IMG/VR virus record: IMGVR_UViG_3300025913_000019
Reading direction: 5' to 3' (one strand)
DNA from: a virus
Taxonomy: Duplodnaviria; Caudoviricetes
DNA: 64,000 nt
The translations under genes and the position numbers were made by a program. The notes beneath the pieces were generated by a model that saw only the letters and a program-made list of their open reading frames with translations, ran no database searches and was not told the DNA's origin. Shown piece after piece: positions 1 through 64,000 of this stretch (position 1 is the stretch's first letter; each line of letters opens with the position of its first letter).

Positions 1-2268
1 CCAAAAAGAGTCGGCGAAGTTGATGCCGTACTTGCGGCATCCGTTGATGTAGTTGTGATGGACCTGGATGCCCAAGAACTTCGCGTTCGTGCCCGACGCA
101 GCCGAGTTGTAGAACTGGATGGCAGACCCGCCGGTCTGGAGCTCAGGGGCGTTCTCCAGCCGGTTGTAGGAGACCTCGACCTGTTGTGCGCATTGGTTGT
201 AGCCGCTGCCGTTGTTGCCGCCGTCGAAGTAGATCAGGTGGTTCTCGTTGGCGCTCGTGCTCGGGTTGTTCTTGTCGCACTCGATGTCGTGGATGTAGCA
301 GAACTTGACCTTGATGTTCGTGCCGTCACCCGCAACGCCACCAGCCTTGGCATTGCTCGGACTCACCAGGGTCGAGGGCCAGGGGCCCATCTCGCAGCCG
401 TAGACGCGAGTGTTGTTCGCCCCGTACTGGAAGTTGACCATGCCGGCGTCGCCACGGCTGGTCTCGTTGCAGGTCATCACCCAGTTGCTGACCGACCAGT
501 ACTGGCCATAGGTGCCGGCGTAGGCGCTGTTGACGCCCTGGATGCAACCGCCGCCGCCCGGAGGATCGTTGTAGTACACGGTCTCCGGCGCCTGTCCACC
601 GATGGGACCCGGGTACGCGTCGAAGGCGATGTAGCCGTGACCGACGGCTCCGGTCGGCGCCGATCCCGTATGCGAACGGAAGCGACAGAACCGGTTGTCG
701 AAGCCGACTTGATCCGACCAGGGCGTTCCGGTTTCGCGCGGAATGATCGTGTCACCCGCGCGAAGGCCTGCGTCGCCGCTGTCGGTGGTTGCATTCCACA
801 GCGAGTAGAAGCTGGACGAAGTGCCCGTCCAGTGCTGGACGTAGCGGTGCGGCTTCGACATGTCATCGGGCTTGCCCGTTGCGTCGTTGCCGATCACGTT
901 GTCGACGTACCAGAAGCGACCCGGGTTCGGCGTGAACTGGCCGACCAGGATGTTCGAGTCGACGCCGTTGACCACGAGCTTCCAGTCGCAGGCCGCACCG
1001 TCGACGATGGCACCACCGAAGTTCCCGACCTGGACACAGAGCTCCTGAACCTGGTGAGTCGCGAACACCTTCGACTGCGTGAGGTAGCGATAGTTCGCTA
1101 CCTCGTGCCACTGGTTGTCGCCCAGCGGATTGCGGCAGAAAGCGCGAACACCAGAGCTCAGACCCATGTGATCGGGCCGGCCGAAGCTGTAGCCGTAGAA
1201 GCGGATGAAGCCACCGAGCCCGTTGTAGTTGTTGACCATCGAGGTCGACAACTTGTCCGTGTCCAGCAGCACCGGCAACGTCTGGAACGCCGTCGGCTTG
1301 TCGCCTGCGGGGTACAGCGTATACGCGTTCCCGTCGGCCGAAGCCAGAGTCGTGTAGGTGTGGTCCTGGATGTTCGGAGCCACGAGGGCATCCGTGCTGG
1401 ACTTCAGTGCCGTCGAGACCGCAGGCATCGTCGACGTGCGGTTGCCCGTGTAGGCGACGAAGTTGCGGTAGTTGATGGCCGAGGTCGTGACCGTGGCGCT
1501 GATGGCACCGAGACGCAGCTCGTAGGCTCCGAAGTCCCCGGGCTCGCTCACGTTCACCTGCGAAGACTGCACCTGCGTGCCGTTGTCCCACAGGGTCATG
1601 ACCGGCGAGACACTCCGATCGGCGATGAAGCCGACCTGATGCTCTGCCGTGTCGATGAGATGCGAACCGTCGGACAGCTGCGAGTAGGTGGCGAAGCCGT
1701 TCGTCGTCGTGTAGGCCTCGATCGCATTCGGACTCGACTCGTAGTGCAGGACGGTCGCGTTGTTGCCGCTGCCGTTGAGGAACGCATCGTCACAACCGAC
1801 GATGGTGTTCGCGTCCTGGATGCGCCAGAAGTCGTAGTTCGTCATGAACGACAGCGCATTGGCGCCAACCATCGGCGCGTGCATGTAGTCGTCCACACCG
1901 TCGAAGTGCAGCTCGTTCAGGTAGAGCCCCTTGTCGACGATCTTCGGCTGCTTCGACGCCGTCGCCTGCACGATGTGGCGGCCGTTGCCCGACTGATCGT
2001 ACCAGGTCGTGACGTAGCCAGAACCCGAACCGACGAAGGTCATGAGGGCGCCGGTGTCGATGTTGCCTGCTGCGTCAGCACCGATGTCGAGTTCCGTGTT
2101 GTCCGAGTCGCGACGGACACGCATCAGTGGTGAGCCGAGGTACGACGAGACGAGGACGGTGAAGCTGCAGGCGATCGCCATACCAGTTGTGTAACTGTCG
2201 AGCGGCAGTCCACTGGGCGGCGGGGGCGGGGGCGGCGCACCCCCGGACTCGATGATGAAGAAGATCAT
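1..2268 (-). CDS. Tail spike / receptor-binding protein, 3' end runs off the window (LamG/concanavalin-like N-domain, Ig/FN3-like segment, parallel beta-helix)
   Basis: Absent from the ORF track because there is no stop in the window. Manual translation from ATG 2268 (ATGA overlap with the upstream stop) gives MIFFIIESGGAPPPPPPPSGLPLDSY...YVTTWYDQSGNGRHIVQ...GQFTPNPGRFWYVDNVIGND, the last part paralogous to the beta-helix of 5643..10319. Confidence 0.8.
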   Translation of the reverse strand, partial: MIFFIIESGGAPPPPPPPSGLPLDSYTTGMAIACSFTVLVSSYLGSPLMRVRRDSDNTELDIGADAAGNIDTGALMTFVGSGSGYVTTWYDQSGNGRHIVQATASKQPKIVDKGLYLNELHFDGVDDYMHAPMVGANALSFMTNYDFWRIQDANTIVGCDDAFLNGSGNNATVLHYESSPNAIEAYTTTNGFATYSQLSDGSHLIDTAEHQVGFIADRSVSPVMTLWDNGTQVQSSQVNVSEPGDFGAYELRLGAISATVTTSAINYRNFVAYTGNRTSTMPAVSTALKSSTDALVAPNIQDHTYTTLASADGNAYTLYPAGDKPTAFQTLPVLLDTDKLSTSMVNNYNGLGGFIRFYGYSFGRPDHMGLSSGVRAFCRNPLGDNQWHEVANYRYLTQSKVFATHQVQELCVQVGNFGGAIVDGAACDWKLVVNGVDSNILVGQFTPNPGRFWYVDNVIGNDATGKPDDMSKPHRYVQHWTGTSSSFYSLWNATTDSGDAGLRAGDTIIPRETGTPWSDQVGFDNRFCRFRSHTGSAPTGAVGHGYIAFDAYPGPIGGQAPETVYYNDPPGGGGCIQGVNSAYAGTYGQYWSVSNWVMTCNETSRGDAGMVNFQYGANNTRVYGCEMGPWPSTLVSPSNAKAGGVAGDGTNIKVKFCYIHDIECDKNNPSTSANENHLIYFDGGNNGSGYNQCAQQVEVSYNRLENAPELQTGGSAIQFYNSAASGTNAKFLGIQVHHNYINGCRKYGINFADSFW

Positions 2269-5200
2269 GCTGCACGCAGGATGGTCATGATGAAGGAGAT
2301 GTCAACACAGCTCGAGTTCGAGGTCACGGTCATCGTGATCGTGTCGCCCTTCTTGAACGTGTTGCCCGACGTGTGCGACTGCGTGTTCGCAGCCGTCGTG
2401 ACCGAGTTCGCGGTACCTCCGATTTGCGTTCCGTTGATTGCGAAGGCCAGTGTGCAGGAGCCCGATGCGCACTTGGTCAGCGTCTGCGTGATGATGCCGT
2501 CGTACTGGGCACTGAGCACCAGCGTCAGCGTCTCGTTCGCGACCGTGCGATAGATCCCAGGCCACTCCTCGACCTGCAGCATCGGACCATTCGGCTGATT
2601 CGCGCAGAGGAGCGCGGCCGTCGAGGTCAGGTACTTCTGCGCGCCGAATGTGCCGGTCGTGTTCCACCACTCGTTGAGGCTGTTCGCTCCCTGCTCGAGG
2701 CTGTAGGAGTGCATCTCCAGGTACTTGGCCCTCGCCTTCGCGGGATCGATCTTGGCGATGGCATCGATGACCCATGGCATCGGCGTCGGCCAGAAGCCAC
2801 CGTTCTGGTACGTGCCGTAGGCCGTGGTGATGAAGTACGTCTGGTAGCAGGCGACACCCGGGTTGTAGTCCGTCGCCTTGTCGATCGAACGGATGCCACC
2901 ACGGAAGTAGTTGTCCGTCGTCGATGTCAGCGCGTAGTACAGGTAGTTCCCGATGGCGCGTGCGTCAGCTTCGCTCACGATGTCGCACCACACCAGATAC
3001 GGCGTGGACCACAGGTCGATCTGGTTCGCGCCCTTGGTCGTCGCCAGATAACCGTAGGCCATCTCGCGCGCGTTGTAGCCGGCGGCGAGTTCACCACCGG
3101 TAGCGGGGCGACGATGCACCAGGGTCGAGTTGATTCCGGCCTTGATCGTGTCGGCGACACCGAGCAGACGATTGGCTTCGCTGTAGTTGGCGAGCGCGTA
3201 CTCCATCTCGGCCAGCATCTGGTAGGCGCGGACTGCGAGAATGGATGGGAACAGGACCTTGCCGGTCAGCGTCACCGAGTCGTAGAAGCCGAAGCCGACG
3301 AACGGAGTCGAGTCGGAGATGGTGACCAGTCCGGTCGTGCCGTCGTAGGTGACACCGGTCTCGACCAGGCCCTTGAGCGCCACCTTGTTGGTCGAGTACG
3401 TCGCGGCCGAAGCTGCAGTCGAACCACCGGACACGTAGGCCAGCCACCACATCTGGATGAGGAAGAAGTTGCCGTCGACCGGAGCACGCGAACCCACGTC
3501 CGAGCTGGAACCCGGCTTCCAGTACACCGTGCCGTCGTGACCGATGTGGTCCGGCACCTCGCCGGTGCCCAGGTTCGACTTCGACAGCCAGTACGAGGCC
3601 ACGGCCTGGATCTCGGTCTGCGTGAAGTACTCGAGGTATCCCTCCATCGCCATCGCCTGATCGCGAGTCCAGGCCTTGCCGTAGAAGCCGCTGGCATCCG
3701 GTTCCCACACCTGGATTGCGCCGTCGGTGTTGGTCTTCCGTGCGCCTTCGTAGTTCGTATAGGCGAGTTGGCGTTGCGTCGCCGCAGGTTCGGGACGATA
3801 CGAGTTGATGCTCTTGCGCAGCGTCTTCTGGACCTGCGTCATGCGCTGGTTCAGGTTCGGGTACACGACTGGGATCGAGGTCCAGGTCGCAGGCTGACCA
3901 GGACCCGCAGAGGTTGCGACCTGACCCGCGGTGCCGACGGTGCCGTTCAGGCTCAGGGTACCGGTGGCCACGAAGTTGGCAGCCGTGATGGTCGTGAACG
4001 TGCCGGTCGAGGGCGTGGTGCCACCGATGGGGCCGGGGGCCGCAGGGTTGAAGCTGGAGCCCGAGCTCGGAGTCGCCCACACGATGTGACCGCCACCCGT
4101 GTTGGTCGGGACCTGGCCTGCAGTGCCGAGACCATTGGACAGTTGCAGCGGAGCCTCGATGTCCATCAACGTGTTGACGGTCAGGGTCGCGATCTCGGCT
4201 TGTGTCGCTTGCACGTCACCTGCGTAGACAGTCGTGAAGTGACCCGCAGCTGCTGTCGTGCCGCCGATGATGGCGCCGTTGATAGAGGTCGCAGTCACCG
4301 CACCCAGGGTCACGTTGCCGCTGAGGTTGACGTTGCCCGATGCCTGCAGCGTCGTGAACTTGCCGCTGCTGGGTGCGACGCTGCCGATGGGCGGCGGCGA
4401 AGCCATGAAGGCCGTGAAGGCGTTGCCACTGATCGTGTTGGTGACGCTCAGGGTCAGGAACGTCGCATCGTTCGGGAGCGGGGGCGCGACGCCACCTGTG
4501 GCCGAGTAGGGGACGTAGAACTTGACGACCGTGCCGTCAACCAGGGCGCGGGTCATCGGTGCGTTCAGCGTCAGGACCGTGTTGCCCGAGCCGTCGGCCG
4601 AGACCGCGGTGACGTAGCGACACACCGCAGCGTTCTGGCCCGTGCCCACCTGCATGATGACGGTGTCGGAGCCGCCGTAGGTGACGGTCGCCCAGTCAGT
4701 GGGATCGACCGTGATCGCGGTAGTCGACGAGTGGAGAGTGGAGGTCGACAGCTGCTCGTTCCAGGCGTCGAAGTTCCACAGCCCCTGCCGATCGGTGTAG
4801 GCCAGGAACGGCTTGGCGCTCCCGACGGCCTGCACGATGTAGAGGTTGGGGTTCGAGTTCACCGAATACGGCAGACCTTCGGGGCCCGAGACCACGGACG
4901 CGCGGTTCGTGTTCGACTGCGCGACGTTGGCCCACATCTGGTAGTTGGCGCCCACCATCGGCAGGAACGCATCGATGACGATGGGGCCACCGGTGCCGGC
5001 AACTTCGTCCAGCGGCGACTTCGTGATCGTGTGCTCGAAGACCAGGACCGCGAACAGGGTCGTGTTGTAGTAGTAGCCGACCTCACCGAACGTGTACGGG
5101 CCGATGTCGGCTGCCAGCAGGATCGGATACAGGGCAGTGTTGCCGTCCTGGATTTCGGGAGCGCCTGGGACGCCGGTGTAGACGATCGAGCCTTGCAGCG

Positions 5201-5324
5201 CCGTCTGCCCACCGGTGGGGATGTAGTTGACGCCCGTCCCGAGCTTGAAGCTGGTGAGGACAATCGGCTCGACGGCCGACTGCATCAACGCCAGACCGGC
5301 ATCGGTGATCTGAATGGTGCTCAT
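2265..5324 (-). CDS. Tail fibre with N-terminal baseplate-anchor domain and (alpha/alpha)6 six-hairpin glycosidase-like domain
   Basis: N-terminus MSTIQITDAG shared with 5643..10319; Thr/Gly-rich shaft; GKAWTRDQ and YQNGGFWPTP motifs typical of six-hairpin glycosidases; small beta-rich C-domain. Confidence 0.8.
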   Translation of the reverse strand: MSTIQITDAGLALMQSAVEPIVLTSFKLGTGVNYIPTGGQTALQGSIVYTGVPGAPEIQDGNTALYPILLAADIGPYTFGEVGYYYNTTLFAVLVFEHTITKSPLDEVAGTGGPIVIDAFLPMVGANYQMWANVAQSNTNRASVVSGPEGLPYSVNSNPNLYIVQAVGSAKPFLAYTDRQGLWNFDAWNEQLSTSTLHSSTTAITVDPTDWATVTYGGSDTVIMQVGTGQNAAVCRYVTAVSADGSGNTVLTLNAPMTRALVDGTVVKFYVPYSATGGVAPPLPNDATFLTLSVTNTISGNAFTAFMASPPPIGSVAPSSGKFTTLQASGNVNLSGNVTLGAVTATSINGAIIGGTTAAAGHFTTVYAGDVQATQAEIATLTVNTLMDIEAPLQLSNGLGTAGQVPTNTGGGHIVWATPSSGSSFNPAAPGPIGGTTPSTGTFTTITAANFVATGTLSLNGTVGTAGQVATSAGPGQPATWTSIPVVYPNLNQRMTQVQKTLRKSINSYRPEPAATQRQLAYTNYEGARKTNTDGAIQVWEPDASGFYGKAWTRDQAMAMEGYLEYFTQTEIQAVASYWLSKSNLGTGEVPDHIGHDGTVYWKPGSSSDVGSRAPVDGNFFLIQMWWLAYVSGGSTAASAATYSTNKVALKGLVETGVTYDGTTGLVTISDSTPFVGFGFYDSVTLTGKVLFPSILAVRAYQMLAEMEYALANYSEANRLLGVADTIKAGINSTLVHRRPATGGELAAGYNAREMAYGYLATTKGANQIDLWSTPYLVWCDIVSEADARAIGNYLYYALTSTTDNYFRGGIRSIDKATDYNPGVACYQTYFITTAYGTYQNGGFWPTPMPWVIDAIAKIDPAKARAKYLEMHSYSLEQGANSLNEWWNTTGTFGAQKYLTSTAALLCANQPNGPMLQVEEWPGIYRTVANETLTLVLSAQYDGIITQTLTKCASGSCTLAFAINGTQIGGTANSVTTAANTQSHTSGNTFKKGDTITMTVTSNSSCVDISFIMTILRAA

Positions 5325-5344
5325 CTTGAGTCCTAGAATGGTGG

Positions 5345-5376
5345 AAGGGCTGACATCAAATTGAATGCCAGCCCTT
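5345..5376 (-). promoter_or_regulatory. Hairpin enclosing a candidate late-promoter box (CAATTTGATG at 5354-5363, minus strand)
   Basis: AAGGGCTG...CAGCCCTT inverted repeat about 20 nt upstream of the fibre ATG. Confidence 0.45.
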
Positions 5377-5380
5377 GATT

Positions 5381-5641
5381 TCAGGTCGAGTGGAGGTTGC
5401 GAGCGACACCGTCACGGATGAAGGCGTGCGCCACTTTGTAGAAGGTCTTGCCCTCTGCGTTCACGATCTTGACCTCCAGGTCGCAACCGTTCTCTTCGTC
5501 AGGAAGGTGGGACTCTTGCACGACTTTGTAGACGTTGTCGGGCCCACCCGGCAGCCCGACCTCGGCTTCAAAGCCGGGCTTGATGACGAGGTGCGAACCG
5601 ACGGGGAAGAAGAACCTGTTCTTCGAGAAGTCCATGGCCAT
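5381..5641 (-). CDS. Hypothetical protein (86 aa) between tail fibre genes
   Basis: Fills the gap between fibre genes; ATG 1 nt after the upstream stop. Confidence 0.7.
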   Translation of the reverse strand: MAMDFSKNRFFFPVGSHLVIKPGFEAEVGLPGGPDNVYKVVQESHLPDEENGCDLEVKIVNAEGKTFYKVAHAFIRDGVARNLHST

Positions 5642-5642
5642 G

Positions 5643-8600
5643 TTAGGCCCCCTTGATGATGAGAGATTGAGCCGTCCAACCGACAGAGGCCGAAGCCGTG
5701 CAGCTGAAGTTCAGGGTCTCGATTGTCGATGCCTTGTTGGCGAACAGCGCCAGCGTGGAGAAGGCGCTGCTGATGATGCCAACCTGGACCCAGCCCGCAG
5801 GCAGACCGCTGAACGTGACGCCTGTACCCTCGACCGTGACCTGCACCAGCTCCAAGTCCGTCGCCTTCGTGTTCGGCGTCGAGCCAACGAGAGCGATGGC
5901 CGTGCCGTGAGAACTCGAGGTCGCACTCGACTGCGGCACGTCGACCAACGTGGTGACATCCACACCCGTGATCTCGACGAAGATCAACGCACCCGAAGCG
6001 ATAGCCGCAGGGTTGTAGGTCGTCGTGTAGGTCGTCTGGTCAGCCGTGAGCCTGACCGCGAAGAACTGCGAGTTCGGGTTGTTCGAGTCCGGCACCGGCG
6101 CCCGCGCGTACATGGTGTACGTACCGGTCGAGCCCGATCCAAAGCCCGCGTAGACGTTGCCTTGGGTGTCGGTGATGCGACCGTTGTCCGGTGCGTTGTC
6201 CCACGACTGCGCGACACAGACGATGGCGTTGCCGGAACTCACTGGGTTCGGCATCGAGATCGTGTTGTTCGTGTTCGAGGTCGGAACCGCGGTCGCAACT
6301 TGACCCGAGACCAGAGTCGGATTGGCCACACCCGCAATCACGGTAGCGGTCTGACCCGAGCGCACGATGCCGTTGCCGGTCGTCGTGTTCACGGCCTGAA
6401 CTTCGCACAGCAGCGTGTTCTGGTAGTCGCCGTTCGTGCACGTGTAGGTCGTGCTCGATGTCGGGGACCCGAGTGCAGTCGCGACGCCAGAGACAACACG
6501 ATACCACTGGTACAGGAAGCCACCAGTGATGGACCCACTCCACGTGCCCGGGTTGCAGGTCAGGACGTTGCCGACCTGAGCTGTGCCCGAGATAGTGGGC
6601 AGGCTCGTGTTGACGGGACCGCCAACGCCCATGGCGATCGTGCCGATGACTCGCGTGAACTGGCTGGAGCCACTTCCGTTTGTCGCTGTCACGACCTCCT
6701 TCAGCACGTAGCGCACATCCGCAGCCACAGGGGTGTAGCTGCTGGTGCCGCTCGAGTTGAAAAACGAGGCCTTGATGACATCGTTGACCGTCCAGTCGGT
6801 GCGGTACGAAGTCGGGCTGTTGCCCCAGGTACCGAGACCACCCGATGTCGAGACTCCGACCTGCGGGCCACCTGAGAACGCAGGTGCCGTGATGTTGAAC
6901 GGGGTAGAGACCGCGCGCTCGAGAGCGCCACAGTCAGGAGCACCTCCGTACAGGCGGGTGTTCATGGCCGTGAAGTCGTCCACCACGTTCAGCAGCGAAC
7001 CCAGCGGGTACGTGCCCGCGTTCAGCGCTGGGCTGGAGGCTTGCAGACTGAAGTCCGCGGTGCTGACGTTCGTGAACAGCGGATCGCCGTAGATGCCCAT
7101 CGTCTCGGTCGAGTCGTTGGGAATCGTGCGACCAGCCGCCCAGTAGACGTTGCGCTTCAGGTCGTAGCCATCGGAGCCTGTGCTGTCACTGGATGCGACG
7201 AACCAGTGCATCGCGTTGGTCGTCGTCTGTGGACCGCAGGCGAAGATGTTGTTGTAGGCTCGGATGACGTGACCGGGCGCGCTCTGGTTGCCTTCGTTGC
7301 GGAGGAAGCCGTTGCCCGTGCCTGCCTGGTCGACCTGCACGCAGTTGTAGCACGTGTTGAAGGCGTAGAGACCGCTCGATGTCGTCGTGTTGGTGTTGAG
7401 ACGCAGCGGTGCCAGCCCCGTGTTGAGGATGATGTTGTTCCAGACCAGGAAGTCGAGCTGACCACCGTTGCCGGTGTTGATGTCGGCGAAGAGGATGCCG
7501 TACTTCGCGCTCGTGTCCAGCCAGTTGTGGTGGATCTTGATGTTGGTGAAGCCGGTCCACACACCGTAGGGCGTCTGGAAGATGTTGGTGCCGCCGTCCG
7601 AGTCGTTGAACTGGATGTGCGAGCCACCGATGCAGTTGGTGATCCAGTTGAAGCAGATCTCCCAGCCGTAGCTGGTCGTGCCCGCGTAGATGCCGTGGTT
7701 CTGTAGTGCCGACGTTCCCTCGATGTCGTGCATCTTGTTGAACGCGATGTAGATGAAGTTGCCTTCACCCGTGATGCATGCCGCGTTCAGAACTGCGGAG
7801 CTACCCGCGACCCAGGGACCGAGGTTGCAACCCGTGATGCGCCAGCGCTCCGAGTTGTACTGCATGTTGATCGGGCCAGCATCGCGCCGCGATCCACCTT
7901 GAACCTCCATGTTGAGGTTCGACACCGCCACCCAGTCACCGCACGTGCCAGTGAAGGCAGAGCCCGGACCTTGGAGACCACCCGCCAGATCGTTGCCGGT
8001 CGTGATGTAGTGGATGTACTGGCCGGGGTAACCCTTGAAGGTCATCCAGCCGGTACCAGCTTGGCCGGTCGGGGCCTTGCCCTGTTGTTGCGGGTCACGG
8101 AAGCGGAACCACGTCGAGTTGTACCCGATGTCGGTCCACGGCTGGCCGTCCGAGTCCATGATGATGACGGTGTCACCAGCCAGGAGTTCGGTGTAGACCG
8201 AGCGCTGCGTCCGTGTCGGATACTGGAGCATTCGGAACGGATGCGTGATGTCGCCGACGACCGCAGTCGTGTCGTTGCCCGCGTGCGAGACGTAGAGGAA
8301 GCGACCCGGGTTCGGCGTGAACGTGAAGTCCTGGTTCGAGTCCTGGCCGCCGTAGGTGACCTTGATGTGGAGGGCTTCACCCTGAACCGGAGACCCGAGA
8401 GCGCCGACGCGCACGTCGATGCGTTGCAGGCCGCTGAACTTCGGAGCCAGCTGATCGTCCACCATCTGGATGTAGTGAACGACTTCGACGCCACCGATGA
8501 AGACCTTGGTGTTGGTGCCGATGCCCGAGTTGGGGCCGAAACGACGACCGTAAATCGTCAGGTACATGCCCTGGTTGTTCTCACCGCCGGTCGTCGGACC

Positions 8601-10319
8601 AGCCACGACGTCAGTACCGAGAATCTGCGGTTGCGAGCCGGAGATCATGGGCGTGACGGCGAGCGTCAGGTACGACGGGACGACATTGACACCGTCGGTC
8701 ACGTTATAGGTCACGGTCGGAACCGGACCCACGTAGTCCTGTGCGGGAGCGAACGACCACGTGCCGTCCGAAGCGATGCTGATCTGGCCGTAGGTCGTGG
8801 ACCCGACCGTGATGGTGGTCGTGCCCGTGAACGTGCCGGTCATGCCGGCGACCGTGTAGCCTGCGATCGAGGGCGTGGTCTCGTAGTCGAAGGCCAGGCG
8901 GTAGATCAGGTTGCCGCTGACCGTCGTGTTCGTTGGCGTGCCGCTGTTGACGAACGAGACGATCGGCGCCTGGTTCGTGCCTGTGACCGTGATGGTCAGG
9001 TGGTTGGTGCGGATGCCACCCTTGCCGTCGGCCATCACGTAGGTGATGATCTCGTGCCCGATGTCGCCCGTGTTGAGCGCACGCGCACCCTGGCCCAGCG
9101 TGAACGTCCAGTTGCCGGATGTCGGATCGACGAAGAAGACGCCGAGGGTCAGCTGCACAGAACCCTGGGTCGGGTCGTAGGTGGTGAAGGCACCACCGTC
9201 GTTCGTGTAGCCGATGGTCTGCAGCGTCAGCGGATCGGCATCCGGGTCCGAGATCGTCGAGTACAGGTTGCCCGTGAGCTGACCTGCCGAGTCGAGCGTA
9301 CCGACCGTGTAGTCGGTGCCCGTGGGCGGACGATTGAAGCCTTGCTGCGAGAGCCAGGTCGTGAGCTCGCCCAGGTTCCACTGGTAGACCGTGCCGTTGA
9401 TGACGACCGGCATCTGCGCGCTGGTCGACGGCAGACTGGGGATGTGCGGCAGGTTGGTCAGGTCCTGACCGCCACCGCCACCCTCGTTGATGACGGTCGT
9501 GGTCGGGACGTAGATGCCCAGGCGGTCGCCGTTGTTCGACGCACGAGTCAGCGGAGCGTTCAGCGTCAGGACCATGTTGCCATGGCCGTCAGGTGTCGCC
9601 GCCGTCACGTAGCGGACAGCCGCAGCGTTGATGCCGTCCTGGAACTGGAGCAGCAGAGACCCGACCGTAGTGAAGTTCAGCGACCCGTAGTCGCTGAGAG
9701 TGATGGTGACGGCGGTGACACTGTTGCCGACGGTGACGACGTCGTTGCTCTTGTCGTAGGCGTCGAAGGTCCAGAGACCCAGGCGGTCGGTGTAGGCCAG
9801 GAATGGCTTGGCACTGCCGTACGCCTGGACGATGAAGACGTTCGGGTTCGAGTTGACGCTGTAGGGCAGGGCTTCCGGGCCGGCAGCGACGCTCACCTTG
9901 TTGATGTTGGACTGGCTGACGTTCGCCCACATCTGGTAGTTCGATCCCACCATGGGGACGAACGCGTCGATGACAATCGCACCACCCGCGTTGGTGTTGA
10001 CGTCGAGCGGAGTCTTTGTCACCAGCGTGTCGAGCACCAGGACGGCGAACAGCGTCGACCCGTAGTAGTAGCCGATCTCACCGAAGGTGTACGGGCCATC
10101 GCTCTGACCCAGCAGCGTCGGATACAGGACCGTGTTCGAGGTCTGGATCACCGGGGCACCCGGGACCCCAGTGGCGACGACCGAGCCTTGCAGTGCGGTT
10201 TGACCCGCGGTTGGGATGTAGCCGTATGCGGAGCCGAGCTTGTAGCTCGTCAGCACGATGGGCGACTCCGACGCTGCCATGAGGGCGACGCCGGCGTCCG
10301 TGATCTGGATGTGGCTCAT
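5643..10319 (-). CDS. Large tail fibre/adhesin (1558 aa): anchor domain, cadherin/VCBS-like Ig repeats, parallel beta-helix, Ig-like repeats, C-terminal beta-sandwich
   Basis: MSHIQITDAG anchor; NRPPTGTD..DPDADPLT and NQAPIV cadherin-like repeats; IHHNWLD/VWNNIILN beta-helix repeats; PVNTSLPTISGTAQVGNVLTCNPGTW Ig repeat. Confidence 0.85.
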   Translation of the reverse strand: MSHIQITDAGVALMAASESPIVLTSYKLGSAYGYIPTAGQTALQGSVVATGVPGAPVIQTSNTVLYPTLLGQSDGPYTFGEIGYYYGSTLFAVLVLDTLVTKTPLDVNTNAGGAIVIDAFVPMVGSNYQMWANVSQSNINKVSVAAGPEALPYSVNSNPNVFIVQAYGSAKPFLAYTDRLGLWTFDAYDKSNDVVTVGNSVTAVTITLSDYGSLNFTTVGSLLLQFQDGINAAAVRYVTAATPDGHGNMVLTLNAPLTRASNNGDRLGIYVPTTTVINEGGGGGQDLTNLPHIPSLPSTSAQMPVVINGTVYQWNLGELTTWLSQQGFNRPPTGTDYTVGTLDSAGQLTGNLYSTISDPDADPLTLQTIGYTNDGGAFTTYDPTQGSVQLTLGVFFVDPTSGNWTFTLGQGARALNTGDIGHEIITYVMADGKGGIRTNHLTITVTGTNQAPIVSFVNSGTPTNTTVSGNLIYRLAFDYETTPSIAGYTVAGMTGTFTGTTTITVGSTTYGQISIASDGTWSFAPAQDYVGPVPTVTYNVTDGVNVVPSYLTLAVTPMISGSQPQILGTDVVAGPTTGGENNQGMYLTIYGRRFGPNSGIGTNTKVFIGGVEVVHYIQMVDDQLAPKFSGLQRIDVRVGALGSPVQGEALHIKVTYGGQDSNQDFTFTPNPGRFLYVSHAGNDTTAVVGDITHPFRMLQYPTRTQRSVYTELLAGDTVIIMDSDGQPWTDIGYNSTWFRFRDPQQQGKAPTGQAGTGWMTFKGYPGQYIHYITTGNDLAGGLQGPGSAFTGTCGDWVAVSNLNMEVQGGSRRDAGPINMQYNSERWRITGCNLGPWVAGSSAVLNAACITGEGNFIYIAFNKMHDIEGTSALQNHGIYAGTTSYGWEICFNWITNCIGGSHIQFNDSDGGTNIFQTPYGVWTGFTNIKIHHNWLDTSAKYGILFADINTGNGGQLDFLVWNNIILNTGLAPLRLNTNTTTSSGLYAFNTCYNCVQVDQAGTGNGFLRNEGNQSAPGHVIRAYNNIFACGPQTTTNAMHWFVASSDSTGSDGYDLKRNVYWAAGRTIPNDSTETMGIYGDPLFTNVSTADFSLQASSPALNAGTYPLGSLLNVVDDFTAMNTRLYGGAPDCGALERAVSTPFNITAPAFSGGPQVGVSTSGGLGTWGNSPTSYRTDWTVNDVIKASFFNSSGTSSYTPVAADVRYVLKEVVTATNGSGSSQFTRVIGTIAMGVGGPVNTSLPTISGTAQVGNVLTCNPGTWSGSITGGFLYQWYRVVSGVATALGSPTSSTTYTCTNGDYQNTLLCEVQAVNTTTGNGIVRSGQTATVIAGVANPTLVSGQVATAVPTSNTNNTISMPNPVSSGNAIVCVAQSWDNAPDNGRITDTQGNVYAGFGSGSTGTYTMYARAPVPDSNNPNSQFFAVRLTADQTTYTTTYNPAAIASGALIFVEITGVDVTTLVDVPQSSATSSSHGTAIALVGSTPNTKATDLELVQVTVEGTGVTFSGLPAGWVQVGIISSAFSTLALFANKASTIETLNFSCTASASVGWTAQSLIIKGA

Positions 10320-10327
10320 GGAGGTCC

Positions 10328-10693
10328 TTAAGCGAGGAACTTGAGTTTGTAGATCGCCGACGCGAACGTCTGCTCGATCTCATCGATCTGATTCTGGAGC
10401 ATCGTCTCGTCCTTCGGGACGGCCTTGTAGCGCATCTCGCGGACCATGCGCCAGTACTTCTCGAGCACGAGTGCCGGTGCGGTCGCGTCCGGCTCGTCGT
10501 GCATGTAACCGATGTCGAGCAGCTTCTGGAACCGACCCTGGTACGTCTCGGTCAGCTTGTCAGCCTGCTCGGTCATGGTTTCGTAGAAGCCTTCGAGCGC
10601 CTTGTGCTGCGCGTAGCTCTTGGTCCGAAGGTGGGCGCGGTGCGCGTAGTCGCGGCTGAAGAACAGAAGGGCAATGAGGTCGACGATGTTCAT
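10328..10693 (-). CDS. Ferritin/Dps-like four-helix bundle protein
   Basis: AHRAH...YAQHKALEGFY......DKLTETYQG pattern resembles the Dps ferroxidase-helix signature. Confidence 0.6.
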   Translation of the reverse strand: MNIVDLIALLFFSRDYAHRAHLRTKSYAQHKALEGFYETMTEQADKLTETYQGRFQKLLDIGYMHDEPDATAPALVLEKYWRMVREMRYKAVPKDETMLQNQIDEIEQTFASAIYKLKFLA

Positions 10694-10732
10694 CTTGGCA
10701 CCCGAAAATGGATAGTTTCATGGGGAGGTTGG

Positions 10733-10742
10733 CATAAAATTA
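10733..10742 (-). promoter_or_regulatory. Candidate late promoter box TAATTTTATG
   Basis: AT-rich motif recurring upstream of minus-strand virion genes; lies in the divergent intergenic region. Confidence 0.5.
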
Positions 10743-10765
10743 GAGGACGCCGACCAGACTGAAAC

Positions 10766-10773
10766 GGTAAATA
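10766..10773 (+). promoter_or_regulatory. Candidate phage promoter box GGTAAATA (variant of TGTAAATA)
   Basis: 16 nt upstream of the Cas4-like ATG at the start of the plus-strand block. Confidence 0.45.
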
Positions 10774-10789
10774 CGACCTGAGGTACCCC

Positions 10790-11647
10790 ATGAAAATCTC
10801 GCCATCAAGGACGGGTAGTGCCGAGTTCCTCAAAGTCTTCAAGACTGCGATCGACGAGGCTACCGTCATCCACAAAGCCGACCCGAGTCGGCTCTTCAAG
10901 TTGCGCTGTTCGCAGCTTCCATACTGCCCCCGATCCGTCATCATGAACTACGTGACGCTCGGCATGTACCAGTCTATGGACATGATGATGGCCTACTACG
11001 TGGGCGTCGGGCATGCTGTTCACAACGTCATGCAGACCTATCTGGCGACGACCGGGGTTCTGCTGGCTGACTACTACTGCCGCGAGTGTCGCAAGAAGTA
11101 TCCCTTCTCGCACCGACACGAGTGCTGCGGCTTCCCGACCCAGTACGAGGAAGTCACCATCGACTACAAGGGGATCGGCGGCCACATCGACGCCATCTTC
11201 AAGGACTCGAAGGGCAAGTACTGGATCGTTGACTTCAAGACCTGCAGCGTCGCCGGCGCGAAAAAGAAGAAGGTCAATCCGGGCGCGAACTACAAGCGAC
11301 AGGTCAGGGCCTACGCCTACTTGCTGTGGAAGCAGTACGGCATCAAGGTCGAGGGCGTGATGCTCGTCTTCCTGCCCAGGGACAACCCGCGGGTCCCCAC
11401 CATTTGGGAACTGCGGATGAACGAGCACCACTACGAGGAAGCGCGGAAGGAGCTGAGCGCGGACCGCAAGCTCCACAAGCGTACCATGGTGGCGTCCACG
11501 TGGGAAGAGGTGCGCGATCTCTTCATGACCAACTGCGGCGGCGAGTACTGCGATCATTGCAAGAAGCCGGCCAAGATGTTGCTGGCAGACCTGAAGCCCA
11601 AGCTGTCGAAGCTGCCGATCAAGAAGGCGGAGGCGGCTCATGTCTGA
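10790..11647 (+). CDS. Cas4-like PD-(D/E)XK exonuclease with Fe-S cysteines
   Basis: CSQLPYCPRS; GHIDAIF...IVDFKT; QVRAYAYLL; C-terminal CGGEYCDHC. Confidence 0.85.
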   Translation: MKISPSRTGSAEFLKVFKTAIDEATVIHKADPSRLFKLRCSQLPYCPRSVIMNYVTLGMYQSMDMMMAYYVGVGHAVHNVMQTYLATTGVLLADYYCRECRKKYPFSHRHECCGFPTQYEEVTIDYKGIGGHIDAIFKDSKGKYWIVDFKTCSVAGAKKKKVNPGANYKRQVRAYAYLLWKQYGIKVEGVMLVFLPRDNPRVPTIWELRMNEHHYEEARKELSADRKLHKRTMVASTWEEVRDLFMTNCGGEYCDHCKKPAKMLLADLKPKLSKLPIKKAEAAHV

Positions 11648-11867
11648 CGGCAGGCCCCCGTACATGCGGCGCTCCCTTGACCGCGCGGAGGAGCGCTGCG
11701 TCAGGTTGGAGAAGGAGTTGCACGACGAACTCAACAAGTTTGGAACGACAACGTTCGGTCGATGTATGACTCTCGCACAGGCATACGTCGAACGAGCACG
11801 AGAGCGGCGAGGCCGCAGACAAGCGACGCCGGAAGACGATCGCATTCTCAAGAAGGTGAACGAATGA
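11640..11867 (+). CDS. Hypothetical protein (75 aa)
   Basis: Overlapping operon packing on both sides. Confidence 0.6.
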   Translation: MSDGRPPYMRRSLDRAEERCVRLEKELHDELNKFGTTTFGRCMTLAQAYVERARERRGRRQATPEDDRILKKVNE

Positions 11868-12541
11868 GTGACTATCTCCCTGGCGTAGGCACGAGCGCTG
11901 CGAAGATCATCTCCTACCTGCATCTGATTCCCGAGGATGCGGAGGTCGGTTCGGCCACGATCTCCGAGGCTACAGGTGTGAGCAGTGCCGACATCATCAA
12001 CAGCGGTGATCGCTGTGTCATGGCTGGCTACATGCTCAGGACGAAGGTCGGCTACAAGTACTTCTACAAGCGCGGCCACAAGAGCCCGCCTCAGGAGTAC
12101 ATCGAGCGTCATCGTCCCGCGAAGATGCCCGAGCTCGACTACGTGCCCAAGGCGACGAACGGTCACGAGGGTGCGGCACAGATCGTCGTCGGCCAGGTCA
12201 TGGGTTCGGGCTTCAATCCGGGCCCGCCGCAAGGCAAGCCTGAGGAGTCGTCGCTGACCAAGAAGTTCGCCGACCCGCGAATCCTCGACGACGAAGAGCG
12301 CTCGCCCGTCATGGAGATGCGCGACAAGATCATGACCGAGGGTGTGCCTCCTGCCAGGGAGAAGACGAAGATGATGAAGGTTCCGGTCGCGGCTACCGAC
12401 ATGAAGGTCGGCATCTTCAGCGACGGCTCGCTGACGATCGAACGCCGTGGCCGCACCGAGAACTACAGCCCTGAAGAAGTCGTGACGCTCGTGCGGTTCC
12501 TGGATCGCATGATGCTCAAGAACGGGAGTATCGCGCAATGA
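11864..12541 (+). CDS. Hypothetical protein with possible N-terminal winged HTH
   Basis: ATGA-coupled start at 11864 (MSDYLPG); IISYL...SATISEATGVS...GYMLRTK pattern. Confidence 0.65.
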   Translation: MSDYLPGVGTSAAKIISYLHLIPEDAEVGSATISEATGVSSADIINSGDRCVMAGYMLRTKVGYKYFYKRGHKSPPQEYIERHRPAKMPELDYVPKATNGHEGAAQIVVGQVMGSGFNPGPPQGKPEESSLTKKFADPRILDDEERSPVMEMRDKIMTEGVPPAREKTKMMKVPVAATDMKVGIFSDGSLTIERRGRTENYSPEEVVTLVRFLDRMMLKNGSIAQ

Positions 12542-12903
12542 ATGACATGAACCACAACGGCCGACTGCACATGCCACTGATGACGCAGACGGCGAGTCCA
12601 TTCAATGAGCCGGAAGCGCCGCAGACGACGTGGCTGACGCGGGCCCAGGACTTCCTGGGTCTGACAGCGACTCCGCTGAATCGGACCAAGCTCCGCAACC
12701 TCCAGTACATGGTCGAGAACGAGATGACGACCCTGGGTCGAGTCAGTCTCGATCACTGCCTGGCCATCGTCTTCATCGAGGCGCTGCTGCACAACATCGA
12801 GGTCGCAACCGCGAACACGGAGCGTCGGCCGCTCAACAAGGAAGCACAGTACAAGGCTGCGCTGTTCAACCAGTTCAACAACCGCGAAGGACGCATCACA
12901 TGA
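12538..12903 (+). CDS. Hypothetical protein (121 aa)
   Basis: ATGA coupling on both ends. Confidence 0.7.
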   Translation: MNDMNHNGRLHMPLMTQTASPFNEPEAPQTTWLTRAQDFLGLTATPLNRTKLRNLQYMVENEMTTLGRVSLDHCLAIVFIEALLHNIEVATANTERRPLNKEAQYKAALFNQFNNREGRIT

Positions 12904-13118
12904 CCAAGCGCGTTCAGATCACTGCCAAGCACGCAATCGTTAGTGACGTGTGCCGCCGCAACAAGACGGCAGCCGGGGCTGTGGATGAGGCTCTGGAGCG
13001 TCTCCGAGCAGAGGCCATGCGTATCATCGCAAAACGTGGTGACGACCGTGGCGACGAGTTGCACTTCATCCTCCAGGTCGAGAGGGACAGTTCGATTTCC
13101 AACGTGGAGAAACCATGA
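12900..13118 (+). CDS. Hypothetical protein (72 aa, MTKRVQ)
   Basis: ATGA-coupled start at 12900. Confidence 0.65.
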   Translation: MTKRVQITAKHAIVSDVCRRNKTAAGAVDEALERLRAEAMRIIAKRGDDRGDELHFILQVERDSSISNVEKP

Positions 13119-13330
13119 GAATCAAGAGCATCAAGGTGACGGTGAGCCGCACCGTGCAGGTGGATCGCTTCGAACCCGTGCAGGTCACGATCGAAGAAGC
13201 GGCCGACCTGGAACCTGACGACGACATCGAGACCTGCGAGTTCGAGCTCTACAAGCAGGTGACCAAGCGCGTCAAGAAGTGCATCGACAACGAAGTGGCG
13301 AAGTACGCCAAGAGCAAGAAGGACGACTGA
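13115..13330 (+). CDS. Hypothetical protein (71 aa)
   Basis: ATGA coupling; phage-like codon usage. Confidence 0.75.
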   Translation: MRIKSIKVTVSRTVQVDRFEPVQVTIEEAADLEPDDDIETCEFELYKQVTKRVKKCIDNEVAKYAKSKKDD

Positions 13331-13331
13331 C

Positions 13332-13763
13332 ATGACCGACCTCACACTTTTCGAGCAGCTGAAGGCTGTGGCCAAGGCGCACGCCCCGTTCGGCGGCCGA
13401 CTCTACTACTTCCAAGCGTCGGGCTCCAAGCCGACCTACGAAGGCGAAGCCACGACGGGCATCGAGTTCCATCGCAGCGATGCGGTCAAGATGCGTGCCT
13501 TCAAGCCCGGTGACACCATCGGCGAGTACTCGATCATGCTGCGCTTCACGAGCAGCAACATGACGGTCGCTGAAGTCGAGCCGTTCATGGTCGAGGCCGA
13601 AGCCGTGGTCGTCGAGAAGATGCTCCAAGGTGCGGGCTCTGATCCGGACCTGCGGCTCTGGCATCGTGGCTGGGTCGTGGCTCCGATCAACGACTCAACG
13701 GTCGACTTCCACATCTCGACGGCGGTGGCCGCGATTCGTCTCCCGAGCAAGGAGGCAGCATGA
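13332..13763 (+). CDS. Hypothetical protein (143 aa)
   Basis: Tight operon packing. Confidence 0.7.
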   Translation: MTDLTLFEQLKAVAKAHAPFGGRLYYFQASGSKPTYEGEATTGIEFHRSDAVKMRAFKPGDTIGEYSIMLRFTSSNMTVAEVEPFMVEAEAVVVEKMLQGAGSDPDLRLWHRGWVVAPINDSTVDFHISTAVAAIRLPSKEAA

Positions 13764-14101
13764 TCCAGGTGATGACGAACAAGGGGCTCCAGACGCTGCC
13801 ACGGCAGAACTCGTACTGGAAGCACAGGAATGGCAACATCTACAAGGTCATCGATGTCACGAACCTGAGCGACCGCCAGGATCAGTACCCGGTCACCATC
13901 AACTACGTGGGGCCGAACGGGAAGAAGTGGTCGAAGACCGCGTTCGACTGGTTCGACAAGATGACGCCGCTGACCGATGTCGTCGTCGACTGGCTCAACC
14001 GCCACGAGGGCCAGGTCCTGACGCTCGAGCTCATCGTCGAGTTCGAGGCCGTGTGGCGCGGCATGATGCAGGAGGCCGGCGATGGCGACGAAAAGATTTG
14101 A
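13760..14101 (+). CDS. DUF1653-like protein
   Basis: YWKHRNGNIYKVIDV...VTINYVGPNGKKW resembles the DUF1653 SH3-like motif. Confidence 0.6.
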   Translation: MIQVMTNKGLQTLPRQNSYWKHRNGNIYKVIDVTNLSDRQDQYPVTINYVGPNGKKWSKTAFDWFDKMTPLTDVVVDWLNRHEGQVLTLELIVEFEAVWRGMMQEAGDGDEKI

Positions 14102-14390
14102 AGGCGCCGCCGAGCGCGCGGTCAAGCCCTTCATGGACAACTGGTGCCGGAACGCGGCTGCGGCCAGGCCGTACTACGTCCCGGTCGTGGACGAGGACAG
14201 CGGCGAGGTCATCGGTCGCGCATGGCCATCGTCCGTCGGCGATCTCACGGCAGAGCCGATGTCCCATGTCGTGACCGTCACCTTCACCTTCGACTACGAG
14301 GCCTTCGATGGACGACGACAAGACGCTGCTGGAACTCCTCCAGCTCCCGCACAACAAGTGGACTCCGGAGACGCTGCAACGGATTCGTGA
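14082..14390 (+). CDS. Hypothetical protein (102 aa); overlaps the next gene by about 80 nt
   Basis: Fills the gap 14101-14308; 3' boundary uncertain. Confidence 0.5.
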   Translation: MATKRFEGAAERAVKPFMDNWCRNAAAARPYYVPVVDEDSGEVIGRAWPSSVGDLTAEPMSHVVTVTFTFDYEAFDGRRQDAAGTPPAPAQQVDSGDAATDS

Positions 14391-14733
14391 GCACTACAAG
14401 CCACGCAAACTCAAGGTCATCATGACCTCGGCTCACGTCAAGGAGTACATGGACAACTACGGCGTCGACCTGACCAAGACGGACTGGATCGAGGTCCACG
14501 ATGGTCAGCCGGCGCTGGGCTCGGACTCCGTGTCGATTCAGTTCGACGAGAACGGCAAGTCGACGCCGTTGTTCAGTGGCGGCTTTGCGAACTTTGACCC
14601 GACTGCGCTCTCGACCATGCCAACGTTCGGGTTCAGTGGCAACGAAGGCATCCAGCAGGAGTATCGCGTCGCCAAGAAGTACGAGCCGAAGAAGAATCAA
14701 CCCTGGTACAGACGCCACGCTAAAAGGCGCTGA
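14308..14733 (+). CDS. Hypothetical protein (141 aa)
   Basis: Phage-like codon usage. Confidence 0.65.
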   Translation: MDDDKTLLELLQLPHNKWTPETLQRIREHYKPRKLKVIMTSAHVKEYMDNYGVDLTKTDWIEVHDGQPALGSDSVSIQFDENGKSTPLFSGGFANFDPTALSTMPTFGFSGNEGIQQEYRVAKKYEPKKNQPWYRRHAKRR

Positions 14734-14756
14734 CCACTCACCACACAGAGGACATC

Positions 14757-15518
14757 ATGAACGAAGACCAAACCCAACAGCCGATCATCGACCCCTCGAT
14801 GCCGGCTGTTCTCGACTCTGAACTCCTGATCGGCATCACGGGCCCGGTCGGAGAGCAGACCTACCTCATCATGGATCGCACGGTCCGGGTCAAGGTCACC
14901 GAGGCCGAGATGCGCGAGATCCTGAAGGGTCCGTACTCGCTGCCGACGATCGCCGAGTTCTACATGATGGCCGAGAACCTGCAGCAGGCGATGCCCGACG
15001 GCATCTACTACCTGCACGGCACTACCATCGACGACATGCTGGACCTGCGCCGTGGCTGCGGTGACCTGGCCGTCATGATCGACCACGGTCGTATCCGCAC
15101 CCTGTTCGGCCCCACAGCTGGCGAGCGCGATGCGATCCTGGTGCGCCGTCCTCGTGTCCAGACGCGGATGGCCGAGCATGGTCCCCTGCGCAAGGTCAAC
15201 GCGCCGCGCATCGCCTTCCTCCAACCGGGCAAGGACCCGCGGTCGTGGAAGCTGATCGTCGAAAGCGTGCAGGTCCTGGACTCGACCAGCGGCAAGTCCT
15301 GGGAGCAAGCGCAGGACATGGAGTCGCAGATCAACGCGAACTTCGCGCGATCGCAGCCCGTGATCGACCAGCAGCGCTGGAAGAAGCTCGAGCGCAACTC
15401 GACGGTGATCCATCCCGACCACAACCACCTCAAGGGCTCGACGCTGATCCGGGTCACGGGCCAGGGCGATACCGTCGAGAAGATCCTCGACTCGATCAGA
15501 GAGAACAAGGTGCTGTGA
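14757..15518 (+). CDS. Hypothetical protein (253 aa)
   Basis: SD GAGGAC before the ATG. Confidence 0.75.
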   Translation: MNEDQTQQPIIDPSMPAVLDSELLIGITGPVGEQTYLIMDRTVRVKVTEAEMREILKGPYSLPTIAEFYMMAENLQQAMPDGIYYLHGTTIDDMLDLRRGCGDLAVMIDHGRIRTLFGPTAGERDAILVRRPRVQTRMAEHGPLRKVNAPRIAFLQPGKDPRSWKLIVESVQVLDSTSGKSWEQAQDMESQINANFARSQPVIDQQRWKKLERNSTVIHPDHNHLKGSTLIRVTGQGDTVEKILDSIRENKVL

Positions 15519-15733
15519 TGGCGAGGCGCAGCGAAGCAGAAACGTGGGCTGTCCTAGCCTTCGTGCTCGTGGTGCTGACCGCGGTCGGCGGCTGGTGGTT
15601 CTTCAAGCCGCACGACACCGTGGTCTCCAAGTGCTACGATGGCCAGCTCTGGACCACGTACTGGAAGAAGGGACGGCACAAGGACAAGCTGATCCTGGTC
15701 GACGACAAGCCTGTCCCATGTGTGGAGCAGTGA
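15518..15733 (+). CDS. Small single-TM membrane protein with a two-Cys exported domain (paralog 1)
   Basis: TGATG-coupled start; TM WAVLAFVLVVLTAVGGWWFF; CYDGQLWT...LILVDDKPVPC. Confidence 0.7.
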   Translation: MARRSEAETWAVLAFVLVVLTAVGGWWFFKPHDTVVSKCYDGQLWTTYWKKGRHKDKLILVDDKPVPCVEQ

Positions 15734-15978
15734 TGAGCAACAAAAGCAAAGACGATGATGTGGTCACCACGCTGTGGGTGGTCTGTGCCATCATGGGATT
15801 CGTCTTCGTGATCGACAAGATCCTGACGGCGCCGCCCGATGTGCACGTACCGCCACCTGTCCCGACCGTGCAGACCACGTGTCACGGTGGCCAGGTCTGG
15901 ACCAGCCACTACTTCAGGGGCAGCAACGTGGCGGACAACATGATCCTGGTCAACGGGCAGCCCGTCGACTGTAAATAA
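15733..15978 (+). CDS. Small single-TM membrane protein with a two-Cys exported domain (paralog 2)
   Basis: TGATG-coupled start; TM LWVVCAIMGFVFVI; CHGGQVWT...MILVNGQPVDC. Confidence 0.7.
   Translation: MSNKSKDDDVVTTLWVVCAIMGFVFVIDKILTAPPDVHVPPPVPTVQTTCHGGQVWTSHYFRGSNVADNMILVNGQPVDCK
15970..15977 (+). promoter_or_regulatory. Candidate phage promoter box TGTAAATA
   Basis: 25 nt upstream of the clamp-loader ATG; recurrent motif. Confidence 0.55.
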
Positions 15979-16002
15979 CGAGGTCAAGACAGAGGACACC
16001 AC

Positions 16003-17139
16003 ATGACGCAAGAAGTGAAGAGCGCACTTTTCCACACGCGCTACCGACCCGAGACCTTCGAGCGGATGATCGGCCACGAGCAGGCCGTGACCCGTGTCAA
16101 GGGCATCATCGCCAAGGGCAACTGGCCGTCGGCGATGCTGATGACTGGCGCACCATCGGCGGGCAAGACGACGCTGGCGCGCTGCATCGCCACGGCCATC
16201 AACGGCAAGTCGATCGCCGAGCAGGTGCGGAACGGCACGTACCGCGAGATCGACGGCGGCTCGCAGCGCACCATCGATGACATGCGCGAGCTGATCCAGA
16301 ACTCGCGACACAAGCCTATGGGTGGCGGCAAGCGCATCTTCGTCATCGACGAGGCGCAGTCGATCCTGACGAACAAGCCGGCCGCGCAAGCGCTGCTGAA
16401 GCCCATCGAGGACTCGGGCACCAGGGACACCATCTGGATTCTGTGCTCGATGGACCCGGGCAAGTTCCAGACCACGACCGAAGGCAAGGCCATCGCCGGC
16501 CGCTGCACGCAGTTCGTCCTTCCGCCGCACACGCAGTCCGATCTCATGAAGATGGCGAAGCGCATCGTCGTCGGCGAAGAGATGACGTACATGAAGGACA
16601 GCGAACTCCTGACCAAGGTCGTGGAGCGCGCTGGCACCATGCGCGAGATCGCGAACCAACTGCAGGCCATCTCCGAGTACTACGAGGGGCTGGAGAAGAA
16701 GCCGAAGAAGCTGGACGAGGAAGCCCTCATGGAGGTGCTGACCAGCATCGAGGGCAACGACGATGCGGCCGTGGCCACGATCCTCTCGTCTGCGCTCGTC
16801 GGCAAGTTCACGCAGGCGCAGCTCGCGATCCTCGACATCGGCGACAGCTTCCAGGCCATCAACAAGATGGTGATGGCCGCGAACTTCATGCTCAACATGA
16901 TCGTCCTCAACGGCAAGAAGCACCCGAAGCTCATTTGGGCTCCGGTGTGCCGCATGGCCTGGGAGAAGACGAAGGGCCAGAAGATCCCTCTCGGTCACTA
17001 CGCCGGGCTGCTCGAGATGGCCGTCCAGCTGAAGAACGAGTCGATGGACTTCACGGTCGACGCCGGCGCCCTGATCTCGCAGAAGATCTACCGCTACATC
17101 AAGAACGTGGTGGCCCCGGCAGCCGAGAAGAAGGACTGA
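16003..17139 (+). CDS. dnaX: Clamp loader AAA+ ATPase, DNA Pol III gamma/tau-like
   Basis: TRYRPETFERMIGHEQAV; Walker A GAPSAGKTT; Walker B FVIDEAQ. Confidence 0.85.
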   Translation: MTQEVKSALFHTRYRPETFERMIGHEQAVTRVKGIIAKGNWPSAMLMTGAPSAGKTTLARCIATAINGKSIAEQVRNGTYREIDGGSQRTIDDMRELIQNSRHKPMGGGKRIFVIDEAQSILTNKPAAQALLKPIEDSGTRDTIWILCSMDPGKFQTTTEGKAIAGRCTQFVLPPHTQSDLMKMAKRIVVGEEMTYMKDSELLTKVVERAGTMREIANQLQAISEYYEGLEKKPKKLDEEALMEVLTSIEGNDDAAVATILSSALVGKFTQAQLAILDIGDSFQAINKMVMAANFMLNMIVLNGKKHPKLIWAPVCRMAWEKTKGQKIPLGHYAGLLEMAVQLKNESMDFTVDAGALISQKIYRYIKNVVAPAAEKKD

Positions 17140-17140
17140 C

Positions 17141-17782
17141 ATGAGCAGCCACACCAACGATGCGTACCGCGAAGGTTGGGATCGGATCTTCGGTCGGTTC
17201 GCCAAGGCATACCTCGATGCCCAGGTCAGCCACATCATCAGGCACGGTCCCGATGTGGCTGTCAACATGTACCCGGATAGGCCGACGTTCGAGGAGATCG
17301 TGGCTCGACTCGAGACCGTGATCTTCGTCACCAACAAGCTCGACACGTCGTTGGTACCGAAGCACGGAGCCTGCGTCCCGTACTACGTGAACGTGAAGGA
17401 CAAGCACATCGCGCGCTGGCACGAGATCATCGTCAAGCACTGGGCCGGATGCTACTTGAACTGCTCAGTCGACGAGACGCACATGATAGCGGGCCTGCAG
17501 CGTGGCTTCATCGATCTCGAGCGCCACGCTCTCACCGAGGAAGAGCACTTCACGCTGGTACCGAAGCCCCAGTGCGAGGCAGAACGTGATGAAGCCTGGC
17601 GCACGGGACTCAACGTCATTCGCAACATCGTGGGCCGCGGTCTCGTTCTTTGGGAGGGGCTGCTGTGGGTTGATGGCCGGTGCCGGATACCGATGCTGTT
17701 CCCACACGACAAGCGCGAAGCAGAGATCCGAGCAACGCTGCGTGCGCTGATCAGTCGTGGCATTCTCCCGCCCAGGGACTAG
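17141..17782 (+). CDS. Hypothetical protein with N-terminal YREGWDRIFG peptide
   Basis: ATG 1 nt after the upstream stop; peptide shared with the next gene. Confidence 0.7.
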   Translation: MSSHTNDAYREGWDRIFGRFAKAYLDAQVSHIIRHGPDVAVNMYPDRPTFEEIVARLETVIFVTNKLDTSLVPKHGACVPYYVNVKDKHIARWHEIIVKHWAGCYLNCSVDETHMIAGLQRGFIDLERHALTEEEHFTLVPKPQCEAERDEAWRTGLNVIRNIVGRGLVLWEGLLWVDGRCRIPMLFPHDKREAEIRATLRALISRGILPPRD

Positions 17783-17816
17783 ACCATTTCACAACCTCAA
17801 TACAAGGAACAAGGCA

Positions 17817-18140
17817 ATGAGCCGCAAGAACGACATCACGGGCGCCGAGCTGGTGACGAAGGCCAACACCAAGGAGTACGCCGAGGGCTACGACCGCATC
17901 TTCGGCAAGCCGAAGGAACGAGACCCGTTGGCCGGGACCCTGAAGTGCTTGCAGATCGAGGTCAATGGCAAGCTCTACAACGTCGGCAACCCGTCGATGA
18001 CGAAGGAGAAGATCCTCAAGCTGGCCGGCATGACCGACGGTCGCGTCACCTTCCGGCGCGGCGGCTACGACGTGGGTCTCAACGATGGCGAGTCGATGCC
18101 GGTCTTCCAAGGCCAGCGCTTCTTCGTCAAGGAGCGCTAG
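17817..18140 (+). CDS. Protein with YAEGYDRIFG peptide and C-terminal Multi_ubiq-like (beta-grasp) domain
   Basis: Start MSRKND after SD AAGGA/AAGG; IEVNGKLYNVGNPSMTKEKILKLAG...VTFRRGG...DGESMPVFQGQRFFV. Confidence 0.65.
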   Translation: MSRKNDITGAELVTKANTKEYAEGYDRIFGKPKERDPLAGTLKCLQIEVNGKLYNVGNPSMTKEKILKLAGMTDGRVTFRRGGYDVGLNDGESMPVFQGQRFFVKER

Positions 18141-18530
18141 ATGAGCAGGTGTGATTCGTGCAAGCACTTCTACCAGAACGCCGTGGGTAATGCGCGTTGC
18201 GGCGCTGACCAGATGTTCCAGGACTTCAGCTGCCACACCGGACTGCCGGCCAACGTGAACCCGGTCGGCTGCAAGGCCTACTCGATCCACGAGCTGGACG
18301 AGCTGCGCAAGGTCGTCTACAAGCGGGTCATGTTCGGCACCTCCTACATGCAGGTGAAAGACCTGCCCGATGGCGAGTTCACGATCCCGCACCGTCGCTA
18401 CCTCGACGACAAGGACCCGCGGTTCACGGCTACGGTCGAGGACCAGGTGCGGACCCTCATGGTGGCCGGTGTCGTGGCTGCCGACGTGATCGCGGCTGAC
18501 AAGTACTACTTCGAGGAGTCGAAGAAATGA
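18141..18530 (+). CDS. Hypothetical protein with N-terminal Cys cluster
   Basis: CDSCKHF...C...C...C; directly abuts neighbours. Confidence 0.7.
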   Translation: MSRCDSCKHFYQNAVGNARCGADQMFQDFSCHTGLPANVNPVGCKAYSIHELDELRKVVYKRVMFGTSYMQVKDLPDGEFTIPHRRYLDDKDPRFTATVEDQVRTLMVAGVVAADVIAADKYYFEESKK

Positions 18531-19300
18531 TCCACGACTACAACCCCATGCGGAACCTGCCGGCGGCATTGCTGAACGAGGACGGCCACAAGTCGCCGAT
18601 CACGATCAAGCGCCAGTTCGGCATCGCCATGCCCGAGGACTTCAACGGCAAGTGGTTCCACTCCGTCGGCGCGTTTCTGGCGGACCCGAAGCGCCAGTCC
18701 GGGACCTGGGTCATCACGTCGGACGCGTGGTCGTTCGAGCCCGTCTACGTGGCCTGGAACGATGTGAGCCGCGAGTGGATCAACGGCGGGATCGAGGGTC
18801 GCAACCTGTCGAACCCGACCATCTACGTCAACGGTCTGACGTTCAAGGCGCCGGCGGCGGGTCTGATCGATCGCTCGACGCTGATGACGATGATGAGCTT
18901 CACCGGCGATCCCGAGAACTACAAGTTCGAGTACAGGGTCGGCACGGGCTTCGCCGAGATCACGACGCACATGGTCCAGACGGCACACCAGATGCACTTC
19001 AAGGCCACGCCGCGCGATCCGAAGATCGTGGTCGCCGACCTGCTCTCCTGGCTGGCGGGTCTCAACTGCGTGCGTGCGCAGCTGACGAAGGAAGTCGTGG
19101 GCCCGAGAACCATGGAGACCTTCGCGCGTGAGAACTGGTTGACCGACACGGACTTCAGGGAGATCCAGCGCGCCGGCGTCTTCTGGCGTGTGAACATCTG
19201 CATGGACTGGAAATCCGACGGGCACTTCTTCTTCGGCGCAACTCCGCAGCGCACGCTGCAGCAGGCCAAGGACAAGCACACCCGTGGAGAGCTGAAGTGA
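18527..19300 (+). CDS. Multi-domain protein with an internal Multi_ubiq-like domain
   Basis: IYVNGLTF...YKFEYRVGTG...MVQTAHQMHFKATP (about 18821-19020). Confidence 0.6.
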   Translation: MIHDYNPMRNLPAALLNEDGHKSPITIKRQFGIAMPEDFNGKWFHSVGAFLADPKRQSGTWVITSDAWSFEPVYVAWNDVSREWINGGIEGRNLSNPTIYVNGLTFKAPAAGLIDRSTLMTMMSFTGDPENYKFEYRVGTGFAEITTHMVQTAHQMHFKATPRDPKIVVADLLSWLAGLNCVRAQLTKEVVGPRTMETFARENWLTDTDFREIQRAGVFWRVNICMDWKSDGHFFFGATPQRTLQQAKDKHTRGELK

Positions 19301-19539
19301 TCCCGTTCGATCAGCTCATCTCGTGGATATCGGTGGCACTCATCGTCGCCTTCGTGTTCGTGCTCCGATCTCTTGTCTTCGCCATGAAGGAAACCGAAGT
19401 GGAACTCCACGACCTGAACCGGATGATCGAGCGCCTGCAGCAGCCGGAGACCAAGAAGCGGAAGTCGCATCTCAGCCAGGCCGGCATCGAGATGTGGCTG
19501 AAGCGCAACCTCAAGCGGCGGAAGGGGATCAGGCGATGA
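19297..19539 (+). CDS. Small membrane protein (N-terminal TM, basic tail)
   Basis: LISWISVALIVAFVFVL; GTGA coupling. Confidence 0.7.
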   Translation: MIPFDQLISWISVALIVAFVFVLRSLVFAMKETEVELHDLNRMIERLQQPETKKRKSHLSQAGIEMWLKRNLKRRKGIRR

Positions 19540-20063
19540 GCAAGTCTCAAGACATACTGCAGACACTGGAGCAGACGCTCTTCAGCCACTACCCGGGTCT
19601 CGAGTCCGTTGCAGCGAAGAAGCTGCTGCGCACATGGGTTGCGCTGAACTTCGATTCTCAAGGTGGGCTCCAGTGTCTGCCGACTCCGGTACTGCCTGTC
19701 AGCAAGCTCCTCAACACGGGGCAGCTTGGTGAGAACGGGAAATGCAGGCACGGTGGCGGCCGTCAGGGCGCGCGCTGCGTCAGCCACTGTGGCAACAGCG
19801 ACTGCACGGGCCCCGTCGAGCTCGCTGCCGACGTGCAGTGCCCGAACCTCACGGCCTGCTTCATCGTCGAGTGCGAACAGAACGAGCACGACTCGTGGGC
19901 GCGATCTTCGTTCGATCCGCCGCCAAGTCTCGAAGACTATCGAGTCATATGCCATGAACGTCCGCGAGAACGCATCTTCACCATGAAGTGCATGTGCCGT
20001 ACTCACCAGACGCTACTCATGCGAGTCCGCACCGAAGAGCGAGTCACCTACGAGAAGGCATGA
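19536..20063 (+). CDS. Cys-rich hypothetical protein
   Basis: ATGA-coupled start MSKSQD; many Cys/His residues. Confidence 0.65.
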   Translation: MSKSQDILQTLEQTLFSHYPGLESVAAKKLLRTWVALNFDSQGGLQCLPTPVLPVSKLLNTGQLGENGKCRHGGGRQGARCVSHCGNSDCTGPVELAADVQCPNLTACFIVECEQNEHDSWARSSFDPPPSLEDYRVICHERPRERIFTMKCMCRTHQTLLMRVRTEERVTYEKA

Positions 20064-20524
20064 TGACCAAGTACACAGCCGAACAAGTGAAGGACATGAG
20101 CGAGCTGATCGTTCGTGCTCTGCAAGAGCCGAACCTCATCGCCGCTCTGTCCTTCGTTGCCGTTTGGGATACCGAACGAGCCATCGAGCAGGCGCGACGG
20201 AACAACTTCGAGTCCTGGGAGACGTGCACTCGTTTCCTCTTCACCGAGGTCGTCAACGCTTGGAATGCGAGGGACGGTGACATCGAATGCCCGCGGACTC
20301 CGATGTGCACCCTGACCACCGTGGAGCCTGAGCGTCTGCAGCATCGCACGGTCGAACGTCGTGCGTCAGTTGCTGAGGAGCGCGAAGGTCCTGCAGCACG
20401 GAAGGCTCACAAGTCGCCGGTCGTCTCCTTCTGGCGATCGGTCTGCAAGTGTGCGACGCACGGTCGTACCTTTGAACGGGAGCGTGCGCTGCGCGGTACG
20501 ATTGAATACAAGGAGTTGCTATGA
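20060..20524 (+). CDS. Hypothetical protein
   Basis: ATGA-coupled start MMTKYT. Confidence 0.65.
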   Translation: MMTKYTAEQVKDMSELIVRALQEPNLIAALSFVAVWDTERAIEQARRNNFESWETCTRFLFTEVVNAWNARDGDIECPRTPMCTLTTVEPERLQHRTVERRASVAEEREGPAARKAHKSPVVSFWRSVCKCATHGRTFERERALRGTIEYKELL

Positions 20525-20937
20525 GCGACCTCGACCTGATCCTCACGTCCAACGTGAACGAGTTCCTGACAAAGCGCGGGAACGGCTCGCTCTTCGAGTC
20601 TGCGCCATGGCTGTACCGAACGAACGAGGCCGACATCGCTGCAGGGACGAAGGTTCGTGTTCCCATGTCCGAGTTTCTGAGCCGCGAGTTTGTGTCTGAC
20701 GGCACGGTGGCGCTGAGACGCGTGCAGCTGAGCGTGACGCTGACCGCGAACCAGATGGAGCGGCACAACGTGACTCGACAGCTGCTGGCCTCGGAGCAGC
20801 GCTTCATCGACATGATGAACAGGAAGGACGAAGGAGTGCTCCATCTCTTCCGCTTCAGCAACGAGTGGAGCTGGCGCGAGTGGGCCGGCCGGATGGACTT
20901 CACGCGCACCGTGAGTGCGATCAAGGAACTGCAATGA
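20521..20937 (+). CDS. Hypothetical protein (138 aa)
   Basis: SD AAGGAG; coupled on both ends. Confidence 0.7.
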   Translation: MSDLDLILTSNVNEFLTKRGNGSLFESAPWLYRTNEADIAAGTKVRVPMSEFLSREFVSDGTVALRRVQLSVTLTANQMERHNVTRQLLASEQRFIDMMNRKDEGVLHLFRFSNEWSWREWAGRMDFTRTVSAIKELQ

Positions 20938-21422
20938 ACGACGATCAACGCGACTACATGCGGCGAGGCACCGAGAGCTTCCTCTGCACGGTGGCCTTCA
21001 GCCACAAGCCCTTCGACGGCAAGCGGCGCTACACCCACCTGCCGTGGGACGAACAGGCGCGGCCGCACCTCGACGAGAGCCGAGTGCGCATGGTCCGTGT
21101 CGTGGACCCCGAAATGGTGCCGCGTACTGTCGAGACCGAGATCGAAGGCGCGCACTACGCGTCGATCAACGTCCCGGTCGTCCGGCTCTGGTTCGTGAAC
21201 ACGCCGGGCTTCCGTTCCTTCCAGGACACAGTGCGCGAGATGCAGCGGCAGGATGAGTTCCTGGTCTCGCGACTCGGTACCGAACGCACGATCAAGGAGC
21301 GGCTGCTCTATCGCGAAGACGAGCGCATCCGCCTCTGGCACTCTGGCTGGCGGGCCAGGGTCCATGAGGATGGCCGGTGGGAGTTCGAGGCAAAGACTGC
21401 AGCAGTGAGGATCATGCGGTGA
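20934..21422 (+). CDS. Hypothetical protein
   Basis: ATGA-coupled start MNDDQR. Confidence 0.7.
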   Translation: MNDDQRDYMRRGTESFLCTVAFSHKPFDGKRRYTHLPWDEQARPHLDESRVRMVRVVDPEMVPRTVETEIEGAHYASINVPVVRLWFVNTPGFRSFQDTVREMQRQDEFLVSRLGTERTIKERLLYREDERIRLWHSGWRARVHEDGRWEFEAKTAAVRIMR

Positions 21423-21673
21423 CGTTGGTGAACAAGTACCAGGAAGTCGAGGACCTGATCGTGGCCGCGATCCGGCGCGGCCAGAAGACCGATCATGTAA
21501 ATAACGGGGTGATCTGGAACGCGATGTCCGAAGTGACGGAGCGCGACGACAACCCGTATGTCGCCAACGCCATCAAGACCCGGATGCAGAAGTTGCGCGA
21601 CCAGAAGATCATCCAGCACTGCCGCACCAACGGCTGGTCGTTGGTCCCCAAACCCGAACAGGAACAATCATGA
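21419..21673 (+). CDS. Small putative winged-helix DNA-binding protein
   Basis: GTGA-coupled start; ANAIKTRMQKLRDQKIIQHCRTNGWSL wing-like end. Confidence 0.55.
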   Translation: MTLVNKYQEVEDLIVAAIRRGQKTDHVNNGVIWNAMSEVTERDDNPYVANAIKTRMQKLRDQKIIQHCRTNGWSLVPKPEQEQS

Positions 21674-22026
21674 GCGAACCCAAGACCCGCAAGATCACGA
21701 CCATCGTCGCCGGCGGCGACATGTGGGAGCCCACCCACGAAGAACTGCAGACCCTCGTCGAGCAGTTCATGCACGCGGACATGGACCCGAACGGCTCCGT
21801 GGTAGCGACCACGACCTCGAAGCCCGTGAAGGTCCGTGTCATCGATGTCACGGCTTCCGAGGGCATCCTCGCTTCGACCGGCTGGCTCAGCGACAAGGAC
21901 ATCGAGCTCTGCTGCGAAGCCGCGGCGCGCGCTCAGCATGGTCTGCCCGCTGGCTCCGAAGAGCGCACGCGTGCGGGCATCCTGGCCTTCCGTGCCCGGC
22001 TCGACCTCCGCATGAACGAAGACTGA
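21670..22026 (+). CDS. Hypothetical protein (118 aa)
   Basis: SD AGGAAC; ATGA coupling. Confidence 0.7.
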   Translation: MSEPKTRKITTIVAGGDMWEPTHEELQTLVEQFMHADMDPNGSVVATTTSKPVKVRVIDVTASEGILASTGWLSDKDIELCCEAAARAQHGLPAGSEERTRAGILAFRARLDLRMNED

Positions 22027-22037
22027 GAGGCACGACG

Positions 22038-22646
22038 ATGAGCAACAAGCTGAGCACCAAGACCGTGCAGCACCTCCAGAACGCGAAGGCGCTTATCGGC
22101 AACAAGATGGAGTCGTGGCTGGGTCGTGAGCCCTTTCCAGGCGAGGCCGAGAAGCGCTACAAGGGCATGATGTCCGACGTGAACTTCGAGCTCCACGAGT
22201 ACGAGACCACGGACGGACCGCAGCCGCCGATGAGCCCGCACCTCGCGGCCGTGCTCAACGAGTACAAGGGCCTGCTCGAAGACACGATCCTCTTCTGGAC
22301 GAGTCGCGATCAGGCGACGGCCACGAGCTACGAAGCCGTGCTGAAGGATCTCGAGCAGCTGCTGGAAGTGACCGAAGTACTGCCGGGTGCGCCGGTGCCG
22401 ACGCCGGCCCAACGTCCGAACGTCCGCTGCATGGAACTCGGGCGCTGCAAGATCAAGGTCGTGAACGAGACGATGCGGGCTGACACGCCGACGCAGACGC
22501 CCAACGGCCAGTGGATCTTCGATGACCCGGAGGTCTATCGCCAGAACCGCGAGTGCATGACGTGCGGCCGGCAGTGGACGACCTCGGTCAACCACGGCCA
22601 GTCCGGCACGTTCGAGGTCAAGGCGCCGCAGAGGATCATGCTATGA
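22038..22646 (+). CDS. Hypothetical protein with C-terminal Zn-ribbon-like motif
   Basis: SD GAGAGG; C-terminal RECMTCGRQW. Confidence 0.7.
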   Translation: MSNKLSTKTVQHLQNAKALIGNKMESWLGREPFPGEAEKRYKGMMSDVNFELHEYETTDGPQPPMSPHLAAVLNEYKGLLEDTILFWTSRDQATATSYEAVLKDLEQLLEVTEVLPGAPVPTPAQRPNVRCMELGRCKIKVVNETMRADTPTQTPNGQWIFDDPEVYRQNRECMTCGRQWTTSVNHGQSGTFEVKAPQRIML

Positions 22647-23038
22647 GCGGCGGCCGCATCTATCGACTGAAGGTCGACCCGCTCCCGCTCTCGGCGTGCC
22701 GGCCCGATGCCGTCTACGAGTACATGGCCTACGGTGATCCGCTGAGCAGACCGGCCTTCGGACCGGAGCAGGTTGCGCGAGACAACATCAAGCGGCACGC
22801 GATCCCCGTCAAGTACTACGTGGCCAAGGGCGAGGACGCGTTCATCGCCATGGACAAGGAAGTCTTCGAGCTCATCGACTTCGTGTTCAACGAGGAGCGC
22901 GAGCACCTGGTATCCGTGGCCGCGAACTACAACCGGAAGCACGAGGACCTGGATCTCAAGGTCAAGGCCGACAAGCGAGCCTTCAACGCCCTGCCCTGGT
23001 ACAAGCGCGTCTGGCTCGCCTTCAAGAAGAACGTGTAA
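22643..23038 (+). CDS. Hypothetical protein
   Basis: ATGA-coupled start MSGGRIY. Confidence 0.7.
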   Translation: MSGGRIYRLKVDPLPLSACRPDAVYEYMAYGDPLSRPAFGPEQVARDNIKRHAIPVKYYVAKGEDAFIAMDKEVFELIDFVFNEEREHLVSVAANYNRKHEDLDLKVKADKRAFNALPWYKRVWLAFKKNV

Positions 23039-23041
23039 ATA
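23034..23041 (+). promoter_or_regulatory. Candidate phage promoter box TGTAAATA
   Basis: 26 nt upstream of the GTG start at 23068, which heads the dNMP kinase/SbcC unit. Confidence 0.55.
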
Positions 23042-23067
23042 GACGGATCTACAGAACGGAGAACGAA

Positions 23068-23439
23068 GTGGCAACTGCGAATCGCAAAGTGAAGGCTGCG
23101 GCCCTCAAGCCCCGCAAGACACCGGCGGCCAAGAAGGCGGCAACCGGCGTCGAGTGGAAGAACAAGACCATCGCCGAGGTCGAGGTCTCCGAAGGCCATC
23201 ACTGGGTGGCACAACTCAGCGCCTGCAACGACGGCCGCAAGCTCCGTTCCGTCAAGCAGGTCATCACCAAGCGCGACGGCACCCAGCACTTCATCAACGG
23301 CTTCATGACCAAGAACGAGCCGGACGGCAAGGAGCTGAAGATCATCATCGGGCTGCTGCTCAAGGTGATGCCGAAGACGGCCAACCTCGGGTCTGTCCTC
23401 AAGGCGGTGAAGGCCGCAATCGCGGAGCGTGAAGCATGA
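23068..23439 (+). CDS. Basic protein, possible PC4-like ssDNA-binding fold
   Basis: Lys/Ala-rich N-tail followed by a beta-rich core; SD GGAG. Confidence 0.6.
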   Translation: MATANRKVKAAALKPRKTPAAKKAATGVEWKNKTIAEVEVSEGHHWVAQLSACNDGRKLRSVKQVITKRDGTQHFINGFMTKNEPDGKELKIIIGLLLKVMPKTANLGSVLKAVKAAIAEREA

Positions 23440-24164
23440 AGCACAAGATCATCGCCATCGCCGGCAACATCGGCTCGGGCAAGGACACGGTCGGCGACTA
23501 CCTCGTCAAGAACCACGGCTTCAAGCGCATGAGCTTCGCCGGCGTCATGAAGGATGCCATGGCCTCCATGTTCGGCTGGGATCGCAAGATGCTGGACGGC
23601 ACGACCGAGGAGTCGCGCGAGTGGCGCAACGAGATCGACGAGTGGTGGACGGAGAAGCTGGACCTCGATCAGGCGGTGACGCCGCGCTGGATGATGCAGA
23701 ACTTCGGCACCGAGGTCGTCAGGCGCAACCTCCACGACAACTTCTGGATCTTCGCGCTCCAGCGCCAGATCGAACTTCACGACGGCCCGGTCGTCATCAC
23801 CGACGGCCGTTTCCTGAACGAGCTCTACCACGTCCACGAGTGGGGCGGCCAGGTGTGGGGCATCCACCGTCGGCAGCCCGATTGGTTGCGGCCCTTCTAC
23901 CGCGAGGTCGAGAAGGGCGGGCTCACGCAAGAGGCGTGGTCCCAGCTCAACCTCGCCAACGAGAAGATCCGCATGGATCTCCTGGGTCAAGGGCGTCTCG
24001 CCATGGCTGCCATCGCCAACAGGTTCGTCGGCGGCGTTCCGATCCACGAGTCGGAGTGGCAGTTTACGCTCTGGAACGACTACGACCTCATGATCGACAA
24101 CCGCACTTCGTTGCCTCACACCTTCGACCAGGTCGAGGCGCGGCTGCAAGGCAAGGACAAGTAA
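23436..24164 (+). CDS. Deoxynucleoside monophosphate kinase (T4 gp1-like)
   Basis: AGNIGSGKDT P-loop; SFAGVMKD; ESREWR; TPRWMMQNFGTEV. Confidence 0.9.
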   Translation: MKHKIIAIAGNIGSGKDTVGDYLVKNHGFKRMSFAGVMKDAMASMFGWDRKMLDGTTEESREWRNEIDEWWTEKLDLDQAVTPRWMMQNFGTEVVRRNLHDNFWIFALQRQIELHDGPVVITDGRFLNELYHVHEWGGQVWGIHRRQPDWLRPFYREVEKGGLTQEAWSQLNLANEKIRMDLLGQGRLAMAAIANRFVGGVPIHESEWQFTLWNDYDLMIDNRTSLPHTFDQVEARLQGKDK

Positions 24165-26321
24165 ATGCTACTCATCACGGAGATCGGCCTCGGCGGCGTT
24201 GCCGACTTCAAGCCGACGGTTCTCAAGGTGACGCCGGGCGTCACCTACCTGTATGGCAAGAACATGCTGATGGACGGCATCGGCAACGCCGCTGGCAAGT
24301 CTGTGTTCGCCTCCAGCCTCGCCGACATCTTCTACGACACCCCGATGGTGGGCGAGAAGACCGACAAGCCGAAGACCGGCGTTCGCATGGTTCGGTTCAA
24401 GCGCGGCGACAAGGACATCAAGATCCAGTCGACGTTCAAGGGCCGGTCGGAGCGATTCAAGATCGCGGTCGACGGCGTCGAGAAGAAGGGCCGCACTCCG
24501 TCGATGACGAAGAAGCTGGCGCCCAAGTACTGGCCGATCAACGAGGACGAGTTCCGGACCTACGGCTTCCTCTCGGCGAACGTGCCGCATCCGCTGGTCA
24601 TGGGGAACTCGACTGCGCGCAAGGCCTTCTTCACCTCCTTCTTTCAACTCGACCGTCTCGACGCCGAGAAGAAGGTGCTGGCCGCCTACAGCTCCGAGCT
24701 GAAGAAGGTGAGGGCCAGGTTCAACGAACTCGAGACCACGTTCAACGCGGTCAAGACCGACATGCTGAAGAAGGGTCAGCGGCTGGAGCTCGAGTCTCAA
24801 GTCGCTGACCTTTCCGCTCGTCTGAAGGCGCTGCGTTCCAAGTCGGATCGTGCGGCCAAGGTCAAGTCGCTCCTGAGCTTCGAGTCGTTCGCCAAGGACA
24901 AGATCGAAGCCGGCCTCAAGCTCTGCTCCGACTTCGATGAGCTGGAGCCCATGATTGCCGGCTTGCAGAAGCGTCGCAGGGCCGCACTCCGTGCGAGCGA
25001 ACAGCTAGCCGAGTACAAGGCGTACAGGCGTGCGCTCGAGGCCTGGGAGACCGCAGCCGAAGGCATCGACACCCGGGACGACATGCGTACGCTGGAGGAC
25101 GCGAGCGCCAAGTTCACGAAGGCGACGGCCGAGCTCCGGGTCTACGAGAAGCTGGTCGACCCGCGGCTGATCCATCCAGGGCACCTGTTGGACCCGGTGA
25201 CGAAGCCTGAGCAGTCGAAGGACGAGCTGGCCGAGATGCGGGTCAAGCTGCGCCACCTGCAGGAGCACAGCCGCAAGTTCAGCTCGGGCGTCTGCGACGA
25301 GTGCGGTCAACCCGTGGCCAAGGCCGACCCGGAGAAGATCGACCGCATGAAGTCCAAGGTCAAGAAACTGGGCGACGCATGGGACAAGTACGACGAATGG
25401 GCAGAGCATCGTCGTAACTTCGAAGCCGAGCTCAAGGACTACGAGCCGAAAGCGAAGCGCCGTGACGCAGCCGAGAAGGTGCAGAACGAGAACCGCGAAG
25501 CTCACGTGCTGTACAAGCAGCGTCAACGCCTGGGGCCCCGGCCCGACAAGGTCGAGAAGCCCGAAGAAGCAGAGGACGTTGAGGTCCTGAATCGTGACAT
25601 CGAGCTCCTGAAGTTCCTGCTGCAGCACCAGTCGAACATCGAAGAGCTCCGCGCTCTGACCAAGGAAGAGCGCGAGCTCAGCTTCGACTCAGAAGTCATG
25701 GAGCGCGTGCAGGACAAGCTCTCGGGCATGAAGACGAAGCTCGACGTTCACAACACGGTCAAGGGTCGTGCGTCGGAGATGCGCGAGCGACTGGCCGAGC
25801 TGAAGGCGCAGCTTGAGGACGAAGAGGCCGTGCTGTTCGCACTCGAGGCCTACTCTGACACGGCGATCAAGCGCATGGCAGTCGAGGCAATCAGCGAGCA
25901 GATGATGGCGACCATCAACAAGATGGGCACGATCGTCTTTCCTGACTACCGGTTCGAGTTCGTGTGGGACTCGCAGGTGCGCATCCTGGTTCATCGTCAG
26001 GGCAAGGCACCGACCGACGTGCGCAAGCTCAGTGGCGCGGAGACGATGCTGTTCACGCTCATCATGGTCTTCTCGCTCCTCATGTTCGTGCCGTCGCGGA
26101 AGCGCCTGTCGCTGCTGATCCTCGATGAGCCGTGCGCCAGCTTCCACGAGCGCATGATCCCGAAGTTCCACGCGCTGCTGCCCGAGATGCTGAAGGTGAT
26201 TCCCAGCATCCTGATCGCAACCCCGAAGGAGTACGAGCGATACCCCGGGGCCAAGGAGTACACCATCTACCGCGACCAAAGCGGTGCCTGCCTCAAGAAG
26301 GGACATGCCAGTGTCAACTGA
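24165..26321 (+). CDS. sbcC: SbcC/Rad50-like SMC ATPase (gp46-like recombination nuclease subunit)
   Basis: Walker A NAAGKS; coiled coil with CDECG zinc hook; LSGAE signature; LILDEP Walker B. Confidence 0.9.
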   Translation: MLLITEIGLGGVADFKPTVLKVTPGVTYLYGKNMLMDGIGNAAGKSVFASSLADIFYDTPMVGEKTDKPKTGVRMVRFKRGDKDIKIQSTFKGRSERFKIAVDGVEKKGRTPSMTKKLAPKYWPINEDEFRTYGFLSANVPHPLVMGNSTARKAFFTSFFQLDRLDAEKKVLAAYSSELKKVRARFNELETTFNAVKTDMLKKGQRLELESQVADLSARLKALRSKSDRAAKVKSLLSFESFAKDKIEAGLKLCSDFDELEPMIAGLQKRRRAALRASEQLAEYKAYRRALEAWETAAEGIDTRDDMRTLEDASAKFTKATAELRVYEKLVDPRLIHPGHLLDPVTKPEQSKDELAEMRVKLRHLQEHSRKFSSGVCDECGQPVAKADPEKIDRMKSKVKKLGDAWDKYDEWAEHRRNFEAELKDYEPKAKRRDAAEKVQNENREAHVLYKQRQRLGPRPDKVEKPEEAEDVEVLNRDIELLKFLLQHQSNIEELRALTKEERELSFDSEVMERVQDKLSGMKTKLDVHNTVKGRASEMRERLAELKAQLEDEEAVLFALEAYSDTAIKRMAVEAISEQMMATINKMGTIVFPDYRFEFVWDSQVRILVHRQGKAPTDVRKLSGAETMLFTLIMVFSLLMFVPSRKRLSLLILDEPCASFHERMIPKFHALLPEMLKVIPSILIATPKEYERYPGAKEYTIYRDQSGACLKKGHASVN

Positions 26322-27045
26322 ACGAAGCGTCGTCAGCGCCAGCATCACAATGACAACGGAACTAAGCGTCTTCAGCTCCAGCATCTTCTCGGTGTGGGAC
26401 ATCAGCGATGGACTGCGTAGGCTCAAGGTCAGCCACACCATCGACCCTGAGACCAAGGGTCAGAAGGTGCTGAACGTGAACCTGAAACGGGCACAGCCGC
26501 GGCCGGTGCACATCACCACATCCGTGGCTGCGCTCCGTCCCGGCTCCATCAATTTCATCGTGGGTTCGTATGGGATGCTGTCGCAGACAAACATCCCGCA
26601 ACTGATCGGCCCCGATCTCGCGACTGCGTTGAAGACGGCTCTGCTGTCGCACCAGACCACGAAGATCAAGGTCTCGACGATGAGCCCGGTCGACTACATC
26701 AACCACGTGGCCAAGCCGTCGCTGCTGAACAAGATCCTCACCGAGTTGCAAGGCATCCAGCCCTACAACCCGTTGCGGAAACAGACGCAGGCGCTCATCA
26801 TTGCGTACTTCAATGGACGCGTCGCCGAGCGCACGGTCATGACCTTCCTGTCGAAGACGCTGCGGCTCGAACGTCTGAAGCCGCTGATCGTTGAAGGCAA
26901 GACGCTGCGCGACGCCGTGGAGATGATGAAGACGATGGACGCCGAGACCATTGCGTTGCAGACCGGTGTGCCGGCCTTCGACATCCAGTACTTCCACAAC
27001 GCGGGCAAGCCCAAGCCCGAGAAGAAGCCCAAGGTGAAGAAATGA
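26305..27045 (+). CDS. Hypothetical protein (start uncertain)
   Basis: Open frame between SbcC and the next gene; basic C-terminus. Confidence 0.65.
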   Translation: MPVSTERSVVSASITMTTELSVFSSSIFSVWDISDGLRRLKVSHTIDPETKGQKVLNVNLKRAQPRPVHITTSVAALRPGSINFIVGSYGMLSQTNIPQLIGPDLATALKTALLSHQTTKIKVSTMSPVDYINHVAKPSLLNKILTELQGIQPYNPLRKQTQALIIAYFNGRVAERTVMTFLSKTLRLERLKPLIVEGKTLRDAVEMMKTMDAETIALQTGVPAFDIQYFHNAGKPKPEKKPKVKK

Positions 27046-27422
27046 GTACTCCGAGCGGCCCCTCTATCAAGGCGTGGTTCAACGGCAGGCAGGTGCTGCT
27101 CGGGCTTCAACAGAATGCCCTGGTCTTCAATGGCTTCGAGTTCGTCAGACCGCAAGACGCGAAGTTCGTCGCCATCATCGAGACCGTGACGGTGGGGCCG
27201 GAGAACGTGCCACCACCCTGGCCCGAGACGCAGACGATTGACCAGGCGGCCCTGACCTGGACCAACTACTGGTTGTGCGAGGTCATCGCCATCAATCAGA
27301 CAACGATCGGTGACCAGGATGTAGTCGCCGTCAACGATCCCAACAACGGAGCCTGCGTCTGCGGCATCAGCTGCCAGGGCCGTGATCTCCAGTACGTCCA
27401 GGTGGCGAACGTCACCGCCTGA
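27042..27422 (+). CDS. Hypothetical protein, possibly virion-associated
   Basis: ATGA coupling; beta-rich composition with many N/Q/T residues. Confidence 0.65.
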   Translation: MSTPSGPSIKAWFNGRQVLLGLQQNALVFNGFEFVRPQDAKFVAIIETVTVGPENVPPPWPETQTIDQAALTWTNYWLCEVIAINQTTIGDQDVVAVNDPNNGACVCGISCQGRDLQYVQVANVTA

Positions 27423-27445
27423 TCCTCAATCCCAAGCAAGGAACT

Positions 27446-28243
27446 ATGATGAACAAGTACGGCCAGCCCCTCGCGGCTCCCATCCGCCAGACGATCCTCC
27501 CGGCCATGACGAAGGACGGCCGCATCATCGGCTGGTATCCAATCGCTGCACAGACCTTCACCGGTGCGGAGACCTCGGTCACGATCCCGGACACGGGCAA
27601 CGGCGGCGCAGGCACCGTGATCCCTGTCATGTCCGTGACGCAGGACTCGGGCATCGGTCTGCCCCAGTACATGGCGGCGGTCTGGCCCACCGGCCTCGCG
27701 GCCAACTACCAGCCGTGGGCATCGACGTTGCTGCAGAAGCCGGATGTCGGCTATTCGCGCTGGTACTCGATGGCGACCGAGTCGTGGTTCGAGCACTTCA
27801 CGAAGGGAGCGCTCATCGACGGTCTGACCGGCGGCACCCTCAACCTCGCGGTCTCTGCCGCGTCCAACCCGAGCGCTCCGACCGTGACCACTCCTGCCGC
27901 GCAGACCTGGCAAGCGTCCATCGAGTACGCGATGCTCAACGGCGACTGCCCGTTCTTCGACTTCAACTGGATCACGCTCTTCGCGGCCAAGTCGAACACG
28001 ACCGGCATCCGCATCGTCGTCAACACGAACCCGGCGCCCATCGCTCCCGATCCGCTGCCCCCGATGAAGGCCGTGAACATCGGCATCCCGGTGGCCGGCC
28101 CGACGGGTGCTCCGATCTACGACTCGATCCGCATCATGAAGCTCATGGACGAAGTGCCGCCCGGCGCCTACGCCTTCACCTTCACGATCTACGACGACCT
28201 GGGCCAGAGCACGGCCGCGACGCTCAACCTCACGGTCGTGTAA
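27446..28243 (+). CDS. Putative virion structural protein
   Basis: SD AAGGAA; T/A/G/P-rich and low-charge like the virion genes; followed by a terminator. Confidence 0.65.
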   Translation: MMNKYGQPLAAPIRQTILPAMTKDGRIIGWYPIAAQTFTGAETSVTIPDTGNGGAGTVIPVMSVTQDSGIGLPQYMAAVWPTGLAANYQPWASTLLQKPDVGYSRWYSMATESWFEHFTKGALIDGLTGGTLNLAVSAASNPSAPTVTTPAAQTWQASIEYAMLNGDCPFFDFNWITLFAAKSNTTGIRIVVNTNPAPIAPDPLPPMKAVNIGIPVAGPTGAPIYDSIRIMKLMDEVPPGAYAFTFTIYDDLGQSTAATLNLTVV

Positions 28244-28274
28244 TCCAACTTGCATGGGTCCCCTGGACCTCCTT

Positions 28275-28312
28275 AGGGTCCCTGGCCTTCAAAAGTCAGG
28301 GACCCTCTTTTC
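28275..28312 (+). terminator. Rho-independent terminator
   Basis: AGGGTCCCTG...CAGGGACCCT stem followed by CTTTTC. Confidence 0.75.
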
Positions 28313-28342
28313 GTTCTGGACTCGAAGTTCACGGTCCGAGAC

Positions 28343-28350
28343 TGTAAATA
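28343..28350 (+). promoter_or_regulatory. Candidate phage promoter box TGTAAATA
   Basis: Between the terminator and the sliding-clamp ATG. Confidence 0.6.
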
Positions 28351-28393
28351 AGGGGACATAGCAGTCCCTTCCATCCAACACCACAGAGTAACC

Positions 28394-29482
28394 ATGGCTC
28401 TCAACATCCAAGTCGAAACCGACGCACTGCACACTGCCCTCGACGTCATCTCGAAGACGGCGCCGCCGTTCGAGGGCGAAGTCACGTTCCGCATCAAGGA
28501 CAACAAGGTCACGGTCAACTCCGTCTCCGACTTGAGCCGGGCCACCGTCGTCATCCCCTGCACGTCGAAGGGCGAAGGCGAGTTCGCGATCCCGATGGAG
28601 TCGCTGCGCTCGGCCTCGAAGGGGAAGAAGGAGCTGAGCCTCGCCTACAAGGACGGCACGCTCAACGTCAAGGCTGCCGGCGGCTACACGGCTGACCTCG
28701 CGACCCTCGACGTGGTGCCGCCAGACGAAGTGCCGAAGGAAGAGACGCAGGACTGGAAGCTGACGGCCGACCAGGCGACGTGGCTTCGCAAGGCGCTGAA
28801 GGACGTGACGCTGAAGCCGACCTCGATCCTCAGCGCGTGGATGCCCGTCGGCATTCGCCTCTCGTCGTCGGGTGCGTTCGTGGCCTGCTACGATGCGGCC
28901 CACATGAGCTGGGTCAACGACAAGACGATCAAGGGCGAGTTCGAGTGCGTGATGCCGCTCGAGACCGCGAAGGCTCTGGTCGAGGTCTTCCACACGGGCA
29001 ACTTCGTGATCCACCTGACGAAGAACTCGATCCGTGTCAGGAACAAGACGGTCAACGTCCTGCTGTCGCTCCCGAACACGGAAGACCTGCCGACGCTCGA
29101 GCAGGTGCGGGCCAAGATCAAGGAAGCGATGGCGGTCAAGGCCACGACCTTCAAGGTCGGCCAGAAGGACATGCTGGCCTTCATCGACAACGCACGCGCG
29201 GTCATGGGCAAGGAGCGCGCCGAGATCCTGGTCACGAGCGCCAAGGGATCGAAGGGCGACAAGCTGGAGCTGCTGGTGAAGACGGGCCAAGGCCAGGTCA
29301 AGACCCTGGTCGCCGGCGGCACGGGCGGGACCAAGGAGCGCTCGTTCACGGTCGACCTCGACTACATCCAGGAGCTCATCAGCAGGGCGTCGGACGAGAT
29401 GATGCTCAACGTCGTGGACGGTTCGTTCCTGTCCATCGCGCTGGCCGGCTCCAATGCAATCGTAGCGTTGAACCAGCAATGA
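28394..29482 (+). CDS. dnaN: DNA polymerase sliding clamp, beta-subunit-like
   Basis: 362 aa; three-domain alternating beta/alpha pattern; N-terminal LNIQVETDALHTALDVIS resembles DnaN; a clamp loader is in the same block. Confidence 0.7.
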   Translation: MALNIQVETDALHTALDVISKTAPPFEGEVTFRIKDNKVTVNSVSDLSRATVVIPCTSKGEGEFAIPMESLRSASKGKKELSLAYKDGTLNVKAAGGYTADLATLDVVPPDEVPKEETQDWKLTADQATWLRKALKDVTLKPTSILSAWMPVGIRLSSSGAFVACYDAAHMSWVNDKTIKGEFECVMPLETAKALVEVFHTGNFVIHLTKNSIRVRNKTVNVLLSLPNTEDLPTLEQVRAKIKEAMAVKATTFKVGQKDMLAFIDNARAVMGKERAEILVTSAKGSKGDKLELLVKTGQGQVKTLVAGGTGGTKERSFTVDLDYIQELISRASDEMMLNVVDGSFLSIALAGSNAIVALNQQ

Positions 29483-29868
29483 TCCAAGGCGCAACCCTGC
29501 GCTCACTGATCCCGTGGGAGACAGGCCTGTTCCACAGGCTGGGTCAGGGGCACGCGATTGTCTCCACACCTCAGGAGCCCGGCACCTACGAGCTGGGCGC
29601 CAAGTTCAATCTCATCTGCATGTTCGAGATGTGGGAGCTGAAGCGCGACGGTAAACCCGTCGGGCACTTCTTCCTCTCCGGCATGAAGGTCGAGTCGAAG
29701 GGCGGCTACATCGTCACGTTCATGGAGTCGAAGCGCGGTCGCGCCGAGACCTGGAACCTGTTGATCCGCAGCCCCGAGTTCCTGCTCTTCGACTTCCCCA
29801 ACTGCGGCGCTATGGCGATCAGCATGGAAGTCAGCGAGCACATGCAAAAGATCCTGGAAGGTCAATGA
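29479..29868 (+). CDS. Hypothetical protein
   Basis: ATGA-coupled start MIQGAT. Confidence 0.7.
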   Translation: MIQGATLRSLIPWETGLFHRLGQGHAIVSTPQEPGTYELGAKFNLICMFEMWELKRDGKPVGHFFLSGMKVESKGGYIVTFMESKRGRAETWNLLIRSPEFLLFDFPNCGAMAISMEVSEHMQKILEGQ

Positions 29869-30413
29869 TGGTGAAGAAGACACAACCCGCGAACCAGGGC
29901 CTCATCGCTACGATCCGTGAGGACGAGACCTACAAGACGTTCAAGACGATCCTGACCGGTGCAAAGCAGGGCCTCGATCTCGAAGCGCTGTCGAACGAGG
30001 TGATCGGTCTGCACGTCGGCCGAACCAGCACCGGCCTCACGGGGGACGGCCGCTACAGCCCGAAGACGTTGCTGGATGCGAACACGACCGACATGTCGAG
30101 CCGCGGTCGCATGACCCTGATTCGTGTCCGCCTCGACAAGAAGGTGGGGGCACTGCGCAAGGGCATCGGTGCGATGCGCAAGCACATCCTGACGAAGTAC
30201 GCGGAGGAGCTGAAGGCCTACGGTGGAGTCACGATGCAGAAGGCTGTGGCTGACCGCGTGATGAAGGCGGCCATCGAGTACGTGGAAGAAGCCGATCTGC
30301 TGATCGCCAGCATCGACCACCTCATCCGTGACATCGACAGCGCAGGGCATGGTCTGCATCGCTGCGGCGAGCTAATCAAGATCCTGAGCGAAGGGCGAGG
30401 TCGCACGCTGTGA
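29865..30413 (+). CDS. Helical protein, possibly a UvsY-like recombination mediator
   Basis: All-helical; coupled directly upstream of the SF2 helicase. Confidence 0.55.
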   Translation: MMVKKTQPANQGLIATIREDETYKTFKTILTGAKQGLDLEALSNEVIGLHVGRTSTGLTGDGRYSPKTLLDANTTDMSSRGRMTLIRVRLDKKVGALRKGIGAMRKHILTKYAEELKAYGGVTMQKAVADRVMKAAIEYVEEADLLIASIDHLIRDIDSAGHGLHRCGELIKILSEGRGRTL

Positions 30414-31957
30414 CGAAGCAGATCACCCTCACCAAGCGCGAGGCGGTCTTCATTCCGATCAAGGCGATCACGACCGAGATCAGGGACCGCATCAAGCAGA
30501 AGCTCGACTTCAAGTTCTACGACGAGAAGGCGTGCAAGGACTGCGAGTGGTTGTCGGAGCGTCATTGCGACATCTGCGACACGTGCCCTGGCTTCAAGGC
30601 CGGCTACAACCTCGCACCCACGGTCAAGGTCAACGAGAACCGCTACATCAAGGTGCCGGTCGGGTCTCACAACCTGATCGTCGACTACCTGGAGACCAAG
30701 GGCTACGAGGTCACGATCAAGGACAAGAGCCCGAAGCGTCCGATCCGTGCCATCCAGTGGCGCGGCAAGTTCCGTGAAGGCCAAGCCGACGCAGTGGTGG
30801 CGATGCGCCGCAAGCGTCGTGGCGTCATGAAGGCGCCACCTCGAAGCGGCAAGACCGTGAGCGGCACAGCCGTCATCTGCAAGCTCCAGCGCAAGACCAT
30901 CGTGATCGCAGCGCAGCGCGAGTGGCTCAACGGCTTCATCGAGACCTTCATCGGCTCGAAGACGCAGAAGGCCCTGACGAACCTGGACCCCAAGCGCATC
31001 AAGCTCTGCAAGACCTACGAGGACTTCAAGAACCACGACATCTGCCTGTGCACTCCCAACATCTTCTACTCCGACAAGGGGCAGGCGATCCTTGCGAAGC
31101 TGCGGGACATGTTCGAGGTCATGTTCGTCGACGAAGTGCACATGGGTGCTGCCGACAAGTTCATCGGCATCCTCTCGAAGTTCAACGTCCGGTGGATGAT
31201 TGGCCTCTCGGGCACGCCGAGTCGCAAGGACGCGAAGTATGTCCTGGTCCGACACGTGGTCGGCCCCATCATCCACGAGGTCAAGGTCGAGTCGCTGCGG
31301 CCGCACGTCAAGGTCAGGTTCACCTCGTACCAGAAGACGCACAAGGGCAACGTGCTGTGGGTGCGTATGGTCAGCGCACTCGAGAACGACAAGAAGCGCA
31401 TCGACCAGATCGCGAAGGAAGCGATCAAGGACGTGGCCGCGGGTCACCTTGTGATGATCCCGTACACGCAGATGAAGCCGGTGCTCGCAACTATAAAGAG
31501 GATCAACGAGCTTGCGGGCAAGACGTTGGCCTATCCGTATCATGGTCAGGTGCCGAAGAAGGTGCTCGACCAGACGCTGGAGCGGGCACGCAAGTACCGG
31601 GTCAAGATCCTCGTGGGCACGACCAAGAAGCTGAGCGTGGGACTCAACATCCCGCGTGCGTCGATGCTCTACGAGGTTGCGATGTCGAGCAACAAGGAAA
31701 ATGCGGAGCAGCGGATGCGCCGGGTCACGACGAAGATGAAGCCCGAGGACGAGCGCCCGGGATTCCCGAAGCCAGACCCGTGCATAAAGTACTTCCTCGA
31801 CGACATGAACGTCCGTAGGAACTGCGCGAAGAACGAGTTCTTCAATGTGCTGCGGCCGAAGCTCCAGCCCCACATCGATGAACGCACGCAGCTGCTGCTC
31901 GATACGTACTTCAAGGCCAAGTCGGGTGGCAGGGCCGAAGGCAAGTTTGAACTCTAG
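30410..31957 (+). CDS. Superfamily 2 DNA helicase (UvsW-like)
   Basis: APPRSGKT; DEVH; GLSGTP; motif VI EQRMRR; N-terminal CxxC/CxxCxxC. Confidence 0.9.
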   Translation: MTKQITLTKREAVFIPIKAITTEIRDRIKQKLDFKFYDEKACKDCEWLSERHCDICDTCPGFKAGYNLAPTVKVNENRYIKVPVGSHNLIVDYLETKGYEVTIKDKSPKRPIRAIQWRGKFREGQADAVVAMRRKRRGVMKAPPRSGKTVSGTAVICKLQRKTIVIAAQREWLNGFIETFIGSKTQKALTNLDPKRIKLCKTYEDFKNHDICLCTPNIFYSDKGQAILAKLRDMFEVMFVDEVHMGAADKFIGILSKFNVRWMIGLSGTPSRKDAKYVLVRHVVGPIIHEVKVESLRPHVKVRFTSYQKTHKGNVLWVRMVSALENDKKRIDQIAKEAIKDVAAGHLVMIPYTQMKPVLATIKRINELAGKTLAYPYHGQVPKKVLDQTLERARKYRVKILVGTTKKLSVGLNIPRASMLYEVAMSSNKENAEQRMRRVTTKMKPEDERPGFPKPDPCIKYFLDDMNVRRNCAKNEFFNVLRPKLQPHIDERTQLLLDTYFKAKSGGRAEGKFEL

Positions 31958-31966
31958 AGGTGTGAG

Positions 31967-32149
31967 ATGAGAATGCAATGCGGGCGGTGCCTGTCTTCGA
32001 TGTTCCCCAAGGTCCAGGGTGGCTGCACCTTCTGCGCAGGCAAGGACGTGAAGCACTTCCAGTTCAGCGGCAACAAGTACACGCATTCCGGTGCGTGTCT
32101 GCCTGTTGCTCACGTCAGCATCAAGGAGGTAAAGCCCCGTGGCTACTGA
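31967..32149 (+). CDS. Small Zn-finger protein (60 aa)
   Basis: CGRC...CTFC; SD GAGG. Confidence 0.55.
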   Translation: MRMQCGRCLSSMFPKVQGGCTFCAGKDVKHFQFSGNKYTHSGACLPVAHVSIKEVKPRGY

Positions 32150-32723
32150 GAAGGTGTGGCTCAAGGTCTCGAAGAAGACGATCGACTCGCTGCCCGACCA
32201 GATCGCGTTCCGCCTGAAGCGCCTGCAGTGGAACCCGAGCGGTTTCGTCATCGAGCACGAACGCATGGAGCACAAGATCATCGAGGCCTCGGTCCAGGAC
32301 ATGAGCCTGGCCAAGTGGGAAGACAACCCGAAGGCACCGATGACCTACGTGGTGGCGGGGTCGCCTGAGGATGAGGTGGCGAAGTACTTCGCGGCCTACC
32401 TCGTGGACGTCCATCGTCAGCGTCTCGGCATCAACGCCAACGTGCACTGGGAGACGGTGTTCAACGGCTACGACAATCCGATCCTGAAGTCGGGCATCAG
32501 TCCGACGCTGATCGTGCTCTCGAACCTGAGCGTCAAGTCGAACTTCCTCAAGTACGACAAGGCGAAGGACGTGATCGAACGCTTCCCGTCGATCCCGAAG
32601 ATCGTGGTGGTGGCCGGCGAGGACCCCATCAGCTTCGCGGCCCAGCGACTGCATATCCCATGCCACGGCATTGCCTACTTCGCTAATGCCAAAGCTTCCA
32701 AGAACGTCCAGGAGATCGTGTGA
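32139..32723 (+). CDS. Degenerate P-loop-like protein, possible helicase loader/partner
   Basis: YVVAGS, LIVLSNL and IVVVAG strand pattern without an intact GKT; GTGA-coupled to DnaB. Confidence 0.55.
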   Translation: MATEKVWLKVSKKTIDSLPDQIAFRLKRLQWNPSGFVIEHERMEHKIIEASVQDMSLAKWEDNPKAPMTYVVAGSPEDEVAKYFAAYLVDVHRQRLGINANVHWETVFNGYDNPILKSGISPTLIVLSNLSVKSNFLKYDKAKDVIERFPSIPKIVVVAGEDPISFAAQRLHIPCHGIAYFANAKASKNVQEIV

Positions 32724-34039
32724 GGACCAAAACCGTTTCGCCCCGCACCGAGTTGATGGTGCTGCGCGGCATGTGCCACAAGAACCGCGTCATCGCCGGC
32801 ACGCTTCTCGGCGGCACCGACGAGAACTACTTCGATACGGTCGAGGCCAAGGAGGTGCTTGCCTCGATCCGCAAGCAGATGGCGACGACCGGAGAACCGC
32901 CGCTCTACAAGCTGGTGATCTCCGATCCCGACATCAGCGAAGAGGCACGCGCCTTCTTCAAGGACAGCGAAGCCACGATCCAGTCGAAGGAGGCGGCGGC
33001 CAAGGCGGTGCAGGTCCTGAATCGCTACCGCAAGAACCGTGCGCTCCACGAGATGATGGTGGCGATCGACGCCAGCTTCCAGACTGGCAAGCTCGACACC
33101 GAGGCGATGCTCGAGGAGTGCAGCCGTCGTGTCTCGCAGGCACGGATGTCGAAGGCGGCGAAGAACGAGTTCGTCCACTTCGGCCTCAACAACAACTCGC
33201 TGTCCATCGTCAAGGACTTGCTCTACGGTGACAAGAGCGAGGACGTGCTGCCGACGGGCATCCGCCCCTTCGATGAGAAGGCCGGTGGCCTGCTGCGTGG
33301 TGGTCTCGTCACCATCGGTGCATCATCCGGCGGCGGCAAGTCGCTCATGGCCTGTCAGCTCGCGATCAACTTCGCGCTGCAGGGCTACAAGGTCGTCATC
33401 GTCCCGCTGGAGATGACCAAGGCCGAGATGATCGCGCGTATCGGCGCGAACCTGAACAAGGTGGACGTGACCCGCATCTTGACGGGCAAGCTGACGCAGG
33501 ACGAGAAGGACGCTGCGTTCATCAAGTTCAAGAAGTTCATGAAGAAGATCAAGAGCCTCGGCGGGCGGCTCTCGATCTACAAGCCAGAAGAAGACGTGAC
33601 GATGGAAGACGTGATCGCGGCGGTGAACGCCTACGATTGCGACGTCCGTATCGTCGACTACATCTCGCTGCTGAAGGGTGCTGACGGCGACGACAGCTGG
33701 CAGGCACTGGGTGCGATCGCACGTCTCGCCAAGGTGAACGCAGGTGCGACCAACACGGTCAACATCCTGCTCTGCCAGGTGAACGAGGACGGCAAGGTCC
33801 GCTACGCACGCGCCATCAGCGAGCACTCGAACAACTCGTTCGTGTGGGTGACGAAGAAGGAAGAACGCGAGAAGGAAGTCGGTGTCATCAAGGTCGAGCA
33901 GCCGAAGGCACGGAACAGCGCGAGCTATCCGTTCGAGGTCGGCTTCCACTGGGCCTGGATGAAGCTGGTTGACGTCGAGTCCGTTCCTGACACGAGCACC
34001 GAGACGAAGGAGCACATGACCAACCTCGCAGACGTTTGA
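32720..34039 (+). CDS. dnaB: Replicative DNA helicase, DnaB-like
   Basis: LPTGIRPFD; GASSGGGKS; IVDYISLL; ILLCQVN; YARAISEHS. Confidence 0.9.
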   Translation: MRTKTVSPRTELMVLRGMCHKNRVIAGTLLGGTDENYFDTVEAKEVLASIRKQMATTGEPPLYKLVISDPDISEEARAFFKDSEATIQSKEAAAKAVQVLNRYRKNRALHEMMVAIDASFQTGKLDTEAMLEECSRRVSQARMSKAAKNEFVHFGLNNNSLSIVKDLLYGDKSEDVLPTGIRPFDEKAGGLLRGGLVTIGASSGGGKSLMACQLAINFALQGYKVVIVPLEMTKAEMIARIGANLNKVDVTRILTGKLTQDEKDAAFIKFKKFMKKIKSLGGRLSIYKPEEDVTMEDVIAAVNAYDCDVRIVDYISLLKGADGDDSWQALGAIARLAKVNAGATNTVNILLCQVNEDGKVRYARAISEHSNNSFVWVTKKEEREKEVGVIKVEQPKARNSASYPFEVGFHWAWMKLVDVESVPDTSTETKEHMTNLADV

Positions 34040-34042
34040 CCA

Positions 34043-34372
34043 ATGACCCAAGCAAACCACACCCCGGCCTGGACGGTCCCCGATCGCTACCTGGTGACAC
34101 TCCGCGACATAAACGACCGCATGTGCGGTCGTTACTCGATGCCCATGCCTGATCCGGATGCCAAGGACTACGCGCAGCAGCTGACGGCCTTCGCCGAGTT
34201 CATGCACCTAGAACTCGCGCGCTCCAACTCGAAGCAGCGTCGCTTCTGCACCTTCACCGACTGGACTCGTGCTGTGGAGTACAAGATCACGGCTGGTGCC
34301 GCAGAGGTTGCAACGGTGTGGGCGCTGTTCAAGGCCATCGGCTACGATCACAAGACAAGGAGCTATACGTGA
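34043..34372 (+). CDS. Hypothetical protein (109 aa)
   Basis: Operon packing. Confidence 0.65.
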   Translation: MTQANHTPAWTVPDRYLVTLRDINDRMCGRYSMPMPDPDAKDYAQQLTAFAEFMHLELARSNSKQRRFCTFTDWTRAVEYKITAGAAEVATVWALFKAIGYDHKTRSYT

Positions 34373-34563
34373 GCAACGTCACCTACGGCATCATCAAGGG
34401 CATCCTACTCGGCCTCATCATCTTCTGCTTCCAGCTCATGAAGGTGCTGCCATCGCACTTCTGGTTCAACGACCTGGTGATCGACGTCGTCGGTGCCATC
34501 TTCGTCTGCATTACCGGCGCGGTCCTGTCTCGAAAGGAACCGGACGATGACAAGCAGCAGTAA
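34369..34563 (+). CDS. Small two-TM membrane protein
   Basis: GTGA-coupled start; two hydrophobic helices. Confidence 0.6.
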   Translation: MSNVTYGIIKGILLGLIIFCFQLMKVLPSHFWFNDLVIDVVGAIFVCITGAVLSRKEPDDDKQQ

Positions 34564-35017
34564 GACGAAGGTCTGGATCAGGGACATGCCTCGTCAACTG
34601 ATCGACTACCTGCTGGCGCGTGAGCTGGGCGAGAACGTCTACCTGTACACCGAACCCTTCTGCGGCCAGCAACGTCCGCTGCAGAAGGGCGTGGCCCGCA
34701 GGCAGGGTCCCGGCTGCGATACGCTGCTGACGAGTCCGAGCACGGACCCTCACGTCATCATCGCGCTGATGGAGAGCTACAAAATCTACATCCAGCCGTC
34801 GGGTACGCTCTTCCACGCATTCGTCCGCAACGAGTGCGGCGCCAAGCACGAGTGCTACGGCAAGACCATCATCGATGCCGTGGTCCACACGTTCCTGAAG
34901 TTGAAACTCGGCAACCGACCCGAGATCGACGACGCGATACTCCACGAGATTGATCCGCAGCGCGTATGGACGCGCAGGTCGGATCTCGACAACGCGGCAT
35001 CGGCCCTCAGAGGCTGA
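34547..35017 (+). CDS. NinX/DUF2591-like phage protein
   Basis: LIDYLLAREL...PSTDPHVIIALMESYKIYI...GKTIIDAVVHTFLKLKLG. Confidence 0.55.
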   Translation: MTSSSKTKVWIRDMPRQLIDYLLARELGENVYLYTEPFCGQQRPLQKGVARRQGPGCDTLLTSPSTDPHVIIALMESYKIYIQPSGTLFHAFVRNECGAKHECYGKTIIDAVVHTFLKLKLGNRPEIDDAILHEIDPQRVWTRRSDLDNAASALRG

Positions 35018-35047
35018 GACCTTCACACCACAGAGCTAGGATCAAAC

Positions 35048-36454
35048 ATGGACTTCTTCTCTCACGGTTCGCCGCTGCACCAGCTGGCGACCGGTACCGG
35101 CCTCATGGCTGTATTCGCTGTCATCGCTGCCGGCTGGTCTCGCGTCAAGAGCTTCGGCTCGTACATCTCCAGCGCTCTCGTGCTTCACCGCCGGATCGAA
35201 GGTCGTTACATGAGCCGAATCGTCGGCAAGTACATCCGCGAGCACTACAAGCCGCTGCCGTCGGGCTCCATGATCTTCACCCACGTCAGCGCCAAGATCG
35301 AGGGCGACGCTCTGTGGTCGGACGTACCGTTCGAGATGCATGGCTCAGCCGGTGTCTGGCGTGGACCCCGAGGCATCTTCTTCGTCAATGTCGACGGAGG
35401 GCTCAAGCTCCTGTCGTTGCGCGGCTTCTCTGACCCGAAGGGCTTGATCGCCGACGCCATCAAGACCTCGAACACGCGACGCAATGCCGACTACCTGAAA
35501 GAGGCGGCACGTGCATCGAACTTCCGTGTCGTCCCGGTCATGGGAACTGTCGGCGAGGCCATGTCCGACCTCTTCAAACGTGATCGCTCCAGTGAGGCCA
35601 GCACATCGGTCTCGCCGGCTCCGAATTCTGGCGGGCTGAAGAGCGAAGACGACTGGTGGATCGATCCGGACCTGCGCTTCGACGAGTCGTTCATGTACGC
35701 GCGCGACGAGTACTTGAAGGACCAAGGGCGAGTCGATCCGTTCAAGGGCCTCTTCTACCCGGAAGAGGTCTACGCGATGATCGAGACCCTGAAGTCCTGG
35801 TACAACGAGCGCACGTGGTACGAGGAACACAACGTGCCCTGGCGCACGGGTGTCCTGACAGAAGGTCCCGGCGGCACCGGCAAGTCGAGCCTGTCCAAGG
35901 CCGTGGCGATGGAACTCGGCATCCCTCTCTACCAGTACTACCTCAACACCTTCAACGACCGTGACTTCGTCACCAAGTGGGGTGAGATGGAGACGCCGTG
36001 CGTGGTCGCGCTCGAGGACTTCGACACCGTGTTCCACGGACGCGAGTGTGTCACGGTCCACAAGAGCCTGAGCTTCGAGTGCGTGCTGAACCAGATCAGT
36101 GGCATCAGTTCGAAGTCGGGGATCTTGCTCATGGTGACGACGAACCACATCGAGCACGTCGACCCGGCCCTCGGACGCCTCGATGAACAGGGCAGGCCGA
36201 CACGACCGGGTCGCATCGACCACATCCTGCACATGGGCAACACGACCGAGAAGCAACGTCGTGACATCGCGAACTACACGCTCAACGACACGGCGCCGGA
36301 CATGATCGAAGAGCTCGTGGCCGCGAACGTGGATACGACGGCCGCGCAGTTCCAGGCCGCGTGCATCCACGTCGCGCTGGAGCGCAAGGCCGGTTTCGGC
36401 CGCAAGAACGCGGGCGCCGAAAACGTGGTTCCGCTGCATCGCACGGGCACCTGA
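35048..36454 (+). CDS. BCS1-like AAA+ ATPase with N-terminal TM helix
   Basis: WYEEHNVPWRTGVLTEGPGGTGKSS; LEDFD; MVTTNHIEHVDPAL; RPGRID. Confidence 0.85.
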   Translation: MDFFSHGSPLHQLATGTGLMAVFAVIAAGWSRVKSFGSYISSALVLHRRIEGRYMSRIVGKYIREHYKPLPSGSMIFTHVSAKIEGDALWSDVPFEMHGSAGVWRGPRGIFFVNVDGGLKLLSLRGFSDPKGLIADAIKTSNTRRNADYLKEAARASNFRVVPVMGTVGEAMSDLFKRDRSSEASTSVSPAPNSGGLKSEDDWWIDPDLRFDESFMYARDEYLKDQGRVDPFKGLFYPEEVYAMIETLKSWYNERTWYEEHNVPWRTGVLTEGPGGTGKSSLSKAVAMELGIPLYQYYLNTFNDRDFVTKWGEMETPCVVALEDFDTVFHGRECVTVHKSLSFECVLNQISGISSKSGILLMVTTNHIEHVDPALGRLDEQGRPTRPGRIDHILHMGNTTEKQRRDIANYTLNDTAPDMIEELVAANVDTTAAQFQAACIHVALERKAGFGRKNAGAENVVPLHRTGT

Positions 36455-36542
36455 AAAGGGCGGAAAAGAGGTACTCCCTGCTGCAGCAGGACACCTGTTT
36501 TCTGGTCGAAAACGGGCGTTGTGAGCCAGGACTCAGGCAAAG

Positions 36543-36580
36543 AAAAGGGCCGCACAGAATCACTTCTGTGCGGCCCTTTT
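36543..36580. terminator. Bidirectional rho-independent terminator between convergent blocks
   Basis: Perfect 17-bp inverted repeat AAAAGGGCCGCACAGAA-tcac-TTCTGTGCGGCCCTTTT. Confidence 0.9.
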
Positions 36581-36680
36581 GCCATCTGCTGTACGGTGAA
36601 AAAGAAGCTGGGGCTTCGCTAGGATGCAACTCGCCGGGCCGCGTGTGAAACGACCAAGCCCCAGCAAACACCACACTCGG

Positions 36681-37004
36681 TCAGAACCTCTCGAACCACG
36701 CGGGGTCCGGTTCCGATTCTTTCGGCCAGTCCGGGATCGGATGCAGGCCGCGCAATTCGTGGGCCGTCGTGTCCGGCAGGAAGTTGATCTGACCATCGGT
36801 CACGAACGAGTGACAGACGGTCTCTGCCTTGCGACGCGAACTCGTGACCAGCAGAGACGGCTGGAACGTCGGCTTCGTCGTGTCACCGTTGAAGGTCCAC
36901 GGGTTCGGGTGCGGCTCGACGGCAATGACGTGACTGGTGCGACAGCCGGGACACCAGAGGTAGACGCGCGTCGGGTTCCTGATCTCACGCCTGAGGATGC
37001 TCAC
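36681..37004 (-). CDS. DUF6527-like Cys/His protein
   Basis: CPGC..SH...WTFNGD..KPTFQPSLL...CHSFVTDGQI..D..HELRG. Confidence 0.7.
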   Translation of the reverse strand: MSILRREIRNPTRVYLWCPGCRTSHVIAVEPHPNPWTFNGDTTKPTFQPSLLVTSSRRKAETVCHSFVTDGQINFLPDTTAHELRGLHPIPDWPKESEPDPAWFERF

Positions 37005-37468
37005 TTATTGTCCTCGGACAACTGGTTGAGCTTGCGCAGCGCCAGGCTGAACTTCATCCACCAGGCGGTGTAGGCTTCGACCTCCTTGTCCACCCGCTGC
37101 GCGAATCCTTCCGCGTAGTTGATGATCTTGCCGATGTCAGCGATCTCCTTCTGGTCGATGCCGTACACCACATCTTCCATGTGCTCGCTGAAGCTCAGCT
37201 CCGGCTTGGCGCTGAAGTCCAGGTCGAGAGACTTGGAACCCTTGCCCTTTTCGTTGAGACTGATGTCGAACGTGACGACTCGGTTCTCGCCGAACGTGAC
37301 TTCGCACGAACAGGCCAGGTCACCCCAGGCATCGACCTCGATCTTGACCTTCAGACCGGAGGACGCGAAGGCCTGCTCGACGGCCGCCTTCGCGTCCTCG
37401 GCAGAACCCTGCGGCTTGGCCTCGAGTCGCTGCATTTCCTGCAGCCGGGCCTTCGCTTGGATGTCCAT
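37001..37468 (-). CDS. Putative internal head protein (motif MDIQAKARL)
   Basis: Shared N-terminal peptide; SD GGAG. Confidence 0.75.
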   Translation of the reverse strand: MDIQAKARLQEMQRLEAKPQGSAEDAKAAVEQAFASSGLKVKIEVDAWGDLACSCEVTFGENRVVTFDISLNEKGKGSKSLDLDFSAKPELSFSEHMEDVVYGIDQKEIADIGKIINYAEGFAQRVDKEVEAYTAWWMKFSLALRKLNQLSEDNK

Positions 37469-37478
37469 CTCGTTCTCC

Positions 37479-37778
37479 TTAGAGCGCGACGTAGAGGATC
37501 GATTCCTTCTGGAACCAGTGCTCGATCTCCAGGTACTCGCCGTTGCCGTCCGGGTAGTACTGGCGTCCCTTGTGCGGGACCTTTTCCAGAGCCTCGGGCT
37601 TGAACGGCGCCTCGAAGTAGATCGCGGCTTCGTCGGTGCCGAGACGCTCGACGCCCTTGAGGCCGACGCCCAGCTTCTGCGCCATCGACTGCGCGAGGTG
37701 CTTGAGGTGATCCGGCATGTCGTCGGCCATGATCTTGAAAGCCGAGAGTCGCGCCTTCGCTTGCAGTTGGATTTCCAT
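37479..37778 (-). CDS. Putative internal head protein (motif MEIQLQAKARLSA)
   Basis: Start reassigned to 37778 using SD GGAG and the motif. Confidence 0.75.
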   Translation of the reverse strand: MEIQLQAKARLSAFKIMADDMPDHLKHLAQSMAQKLGVGLKGVERLGTDEAAIYFEAPFKPEALEKVPHKGRQYYPDGNGEYLEIEHWFQKESILYVAL

Positions 37779-37803
37779 TCTGTTCTCCGCTTCGGATGTG
37801 GAA

Positions 37804-37824
37804 GCGGGGCCGCTAGGGCCCCGC
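37804..37824 (-). terminator. GC-rich hairpin after the 250-aa virion gene (weak terminator or processing stem)
   Basis: GCGGGGCC-5 nt-GGCCCCGC; only a short U tract. Confidence 0.45.
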
Positions 37825-37832
37825 ATCGGAGA

Positions 37833-38585
37833 TCAGGCGAACGTGCCTTCGTTGACCTGGCGGATGGTCTCGCGCATGTACTCGGGGTCGTAGCTGTAGA
37901 GACGCGTCCAGTAGGCGTTGGCCACCTTCTTTTCCTCGGGCGTCAGGCTCGCCATGACAGCCGCGTGGACACCGGCGTCGATCTGCACCGGGGTGATGGA
38001 CACCACGTTGTCGTAGTCGACGGTGGCCACGGCCTTGCGCGCGAACGACACGACCTTGACCTTGTCGTCCGAAGACGCGACGGTGAAGCCGTGATCGACG
38101 TCGCCTTCGGCGTCGACGAAGGCCACCAGCTCGTTGCGGCCGGCCTTGGCGATGGTCAGCTGCGACAGGCGCGGGACATCGGGACGGGCGAGACGCGAGG
38201 CCTGCACCAGCGCCGTCAGGTCTTCCTGGCCGTGGCGGGCGAGGAACTTGTTGCCGCCGGCACCCTGGCGCACTTCCCACAGCGACTTGTCGGCGTCGTC
38301 CATGAGCATGTTCGAGCCCATGACGCGGTAGCTGGCCTTGAGCTCCTTCTCGGTGACGACGCGGATCGCACGGTTCGCCTTGACGAAGCCGACGGCGACG
38401 CCTTCCTTGATCTTCTTCACCGACGACTTGACCAGCGAGACCTGGTTGTCGAAGATGCGGGCGACTTCGTCGTGCATGAAGTCGCGGCCGAACTTGCCGG
38501 TGTAGCTGAGGATCACCTTGGCCAGCGTCGGGGTCTTGACGCGGTAGTCGGTGATGGCGACGGTGTTGGTCTGGAAATCGGACAT
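37833..38585 (-). CDS. Putative virion structural protein (250 aa)
   Basis: Strong codon bias; SD GGAG; own promoter-like box upstream. Confidence 0.7.
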   Translation of the reverse strand: MSDFQTNTVAITDYRVKTPTLAKVILSYTGKFGRDFMHDEVARIFDNQVSLVKSSVKKIKEGVAVGFVKANRAIRVVTEKELKASYRVMGSNMLMDDADKSLWEVRQGAGGNKFLARHGQEDLTALVQASRLARPDVPRLSQLTIAKAGRNELVAFVDAEGDVDHGFTVASSDDKVKVVSFARKAVATVDYDNVVSITPVQIDAGVHAAVMASLTPEEKKVANAYWTRLYSYDPEYMRETIRQVNEGTFA

Positions 38586-38654
38586 GGAGTTTCTCCGTTG
38601 TGACTGGTTAGACAGAATGAGAGGCTATCCGATACGGGAGTCGCCTTGGTACGC

Positions 38655-38669
38655 GATGAAATTGCGGTC
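38655..38669 (-). promoter_or_regulatory. Candidate late promoter GACCGCAATTTCAT(C)
   Basis: 14-mer identical to 53187-53200; both lie right after a stop codon. Confidence 0.55.
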
Positions 38670-38670
38670 T

Positions 38671-38925
38671 TCAGATCGGGAGCTGACGGTCGCGGTCGGC
38701 CTTGTACGCGTCGGCGCAGTGCGTCCTGGAGAAGGCCAGGCCGTTGATGATGTACATCATGAACCCGAACTTCTTCTTGTCGCGGTGCTTGCGGAACGCC
38801 ACCGACGACATCGTCTCCCACGGGTTGCCGCGGAGGAACAGGGCGTTGGCCAGGTAGTCGAGGCAGATGAAGACGCCGAACAGGTAGTGCTTGAGAGCCA
38901 GCCAGATGGCCTTGAGCTTGGTCAC
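38671..38925 (-). CDS. Small hydrophobic phage protein (D..ANAL..G.P.ET.SS...HC family)
   Basis: GTGA-coupled start; recognisable widespread phage pattern of unknown function. Confidence 0.65.
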   Translation of the reverse strand: MTKLKAIWLALKHYLFGVFICLDYLANALFLRGNPWETMSSVAFRKHRDKKKFGFMMYIINGLAFSRTHCADAYKADRDRQLPI

Positions 38926-39902
38926 TTGTGTGCTCCTTGATGCTTGGGGAGGATGAGCTTGTGCTCGCGCCCGAATTTCGTACCCGGGTATTTCTTCATG
39001 TAGGCCTTGCGATCCTCGGCAGGCAGCGAGTGGAACCACTTGTGGGTCCGACCGTGCGGCTCCTTCGGATCGATGACGAGCGCGCCGTGCAGCGGCTGCG
39101 GCATGTGCTCGTAGTTGATCTTGAGGTGCAGCTTCTTTGCCGCCGCGTAGAAGAGCGCGACCATGAGGGATGCAGCGTCGCCCGAGTGGGAGCCGAGGAA
39201 GTGCAGCAGTCCTTCCACATGAGAGGCGCCGTAGGCCGTGATGCCGAGACCACCGGACGCGAGACCGAACAGCAGGACACTGATGTCCTTCAGGCCCTGC
39301 TTGGAGGCGAACATGTCGGCCAGGCTGTAGTCACCCTTGACGCAGTTGATGACCGCGTCGACGATGCCCAGGTCGTAGTCTGCGTCACCGGTCGACGACG
39401 CGTGAAGGAATCCCCACACGAGGAAACCTGCGACTGCAAGACCCGTGACCTTGGTCAGCACCGGGTGGCGATGGATCACTTCGTCCAGCTTCTTCACGCG
39501 CTCGTGGACATCGAGATGCTGCATCAACTTCGAGGAACCGAAGGTCTCGATCAGATCATCGAAGGCCGCGAACAACGCGGTCGCCGGAAGTGCCATCGCC
39601 TTCTTGACGGCCTTGAGTAGCTTGGCGATCGAGAAGCCCACACCCTTCAGGAGTCGGAACACCGACTTCTCTTTGAAGGCCTGGACGATGGAGTCCCAGC
39701 CGATGTGAGCCGACTCGGCCAGCAGTGCTCCGACTTCCTTCAGCTCGGACCACAGCTTCTTCAGTGCACCCGGCACCTTGAACTCGAAGGCTTGCAGCTC
39801 GTGCGGATCACGCGCCAGGGCTTCGACCACTGTCGCGTACTTCTCATAGGTGACGTCGGCCGCCTCCATGAGCATGAGGCGCGTCTCAGCTTCGAGTTTC
39901 AT
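38922..39902 (-). CDS. Putative internal head protein (motif variant MKLEAETRL)
   Basis: Start 1 nt after the upstream stop; C-terminal KWFHSLPAEDRKAYMKKYPGTKF. Confidence 0.75.
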   Translation of the reverse strand: MKLEAETRLMLMEAADVTYEKYATVVEALARDPHELQAFEFKVPGALKKLWSELKEVGALLAESAHIGWDSIVQAFKEKSVFRLLKGVGFSIAKLLKAVKKAMALPATALFAAFDDLIETFGSSKLMQHLDVHERVKKLDEVIHRHPVLTKVTGLAVAGFLVWGFLHASSTGDADYDLGIVDAVINCVKGDYSLADMFASKQGLKDISVLLFGLASGGLGITAYGASHVEGLLHFLGSHSGDAASLMVALFYAAAKKLHLKINYEHMPQPLHGALVIDPKEPHGRTHKWFHSLPAEDRKAYMKKYPGTKFGREHKLILPKHQGAHK

Positions 39903-39903
39903 C

Positions 39904-40755
39904 TCAGGCATTCCACCAGTTGGGTTCGACCATGAAAAAGGAGACGATGGCTTCGGGCGGCACGGGCACGGTGATGAACTTGAACTCCGGCTCATCGACC
40001 AGCTCGTCCTGGTACAGCACCGCGCCGGGGACCTTCGCGAGATCGATCGTGACCGCACGATACTGCGCGTTGACAGCACGAAGTTTCGACTCATCGAACT
40101 CGCCCCACTCCTCCAGCGACCAGCGCTTGGACAGCAGCATGCCCATGACCTGGGACACGACTTCGGGCTTCTTCGACATCGTCAGGAAGATCGAGGGCTT
40201 GCCGTACTTGAGGCTGCCCTTCCACAGGCCCTGGCCTTCTTTCGTCAGCTTCAGGCCTTCGCGCTCGATCTTGCGCACGTTCTTGCCTTCGGTGAAGTGG
40301 TAAGCCAGCTGTTGCTTGGCGGCTTTCAGCTGCTTCGGGACCGGGAACGTGCCGGCGATCGTCACCAGCTTGTGAATCACGTTCGGCTGCTCGAGCTCGA
40401 AGTGGATGCCCGTCTTCTTCAGGATCGCGAGGCAACGTCGAACCAGCTCGTTCGCAGCCTCCACACCGTCCCAGCTCTTGGTGCGAGTGAAGAGCCGCAG
40501 CGCTTCGTTCGTGATCTCGCGTGGCGTCTCGACGAAGAGCTGTGCCACGCCATGCTGGACCTCACCGATGGAGATGGCCCACGAGCTGGACTCGAAGTCG
40601 AAGTACAGGATGGTGGGGTAGATCCCGGCGCTGTGCTGCGGCTGCACCTTGAGCCCCACCTTGTGGAGCGCTTCAGCGACCCGCGTGCGGATCACATCGG
40701 TCAGCTCGGACGTTGGCGCGAACGCCAACAGACGGGACTTGGCTTGCAGCTTCAT
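39904..40755 (-). CDS. Putative internal head protein (MKLQAKSRLLA) with C-terminal ADP-ribosyltransferase-like domain
   Basis: YHFT...VRKIEREGL; SIFLT; VTIDL; DEPEF...VPPEAI. Confidence 0.7.
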   Translation of the reverse strand: MKLQAKSRLLAFAPTSELTDVIRTRVAEALHKVGLKVQPQHSAGIYPTILYFDFESSSWAISIGEVQHGVAQLFVETPREITNEALRLFTRTKSWDGVEAANELVRRCLAILKKTGIHFELEQPNVIHKLVTIAGTFPVPKQLKAAKQQLAYHFTEGKNVRKIEREGLKLTKEGQGLWKGSLKYGKPSIFLTMSKKPEVVSQVMGMLLSKRWSLEEWGEFDESKLRAVNAQYRAVTIDLAKVPGAVLYQDELVDEPEFKFITVPVPPEAIVSFFMVEPNWWNA

Positions 40756-40757
40756 CG

Positions 40758-41450
40758 TCAGGTCCTGGTTGTGTATGTACGACCTTCGAGGTCAGGGGTG
40801 AGGACACCCGACTGGAGGAAGCCGTGGTACGTGTTCGTGTCGATGCTGGGGCTCGCAGTCAGGTACGGTGCATCGCCCGTGATGGTCCAGCCGGGACCCC
40901 ATTGATTCGGTTGACCGCGGATCGTGGACTTCTGATCCACGACCCAGTGCGTGTTGTCGGGCAGCACCACCGTCAGGGGCTTGCGCCTGCCGCGCCACTG
41001 CTGACGGTAGTAGTCGCTGAGCAGGTCGGACATGTGCTCTTCATCGTCGAGCCAGTCCGCGCTGTAGATGGCGCCAGGTGACCCCACCTGATATGCGTTC
41101 GAGCCTTCCTTGCCCGTGCGCGGATTGCGGTACCAGCGAGTCGGATGGGAAGACCATGCGTCCGACTCGTCAGCCTTGAAGGCCATGCCGCAGCCGTCGC
41201 AGCACAGCTGGACGCGCTTGTCACTCAGCTGCACGTAGAGGGTGTCGTCGGCGCCCGTGAAGACGTTGGAGAGACCGAAGCCGACAGGCACCTGGATCTC
41301 TGCACGATGGAGGCGACCGGGCATCTTCGGGCATGCTCGCTGTTCGGCTGGAACGGAGCCGCCGCGCAGTTCGCTCTTCAGCGAAGCGCATACGAACGCG
41401 GTCTCGCGCTCCACGACTTCGAGCATGAAACACTGGATGGGGTCGCTCAT
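40758..41450 (-). CDS. Zn-ribbon plus DUF6527-like C-terminal domain protein
   Basis: SD GGAGG before MSDPIQ; CCDGC; WTITGDAPYLTASPSI...YHGFLQSGVL. Confidence 0.6.
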   Translation of the reverse strand: MSDPIQCFMLEVVERETAFVCASLKSELRGGSVPAEQRACPKMPGRLHRAEIQVPVGFGLSNVFTGADDTLYVQLSDKRVQLCCDGCGMAFKADESDAWSSHPTRWYRNPRTGKEGSNAYQVGSPGAIYSADWLDDEEHMSDLLSDYYRQQWRGRRKPLTVVLPDNTHWVVDQKSTIRGQPNQWGPGWTITGDAPYLTASPSIDTNTYHGFLQSGVLTPDLEGRTYTTRT

Positions 41451-41460
41451 CGTGTCCTCC

Positions 41461-41826
41461 TTAAAGGGTCTGATAGTCTCCGAGATCGGGCATGGCTTGC
41501 AGAGGACCCGTCGACAGAAGTCGATGACCAGCACCGAGACCCATGCCCATCGAGATGGGGCCGGGTTCGCTGTGCATGATCTCGGCGTCACTCTGCTTGA
41601 TGAGGTTCTGGTTCTCATCATCCGGCTGATACCCGGTGTTACCCGGGTTGTCGGCATCATCCATGCCCTTGCCGATCAACTCATCGTCGACTTCGTCTTC
41701 ACGCGGCAACTGGTGGTCGGCCTCCGCTTCGTCCATGTAGGTCGACGGAGGCCGATCAGTTGTGTTGACGACGGAGGCGAGGATGGAGATCAGCGAGCTC
41801 AGTCTGGCCTTCGCCTGCAGCTTCAT
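41461..41826 (-). CDS. Acidic putative internal head protein (MKLQAKARL)
   Basis: TGATG-coupled start; motif; D/E-rich body. Confidence 0.75.
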   Translation of the reverse strand: MKLQAKARLSSLISILASVVNTTDRPPSTYMDEAEADHQLPREDEVDDELIGKGMDDADNPGNTGYQPDDENQNLIKQSDAEIMHSEPGPISMGMGLGAGHRLLSTGPLQAMPDLGDYQTL

Positions 41827-42149
41827 CACAGTTCCTCGTGGAGGTGGACCTTGCCGCCGATGTGCTCCATGACCCAGCCGGGCTCGCCTTTCTTCGACCA
41901 CGTGATCTTGGACCCGTGGTCCGCGATCTTGTAGCCGAGGTGGGTGAACACCAGCTTGTTCAGGTCGCGGGCGCCGATCTTGAACATGCCATCGGAGAGA
42001 CGGCCGTTGCTCTTAATCTCCTGGCGCCCGTTGTGCGTGAGCTCGAAGTCAGCGGTCTCGAACGTGTCCTTCAGGACTTCCAGCAGCCGCGGGCCCAGGG
42101 TCTTGAGGTCCTGCAACGCCAGCAGCCGCGACTTCGCGTGCAACTTCAT
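41826..42149 (-). CDS. Putative internal head protein (MKLHAKSRLLA)
   Basis: Motif; SD GAGG; follows the tail tube gene. Confidence 0.75.
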   Translation of the reverse strand: MKLHAKSRLLALQDLKTLGPRLLEVLKDTFETADFELTHNGRQEIKSNGRLSDGMFKIGARDLNKLVFTHLGYKIADHGSKITWSKKGEPGWVMEHIGGKVHLHEEL

Positions 42150-42157
42150 GATCGGCC

Positions 42158-42676
42158 TCAGAACGTGTTGCCGTCGTTGATGTAGTCGAAGCTGAACGTG
42201 AGGCTCAGGTCGATCACCGTCGAGCTCGCGCCGTCGAACTGCACGTCCGCGATTTCGGTGATGAAGCAGCCAGCGAGGATCATCGTCTGGCTGATGGCGC
42301 CGGCGTTGTCGTAGACGTCGAGCTCCAGGTTGACCTTGTAGGCCGCCGAGTTCGAGCCCGTGTTGTTCTTCCACGAGCGCTGGAAGTCGCGCCACGCGCG
42401 CATCGCCATGTAGGTCGAGTAGTCGACCGTCTCCATGATCGTGGCGTTGAACGTGTGCTGGTACGTGGCACGGCCGGCTTCCTGCTTCTTCATGCCGTGC
42501 AGCTCGATGCCGACGGGTTCGATGGAGCTGGAAGGCAGGGCCGTGGTCTTGCACTTGTACGTCATCGACCGCGCGATACCGGAGGTGCCCGGGACCGTGG
42601 GGAAGAAGAGGTCGAAGTTCCAGGACTGCGCGGCGTCGGGCAGGTTCTGGATGTTGTCGTAGCTGGTACGTGCCAT
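42158..42676 (-). CDS. Tail tube protein
   Basis: 172 aa directly after the sheath; WNFDLFFP, TFNATIMET, LAGCFITEI..VQFD, SLTFSFDY T4 gp19-like pattern. Confidence 0.85.
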   Translation of the reverse strand: MARTSYDNIQNLPDAAQSWNFDLFFPTVPGTSGIARSMTYKCKTTALPSSSIEPVGIELHGMKKQEAGRATYQHTFNATIMETVDYSTYMAMRAWRDFQRSWKNNTGSNSAAYKVNLELDVYDNAGAISQTMILAGCFITEIADVQFDGASSTVIDLSLTFSFDYINDGNTF

Positions 42677-42699
42677 GTCTGTTCCTTGAGAGAGTTGGA

Positions 42700-42725
42700 G
42701 GCCGGTCCTAATCAAAGGACCGGCC
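42700..42725 (-). other. Perfect 10-bp stem-loop between sheath and tube genes, no U tract
   Basis: GGCCGGTCCT-6 nt-AGGACCGGCC. Confidence 0.7.
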
Positions 42726-42733
42726 AGGGCTCA

Positions 42734-44671
42734 TCACTGCGTGTTGCCGTTGACCTGCGACAGGGTTTCGCTGAACGTCACGCCCTGCTTCGAGATCACG
42801 ATCTGCAGTTGGATCTCGTGGATCGGGATGTTCGGCACGAGGACCACCGTCACCACGAGCACGCCTGCGTTGGCCGTCGCCGCGCTGTTGTTGCCGTTGT
42901 CGCACTCGACCGTGTACGAGTTCAGGCCGTTGGCACGGACCACGGCATCCAGGTACTGGCTGCAGCTGTTGATGATCTGGCGACGGACGGCGTCCGTGTC
43001 CATCTCTTGCAGCGAGTACAGCAGGAACTTGTACAGCGAGACCTTGATGACGTTCGTGATGCGACGCACCGACAGCCACGACAGGGCCGACTGCTGGCCC
43101 GCCAGCGTCAGTTGCTCCCACAGCGCGATGCCTTGACCCACGAACGTGCGGGTGTAGGACACCTGCGCGTTGAAGAGGGCCGTGGCTTCGCCGTCATCGT
43201 AGGCGTAGCGCTGCTTCAGCACGTTCAGCAGGCCGCGGTTCAGGCCGGCGATCGAGTACGCGGGGTTCGCCACGCGATCGGTACGCGCGCACAGGGCAGC
43301 CGCCCAGCCCGAAGGCGGGTTGTAGACCTGCATGCCGTTGATGAGGTCCGCCTGCAGCAGGTCGGGACCGAACAGCGCGCTGTACGTCGAGTTGAGGTTC
43401 AGGCTCAGGTTGCGGTAGTCGATCGAAGCCTGGAACTTCTGGCTGGCCGAGGGAACGTCGATCAGGGACACGGCATCGCCGCGGGCCTGCACCAGCGAGT
43501 CGATCGCCAGCTGGTAGATCGGGTCGGCGATACCCGCGTTCACGAACACGTTCGTGCCGTACAGACTCTTGTTCGAGAACACCTGCATCGCAGCCGCGAT
43601 CTGGTAGCTGGTCGGGGTCGAACCCGACGCGCCGCCGGTCATGGCCTGCGGGCCTGCGTTGCCGATTGCGGGCACCGACGTCAGCGCCGGCACGTTCGAC
43701 ACCACCTGGATGTAGGACGAGAACGGGTTGATGTGGTGCTCGAGTTCCAGCTGCGTGCCGTCGGACCCGATCTTCTGCTTGAGCGTGCAGGTCCAGGCTT
43801 CCAGCGCGCCTTGGTTCGGCTGCGTGTTGTCCGTGACGTAGACGATGAACTCGTCCGAGCCGACGACCAGGCCGCCGTCCGTGATCGGCTGGTGTCCAGT
43901 GTCGGGAACGACGGTGCCGTCATCCACGAACGTCAGAGTCGAGGCGCCGACCGTGGCCACCAGACCGTAGGTGCCGCCCGTGGCACGGCCGTACAGGTTG
44001 TAGCCGATGGCGCCGTCGACCGCATCCCAGGTCAGGGTGATGGAGGCGATCGGGACCGACAGGCCGCCCAGCACCACTTGCACCTGCGAGCTGGCCAGCG
44101 ATTCGCCGGTCGGGCTCAGGGCCGACACTTGGTACGTGTAGGTCGCAGGCGACATCGAGCCGCTGCCGGTCTGCGCGTTGGCATCCAGGCCGGTCGGGGC
44201 TTGCACGGCCGCCGTCGCGATTTCGATCGAGTAGTTGTTGCCGTAGGAGCCAGGACCGCGGTTCGGGTAGAACAGGGCGATGGCCTTTTCACCCGGGCTC
44301 ACCAGGGTGCTCAGGTCCGTGTTCAGCGGGTCGGCCGTGACCTGACCCTTCAGCACGGTCGTGCCCGAGCTGTTGGCGTACATCAGCACGCCGGCGTATT
44401 CGGCACCGGCGCCGACGACGCGCAGACCCCACGCCTGGTTGCCTTCGGTGAAGTAGTTCAGGCCGGCCTGGACCGTCATCGAGATCGACGGGTCCGGGTT
44501 GCCGTATTCGTCGAGCCAGTCCCGAGCGTTCGTGAACAGCAGGGGATGGGTCGAACCTTGCTTCGAGATCACGGGGACCGCAGCCACCGTGACCGACGTG
44601 CTGGTGATGACGGAGCTGAGGTTGATCTCGGTGACACGGATGTCCGATGCGCGGGAAACGAGCTGGGTCAT
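42734..44671 (-). CDS. Contractile tail sheath protein
   Basis: F..EYGNPD; YFTEGNQAWGLRV; C-terminal PPSGWAAA..ARTD, AGLNRG, LSVRR, CD..NN, PIHEIQL. Confidence 0.92.
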   Translation of the reverse strand: MTQLVSRASDIRVTEINLSSVITSTSVTVAAVPVISKQGSTHPLLFTNARDWLDEYGNPDPSISMTVQAGLNYFTEGNQAWGLRVVGAGAEYAGVLMYANSSGTTVLKGQVTADPLNTDLSTLVSPGEKAIALFYPNRGPGSYGNNYSIEIATAAVQAPTGLDANAQTGSGSMSPATYTYQVSALSPTGESLASSQVQVVLGGLSVPIASITLTWDAVDGAIGYNLYGRATGGTYGLVATVGASTLTFVDDGTVVPDTGHQPITDGGLVVGSDEFIVYVTDNTQPNQGALEAWTCTLKQKIGSDGTQLELEHHINPFSSYIQVVSNVPALTSVPAIGNAGPQAMTGGASGSTPTSYQIAAAMQVFSNKSLYGTNVFVNAGIADPIYQLAIDSLVQARGDAVSLIDVPSASQKFQASIDYRNLSLNLNSTYSALFGPDLLQADLINGMQVYNPPSGWAAALCARTDRVANPAYSIAGLNRGLLNVLKQRYAYDDGEATALFNAQVSYTRTFVGQGIALWEQLTLAGQQSALSWLSVRRITNVIKVSLYKFLLYSLQEMDTDAVRRQIINSCSQYLDAVVRANGLNSYTVECDNGNNSAATANAGVLVVTVVLVPNIPIHEIQLQIVISKQGVTFSETLSQVNGNTQ

Positions 44672-44673
44672 GA

Positions 44674-44991
44674 TTATTCAGCCTTCGTGTCGTTGGTGAC
44701 GGGAGCCGGAGCCTTGGCCACCGCGGTGATCTTCACGGCCGCGCTCGACTTCGAGGCTGCGGCGGCCGCGTCGCTGATCGGTGCCTGCGGGATTTCCATC
44801 GGGGTCTCCGACTTCGAGTCGGTGAAGGTCTTGACCTTGGAGCCTTGCTGACTCAGCCAGTTCGTGTTGACCTTGTAGCCGTCCGGGATCGTGACGCGGC
44901 GGCTGGGTGCCACGGTTGCGTAGTCGACCTTGCCGTCGGGTGTGACCAGCTTGACCGGCACCGCGTGCTTGTTCAGGTTCAGAACGTCCAT
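44674..44991 (-). CDS. Hypothetical virion-module protein (105 aa)
   Basis: Operon packing; Ala/Lys-rich tail. Confidence 0.7.
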   Translation of the reverse strand: MDVLNLNKHAVPVKLVTPDGKVDYATVAPSRRVTIPDGYKVNTNWLSQQGSKVKTFTDSKSETPMEIPQAPISDAAAAASKSSAAVKITAVAKAPAPVTNDTKAE

Positions 44992-45002
44992 TTTGGGGTC
45001 CT

Positions 45003-45656
45003 CTAGTTGAAGGGGAAGAACTGCTCGCCGGGCTTCGGTGGCGGGCCGTCAGCAAGAACGACCTGATTGATCCGACCGCGCGTCATCAGCAACGCCTCGG
45101 AGAGCCAACCGTGGATCGTGACGTTGGTGGTGACCGTGTAGACGGACTCGGTCTCTGCCGGATTCTCGCGCTTCGGGATCTGCAGGCTGTCCGTCAAGGT
45201 CGATGTGACCGTGAGCTTGGAGAGTCCATAGTCGATGCCGAAATTCAGCGCACCATTGCGCCGCGTGAACCACCACCGGCGCTTGAAGAAGTCGACCGAG
45301 TCCTCATTGCCTTGGAACTTGTCGGTGATGTACGTGACCTCGACCTCGAAGTTCGTCGGCAGCACCTTCACGGTCTGGAACTGCTTGCCGTCCTGGTTCA
45401 TTGTCACGGGGATACCATGTCGAGCCAGGCGGTTGGTCGGATACGACTCCGTGTTCGGGCTGGACCCGGACTCGTAGAGGAACAGGTACGGATACTCGGG
45501 CTGACGGTTACCCAGCATCGTCTTCAGGGTCGGGAGCGCGTCAGGGCTCTGAACCCAAATGGCAGGGGCACGGAACTGGCTCTGCATCCGCTGCTCGAAG
45601 CCCGCCCGCACGAACTTGTCTACTGGGTCGATTTCGGTTTGCGGCTTAGCGTCCAT
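45003..45656 (-). CDS. Putative tail completion / neck protein
   Basis: Located between capsid and sheath genes; beta-rich. Confidence 0.55.
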   Translation of the reverse strand: MDAKPQTEIDPVDKFVRAGFEQRMQSQFRAPAIWVQSPDALPTLKTMLGNRQPEYPYLFLYESGSSPNTESYPTNRLARHGIPVTMNQDGKQFQTVKVLPTNFEVEVTYITDKFQGNEDSVDFFKRRWWFTRRNGALNFGIDYGLSKLTVTSTLTDSLQIPKRENPAETESVYTVTTNVTIHGWLSEALLMTRGRINQVVLADGPPPKPGEQFFPFN

Positions 45657-45666
45657 GTTCGATGCC

Positions 45667-45676
45667 CATAAAATTA
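45667..45676 (-). promoter_or_regulatory. Candidate late promoter box TAATTTTATG
   Basis: Between terminators and the tail operon, 10 nt before the ATG. Confidence 0.5.
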
Positions 45677-45685
45677 GGGGACAAA

Positions 45686-45746
45686 GGTCGCAGCATAGTT
45701 AAATGCTGCGACCCATGTGAGAAAAGGGAGCACGAGGGCTCCCTTT
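45686..45746 (-). terminator. Two tandem rho-independent terminators closing the capsid operon
   Basis: GGTCGCAGCAT/ATGCTGCGACC (45686-45713) and AAAGGGAGC/GCTCCCTTT (45723-45746), each followed by T runs on the minus strand. Confidence 0.75.
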
Positions 45747-45774
45747 CCAAAGCACCGTAGGGTGCGGCTCGTGC

Positions 45775-46305
45775 TTACTTGCCGTCGCGGGTGCGCTTCA
45801 TCGACGACAGGACTTCCGCCATGCGGCGGCCGGCCACCACCGGCTCGACCGGGGCTTCGTCGACTTCTTCGTCCTCGACGACGTCGTCGAGCGGGTCACC
45901 GTCGAAAGCGTCGGCTTCGATGACGGGCTCCTCCTCGATCACCTCTTCGGCGACCGGGGCTTCTTCGACCATTTCCTCCGCCGCTTGCACACGCTTCGCG
46001 GCCGAGACCGGCTTGGCTTGCGTGGGCTTCGTCGGAGCCGCGGCGGGCTTCGCAGCCGCCGTGGTCGTCACGGGCTTGGTCGCGGGCGTCGCTTCCTTCG
46101 CGGCCTTGTTGGAGGCCTCGAGTTGTGCGAACGCCACGCGGTTCGTCGCTTCGATCGTGTTGATCGCGGCCTGGATGTCGGGCTGCTTCATCGCCTTCGC
46201 GAAGAGGCGCGCCGCCAGGACTTCGTCACCGTCGCGATGCATCGCCTGCGCGGCCAGGGCCAGGCAGTCGAGCGCGCGGTTGTACTTCAGCATCGGCTGG
46301 GCCAT
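45775..46305 (-). CDS. Capsid-operon protein (176 aa) with Ala/Pro linker and acidic tail
   Basis: SD AGGAG; follows the MCP gene. Confidence 0.75.
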   Translation of the reverse strand: MAQPMLKYNRALDCLALAAQAMHRDGDEVLAARLFAKAMKQPDIQAAINTIEATNRVAFAQLEASNKAAKEATPATKPVTTTAAAKPAAAPTKPTQAKPVSAAKRVQAAEEMVEEAPVAEEVIEEEPVIEADAFDGDPLDDVVEDEEVDEAPVEPVVAGRRMAEVLSSMKRTRDGK

Positions 46306-46397
46306 GTCAGTTCTCCTGGTTGCGTTGGGTTGCGTCTGTTTCGGACCAACCAGGGAGGGCCGTCAACTAGTGACTAAGCCCTCCCCGGCCGATTCGA

Positions 46398-47471
46398 TTA
46401 CAGGCGGTAGCCCTTCGCGAAGGAGCGGCTGTTCGCCACCGACACGGCCAGGGCCTCGTGCAGCACGAAGCCGCGACCCGGGATCTTCTCGATCGAGATG
46501 TCGATCGGGGTCGATTGCAGGCCGCCGCGATCCGAGTACGCGCCGTGGTTCAGGGCGTCCGAGATCACGAAGAACTCGCCTTGGCCCAGGACCTTGTGCT
46601 CCGGATGACGGAACGCGTCCGACGTGACGGTCATGCCGTACATCGTGCCCAGCTCGCCGGTGAGCAGGAGCTCGTGACGGGCCACCGGGTCGATGGCGGT
46701 GAAGAAGTCGGAGTTGCCGACCACGTCCTGCCACAGGTCCGTCGCCATCAGCAGGTGCGCGCCCTTCAGACCCCAGCGGGTCACGTTGGTCACGACCGTC
46801 ATCAGGCTGTACGGCGTCAGCTGGCCCGACACGATGGTCAGGTTGTTGTCGACGCCGACCAGGCTCTGCAGCTGGTTGTAGTAGAGGCGGTCTTCCGCCA
46901 CCATCGTGGCCTCGACGGCCTCGATGTACTTCTCCTGCAGCACGTCGCCGCTGGACTGGTTCAGTTCCACCTGGGGGATGAACGGACGGGCCACGACCGT
47001 CAGTTCCGGCGGGGTGAACCACTTGTCGCGGGTGATCTGCGACTCGACCTTGGTCGGGCTGGTGGACCAGACCGCGGTCACGTTCTTGTTGCGCAGCGGG
47101 AAGCGCGGGATCGAGCCCATCTCGACGTCGATCTTGGCCAGGTACTTGCGCATGAAGCCCTGACGGTTCGCCGTGATGTACAGCGACTCGCTGATCTTCT
47201 CGCCGAGCACGCGGTGGGCCTCGGGGCTGTTGAACGCGGCACGGACCAGGTCCTTCGACTCGGAAGCCGTGATCGCGAGCATGTTGCCGGCCGACGCTGC
47301 GGTCAGGAACTTGCGCTGCTGCTCGAGCAGGTCGCGCTTCGAACTGGCGTTCAGCTCGCCCTTGCCGGAGCCTTGGTAGCGGCCGACGAAGGATTCGCCG
47401 CCGTCGACCGGGCGGAGGTCGGTGGCGAGCACGGGCGACTTGGCCGCGCGGATGTTCACTTGGGTACGCAT
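46398..47471 (-). CDS. Major capsid protein (HK97 fold)
   Basis: 357 aa with the strongest codon bias; follows scaffold and decoration-like genes; IDPVARHELLLTGELGTMYGMTV. Confidence 0.85.
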   Translation of the reverse strand: MRTQVNIRAAKSPVLATDLRPVDGGESFVGRYQGSGKGELNASSKRDLLEQQRKFLTAASAGNMLAITASESKDLVRAAFNSPEAHRVLGEKISESLYITANRQGFMRKYLAKIDVEMGSIPRFPLRNKNVTAVWSTSPTKVESQITRDKWFTPPELTVVARPFIPQVELNQSSGDVLQEKYIEAVEATMVAEDRLYYNQLQSLVGVDNNLTIVSGQLTPYSLMTVVTNVTRWGLKGAHLLMATDLWQDVVGNSDFFTAIDPVARHELLLTGELGTMYGMTVTSDAFRHPEHKVLGQGEFFVISDALNHGAYSDRGGLQSTPIDISIEKIPGRGFVLHEALAVSVANSRSFAKGYRL

Positions 47472-47513
47472 GTTGGGAAACTCCTGATTGGTTGATGTGT
47501 GTCAGACGACCGA

Positions 47514-48194
47514 TCAGGCGGCGCTGAACTCGATGCCGAGGAACGGCACGTCCTGCGTCGGCTGCGCGACCACGTAGGCACCGACCAGGGCCACGCCGGA
47601 GCCGCCCACGGTCAGGATGCCGCCGGCGCCCAGGTTGATCGAGGCGGGCGAGAACCAGTTGACCGACGCGTCGAACTGGTCGGTGTAGATCAGGCCGCGC
47701 TTGATGAGGCCGATCTGGCCGACGTAGGCGCCGGCGTAGCCGCCGGGCTGCACGTCACCTTGCATGGCGCGCGCCTGGATCACCGAGGCCGGGTACTTGT
47801 AGGTCACCAGCACGGTGTCGCCGGAGGTCAGGCCGTTGACGGTGTTGCCCACGACGGTCACGCCACCCGTGATGGGGACGGCGGCGCCGGTGGTCGAGTC
47901 GAAGACGAAGACCTGGCCGGCTTGCGGCGCGAAGGCCAGCTGCACGGTGCCCGAGGACGGGACGATGAACTTCTCGACCTTGGACAGGTACGCGGCCGCG
48001 AACGGGGCAGCGCTGACGCCGGCGAACGAGAAGCCGGCGAAGAGCTCGCCGCTCGTGCCTTGCGACGGGGTCACGCCGGTGGACGTGGCGCCCGCGGCGC
48101 GGACCAGGGCTTGGCCCTCGGCGGTGATGGCGGCACCGGAAGCGACGACGGTTTCGCTGCTGTCCGGGAACTTCGAGAGAGGCAGGTAGAGCAT
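47514..48194 (-). CDS. Capsid-associated structural protein (decoration/cement-like)
   Basis: G/A/V/T-rich; between scaffold and MCP. Confidence 0.6.
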   Translation of the reverse strand: MLYLPLSKFPDSSETVVASGAAITAEGQALVRAAGATSTGVTPSQGTSGELFAGFSFAGVSAAPFAAAYLSKVEKFIVPSSGTVQLAFAPQAGQVFVFDSTTGAAVPITGGVTVVGNTVNGLTSGDTVLVTYKYPASVIQARAMQGDVQPGGYAGAYVGQIGLIKRGLIYTDQFDASVNWFSPASINLGAGGILTVGGSGVALVGAYVVAQPTQDVPFLGIEFSAA

Positions 48195-48224
48195 GTGGAC
48201 TCCGTTGGAAAGTTGGGAAGGAGA

Positions 48225-49751
48225 TCAGCCGACCAGCGACTGGTTGCCGAACAGCAGCTTGTTCACGCTGGCCATGTCGGAGATGCCAGCGGTGACCTTG
48301 CCACCGGGTTGCGAGAGACGACGGGGGCCGGCCGACGAGAGGGCCGCGGTCACCGACGACGGAGCGCCGATGTCCTCGAACTCGTCTTCCGTGTCGTCGC
48401 CATCGACTTCGCTGTCGACCTCGGTGCCCGCGTCATCCACGAAGTCCTCGTCGCTGGTCATGTCCAGCGCTTCAGCGTGGTTGTCACGGACTTCCTCGGG
48501 CATGGCAGCGATGCGTTGCGCGAGGGTGAGGATCGACTTCGCGTACTCGACGCCGTGTTCGGCGAACGCGGCCGAGATCAGGGACTGCGCGCCGCGCACG
48601 CCGGCCTGCTTGAGCTGTTCGAGCAGAGCGGCCTTGAGCGGGTTGGGCGCATCCTTGAAGTAGCGCTTGTTGATGCCGACGGCGGCGATGGCCAGGCTCT
48701 GTTCCATCGCGGCGTTCTGCTTGGCAATGGCTTCGACGCGCGACTTCATGCCGGCTTCGACCTTGGCCTGCACGACACGGCTGGTGGCCTTGGAAGCCGA
48801 CAGCGTGACCTTGGCCAGCGTGAAGCCTTGTGCCACCAGGCCGCGACGCAGGCCCTTGGTGTCGATCGCGTGAGCGACGACGTCCTGGTACTGCGGGGTC
48901 TGGTACACGTCCGTGACGTTGAGCTTGCGCGCCGCGGCCGGACCCATCGAAGCGATGATGCGGTTGCTGCGGATCACGTGCACGGCGGCGCCGATGGAGG
49001 CGAACGCGAGGGCATCACTGCCTTCGCCGTCTTCCACGTTGTCGACGTCGACCAGCGGCATCTGCTCTTCAGCAGCGGCCGGGGCTTCGGCTTCGAAGTC
49101 GGCGCATTCCATCGCCGGGGCTTCGTTCGGCGCGCCCGCGCCCATGTCGGCTTCGACCGGGGCTTCCGGGGCCGGGGCTTCGAAGCCCACGTCCTCGAAC
49201 TCGTCGTCGTCCAGGTCGTCGGCGCCGGCGCTCAGCGACGGGAGGTCGTCGAACTCGGTGCTGGCGGCCATCGGATCGGACTCGTCGTCTTCCTCGAACT
49301 CGTCGGCACCCGGAGCTTCCGGCGCCGGGGCGTCGTTCAGCTCGTTCTCTTCGTCGGCACTGGCGTTGTGGACGACGGGCATGCCCGCTTCCTTCTCCAG
49401 GTAACCGGCGCCGGGATCGACGTCGTTGTCGAGCTGCGAGATGTTGCCGCTGGAAGGCATGGTCTCGTCCTTCAGCGACTGGGCAGGTGCGCCGTTGGCT
49501 TGCACCGCCGGCTTCTTCTTGGCCGCGGCCACCGGCGTGGCGCTGGCGGTCGTGGGGGCCTTGGTCTTGCCGGGCATCTTGGGCTCCTCTTGCGAATGCG
49601 TGGGGCCGGACTCGAGGCTCGCGGGGTCGATGAGCATCATCGGCTGTTGCGAGTTTTCGAGACCTTGGTCGCCCTGCTCGACCTTGAGATCCTTGCCGTT
49701 GCCGTCATGGGTCATCGTGGTCGAGGCTGCTGCGTGAACCTTGTCGGTCAT
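48225..49751 (-). CDS. Prohead scaffold/core protein
   Basis: SD AAGGAG before MTDKV; long acidic disordered region plus helical domain; upstream of MCP. Confidence 0.7.
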   Translation of the reverse strand: MTDKVHAAASTTMTHDGNGKDLKVEQGDQGLENSQQPMMLIDPASLESGPTHSQEEPKMPGKTKAPTTASATPVAAAKKKPAVQANGAPAQSLKDETMPSSGNISQLDNDVDPGAGYLEKEAGMPVVHNASADEENELNDAPAPEAPGADEFEEDDESDPMAASTEFDDLPSLSAGADDLDDDEFEDVGFEAPAPEAPVEADMGAGAPNEAPAMECADFEAEAPAAAEEQMPLVDVDNVEDGEGSDALAFASIGAAVHVIRSNRIIASMGPAAARKLNVTDVYQTPQYQDVVAHAIDTKGLRRGLVAQGFTLAKVTLSASKATSRVVQAKVEAGMKSRVEAIAKQNAAMEQSLAIAAVGINKRYFKDAPNPLKAALLEQLKQAGVRGAQSLISAAFAEHGVEYAKSILTLAQRIAAMPEEVRDNHAEALDMTSDEDFVDDAGTEVDSEVDGDDTEDEFEDIGAPSSVTAALSSAGPRRLSQPGGKVTAGISDMASVNKLLFGNQSLVG

Positions 49752-49913
49752 GAGCACTCCTTGGGTCAAAGTTGATGAGTAGGTTAGCCAAAGCGTACTA
49801 GTCCGCTCAGGCTAACCCGCTCGCGTTCTCAGGCGTTCCCGCCCGCAAAATAAAAATGTATGTCGCAGAATCCGGGCGAAATCAGAGGTGCACCCGAAAG
49901 TCAGGGCGAGAAA

Positions 49914-49945
49914 AAGGCCGTGACTCGTTGCCAAGTCACGGCCTT
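49914..49945 (-). terminator. Rho-independent terminator
   Basis: 12-bp stem AAGGCCGTGACT/AGTCACGGCCTT followed by TTT on the minus strand. Confidence 0.75.
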
Positions 49946-49961
49946 GTTCGTTGATCTCGCT

Positions 49962-50447
49962 TTACAACTGCGTTCTCACATCCGCATCGAGTGGTGTGAA
50001 ACGCCGTTTCAATTCCGGAGCATCACTTGCTCTCCGGCGATTGTGACGGCGCTGCAATTTGGTCTCCAACGACGCGAGTAATACGTAGTCACCAAGTAGG
50101 TGACGAACCGAGATGCGTGCAATGACTACACCACTGATGGTGACGCCATGACGATTCGGCCACTCGTAGACCTTGCCTCGAATCTTGCAGCACCTGTTGG
50201 AGTCTGCAAGTCGCACACCGGTGCGAGCCTGAACGAAGCAGTGGATCGGAAGTGGATCGGAGAAAGAGTCGCCAACCAGCACGAGGTCGGCGTCGAGTTC
50301 ATCGTCCCTGTGCGCGATCAGAAACGCGGCCACGGCTTGCCGCGCGTCTGTCTGCACCTTGTCTAGAGGTCGGAGCCCTGGCTGCAGCATGGCAACCAGT
50401 GTACCGACATATGCACGCTGGGACGGATCGCTCAGGTGCGTCTTCAT
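49962..50447 (-). CDS. Hypothetical protein with atypical codon usage
   Basis: SD GAGGGAG before MKTHLSD; terminator right after the stop. Confidence 0.5.
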   Translation of the reverse strand: MKTHLSDPSQRAYVGTLVAMLQPGLRPLDKVQTDARQAVAAFLIAHRDDELDADLVLVGDSFSDPLPIHCFVQARTGVRLADSNRCCKIRGKVYEWPNRHGVTISGVVIARISVRHLLGDYVLLASLETKLQRRHNRRRASDAPELKRRFTPLDADVRTQL

Positions 50448-50514
50448 GGTCTCCCTCGTTTGAATGCGATCGACCCTCTCGACGACCGCACGCACACTTA
50501 GGTTTTCTCGGTTC

Positions 50515-50778
50515 TTATTGGTTCGTCTTCTGCGCCTTGACGGCGCTGGCGCTCGAGCCCGCGTTCTTCAGGCGGGCAACGGCGCCCACCTTCATCGGGT
50601 TCGGAGCTTCCGCGTTGGCAGCGGGTTCGGCATTCAGACCGACAGCTCGCGAGCCACCGTTGCCGAGCCTGGCAACCGGTTGCGTCTGCGGTGCGGTGTT
50701 CTCGCTCGTGTGCAGCGAGGTCGAGGCTCCGAGTTCGGAACCGAGGCGGCTCTTGGCCTTCAGCTTGATGTCGTTCAT
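50515..50778 (-). CDS. Small putative internal head protein (MNDIKLKAKSRL)
   Basis: Motif; SD GAAGGA. Confidence 0.75.
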   Translation of the reverse strand: MNDIKLKAKSRLGSELGASTSLHTSENTAPQTQPVARLGNGGSRAVGLNAEPAANAEAPNPMKVGAVARLKNAGSSASAVKAQKTNQ

Positions 50779-50787
50779 GGTCGTCCT

Positions 50788-51156
50788 TCAGCCGTAGTAG
50801 GCGCTCTCTGCGTTCTTCATCAGCATGAAGCCCAGGTTGTAGGCTTCTTCCCAGGTCAGGGCGATGTCCTTGCCCGCGATCTTGAGCTCGATGTTCGGCA
50901 CGCCGTCCATGAGGTTGCCGCCATACTTCTGGTCCATCTCGCGCAGCTTCTTCGAGTCCGGAGTCTCGTCCTCACTGTCGATCATGACGCGCACCTGCGC
51001 GTGACCGCCTTCCTTGGTCTTGAGACCGTAGGTGCCGGTCGACGGACTTCCCGTGAACGTCTTCTTGAACGTCTTGTCCCACGGGATGTTGGTCGCGGTC
51101 ACGACACGTGCGATGGCTGCGGCGACGAGCCGCGACTTTGCTTGCAGTTTGGTCAT
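50788..51156 (-). CDS. Putative internal head protein (MTKLQAKSRLVA)
   Basis: Motif; 4 nt after the protease stop. Confidence 0.75.
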   Translation of the reverse strand: MTKLQAKSRLVAAAIARVVTATNIPWDKTFKKTFTGSPSTGTYGLKTKEGGHAQVRVMIDSEDETPDSKKLREMDQKYGGNLMDGVPNIELKIAGKDIALTWEEAYNLGFMLMKNAESAYYG

Positions 51157-51160
51157 GGTG

Positions 51161-51949
51161 TCACCAGCTCATGATGTGGTCGGACATGGCCGAGACCCAG
51201 GCGGGATCGCGGACGATGGAGTACTCGATCGGCGACAGGCCGTGAGCGTTGAGGTACGCGATGCGCTGCTTGCCCATGTAGTCCACGAGCTTCCAGTTGA
51301 CCTCCTTGGTGGAGCCCACGTGGTTGCAGTTCATGAACTTGTTCTCCGTGGCTTCGCGACCGCAGACCGCGCACGAGAACCTGTCAGCCAGCGCACCCAT
51401 CGAGCCGGTCGTGATCTTGCCTTCGAGCAGCTCCTTCGCGATGTCGGGGTACTTGTTCTTGTCGACGCCGACCAGACCCATGACCTTCCAGTGCTTGCCG
51501 CGCCCGAAGTTCGTGATCTTGGTCAGTGCCGTGTCGAACATGACACCGTAGGCCTTGGTCCAGTCCTCGTTGTCGTGCTCGAGGTGAATCGGGCAGCCGG
51601 TCCAGGCCTTGTAGACCTGGCGGTTCATCGGAGGCGGCTGGAAGGCGATGAGCTCTTGCAGCGGGAAGCCGATGCCGTTCCGATTCGGGAAATCCGACGG
51701 GCAGATCGGCATCGACTTCATGATGTAGTCCTCGATGTGAGGACTGATGTGGTACGTCTTTGCCGCGAACGGCAGCCACGTCTCGAAGTCGAGCTTGCGA
51801 ACCATCTCGGCCGCTTCGGTATCCGGCTTCGCATCTGCATCGAAGGCCGGCTCCTCGCTGACGCCCACGCCCTTGATGAGCGTGGCGGCCGTGAGCATGC
51901 GATCACGCTCCTCGCGGTCGAAGTACTGTGCGGGAAAACGGCCACCCAT
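51161..51949 (-). CDS. Prohead (capsid maturation) serine protease, HK97/herpes clan-like
   Basis: PNRNGIGF; PIHLEHD (His); GSMG (Ser); IEYSIVRDPAW. Confidence 0.8.
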   Translation of the reverse strand: MGGRFPAQYFDREERDRMLTAATLIKGVGVSEEPAFDADAKPDTEAAEMVRKLDFETWLPFAAKTYHISPHIEDYIMKSMPICPSDFPNRNGIGFPLQELIAFQPPPMNRQVYKAWTGCPIHLEHDNEDWTKAYGVMFDTALTKITNFGRGKHWKVMGLVGVDKNKYPDIAKELLEGKITTGSMGALADRFSCAVCGREATENKFMNCNHVGSTKEVNWKLVDYMGKQRIAYLNAHGLSPIEYSIVRDPAWVSAMSDHIMSW

Positions 51950-51950
51950 G

Positions 51951-52376
51951 TCAGACTCCTGCGAGGAAGAGCATCGTGCCCTTCTTGGCGAAGGTGATGC
52001 GGAGTGCGGTCGCGACCGGAGTCGTGAGCTTGGAGATGCCGTTGCCGACCGCGACCGTGGTGTCGGGATGCCAGTGGCTCGGCTCGCCAGCCGCAGGAGT
52101 GTCCTGCGAGTGGTTGAGCGCGAGGTCAGGCTCGACCAGCGTGGTATCGATCTGCACGGTGCCGCCGGTGATGGCGGCCGCCTGCGCGAAGATGCCCTGG
52201 TACAGCTGGCCGTTGTGCACCATCAGCGCCGTGATGGGCAGGTAGATGATGTCACCATCGGCATCCGCGACGATGGTGACACGACCGAAGGGGGCGCGCT
52301 GGCGGGCGACGCCCGAGCCGGAGCCCGAAGCGCCGAGGCCACCAGAGCCGCCACCGTTACCGACGATTCGGGCCAT
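51951..52376 (-). CDS. Putative virion protein (141 aa) with Gly/Ser N-linker
   Basis: SD AAGGAG; beta-rich. Confidence 0.7.
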   Translation of the reverse strand: MARIVGNGGGSGGLGASGSGSGVARQRAPFGRVTIVADADGDIIYLPITALMVHNGQLYQGIFAQAAAITGGTVQIDTTLVEPDLALNHSQDTPAAGEPSHWHPDTTVAVGNGISKLTTPVATALRITFAKKGTMLFLAGV

Positions 52377-52379
52377 GCG

Positions 52380-53129
52380 TTACTCCTTGGTTTCGGTCTG
52401 GTTGGCGGTCGACTCGACGTGCGTCGGATCGGTCGAGGCTTGCACCTGCGAGTCGGCAGCCTGTTGAGCAGCGACCGCAGCGGCCTTCTCGGCTTCCGCA
52501 TCAGCCTTGGCCTTGGCTTCCGCGGCAGCAGCCGCTTCGGCTTCAGCCTTGGCTTGGGCTTCGGCAGCCGCCTGGCGTTCGATCGCAGCCTGGGCTTCCT
52601 GGGCTTCGGCAGCTTGCACCGCAGCAGCTTCGGCTGCGGCCTTCTCGGCGGCAGCGGCTTGCTCGGCTTCTTCCGTCGCTTCGTCTTCTTCGGTGTCGAC
52701 CGGCTGGCCTTCGAAGCTGAAGCCCGGCTGTTCGGCGACGGCGACCGGCGGCGCTTGATGCGCGGCGTGCAGATCGGCGACCGAGATGGTGTTGGCGGTG
52801 GACCCGGGGATCGGATCGGTGTTCAGCAGCGGGCTGTTGTTCAGCGGCGGCTCCACGATCTTCTTCCCGGTCTCGGGGTCGAAGCGGTCCTTCGCCTTCT
52901 CTTCGACCTTGGCCACGAGGTGCGTGACGCCGGAGACCAGCGCGTGCGCGCCCTTGGCCAGCTCGGCCTCGAACTCGTGGAAGTTGTCGCCGATGTGGCC
53001 CATCCCGATGTTGGTCAGGTAGTCACGAGCCATCTGGAACTCGTGCTTGAGGAAGCCTTCGCCTTCGGAGATCAGAAAGCCGGCTTCGGCCATCGCCTTC
53101 TTCAGCGGAATCACAGAGAGATTCGACAT
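52380..53129 (-). CDS. Protein with TolA-like Ala/Glu/Lys/Gln low-complexity helix
   Basis: EQAAAAEKAAAEAAAVQAAEAQEAQAA...KAKADAEAEKAAA. Confidence 0.75.
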   Translation of the reverse strand: MSNLSVIPLKKAMAEAGFLISEGEGFLKHEFQMARDYLTNIGMGHIGDNFHEFEAELAKGAHALVSGVTHLVAKVEEKAKDRFDPETGKKIVEPPLNNSPLLNTDPIPGSTANTISVADLHAAHQAPPVAVAEQPGFSFEGQPVDTEEDEATEEAEQAAAAEKAAAEAAAVQAAEAQEAQAAIERQAAAEAQAKAEAEAAAAAEAKAKADAEAEKAAAVAAQQAADSQVQASTDPTHVESTANQTETKE

Positions 53130-53185
53130 GTCACAGTCCTTTGTGTGGATCAGAGAGCGGGTGAGACCGTAGTCCCACCCTGTCT

Positions 53186-53200
53186 CATGAAATTGCGGTC
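53186..53200 (-). promoter_or_regulatory. Candidate late promoter GACCGCAATTTCATG
   Basis: Same 14-mer as 38656-38669. Confidence 0.55.
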
Positions 53201-56200
53201 AGCCCTTGCGACCACGACGTTGCGGTTGCACTTCTTCTTCGTCCTCGCCTCCAGCCTCCGGCGCAGCATCGACTCGGAAATCGAGCGTGTCGTCATCCTT
53301 CGGCACCAGCTTCTTGACCTTCTTCGCCTGCAGCTTCAGCTCGTCGCCGTTCATGACCTTGACGCCGGCTTGCAGCAGTTGGTTGATGACCTTGGCTGCA
53401 CCGCTGAGATTGTTGACGAAGACCGACAGGGTCGGATCGGCCAGGCGCCACGTCATGCCCGGCACCTTGTAGCGGCTGGAGGTCGCCAGCTTGGTGCCGG
53501 GGAAACCGCCGCCGTAGGGCAGACACATGTAGGCGACACCGAAGTTCGGGTTGACCCCGTTCTTCTCGGCTTCACGGATCGCGATCGGGTCGGTGTCGCC
53601 ACCGTCGGTCACGAGTGCGAAGAGGCAGAGGCTCTTCTTGTCGGCACGCGGCTTGAACTCCTGCCGCATGTAGTTGCGGAAGTTGCCACCAGCCATGAGC
53701 CGCGCGTAGCGCCGGGAAGTCGCGATGTTGCCACCGGTCAGTTCCTGCGTCAGCACGTCGAACGCGTCGTTGTCGACCTTGTCGTCGACCTCGAAGCCGG
53801 CTTCGGCCCACACTTCAGCCTGCTTGAGGAGCACGCGCGCATTCTTGATACGCGCTTGCATGTAGGCCGGATCGCGACGGAAGCCCACGGCCTCGAGTGC
53901 CTTGACCGCCGACTGGTTCGTGCCGATGTCGTAGGTGAGACGCATGTAGCCGTTCAGCATCGACAGCTGCAGCCCGATGCTCATCTTCGACTTGCGGTCG
54001 AGGATCTTCACCTGGTTCTTCAGCTTCTCCTTCTCTTCGGCCTTCTTCTTCAGGTCGATCTGGCGCTGGCTGATCTTCGCCTGCTTGACGACCAAGCCCG
54101 GCACCGTGATCGGCGCGGTCATTTCCAGACCGGCCGCCTGCGCGATCTTGTTGCGCATGTCGATGCCATTGGTCTCGGTCCGAGTCATGACGAAGACGTT
54201 GGTGGCCTTGAGACCACGCGCCTTGGACCCGTCTTCGAGCAGCACGTGAACGCGAGAGATGAAGTTGCCCTTGCCGAGTGCAGCAGCGCCGAAGATCGTG
54301 CCGTCGCCGAACTCGCAGTGGCATCGCATGCCCATGACCTTGGCACGCTGAGCCTTGATGACGGCGCTGTCCTTCGAGTCGTCATCGTCGTCGCCGGTCG
54401 GCACCTCGTCCTCGTCGTCCTCGCCGGTGAGTTCCATGCCCAGGTAGTTGTCGACCCGGACCAGGCCCATCTCCGACGCCTTGTAGAGCTCGGTACCCTG
54501 GGCGTAAGGCACGCGAGCCAGCAGTGCCGCACCCGGAGGTGTAGGCGCTTGTGCGACTTGCGTGAACTTGAAGCCGCCCTCGGCAATCATCTTCTCCTTG
54601 TACTCGCGGTTCTCGGCCTTCACCGTCTCGCTGAGCATCTCCATCGAGTCCTTGTAGGCAGCAAGGTTCGAGTCGAAGTCGTTCATCGTGACGATGGTGT
54701 CCAGCGTCATCGGAATGACGGGGATCTCCGGGATCGCCTGGTAGTTCGGGTTCGTCGGGTTGTCGAACTTCGCGAGCTGCACGATCTTGGCACGCAGGCG
54801 CGCGGCCTTCGTGATGTCGATCGTCTTGTCAGCCACGATGGTGTCGAAGATCAGCTCTTCGCGCTTGTCGCCGCCCTTCGAGAAGTTCGGGCGTTCGATA
54901 CGCGAGTCACCTTGCTCCTGTTCACCCGGCGTCCACACGCCTTCCATGCGGATCAGCATGCCGGCCTGCTGCAGATTCAGACCGACTTCCAAGCTCTTGC
55001 GGATGCCGATCATCCAGCGGATCTTCGGATCTTTCTTGAAGGCGTTGACCATCTCGGTCTTGCTGCTGGTCTTGTAGAGCAGCCCGCAAGCCTTGAGGTC
55101 GTCAGGCATCGCCTCGAACAGCGAGTCGGTGGACTCGTTGTAGTTGGTGAAGACCAGAGCCTTCGAGTCGTGCGTGTCGAGGTACTCGCGCAGTCGACGC
55201 GCCAGCAGCAGCGCCTTCGGGCTCTTGAGGTCGTCGCCCGAGAGCGGCGGCACACGTTGGCCTTCAGCGTTGATGAAGCCGTTCTTGGCGTACGGATGGA
55301 AGGCCGGGTTCGTGACGAAGCGCTCGATGTCGGCCAGGTACGGCTGGATGGCCGGACCGATGTCGTCCACGTCGTCTTCCGAGTCGTCGTCGGCATCCGG
55401 GTTCACGTCGCCGAGGTCGCCGAACTTCTCTTCGTCCTCGGCAGTCGCCTTCTTGCCCGTCAGCTTCTCCAGAAGTGCCTTCGCGTTCTTGTCGGTCTCG
55501 GCGGCCTTGCGGATGCTCGAGATCATGTCGTCGAAGATCGCGTCGTACATCTCCTTCTGCCGAGGCGTCAGCGTCACCATGGAGAACTGGTCGGAGCGCG
55601 GGGGCAGGGCGCAAGCCCATTCCTTGCGCTTCGCCGGCGCCCACACCACAGTCTCCTTCAGCTTCGACAGCACGGTCGAGACCGCATTCGGGCCGGTCTG
55701 GTTCCACTGCAGCACGCGCTGACCGCTGATCTTCGCGCCGTACTTCTCGTTGAACTGCGCACGGGTGCCGAAGACCGTCGGGTCCAGGATAGCCATCTGG
55801 CCGGGGAGGTCGGACGGCGAATCCGGGTTCATCGTGCCCGAAGCGATGCGCTTCTTCTTGATGTCGGCGACCAGGGTCATCACCGACTTCATGCGAGCCG
55901 AGCCCGTGTTGCGCAGGAAGTGCGATTCGTCCATGAGGACGTAGCCAGGCTGGAACTGACGAATCAGGTCGATGACCGGGTAGACCGTGATGGTCGACGT
56001 GCCGTAGACGGTCGCGCGCGAGCGGAACTTCAGCGCGTCGTAGTCGACCACCAGGATGGTGTTGATCGGCGCCGCTTCCATGATCTCCTTCAGGCGCGGG
56101 AGGCCCGAAGTGCGCACGTTGTAGCTCGTGATCGGAATCACGTTGATCTTGCCGTCGGTGAACTCGACGATTTCCGACACGTAGTTGGCCACCAGGTGGC

Positions 56201-58073
56201 TGGGGCACATCACGAGGTAGGGCGACGACTCGCCGTGCGCGATCTCGTACAGGATGTCCGTGATCGCCAGCATCGACTTGCCACCACCGGCGTCGACCGG
56301 CCACGCAGCGAGGTCAGGACGACCGCGCATGATGTTGCGGATCTTGGCTTGGTGGGGCAGAAGACCCGACTCTTCCTCGCTGAACTTGCGCGTCAGCAGC
56401 GGGGCTGCCGGCGGAGTCCAGTTCTTGTCCACGCCTTGCAGAGCGGCCGGCTTGTTGATGGCCGCGGCCTGCACCGTCGTCGTGGCGAGATCAGCGCCGT
56501 AGGCAGCGAGCACCTGGATCTGACCCAGCTGGTCGGTCATCGTGGTCACGGCGTACTTGACGAACAGCGACTCGATGTTCCTCACCATCGTGGCCGCGAG
56601 CGTGACGATGAACCGTGCGACGGGCTGGATCGCGAGCTCGGCTTCCACGTCAGGCGAGTTGTGGTCGCCTCCAACGACGTTGAGGCTGTCCATCAGCCAG
56701 TAGCCGGTCATGAACTGCGCGTTCGTCAGCTCGTAGTACTGCTTGAAGGCGAACTTCGCGTAGTCCTCGATGCTGAGGTCGTCGCTCGCGCCGGGGAAGT
56801 CCTCGATCTTGGCGCCGTAGTTCCGGGCCACGATGCTCAGGTTGCAGGCCTCCGCGTAGTGGCTCATGCGCGTGATGAATGCATCCGGGATCGGGCGCTT
56901 CAGCAGGTTCATGGCCATCGACGCGTTGCACTTGCGCATGTGCGCCAGGTCGAGAACTTGCGGCTTGCCGGTCGAGTCCGAGTACGTGAACTTGTTGTTC
57001 ACCCAGTCGGTCAGGATCGGGATGTTGATCGGGAGCTGCGGCTTGCCAGCCGAGCCCATCCGGCGCAGCGCGAACTCGCCGTCACCTTGTTGACCGGCAG
57101 CGCTGAACATGGACTCGTACTTGTTCGTGTTGTTGCAGGCACGCGGAATCCAGATCGGCTCGCCCTTCAGGTTGATGGTGATGTTGTTCTCGTCCACGCG
57201 CTCGTCGGACTCGAGATGCTTCGGCAGCGTCTCGGCGATGCGAGAGATCGAGGTCGCGCTCTTGCCGTACTGACGGCTGACGTACTCGGCCTCGACCCAC
57301 ATCGTGAACAGCGGGTACAGGTCGACCGGACGGATCTCGGCCCAGTCGGTCGAGATCAGGTAGCAGGCCTCGACCGGCTTGATGACGAACTCGAGGAAGA
57401 TCGTGACATGGCGGCTGTCAACCTGGTAGCCGACGCCGCGCAGGCACTGGCTGAACATCGTGGTCGCGTCGGCCTTGATGCCGGCCTTGGCCACGACCTG
57501 CGAACCCGGGAACAGGGTGTACTGCGGAGTCTCGGATGTGAGGCCGGCCTGGCAGACTTCGATGTACTTGTTGCGGGCTTCGTCGGTCATGGACTCGCCG
57601 CCGAACAGCTGCAGCACGAAGTCGACCGATTCAGGGCTCGCAGTCGTCAGCTGGACGACCGGCAGCTTCAGCAGGAAGTGCGAGTCGTTGCCGGCGTTGA
57701 CCTTGCGCAGCGACGTGTACTGGTTCAGGCCCCAGTCGATGCGCTTCTTCTCCCACTCGGCGATGGCCTGGTTGAGGTTCTTGCGCTCCTTGCGCTGCTC
57801 CGGCGTCTTGGCGGCAGGCATCTTGCCGACCGGCATGGCCGACATGTTCATCAGCGGTGCGAAGGCGAGCTTCAGCATCGTCTTGCGCGGGTCACCGCTG
57901 TACATCCAGTTGAAGACACCGAGGAAGCCCTGCTGCTTCTGCTCCTTGGTGACGTCGAACTGGCTGTTGGGTACCAGGTTCGTGCGCGGCCGCTTCACCA
58001 GGGCCGCCCTGAGCTTGCTAACGGGCAACGGCAGGAGCGGTTGGCCGATGCGTTCCGATGCGATGGCGTTCAT
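53199..58073 (-). CDS. Large SNF2-family helicase/translocase (1624 aa)
   Basis: DAGGGKS; LMDESH; IASGT; WTPGEQEQGDSRIER (SNF2 motif VI). Start set at MNAIAS, SD AGAGG. Confidence 0.85.
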   Translation of the reverse strand: MNAIASERIGQPLLPLPVSKLRAALVKRPRTNLVPNSQFDVTKEQKQQGFLGVFNWMYSGDPRKTMLKLAFAPLMNMSAMPVGKMPAAKTPEQRKERKNLNQAIAEWEKKRIDWGLNQYTSLRKVNAGNDSHFLLKLPVVQLTTASPESVDFVLQLFGGESMTDEARNKYIEVCQAGLTSETPQYTLFPGSQVVAKAGIKADATTMFSQCLRGVGYQVDSRHVTIFLEFVIKPVEACYLISTDWAEIRPVDLYPLFTMWVEAEYVSRQYGKSATSISRIAETLPKHLESDERVDENNITINLKGEPIWIPRACNNTNKYESMFSAAGQQGDGEFALRRMGSAGKPQLPINIPILTDWVNNKFTYSDSTGKPQVLDLAHMRKCNASMAMNLLKRPIPDAFITRMSHYAEACNLSIVARNYGAKIEDFPGASDDLSIEDYAKFAFKQYYELTNAQFMTGYWLMDSLNVVGGDHNSPDVEAELAIQPVARFIVTLAATMVRNIESLFVKYAVTTMTDQLGQIQVLAAYGADLATTTVQAAAINKPAALQGVDKNWTPPAAPLLTRKFSEEESGLLPHQAKIRNIMRGRPDLAAWPVDAGGGKSMLAITDILYEIAHGESSPYLVMCPSHLVANYVSEIVEFTDGKINVIPITSYNVRTSGLPRLKEIMEAAPINTILVVDYDALKFRSRATVYGTSTITVYPVIDLIRQFQPGYVLMDESHFLRNTGSARMKSVMTLVADIKKKRIASGTMNPDSPSDLPGQMAILDPTVFGTRAQFNEKYGAKISGQRVLQWNQTGPNAVSTVLSKLKETVVWAPAKRKEWACALPPRSDQFSMVTLTPRQKEMYDAIFDDMISSIRKAAETDKNAKALLEKLTGKKATAEDEEKFGDLGDVNPDADDDSEDDVDDIGPAIQPYLADIERFVTNPAFHPYAKNGFINAEGQRVPPLSGDDLKSPKALLLARRLREYLDTHDSKALVFTNYNESTDSLFEAMPDDLKACGLLYKTSSKTEMVNAFKKDPKIRWMIGIRKSLEVGLNLQQAGMLIRMEGVWTPGEQEQGDSRIERPNFSKGGDKREELIFDTIVADKTIDITKAARLRAKIVQLAKFDNPTNPNYQAIPEIPVIPMTLDTIVTMNDFDSNLAAYKDSMEMLSETVKAENREYKEKMIAEGGFKFTQVAQAPTPPGAALLARVPYAQGTELYKASEMGLVRVDNYLGMELTGEDDEDEVPTGDDDDDSKDSAVIKAQRAKVMGMRCHCEFGDGTIFGAAALGKGNFISRVHVLLEDGSKARGLKATNVFVMTRTETNGIDMRNKIAQAAGLEMTAPITVPGLVVKQAKISQRQIDLKKKAEEKEKLKNQVKILDRKSKMSIGLQLSMLNGYMRLTYDIGTNQSAVKALEAVGFRRDPAYMQARIKNARVLLKQAEVWAEAGFEVDDKVDNDAFDVLTQELTGGNIATSRRYARLMAGGNFRNYMRQEFKPRADKKSLCLFALVTDGGDTDPIAIREAEKNGVNPNFGVAYMCLPYGGGFPGTKLATSSRYKVPGMTWRLADPTLSVFVNNLSGAAKVINQLLQAGVKVMNGDELKLQAKKVKKLVPKDDDTLDFRVDAAPEAGGEDEEEVQPQRRGRKG

Positions 58074-58383
58074 TGAATTCCTCTTTGGACTTGATGATGG
58101 CCTGGAAGTCATCCAGTGTCTTGATTTCGTCGCCTCGGAGTTGTCCCTCCCGAAACGCGAGATAGAGTTCCTTGTACCTGCGGGCCGCGAGCGGACTGAG
58201 GCTGAGCAGGAACGGTGCATCCCGGAGTTCAGCCTTCATGATCTTGAACTTGGGATGCGTGATTGGGTAGCCGCGCCGCTTCAGGAAATCATTCTTGGCG
58301 TGGTCGAGTGCCTGCTTGAAGCTGGTGCCCGCGCATTCGCCAGACGCTCCCTGGTAGCGGTAGTCGAAGCTGACGTAGGTCAT
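58018..58383 (-). CDS. Hypothetical protein
   Basis: ATGA-coupled start MTYVSF; overlaps the helicase start by 56 nt. Confidence 0.55.
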   Translation of the reverse strand: MTYVSFDYRYQGASGECAGTSFKQALDHAKNDFLKRRGYPITHPKFKIMKAELRDAPFLLSLSPLAARRYKELYLAFREGQLRGDEIKTLDDFQAIIKSKEEFNERHRIGTHRPTAPAVAR

Positions 58384-59072
58384 AGGTGTCGCACTCCTGT
58401 CGAGTCGCGAGCTCGGTACGTGTTCATCAGCGGCTTCCACAGCTCATCGAGGATGAACTGCTCCTTGGCACGGAGATCGGGACCCGTGTTCATGCCTGGC
58501 GCGTAGACCGGCACGAGCGGCGCCCTGATTTCGTAGCCGATGAACCACTGCCGTGGATTCAGGGTCTCGCGGTTGTAGACGAAGACGAGCAGACCAGGGT
58601 CGAGCTCGCACCGGTAGCGGCGCTCCGAATCGCGGATGCGGCTGAACCTGTAACCGCCGGGCATACGGAACAGCCGGGTGTGCCACTCGGGGTCTTCGAT
58701 CTTGAACTGCGCTTGCACGAGGATCGAGAAGCCGTAGCTCTCGATTCGGGCCTGCCGCTCCAAGTTGTGCCACGGGCTCAGGCCCCGCATCAGTCGGCTC
58801 ACATTCAAGAACCTGACCAGGTGCCGGCGCTGGGTCCAGAGGTAGTTCCTGATTGCGATGTTGGTGTCCGCTTCCGGCATCACAAATGGCAACAGGCCAG
58901 CCGATTTACAACCCTCCTTGTAGCGTTGGAGAGCGGTAACCCATGCTGACCGTGTGTCGGAGGGAAGACCCGAGCACGCTGCAAACCAGATATTTACAGC
59001 GTGCGGGTTGAAGTTGTGCGGGAAGTCCAGAGGCCCTGGTGGCCGCTGGAGCAGCTTCGAGTACGGGCCCAT
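58380..59072 (-). CDS. Hypothetical protein (230 aa)
   Basis: SD AGGAG; operon packing. Confidence 0.65.
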   Translation of the reverse strand: MGPYSKLLQRPPGPLDFPHNFNPHAVNIWFAACSGLPSDTRSAWVTALQRYKEGCKSAGLLPFVMPEADTNIAIRNYLWTQRRHLVRFLNVSRLMRGLSPWHNLERQARIESYGFSILVQAQFKIEDPEWHTRLFRMPGGYRFSRIRDSERRYRCELDPGLLVFVYNRETLNPRQWFIGYEIRAPLVPVYAPGMNTGPDLRAKEQFILDELWKPLMNTYRARDSTGVRHL

Positions 59073-59081
59073 GTGGGACTC

Positions 59082-59834
59082 CTAGATGGTGGGAGGGCCT
59101 TGGCTCACGTCGTCGATGAGGAGCGGCTGATCGGTCGGCGGCTCGACGCCACCGTCGTTGTTCGTCAGCTCCTGCACGACCGGCTCGTCTTCCTCGTCGT
59201 CGCCGTCGATGAGCATGTCGAAGGCCGCGCCGTCGGAGATCGGATCTTCGGTCGACGCCAGCGTCTTCGCATTCGCCATGGCGATCACCTCGTCGTCGCT
59301 GAGCGGTCGGCCGGCTTCGGCCTCGAGTTCCGCGCGATAGCGCTTGCCGGCTTCACGCACCTCGGCTTCGGTGAAGAGGCGGCTGGCCGTCGTGTCGAGC
59401 TTCAGCGGGTCTTCGCCGTTCGGATCAGCGGGATCGACGTCGCCTTCCATGATGCACGGCTGCTGCGCGGAGCTCGTGTCGGCGCCCAGGATCACGTCGT
59501 CTGCGGCTTCCGCCTCGTGGTCTGTGGCGGGCAGGTCGCTCGGGTTCGAGGTCGGCAGCGATCCGAAGTCCGACGTGTCGTTGGCCGTGACCGGCTTGGA
59601 CGCGCGCTCGAGCTCGGAGATCAGGTTCTCGTAAGCGGTCACCGCATCGGTGTGACCACGGGCCTTTGCGGCGGCGTGACCACGGCGTGCATCACCCAGC
59701 TCGGTCTCGATCACGCGCCGCGAGTCGTCATCGACGCTGGCGAAGAAGGTGGCCGAGTTGGACACGGGCTGCGTCGGCTGGTCGTAGGTCGAGCTGGCGA
59801 GCAGGCGTTGCTTGGCTTGGAGTTCGAGATTCAT
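59082..59834 (-). CDS. Very acidic putative internal head protein (MNLELQAKQRLLA)
   Basis: Motif; D/E/P-rich, probably disordered. Confidence 0.75.
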   Translation of the reverse strand: MNLELQAKQRLLASSTYDQPTQPVSNSATFFASVDDDSRRVIETELGDARRGHAAAKARGHTDAVTAYENLISELERASKPVTANDTSDFGSLPTSNPSDLPATDHEAEAADDVILGADTSSAQQPCIMEGDVDPADPNGEDPLKLDTTASRLFTEAEVREAGKRYRAELEAEAGRPLSDDEVIAMANAKTLASTEDPISDGAAFDMLIDGDDEEDEPVVQELTNNDGGVEPPTDQPLLIDDVSQGPPTI

Positions 59835-60034
59835 TTGCTGTGATCCCAGTGTTTGGAGGTCTCGGCGAACTCAGCCATCTTTGCGGGATGGCCGCCGGCC
59901 GCCTTGCCTTTCGCGATGTCCGCTTCGGTGATGGGTTCGTCCTCGCTCTTGCCCAGCCACTTGTGGAAGTCGCCGTGCTTGATGGGGCCGATCTTGGCCA
60001 TGAGCCTGGACTTGGCTTTGAGCTGGAGGATCAT
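59831..60034 (-). CDS. Small putative internal head protein (MILQLKAKSRLMA)
   Basis: Motif; KHGDFHKWLG...DIAKGKAAGG..AKMAEFA resembles a widespread small phage family. Confidence 0.75.
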   Translation of the reverse strand: MILQLKAKSRLMAKIGPIKHGDFHKWLGKSEDEPITEADIAKGKAAGGHPAKMAEFAETSKHWDHSK

Positions 60035-60041
60035 CTTGACC

Positions 60042-60401
60042 TCACGGGCGATAGGGTTTGAGGGCGGGTTTGCGACCCCACGGGTTCTTCGGCTTCGGCC
60101 GCTCGTGGTTGCCACGCTGCAGGTGCGTGTGTCGCGCGTCGTGGCAAGCGCCGCAAAGCGTGATGAGATTGCTCATGGTCGTGGTGCCACCGGCAGACAG
60201 CTTCAGGATGTGGTGGACGTCCTTTCCAGGTGCTCCACACGCACGGCCTGAGCGCCGGTCTTGGCACTTGCCATCGTCGCGATCCCACACACGCTTGCGA
60301 ATCTCCCACCAGTCGGTTTGCGTGGTCGAGTAGGACTCACGCTGAATGCGGGCGGTGCCATCAGCACGCCGGCGGACGTTGGGTCTGCGTTGCATGACCA
60401 T
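60042..60401 (-). CDS. HNH endonuclease
   Basis: RDDGKCQ...C...DVHHI...GGT...NLITLCGACHDARH. Confidence 0.9.
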   Translation of the reverse strand: MVMQRRPNVRRRADGTARIQRESYSTTQTDWWEIRKRVWDRDDGKCQDRRSGRACGAPGKDVHHILKLSAGGTTTMSNLITLCGACHDARHTHLQRGNHERPKPKNPWGRKPALKPYRP

Positions 60402-60414
60402 AAAATTGGACCTT

Positions 60415-60747
60415 TCAGCCGCCTTGTCGATCGTGACTGTTGTACCGTCCGTCCAGGTAGTTGACCGACATGACCCTGGCTCTGACCATGAGGCACTCGA
60501 GCTTCGACAGCCTGTAGAGCGTGTCGTCGCCGCAGACCAGGATCGGACCACCCGCGCACTCCCACACGATGAAGGGTTCGTGCGCATCGTGCTCGTTGGC
60601 GAGGTCGGACGAGTCGCGAACGATGGTCTTGCCACGGGTCTTGATGATGCAGCCCTTGACCATGCGGTCGCCCGGCAGGAACGACTCGTCGTCCGTGACT
60701 TCGAGAGCTTGCAGCAGCTCGACTTGATCGCTGATAGATCGGACCAT
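60415..60747 (-). CDS. Hypothetical protein (110 aa)
   Basis: TGATG-coupled start MVRSIS. Confidence 0.65.
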   Translation of the reverse strand: MVRSISDQVELLQALEVTDDESFLPGDRMVKGCIIKTRGKTIVRDSSDLANEHDAHEPFIVWECAGGPILVCGDDTLYRLSKLECLMVRARVMSVNYLDGRYNSHDRQGG

Positions 60748-61091
60748 CACACACCCCCACCCGTGCGGGCTTCGAAGTACCACTTGATGACCGCGGTCTG
60801 GAATGCAGCCAGCGGCACGTTGATGGCCGCGATGATGAGGCCGATGTCGGTGCCGTTGCGAGCCTCGTTCACGTCGGCGTAGTGCATCGACCACTTGATG
60901 ACGCCGAAGGTGACGAACAGCGTCGCCATCGCCACGATGTGCTTCTCGACATCGCGCTTGTCGAACCAGTCCCACAGCATGGTCATGGTCGCGACGATCA
61001 TGCTCACTTCCTTGGGCGGCTGCACCGTGACTTCGGTCTTCACGGTTGTGGTCTCGGTCACGGCCGATTGTGTGGTGTTGTCTTCGCTCAT
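60747..61091 (-). CDS. Two-TM membrane protein, holin candidate
   Basis: HIVAMATLFVTFGVIKW and GTDIGLIIAAINVPLAAF helices. Confidence 0.5.
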   Translation of the reverse strand: MSEDNTTQSAVTETTTVKTEVTVQPPKEVSMIVATMTMLWDWFDKRDVEKHIVAMATLFVTFGVIKWSMHYADVNEARNGTDIGLIIAAINVPLAAFQTAVIKWYFEARTGGGV

Positions 61092-61276
61092 TTTGTCCAG
61101 TCCTCAATGATGGGTGTGCCGACCGCAGTCGACGGGGTAGGGACGGTCGTAGGCTGCCACACATTCGGGCCGCAAGCACTCGTCCAGACGTTGAGCCACC
61201 TACCTCCGTACCACCGCCTGTAGAACGGCAGGGAACCGAGATGGGAGACGAAAAACGGGAGCCGAAAGAAGTTCAT
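61088..61276 (-). CDS. Small hypothetical protein (MNFFRLPFF)
   Basis: SD GAGGAG; ATGA coupling to the next gene. Confidence 0.5.
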   Translation of the reverse strand: MNFFRLPFFVSHLGSLPFYRRWYGGRWLNVWTSACGPNVWQPTTVPTPSTAVGTPIIEDWTK

Positions 61277-61321
61277 GGTCACGCTCCTCGAAAGAAGGGT
61301 GACCATGAAAGTGACCCTTCG

Positions 61322-61612
61322 CTAGTACAGGTCCTCGCTGAAGAGTTCGGTGGAGTCCGGGTTGCCGGTCTTGTGACGGATCTGACCTTGACGAGTCGCG
61401 ATCTCGAAGGCCTGCTCACGATCGAAGAAGGTGCCGAACTGATCGATGAAGCCCTGGATGCCGTCGGCCTCCGTCTGCTTGAGCCCCATCGCCTTGTACT
61501 GCGCCATCATGACCGCGTCGTAGTGCCGCGGGCCGACGATCATGCCCTGCTCGAACAGGATCGCGGCACAGACGATACGCCGGCGTGCAGGATCGGGAAT
61601 CCAGTCGCTCAT
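61322..61612 (-). CDS. Conserved phage hypothetical protein (ends LFSEDLY)
   Basis: IVCAAI...GPRH...QGFIDQFGTF.DR..A...A...GQI...LFSEDLY. Confidence 0.8.
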   Translation of the reverse strand: MSDWIPDPARRRIVCAAILFEQGMIVGPRHYDAVMMAQYKAMGLKQTEADGIQGFIDQFGTFFDREQAFEIATRQGQIRHKTGNPDSTELFSEDLY

Positions 61613-62679
61613 ACCGCCACCAGCTCTTCAAGGCTCAGCTTGCGACCGGAGAGCTTCGGCTTGAAGCTCTCCATGTCGTTGAACAGCGATGCCGCCGACA
61701 GGTACTCGAGTGCGCCGTCTTCCTGCGGCGCCGCCTGCACCTTGTCCGAGCCGTCCACGAACTCCTCCATGTAGCTGATGTTCAGCGGAGGCAGCTTGCG
61801 GCTCGTGAGGCCGATGCCGTTCGTGGCCTTGATCTCACGGTAGTCGATGTGGTCGCAGAGGATGCCCTCGTTGAGACCCAGGATCGGGCCATGCGAGAAC
61901 AGGTACTGCGCCCACTGCTTCTCCTGGTCGGCCGCCGTGCGGTAGATCTGCAGCGCGCGCTCGCGGTTGTCGCCGATGATCTGCACGAACTCCGGATCGT
62001 CCTTCGGCAGCGCTTTCAGGATGTGCATGACCAGCGACAGGTGGATGTTCTCGTCACGAGCGATCAGCTTCACGACGTCACCCGAACCCGAACACAGCAG
62101 GCGCTTCTTGAAGTTGAAGACCGTGGCGAAGAAGTTGAAGAAGCGTAGGGCCTCCAGCGCGTTGGCCTCGCACAGCGCGAGATACAGGTTCTCCTTCGTC
62201 GGGTTCGTCTTCATCCGATCGTAGGCATCGGAGATCGCGGCCGCGCAGTCCGTGATGGCGGTGATGCCAGGGATCGCATCCACCACGGCAGTGCCGCCGT
62301 CAGGGTACACGGCTTGCAGGATGTGCGTGTAGCTCTCGCTGTGGATGGTCTCGAACTGCTGCCAGGTCGTGATGCAGTTGCTCAGGCTCGGGTCCGTGCA
62401 GCTGGGGCCGAAGACCAGAGTCGGCTCCTCGCCTTGCTTCGTATCCAGCATGATCGCACGCTGGAGGCCCGACGTGAAGATGAACTGCTCGGCGTCGGTC
62501 ATCGAGTTGTAGGACCGTCGCTCCCCGGACATGGTCACCGTCTCGGGCTCCCAGTTGAAGCTGCGCATCAACTTGTTGAGCTTGTCGAAGATCGGGTAGC
62601 GCGGCTTGTCGTAGCGCGCGATGGGCTTGCCTTCCGGCGCGAAGAAGAGCTGGCTCGGGTTGGAGTAAAGGGGTCGCAT
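61609..62679 (-). CDS. nrdB: Ribonucleotide reductase class Ia beta subunit
   Basis: Di-iron ligands and radical Tyr: ETIHSESY, LEALRF, RDENIH. Confidence 0.93.
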   Translation of the reverse strand: MRPLYSNPSQLFFAPEGKPIARYDKPRYPIFDKLNKLMRSFNWEPETVTMSGERRSYNSMTDAEQFIFTSGLQRAIMLDTKQGEEPTLVFGPSCTDPSLSNCITTWQQFETIHSESYTHILQAVYPDGGTAVVDAIPGITAITDCAAAISDAYDRMKTNPTKENLYLALCEANALEALRFFNFFATVFNFKKRLLCSGSGDVVKLIARDENIHLSLVMHILKALPKDDPEFVQIIGDNRERALQIYRTAADQEKQWAQYLFSHGPILGLNEGILCDHIDYREIKATNGIGLTSRKLPPLNISYMEEFVDGSDKVQAAPQEDGALEYLSAASLFNDMESFKPKLSGRKLSLEELVAV

Positions 62680-62688
62680 CTTTGTTCC

Positions 62689-64000
62689 TCAAATCTTGCA
62701 GGCGCCGGACTCGCAGCCGTCGTCTTCGGTTTCCTCGACGCCGAGCTTCGGCGGCTTGCGCACGTTCGAGTAGTACGCAGTCTTGTAGCCGAGGTCGTAC
62801 ATGAGCGTGAAGATGGAAGCGAACGTGGACAGCAGGACCTTGCCCGTCTTCGGATCGCGCGCCATCTTCATCGGGTCGAAGCTGTTGTTGATCGAGATGG
62901 CCTGATCGTAGTAGTGCTGCTGCGGAGCCAGCGTCTTCAGGTACGCCACAGGATCGACTTCCCACTGGGTTTCGTACAGGTGGTTGTACTTCGCGAACTC
63001 CGGCACCACCTGCGGCAGCGATCCGTCCTTCGAGTCCTTGACCGTGACCAGGCTCTTCGGCGGTTCGTCGCCGTTGGTCTCGTTCGCCAGCTGGCTGCTG
63101 GTCTCGCTGGGCATGCCAGCCATGAGGGTTGCGTTGCGCGTACCGCCAGCGGCCTTCATGCGCTTACGCAGCGCTTCCCAGTCGAGAGTCTTGGGCAGCA
63201 CCAGCTTCGAGTCCTCCCACGGGAACCAGCCATCGCTGTACTTCGTGCGCTTCTTGCACGGGCCCAGCTCTTCGGCCAGCTCGACCGATGCTTCGATCAG
63301 GTAGTAGCTGATGTGCTCGTACAGCTCGTTGACCATGGCGATGGTCTTGGCCTCGCCCCAGCGGAGACCGTGACGCACCATCCAGTGCGCGAAGCCGATG
63401 ACGCCGATACCGAGCGGTCGGTACTCCTCGACCGACAGACGCGCTTCTTCTAGCGGATAATCCTGGTAGCTGAGCAGCGAGTCCTTGGTGCGGACCGCGA
63501 TACGGCAGACGCGACGCAGCTCGTCCTTGCCGGCCTGCGTGCTGAGGTCGACCTTGCCCAGGTTGATGGCGCCCAGGGTGCAGAGGGCGATGCGACCGAC
63601 GCTGTGGTCTTCGGCGCTGACCGGCGTCGTCGCCAGACAGATTTCGACGCACAGATTGGTGCTCGTCACCGCTTCCAGGAACGGCGTCTGCGTGTTGACC
63701 GTGTCGGCGAACATGCAGTAGACACGGCCGGTCTCGAAGCGCTCGAGTAGGAACTTCTGCGCCATCTCGGCGGCAGGGATCTGGCGCTTCGTGATCTTCG
63801 GGTCGGCCTCGTACTTCTCGTACAGAGCCTTGAACTTCTTGAGGTCCGGGCTGTAGAAGGCTTCATAGAGGCCGGGGACTTCCTCCGGGCTGAAGAGCGT
63901 GACGTGCTTGTCCTGCGACCAGCGCTCGAAGAACAGGCCGTTGAAGGCCGGCACGTAGTCCAGGGTCCGGACGCGCGTCTCGTCGGTGCCCTTCTCGTTC
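62689..64000 (-). CDS. nrdA: Ribonucleotide reductase class Ia alpha subunit (3' part; 5' end outside the window)
   Basis: STNLCVEI; ALCTLGAIN; RPLGIG; RNATLMAGMPSETSS; KTAYY; C-terminal CESGACKI. Confidence 0.95.
   Translation of the reverse strand, partial: NEKGTDETRVRTLDYVPAFNGLFFERWSQDKHVTLFSPEEVPGLYEAFYSPDLKKFKALYEKYEADPKITKRQIPAAEMAQKFLLERFETGRVYCMFADTVNTQTPFLEAVTSTNLCVEICLATTPVSAEDHSVGRIALCTLGAINLGKVDLSTQAGKDELRRVCRIAVRTKDSLLSYQDYPLEEARLSVEEYRPLGIGVIGFAHWMVRHGLRWGEAKTIAMVNELYEHISYYLIEASVELAEELGPCKKRTKYSDGWFPWEDSKLVLPKTLDWEALRKRMKAAGGTRNATLMAGMPSETSSQLANETNGDEPPKSLVTVKDSKDGSLPQVVPEFAKYNHLYETQWEVDPVAYLKTLAPQQHYYDQAISINNSFDPMKMARDPKTGKVLLSTFASIFTLMYDLGYKTAYYSNVRKPPKLGVEETEDDGCESGACKI

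What the first reader, a model, noticed from the sequence alone, without database searches (positions are those of the whole stretch)
37001..60034. Ten unrelated proteins share an N-terminal (K/E/Q)L(Q/K)AK(S/A)RLxA peptide: candidate capsid-targeting and cleavage signal for injected cargo
Seen: MDIQAKARLQ (37468), MEIQLQAKARLSA (37778), MKLEAETRLM (39902), MKLQAKSRLLA (40755), MKLQAKARLSS (41826), MKLHAKSRLLA (42149), MNDIKLKAKSRLG (50778), MTKLQAKSRLVA (51156), MNLELQAKQRLLA (59834) and MILQLKAKSRLMA (60034). All are in the minus-strand virion module, in three clusters around the tube, protease and HNH genes; none is in the plus-strand block. Sequences after the peptide are unrelated (67-326 aa; acidic, basic or enzymatic). 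Known: T4 internal proteins share a ~10-aa N-terminal capsid-targeting sequence removed by the prohead protease. Inference: an analogous but different address tag that loads an interchangeable effector set into the prohead, probably cleaved after the L-x-A by the protease at 51161..51949. It could be usable for packaging foreign proteins.
Basis: partly seen in the sequence, partly recalled or inferred. Interest (0 to 1): 0.9.

Follow-up and report, generated by a model that had tools for sequence, protein, structure and literature searches.

The report
Shared head-loading tag on jumbo-phage proteins
Ten otherwise unrelated genes among the virion genes of an uncultivated giant phage all start with the same ten-residue peptide, which is probably an address label that loads them into the phage head as phage T4 does with its internal proteins; nobody has tested whether they are packaged or trimmed.

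Summary
All ten ORFs begin, 2-5 residues after an ATG, with [LI]-x-A-[KE]-x-R-L. The 139-kb contig (IMG/VR record, about 59% complete) holds three more strong copies and two looser ones, all on the same strand among virion genes.

- **Selection acts on the peptide.** The protein bodies are unrelated, the codons vary (Arg uses all six) and the upstream DNA is not conserved.
- **The tag is shared across the clade.** phiRSL1, BcepSauron and 15 IMG/VR relatives carry lineage dialects of it. I counted 61 tagged proteins in 45 sequence families, found only in morphogenesis modules.
- **The neighbouring protease is T4-like.** The gene at 51161-51949 has the T4 gp21/assemblin fold (Z 9.6) with an invariant His and Ser.
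- **Weak supporting hints.** The major capsid protein's conserved N-terminus loosely resembles the tag, and candidate scaffold proteins are very acidic.

Best reading (about 0.6): a T4-CTS-like capsid-targeting leader with a different sequence, on a much larger and fast-changing cargo set that includes an exonuclease, a Nudix hydrolase and an ART-like protein.

Packaging, injection and cleavage are inferred. The cleavage site is unresolved: after L-x-A, or after A-[ST]-E. I found no published description. The scan has noted the same tag in other phiRSL1-like genomes. I rate it a new variant of a known kind.

The parts
37001..37468 (-). Tagged ORF, 155 aa, MDIQAKARLQE..., acidic (pI 4.8)
   Evidence: SD-like AAGGAG upstream
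37479..37778 (-). Tagged ORF, 99 aa, MEIQLQAKARLSA...
38922..39902 (-). Tagged ORF, 326 aa, MKLEAETRLML... (weakest tag, PSSM 17.8). A homologue with the tag is present in L011.
   Evidence: no Pfam, PHROG or Atlas lead
39904..40755 (-). Tagged ORF, 283 aa, MKLQAKSRLLA.... The C-terminal half has a weak ADP-ribosyltransferase-clan structural lead (DUF952, Tpt1, DarT/PARP).
   Evidence: Atlas leads only, scores below 0.9 and TM 0.3-0.74
41461..41826 (-). Tagged ORF, 121 aa, MKLQAKARLSS..., very acidic and low-complexity (pI 4.2). The next gene probably starts at 41450 (MSDPIQ...), so no frameshift is needed.
41826..42149 (-). Tagged ORF, 107 aa, MKLHAKSRLLA.... A tagged homologue is present in L005.
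50515..50778 (-). Tagged ORF, 87 aa, MNDIKLKAKSRLGSELGASTSLH.... The ASTSLH stretch recurs in relatives and at the N-terminus of the 514-aa scaffold-like protein.
50788..51156 (-). Tagged ORF, 122 aa, MTKLQAKSRLVA..., directly downstream of the protease gene. A tagged homologue is present in L005.
59082..59834 (-). Tagged ORF, 250 aa, MNLELQAKQRLLA..., very acidic (pI 4.1). It belongs to the largest tagged family, with 5 members in relatives.
59831..60034 (-). Tagged ORF, 67 aa, MILQLKAKSRLMA-KIGPIKHGDFH.... In relatives the same body follows the tag after linkers of 0-13 residues.
51161..51949 (-). Prohead (head maturation) serine protease with the T4 gp21/assemblin fold. It is the candidate enzyme that trims the tags.
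   Evidence: phrog_18299, E 5e-77. AF2 model pLDDT 88.6. VIA-align to T4 gp21 5jbl: Z 9.6, 137 residues, 3.0 A, followed by herpesvirus assemblins at Z 5.8-7.3. H125 and S183 are invariant in 109 homologues. hhalign places S183 on T4 S140.
46398..47471 (-). Major capsid protein. Its conserved N-terminus ..RAAKSPVLATD.. loosely resembles the tag AKSRLLATE.
   Evidence: phrog_2522, E 2e-87. N-termini of 13 clade members. It ranks 6th of about 155 untagged N-termini against the tag PSSM, which is weak evidence.
48225..49769 (-). 514-aa very acidic protein (pI 4.3) between the protease and the MCP: a disordered N-terminal half and a conserved helical C-terminal half. Candidate scaffold or core protein, and a possible docking partner of the basic tag.
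   Evidence: the role is inferred from position and composition only
42158..42715 (-). Tail tube gene flanking tag cluster 1
   Evidence: phrog_45, E 5e-23
60042..60635 (-). HNH endonuclease gene flanking tag cluster 3 (true start probably downstream of 60635)
   Evidence: phrog_119 and others; the N-terminus looks out of frame

Best explanation
The window is part of an uncultivated jumbo myophage of the phiRSL1/BcepSauron clade. The peptide M-x(1-9)-[LI]-x-A-[KA]-x-R-L-x-A-[TSA] is a portable leader, basic and probably helical. A single phage-encoded assembly component appears to read it, and it addresses otherwise unrelated proteins to the assembling prohead. In function it would be an analogue of the T4 capsid-targeting sequence with a different sequence.

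Proposed steps:
1. Late genes in the head/neck/tail module are translated with the leader.
2. The leader docks the protein onto the scaffold/core. Candidates are the very acidic proteins at 48225-49769, 45775-46305 and 52380-53129, or the inner capsid surface.
3. The gp21-fold protease at 51161-51949 probably removes the leader during maturation.
4. The cargo stays in the head and enters the cell with the DNA.

The cargo set includes a DEDDh exonuclease, a Nudix hydrolase, an ART-like protein and many small acidic or basic proteins.

Shown here: the tag exists, it is selected at the peptide level, it is restricted to morphogenesis modules, it is conserved in the clade as dialects, the cargo turns over, and the protease has the T4 gp21 fold.

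Inferred: steps 2, 3 and 4.
For: - **Separation from background.** There are 13 strong tags in the contig, all N-terminal and well separated from background.
- **Peptide-level selection.** Bodies are unrelated. Arg is encoded by all six codons, Leu, Ala and Ser codons vary, and the upstream DNA is not conserved.
- **Clade-wide dialects.** The same tag occurs as LQAKxRL (this phage and L003-L009), LNAAxRL (L010, L012), LEAAxRL (BcepSauron, L016) and AA[VL]xRL (phiRSL1).
- **Restricted to morphogenesis modules.** In the two complete genomes, convincing tags occur only there. In BcepSauron they lie at 35-58 kb, in gp253 two genes after the portal, and in gp276 in the tail-fibre cluster. In phiRSL1 they lie at 60-78 kb and in ORF210 next to the portal.
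- **Cargo turnover.** The 61 tagged proteins fall into 45 blastp families, while a few cargoes such as the Nudix are tagged in more than one phage.
- **Modular leader.** Within one family the same body follows the tag after linkers of 0-13 residues, as expected for a separable leader.
- **Protease.** It has the T4 gp21/assemblin fold with conserved His and Ser.
- **MCP.** Its N-terminus carries a related, clade-conserved h-x-A-[ST]-[ED] stretch.
Against: - There is no proteomic or N-terminal sequencing evidence that any tagged protein is in a virion. The phiRSL1 virion papers are not in the held library, and the GenBank records carry no such notes.
- The tag carries no uniformly placed cleavage motif. 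Glu at +5 occurs in only 9 of 49 tags, and any acidic residue there in 12 of 49 against a 16% background.
- The MCP resemblance is weak: rank 6 of about 155, and R0 and L1 are replaced by P and V.
- The tag is not strictly N-terminal. It follows a conserved 50-aa domain in L018:7964-8845 and in phiRSL1 ORF112. It lies near the C-terminus of BcepSauron gp098 and gp276.
- Some tagged genes sit among tail genes, so the destination could be another virion compartment.
- The topoisomerase IB next to the tagged genes has no tag.
Confidence: 0.6

Rival explanations
1. The tag is mainly a protease recognition and cleavage module, that is a propeptide, and does not itself target anything. The proteins would enter the head or act elsewhere by other means, and the shared peptide would only ensure activation or trimming by the gp21-fold protease.
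For: A gp21-fold protease lies next to tag cluster 2. A(+3) and T/S/A(+4) are conserved, fitting an assemblin-like h-x-A|S site. A-[ST]-E follows R-L-x in some tags and in the MCP. In phiKZ/SPN3US-type phages many head proteins carry propeptides cut at A-x-E (PMC10052503).
Against: The best conserved positions (L-5, A-3, R0, L1) lie upstream of any plausible scissile bond. That is more than known gp21-type sites need (three residues). No single cleavage rule fits all tags. A cleavage site alone does not explain why the peptide is nearly always at the very N-terminus.
Confidence: 0.15
2. The tag is a docking peptide for another virion compartment or assembly factor, such as the neck/portal, tail lumen, baseplate or a dedicated assembly chaperone. 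The tagged proteins would be minor structural or assembly proteins rather than capsid cargo.
For: Six of the ten window copies flank the tube and sheath genes. BcepSauron gp077 lies between sheath and tube, and gp276 lies in the tail-fibre cluster. phiRSL1 ORF210 and Sauron gp253 lie next to the portal and tail-tube-initiator genes.
Against: Enzymes such as an RNase T-type exonuclease and a Nudix hydrolase are unlikely tail parts. Turnover across 45 families is atypical for structural components. Gene position within one long late operon says little about destination.
Confidence: 0.12
3. The shared sequence acts at the nucleic-acid level, as a translational operator, a downstream box, an RNA structure or a recombination linker for cassette exchange.
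For: The motif always overlaps the translation start region. The gene sets differ between relatives, as expected if cassettes are exchanged.
Against: Synonymous positions vary freely: six Arg codons, three Leu codons, four Ala codons, and TCN as well as AGC for Ser. The 30 nt upstream are not alike. The distance from the ATG varies from 2 to 10 codons. The dialects differ between phages at the amino-acid level while keeping the A-x-x-R-L frame.
Confidence: 0.03
4. The tag is a degron or a chaperonin/chaperone-recruitment peptide. The precedent is the T4 gp23 N-terminus, which directs proteins to GroEL. It would control folding or lifetime rather than location.
For: There is a T4 precedent, cited in PMC10052503. 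The MCP N-terminus loosely resembles the tag.
Against: Proteins of 67-125 aa and disordered acidic proteins need no chaperonin. No Cpn10/GroES gene was detected in the contig, which is 59% complete. The restriction to morphogenesis modules would remain unexplained.
Confidence: 0.05

Closest known systems
Capsid targeting sequence (CTS) of phage T4 internal proteins IPI, IPII, IPIII and Alt, removed by prohead protease gp21
   Same: A short N-terminal peptide of about 10 residues is shared by otherwise unrelated, fast-evolving proteins. The phage has a gp21-fold prohead protease and acidic scaffold-like proteins. The cargo includes nucleic-acid and NAD-type enzymes; T4 Alt is an ADP-ribosyltransferase. 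T4 precedent is quoted from PMC3012670.
   Different: There is no sequence similarity to the T4 CTS, which ends in an I-A-E cleavage site (from my own knowledge). No uniform Glu site closes the tag here. The tagged set is far larger: 13-15 in 59% of one genome and 45 families in the sample, against a handful in T4. The genes are interleaved with head, neck and tail genes. Occasional internal or C-terminal copies occur. Packaging and cleavage are untested.
Propeptides of phiKZ / 201phi2-1 / SPN3US head and ejection proteins cut at (S/A/G)-x-E by gp175/gp245
   Same: These are jumbo myophages with a gp21-type protease and many packaged non-structural head proteins. Propeptides are proposed to act in targeting (PMC10052503). 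The MCP here has V-L-A-T-[ED], which fits V-A-x-E.
   Different: Those propeptides are 20-254 residues long and share no common N-terminal tag. Here the common element is a defined 10-mer at the extreme N-terminus.
Herpesvirus assemblin maturation (M) and release (R) sites, (V/L)-x-A|S
   Same: The protease has the same fold (Z 5.8-7.3). The tag's conserved L-x-A-[TS] matches the assemblin consensus, which I give from my own knowledge.
   Different: Assemblin sites are internal or C-terminal in the scaffold and protease precursor. They are not N-terminal tags on diverse cargo.
Phage P1 Dar anti-restriction cargo (DarB and others) packaged through N-terminal regions and the Hdf/DarA network
   Same: Large and small enzymes are loaded into the head and injected to protect the incoming DNA. 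A large SNF2-type helicase gene sits next to the head genes here.
   Different: P1 uses ordered protein-protein dependencies rather than one shared short peptide. The helicase here is not tagged.

Membership tests
T4-type capsid targeting sequence (CTS) system | One short N-terminal peptide shared by otherwise unrelated phage proteins | tested here: met
   13 strong tags; bodies unrelated by blastp; 61 tagged proteins in 45 families across the clade
T4-type capsid targeting sequence (CTS) system | The phage encodes a gp21-type prohead core protease | tested here: met
   VIA-align Z 9.6 to T4 gp21 (5jbl); invariant H125 and S183
T4-type capsid targeting sequence (CTS) system | The tag ends in the protease's cleavage motif and is removed in the mature virion | tested here: inconclusive
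   A at +3 in 36 of 49 tags and T/S/A at +4 in 31 of 49. Glu at +5 in only 9 of 49. No N-terminal sequencing data are available.
T4-type capsid targeting sequence (CTS) system | Tagged proteins are present in the prohead core and mature head and are injected | not testable with these tools
   Needs virion proteomics. The phiRSL1 papers are not held and the records carry no notes.
T4-type capsid targeting sequence (CTS) system | The tag is sufficient to encapsidate a foreign protein | not testable with these tools
   Needs a tag-reporter fusion experiment
T4-type capsid targeting sequence (CTS) system | Sequence homology to the T4 CTS | tested here: not met
   The consensus KLQAKSRLLA shares nothing with the T4 CTS as I recall it. 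This is an analogue, not a homologue.
T4 gp21 / assemblin-fold prohead serine protease (gene 51161-51949) | Assemblin-like fold | tested here: met
   Model pLDDT 88.6. 5jbl_B: Z 9.6, rmsd 3.0 A, 137 of 164 residues. HCMV, EBV and HSV proteases follow at Z 5.8-7.3.
T4 gp21 / assemblin-fold prohead serine protease (gene 51161-51949) | Conserved catalytic His and Ser | tested here: met
   H125 and S183 are invariant in 109 diverse homologues. hhalign puts S183 on T4 S140, and H122 (three residues from H125) on T4 H85 (pairwise P 0.037). The identity of the T4 catalytic residues is from my own knowledge.
T4 gp21 / assemblin-fold prohead serine protease (gene 51161-51949) | Gene sits between portal-side genes and the scaffold and MCP genes | tested here: met
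   The order protease, acidic 514-aa protein, virion protein, MCP is conserved in phiRSL1, BcepSauron and the IMG/VR loci.
T4 gp21 / assemblin-fold prohead serine protease (gene 51161-51949) | Cleaves head proteins after Glu | not testable with these tools
   Only indirect evidence: the MCP has a clade-conserved A-[STH]-[EDQ].
Sec/Tat signal peptide | Hydrophobic h-region of at least 10 residues after a basic n-region (a twin Arg for Tat) | tested here: not met
   There is a single Arg. Most tags are followed by polar or acidic sequence, and every tagged protein but one has a negative GRAVY value.

The most novel reading that the evidence does not exclude
The tag is a clade-wide, sequence-readable address code. 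It would let phiRSL1-like jumbo phages pack and inject a large, rapidly exchanged arsenal of host-takeover or anti-defence enzymes, including an exonuclease, a Nudix hydrolase, an ART-like protein and dozens of unknowns. The tag dialect would co-evolve with one receptor protein. Alternatively, the tag addresses a so far unknown destination other than the capsid interior. In either case the injected or addressed proteome of a whole phage clade could be read from genomes alone, and the 10-mer would be a transferable loading handle.
Probability: 0.3. Interest if true: 0.8.

Novelty: new variant of a known kind. Interest (0 to 1): 0.62.

Why it matters
- If the tag loads proteins into the head, every tagged ORF becomes a candidate injected effector. 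These are mostly proteins of unknown function, and this one fragment holds about 15 of them.
- That gives a direct way to find early-acting host-takeover and anti-defence proteins in a poorly studied jumbo-phage clade that infects Burkholderia, Ralstonia and Achromobacter.
- It would show that the T4 solution of one short leader on interchangeable cargo arose with a different sequence and on a much larger scale.
- It would also provide a short handle for loading chosen proteins into large capsids.
- The dialect differences between related phages offer a natural experiment for finding the receptor by covariation.

Tried and rejected
- **Complex prediction.** A run with the protease (residues 40-262, 109-row alignment) and the first 45 residues of the tagged protein L018:8111-8842 gave 'no answer' (score 0.00). 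It counts neither for nor against binding.
- **First protease model.** The model from 11 sequences was poor (pLDDT 56), and Foldseek gave only weak assemblin hits. A deeper alignment fixed this.
- **Foldseek E-values.** They stayed non-significant even with the good model. The fold call rests on the VIA-align Z of 9.6.
- **Family and Atlas searches.** Pfam and PHROG found nothing for the ten in-window cargo proteins. Atlas searches gave only sub-threshold leads for the 283-aa protein and nothing for the 326-aa and 250-aa proteins.
- **Frameshift idea rejected.** I considered a frameshift joining 41461-41826 to the ORF 40758-41660. The GC3 profile and an ATG at 41450 explain the overlap instead.
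- **Helicase not tagged.** phiRSL1 ORF129 looked tag-like, but its relatives start MA[EN]LRPTTNL without a tag.
- **Nucleic-acid-level explanations rejected.** Codon variation rules them out.
- **Short-profile genome search.** The search with the 15-column tag profile missed all the phiRSL1 tags, so I scanned the full sequences myself.
- **More distant relative.** Vibrio phage GR7B shows no clear tag.
- **Literature.** The phiRSL1 virion papers (Virology 2010, Structure 2013) are not held. Searches found no description of this tag.


Full report
**What the window is.** The region 37-60 kb carries, on the minus strand, a myophage morphogenesis module:
- tail tube (42158-42715) and sheath (42734-44671);
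- major capsid protein (46398-47471) and a virion protein (47514-48194);
- a 514-aa acidic protein (48225-49769);
- a head maturation protease (51161-51949);
- a 1673-aa SNF2-type helicase;
- an HNH endonuclease.

Megablast and tblastn place the phage in the clade of Ralstonia phage phiRSL1, Burkholderia phages BcepSauron, BcepSaruman and BCSR5, and Achromobacter phage Motura. Gene order is conserved with BcepSauron and phiRSL1. The window is part of a 139,364-bp IMG/VR contig that CheckV estimates to be 59% complete.

**The observation.** Each follows an ATG by 2-5 residues, and eight of the ten ATGs have an SD-like core 8-12 nt upstream.
- A position-specific matrix scan of the whole contig gives 13 hits scoring 17.8-28.5, all N-terminal. 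The next best score is 14.2 and is not at an N-terminus.
- The three extra copies lie just beyond the window's high end, on the same strand. Two looser AA-type tags sit on a Nudix protein and on a 328-aa ORF.
- The regex [LIV]xA[KE]xRL occurs 14 times, against a mean of 2.2 in residue shuffles, and 13 of the 14 follow a start Met.
- Behind the tag the 13 proteins show no pairwise similarity. They run from 67 to 326 aa with pI 4.1-10.4.

**Level of selection.** The invariant Arg is written with all six Arg codons. Leu uses CTG, CTC and TTG, Ala uses four codons, and Ser uses both TCN and AGC. The 30 nt upstream are not alike. The constraint is therefore on the peptide. This rejects RNA-operator and recombination-linker readings.

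**Comparative evidence.** I used the protease to fetch 15 IMG/VR relatives with 10-kb flanks, and added the complete phiRSL1 and BcepSauron genomes.
- I collected 49 non-redundant tags from loci that carry the A-x-x-R-L frame. Their consensus is M-x(1-9)-[LI]-x-A-[KA]-x-R-L-x-A-[TSA].
- Each lineage has its own dialect: LQAKxRL here and in the nearest relatives, LNAAxRL in L010 and L012, LEAAxRL in BcepSauron and L016, and AA[VL]xRL in phiRSL1.
- In the two complete genomes, convincing tags occur only in morphogenesis modules. In BcepSauron they lie at 35-58 kb, in gp253 (two genes after the portal) and in gp276 (tail-fibre cluster). In phiRSL1 they lie at 60-78 kb and in ORF210 next to the portal.
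- The 61 tagged proteins fall into 45 blastp families. The cargo set therefore turns over quickly, while a few members, such as a Nudix hydrolase, stay tagged in both this phage and BcepSauron.
- In the family with the body IGPIKHGDFH, the same body follows the tag after 0, 7 or 13 linker residues. That is the behaviour of a separable leader.
- The more distant Vibrio phage GR7B shows no clear tag.

**The protease.** Pfam and PDB sequence searches found nothing, and an 11-sequence model was poor.
- A profile search of 1.8 billion representatives found 1,827 homologues.
- In a 109-sequence alignment the invariant residues are N89, H125, G135, S183, E242 and S244. The model from it has pLDDT 88.6.
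- VIA-align puts T4 gp21 (5jbl) first, with Z 9.6, 137 aligned residues and 3.0 A. Herpesvirus assemblins follow at Z 5.8-7.3.
- hhalign against T4 gp21 is only borderline (P 0.037). It places S183 on T4 S140 and the H-x-E-H motif on T4 H85.
- The gene is therefore a gp21/assemblin-fold prohead serine protease. This is the enzyme class that removes the T4 CTS.

**Where might the tag be cut?** Two rules are compatible with the data.
- *After L-x-A.* Ala at +3 occurs in 36 of 49 tags and T/S/A at +4 in 31 of 49.
- *After A-[ST]-E.* gp21-type enzymes of T4 and phiKZ/SPN3US cut after Glu (PMC10052503). The MCP of every clade member has a conserved ...K-x-P-V-[VL]-A-[AT]-[STH]-[EDQ]-h-[KR] stretch at residues about 10-20. 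In this phage it reads AKSPVLATD, next to the tag AKSRLLATE.

However, Glu at +5 is present in only 9 of 49 tags. The MCP's match to the tag matrix is modest, at rank 6 of about 155. The site therefore stays unresolved, and whether the tag is cleaved at all remains an inference.

**Possible receptor.** Three proteins in the head gene block are very acidic (pI 4.3-4.7), low-complexity and partly helical, as scaffold or core proteins are. They lie at 48225-49769, 45775-46305 and 52380-53129. The tag core carries two to three basic residues and almost no acidic ones. Electrostatic docking of the leader on the core is a reasonable guess and nothing more. A complex prediction of the protease with a tag peptide gave no answer.

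**Complications.**
- In one conserved family the tag follows a 50-aa domain (KEGKGS..LEKKWD). This is seen in L018:7964-8845 and in phiRSL1 ORF112, always with a Met just before the tag.
- In BcepSauron gp098 the protein ends 16 residues after the tag. gp276 has one tag at each end, and gp075 repeats the tag plus the following W-x-x-L...HP segment.
- The peptide is therefore a module that is usually, but not always, N-terminal.
- Several tagged genes sit among tail genes, so another virion compartment cannot be excluded.

**Comparison with the known.** The closest known system is the T4 capsid-targeting sequence. [quoted passage not shown] The present system works like it in every feature that can be read from sequence. 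It is not homologous in sequence, it is much larger, and it lacks a uniform Glu site. I found no description of the tag in the held literature, including a 2026 review of jumbo phages. Earlier notes of this scan report the same tag family in other phiRSL1-like genomes. They agree with this reading but are not independent evidence.

**Verdict.** This is a new variant of a known kind.

Noticed in passing
homologues of window 51161-51949 (P0002, P0006, P0041 and about a dozen others): Several metagenomic homologues of the prohead protease are 600-770 aa long. They match the profile in two pieces split near profile position 120, next to the conserved G-C-P-x-H. The insert carries Hint/intein-splicing and LAGLIDADG domains, so these are inteins in a prohead protease near its catalytic His.
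   Followed up: partly
L018:7964-8845 (contig 39963-40844, beyond the window's high end); phiRSL1 ORF112; BcepSauron gp098; Vibrio phage GR7B L048:15698-15889: A small conserved domain (...KEGKGS..LEKKWD/EEKWEAAK...) is widespread in the clade. It stands alone as a 63-71 aa protein, next to the protease in GR7B. In this phage and in phiRSL1 it is followed, after a conserved Met, by the tag and a variable body. This could be an internal start, a fusion, or a tag used internally.
   Followed up: partly
L018:5896-7563 (contig 37895-39562): A topoisomerase IB gene (Pfam Topoisom_I, E 5e-16) lies directly upstream of a tagged ORF but has no tag itself. From memory, the abstract of the phiRSL1 virion study lists a topoisomerase IB among virion proteins. 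If so, packaging does not always need the tag.
   Followed up: no
window 53199-58220: A 1673-aa SNF2-type helicase is conserved between the neck and head genes in the whole clade. phiKZ is reported to package a predicted helicase in its head (PMC13282480). The ORF's first ~100 codons look non-coding, and the true start is probably near ...MNAIASERIGQ. It carries no tag.
   Followed up: partly
window 50515-50778 and 48225-49769; L003:4974; L001 (BcepSauron) gp084 and gp093: A second short motif, A-S-T-S-L-H, follows the tag in the small protein next to the protease. It recurs at the N-terminus of the 514-568-aa acidic scaffold-like protein (AASTTMTH here, AASTSLH in BcepSauron gp084). The small gene may be a detached copy of that protein's N-terminus.
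   Followed up: no
L001 (BcepSauron) 18274-20004 (gp075) and record 175135-175620 (gp276): gp075 carries the tag and the following W-x-x-L..Q/K..Y..HP segment twice, at the N-terminus and about 205 residues in. gp276 has a tag at its N-terminus and another at its C-terminus (LGAAARLVATAQ*).
   Followed up: no
phage records MW460245 (BCSR5), LT598654 (NCTB), KY448244 (Yoloswag): Homologues of this prohead protease are annotated as 'endolysin' in several deposited genomes. This is probably a propagated mis-annotation.
   Followed up: no
window 40758-41660: The long ORF listed here overlaps the tagged ORF 41461-41826 by 200 nt. The GC3 profile and an ATG at 41450 (MSDPIQ..., 230 aa) indicate a shorter, untagged gene with a PHROG 33338 C-terminal domain.
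   Followed up: yes
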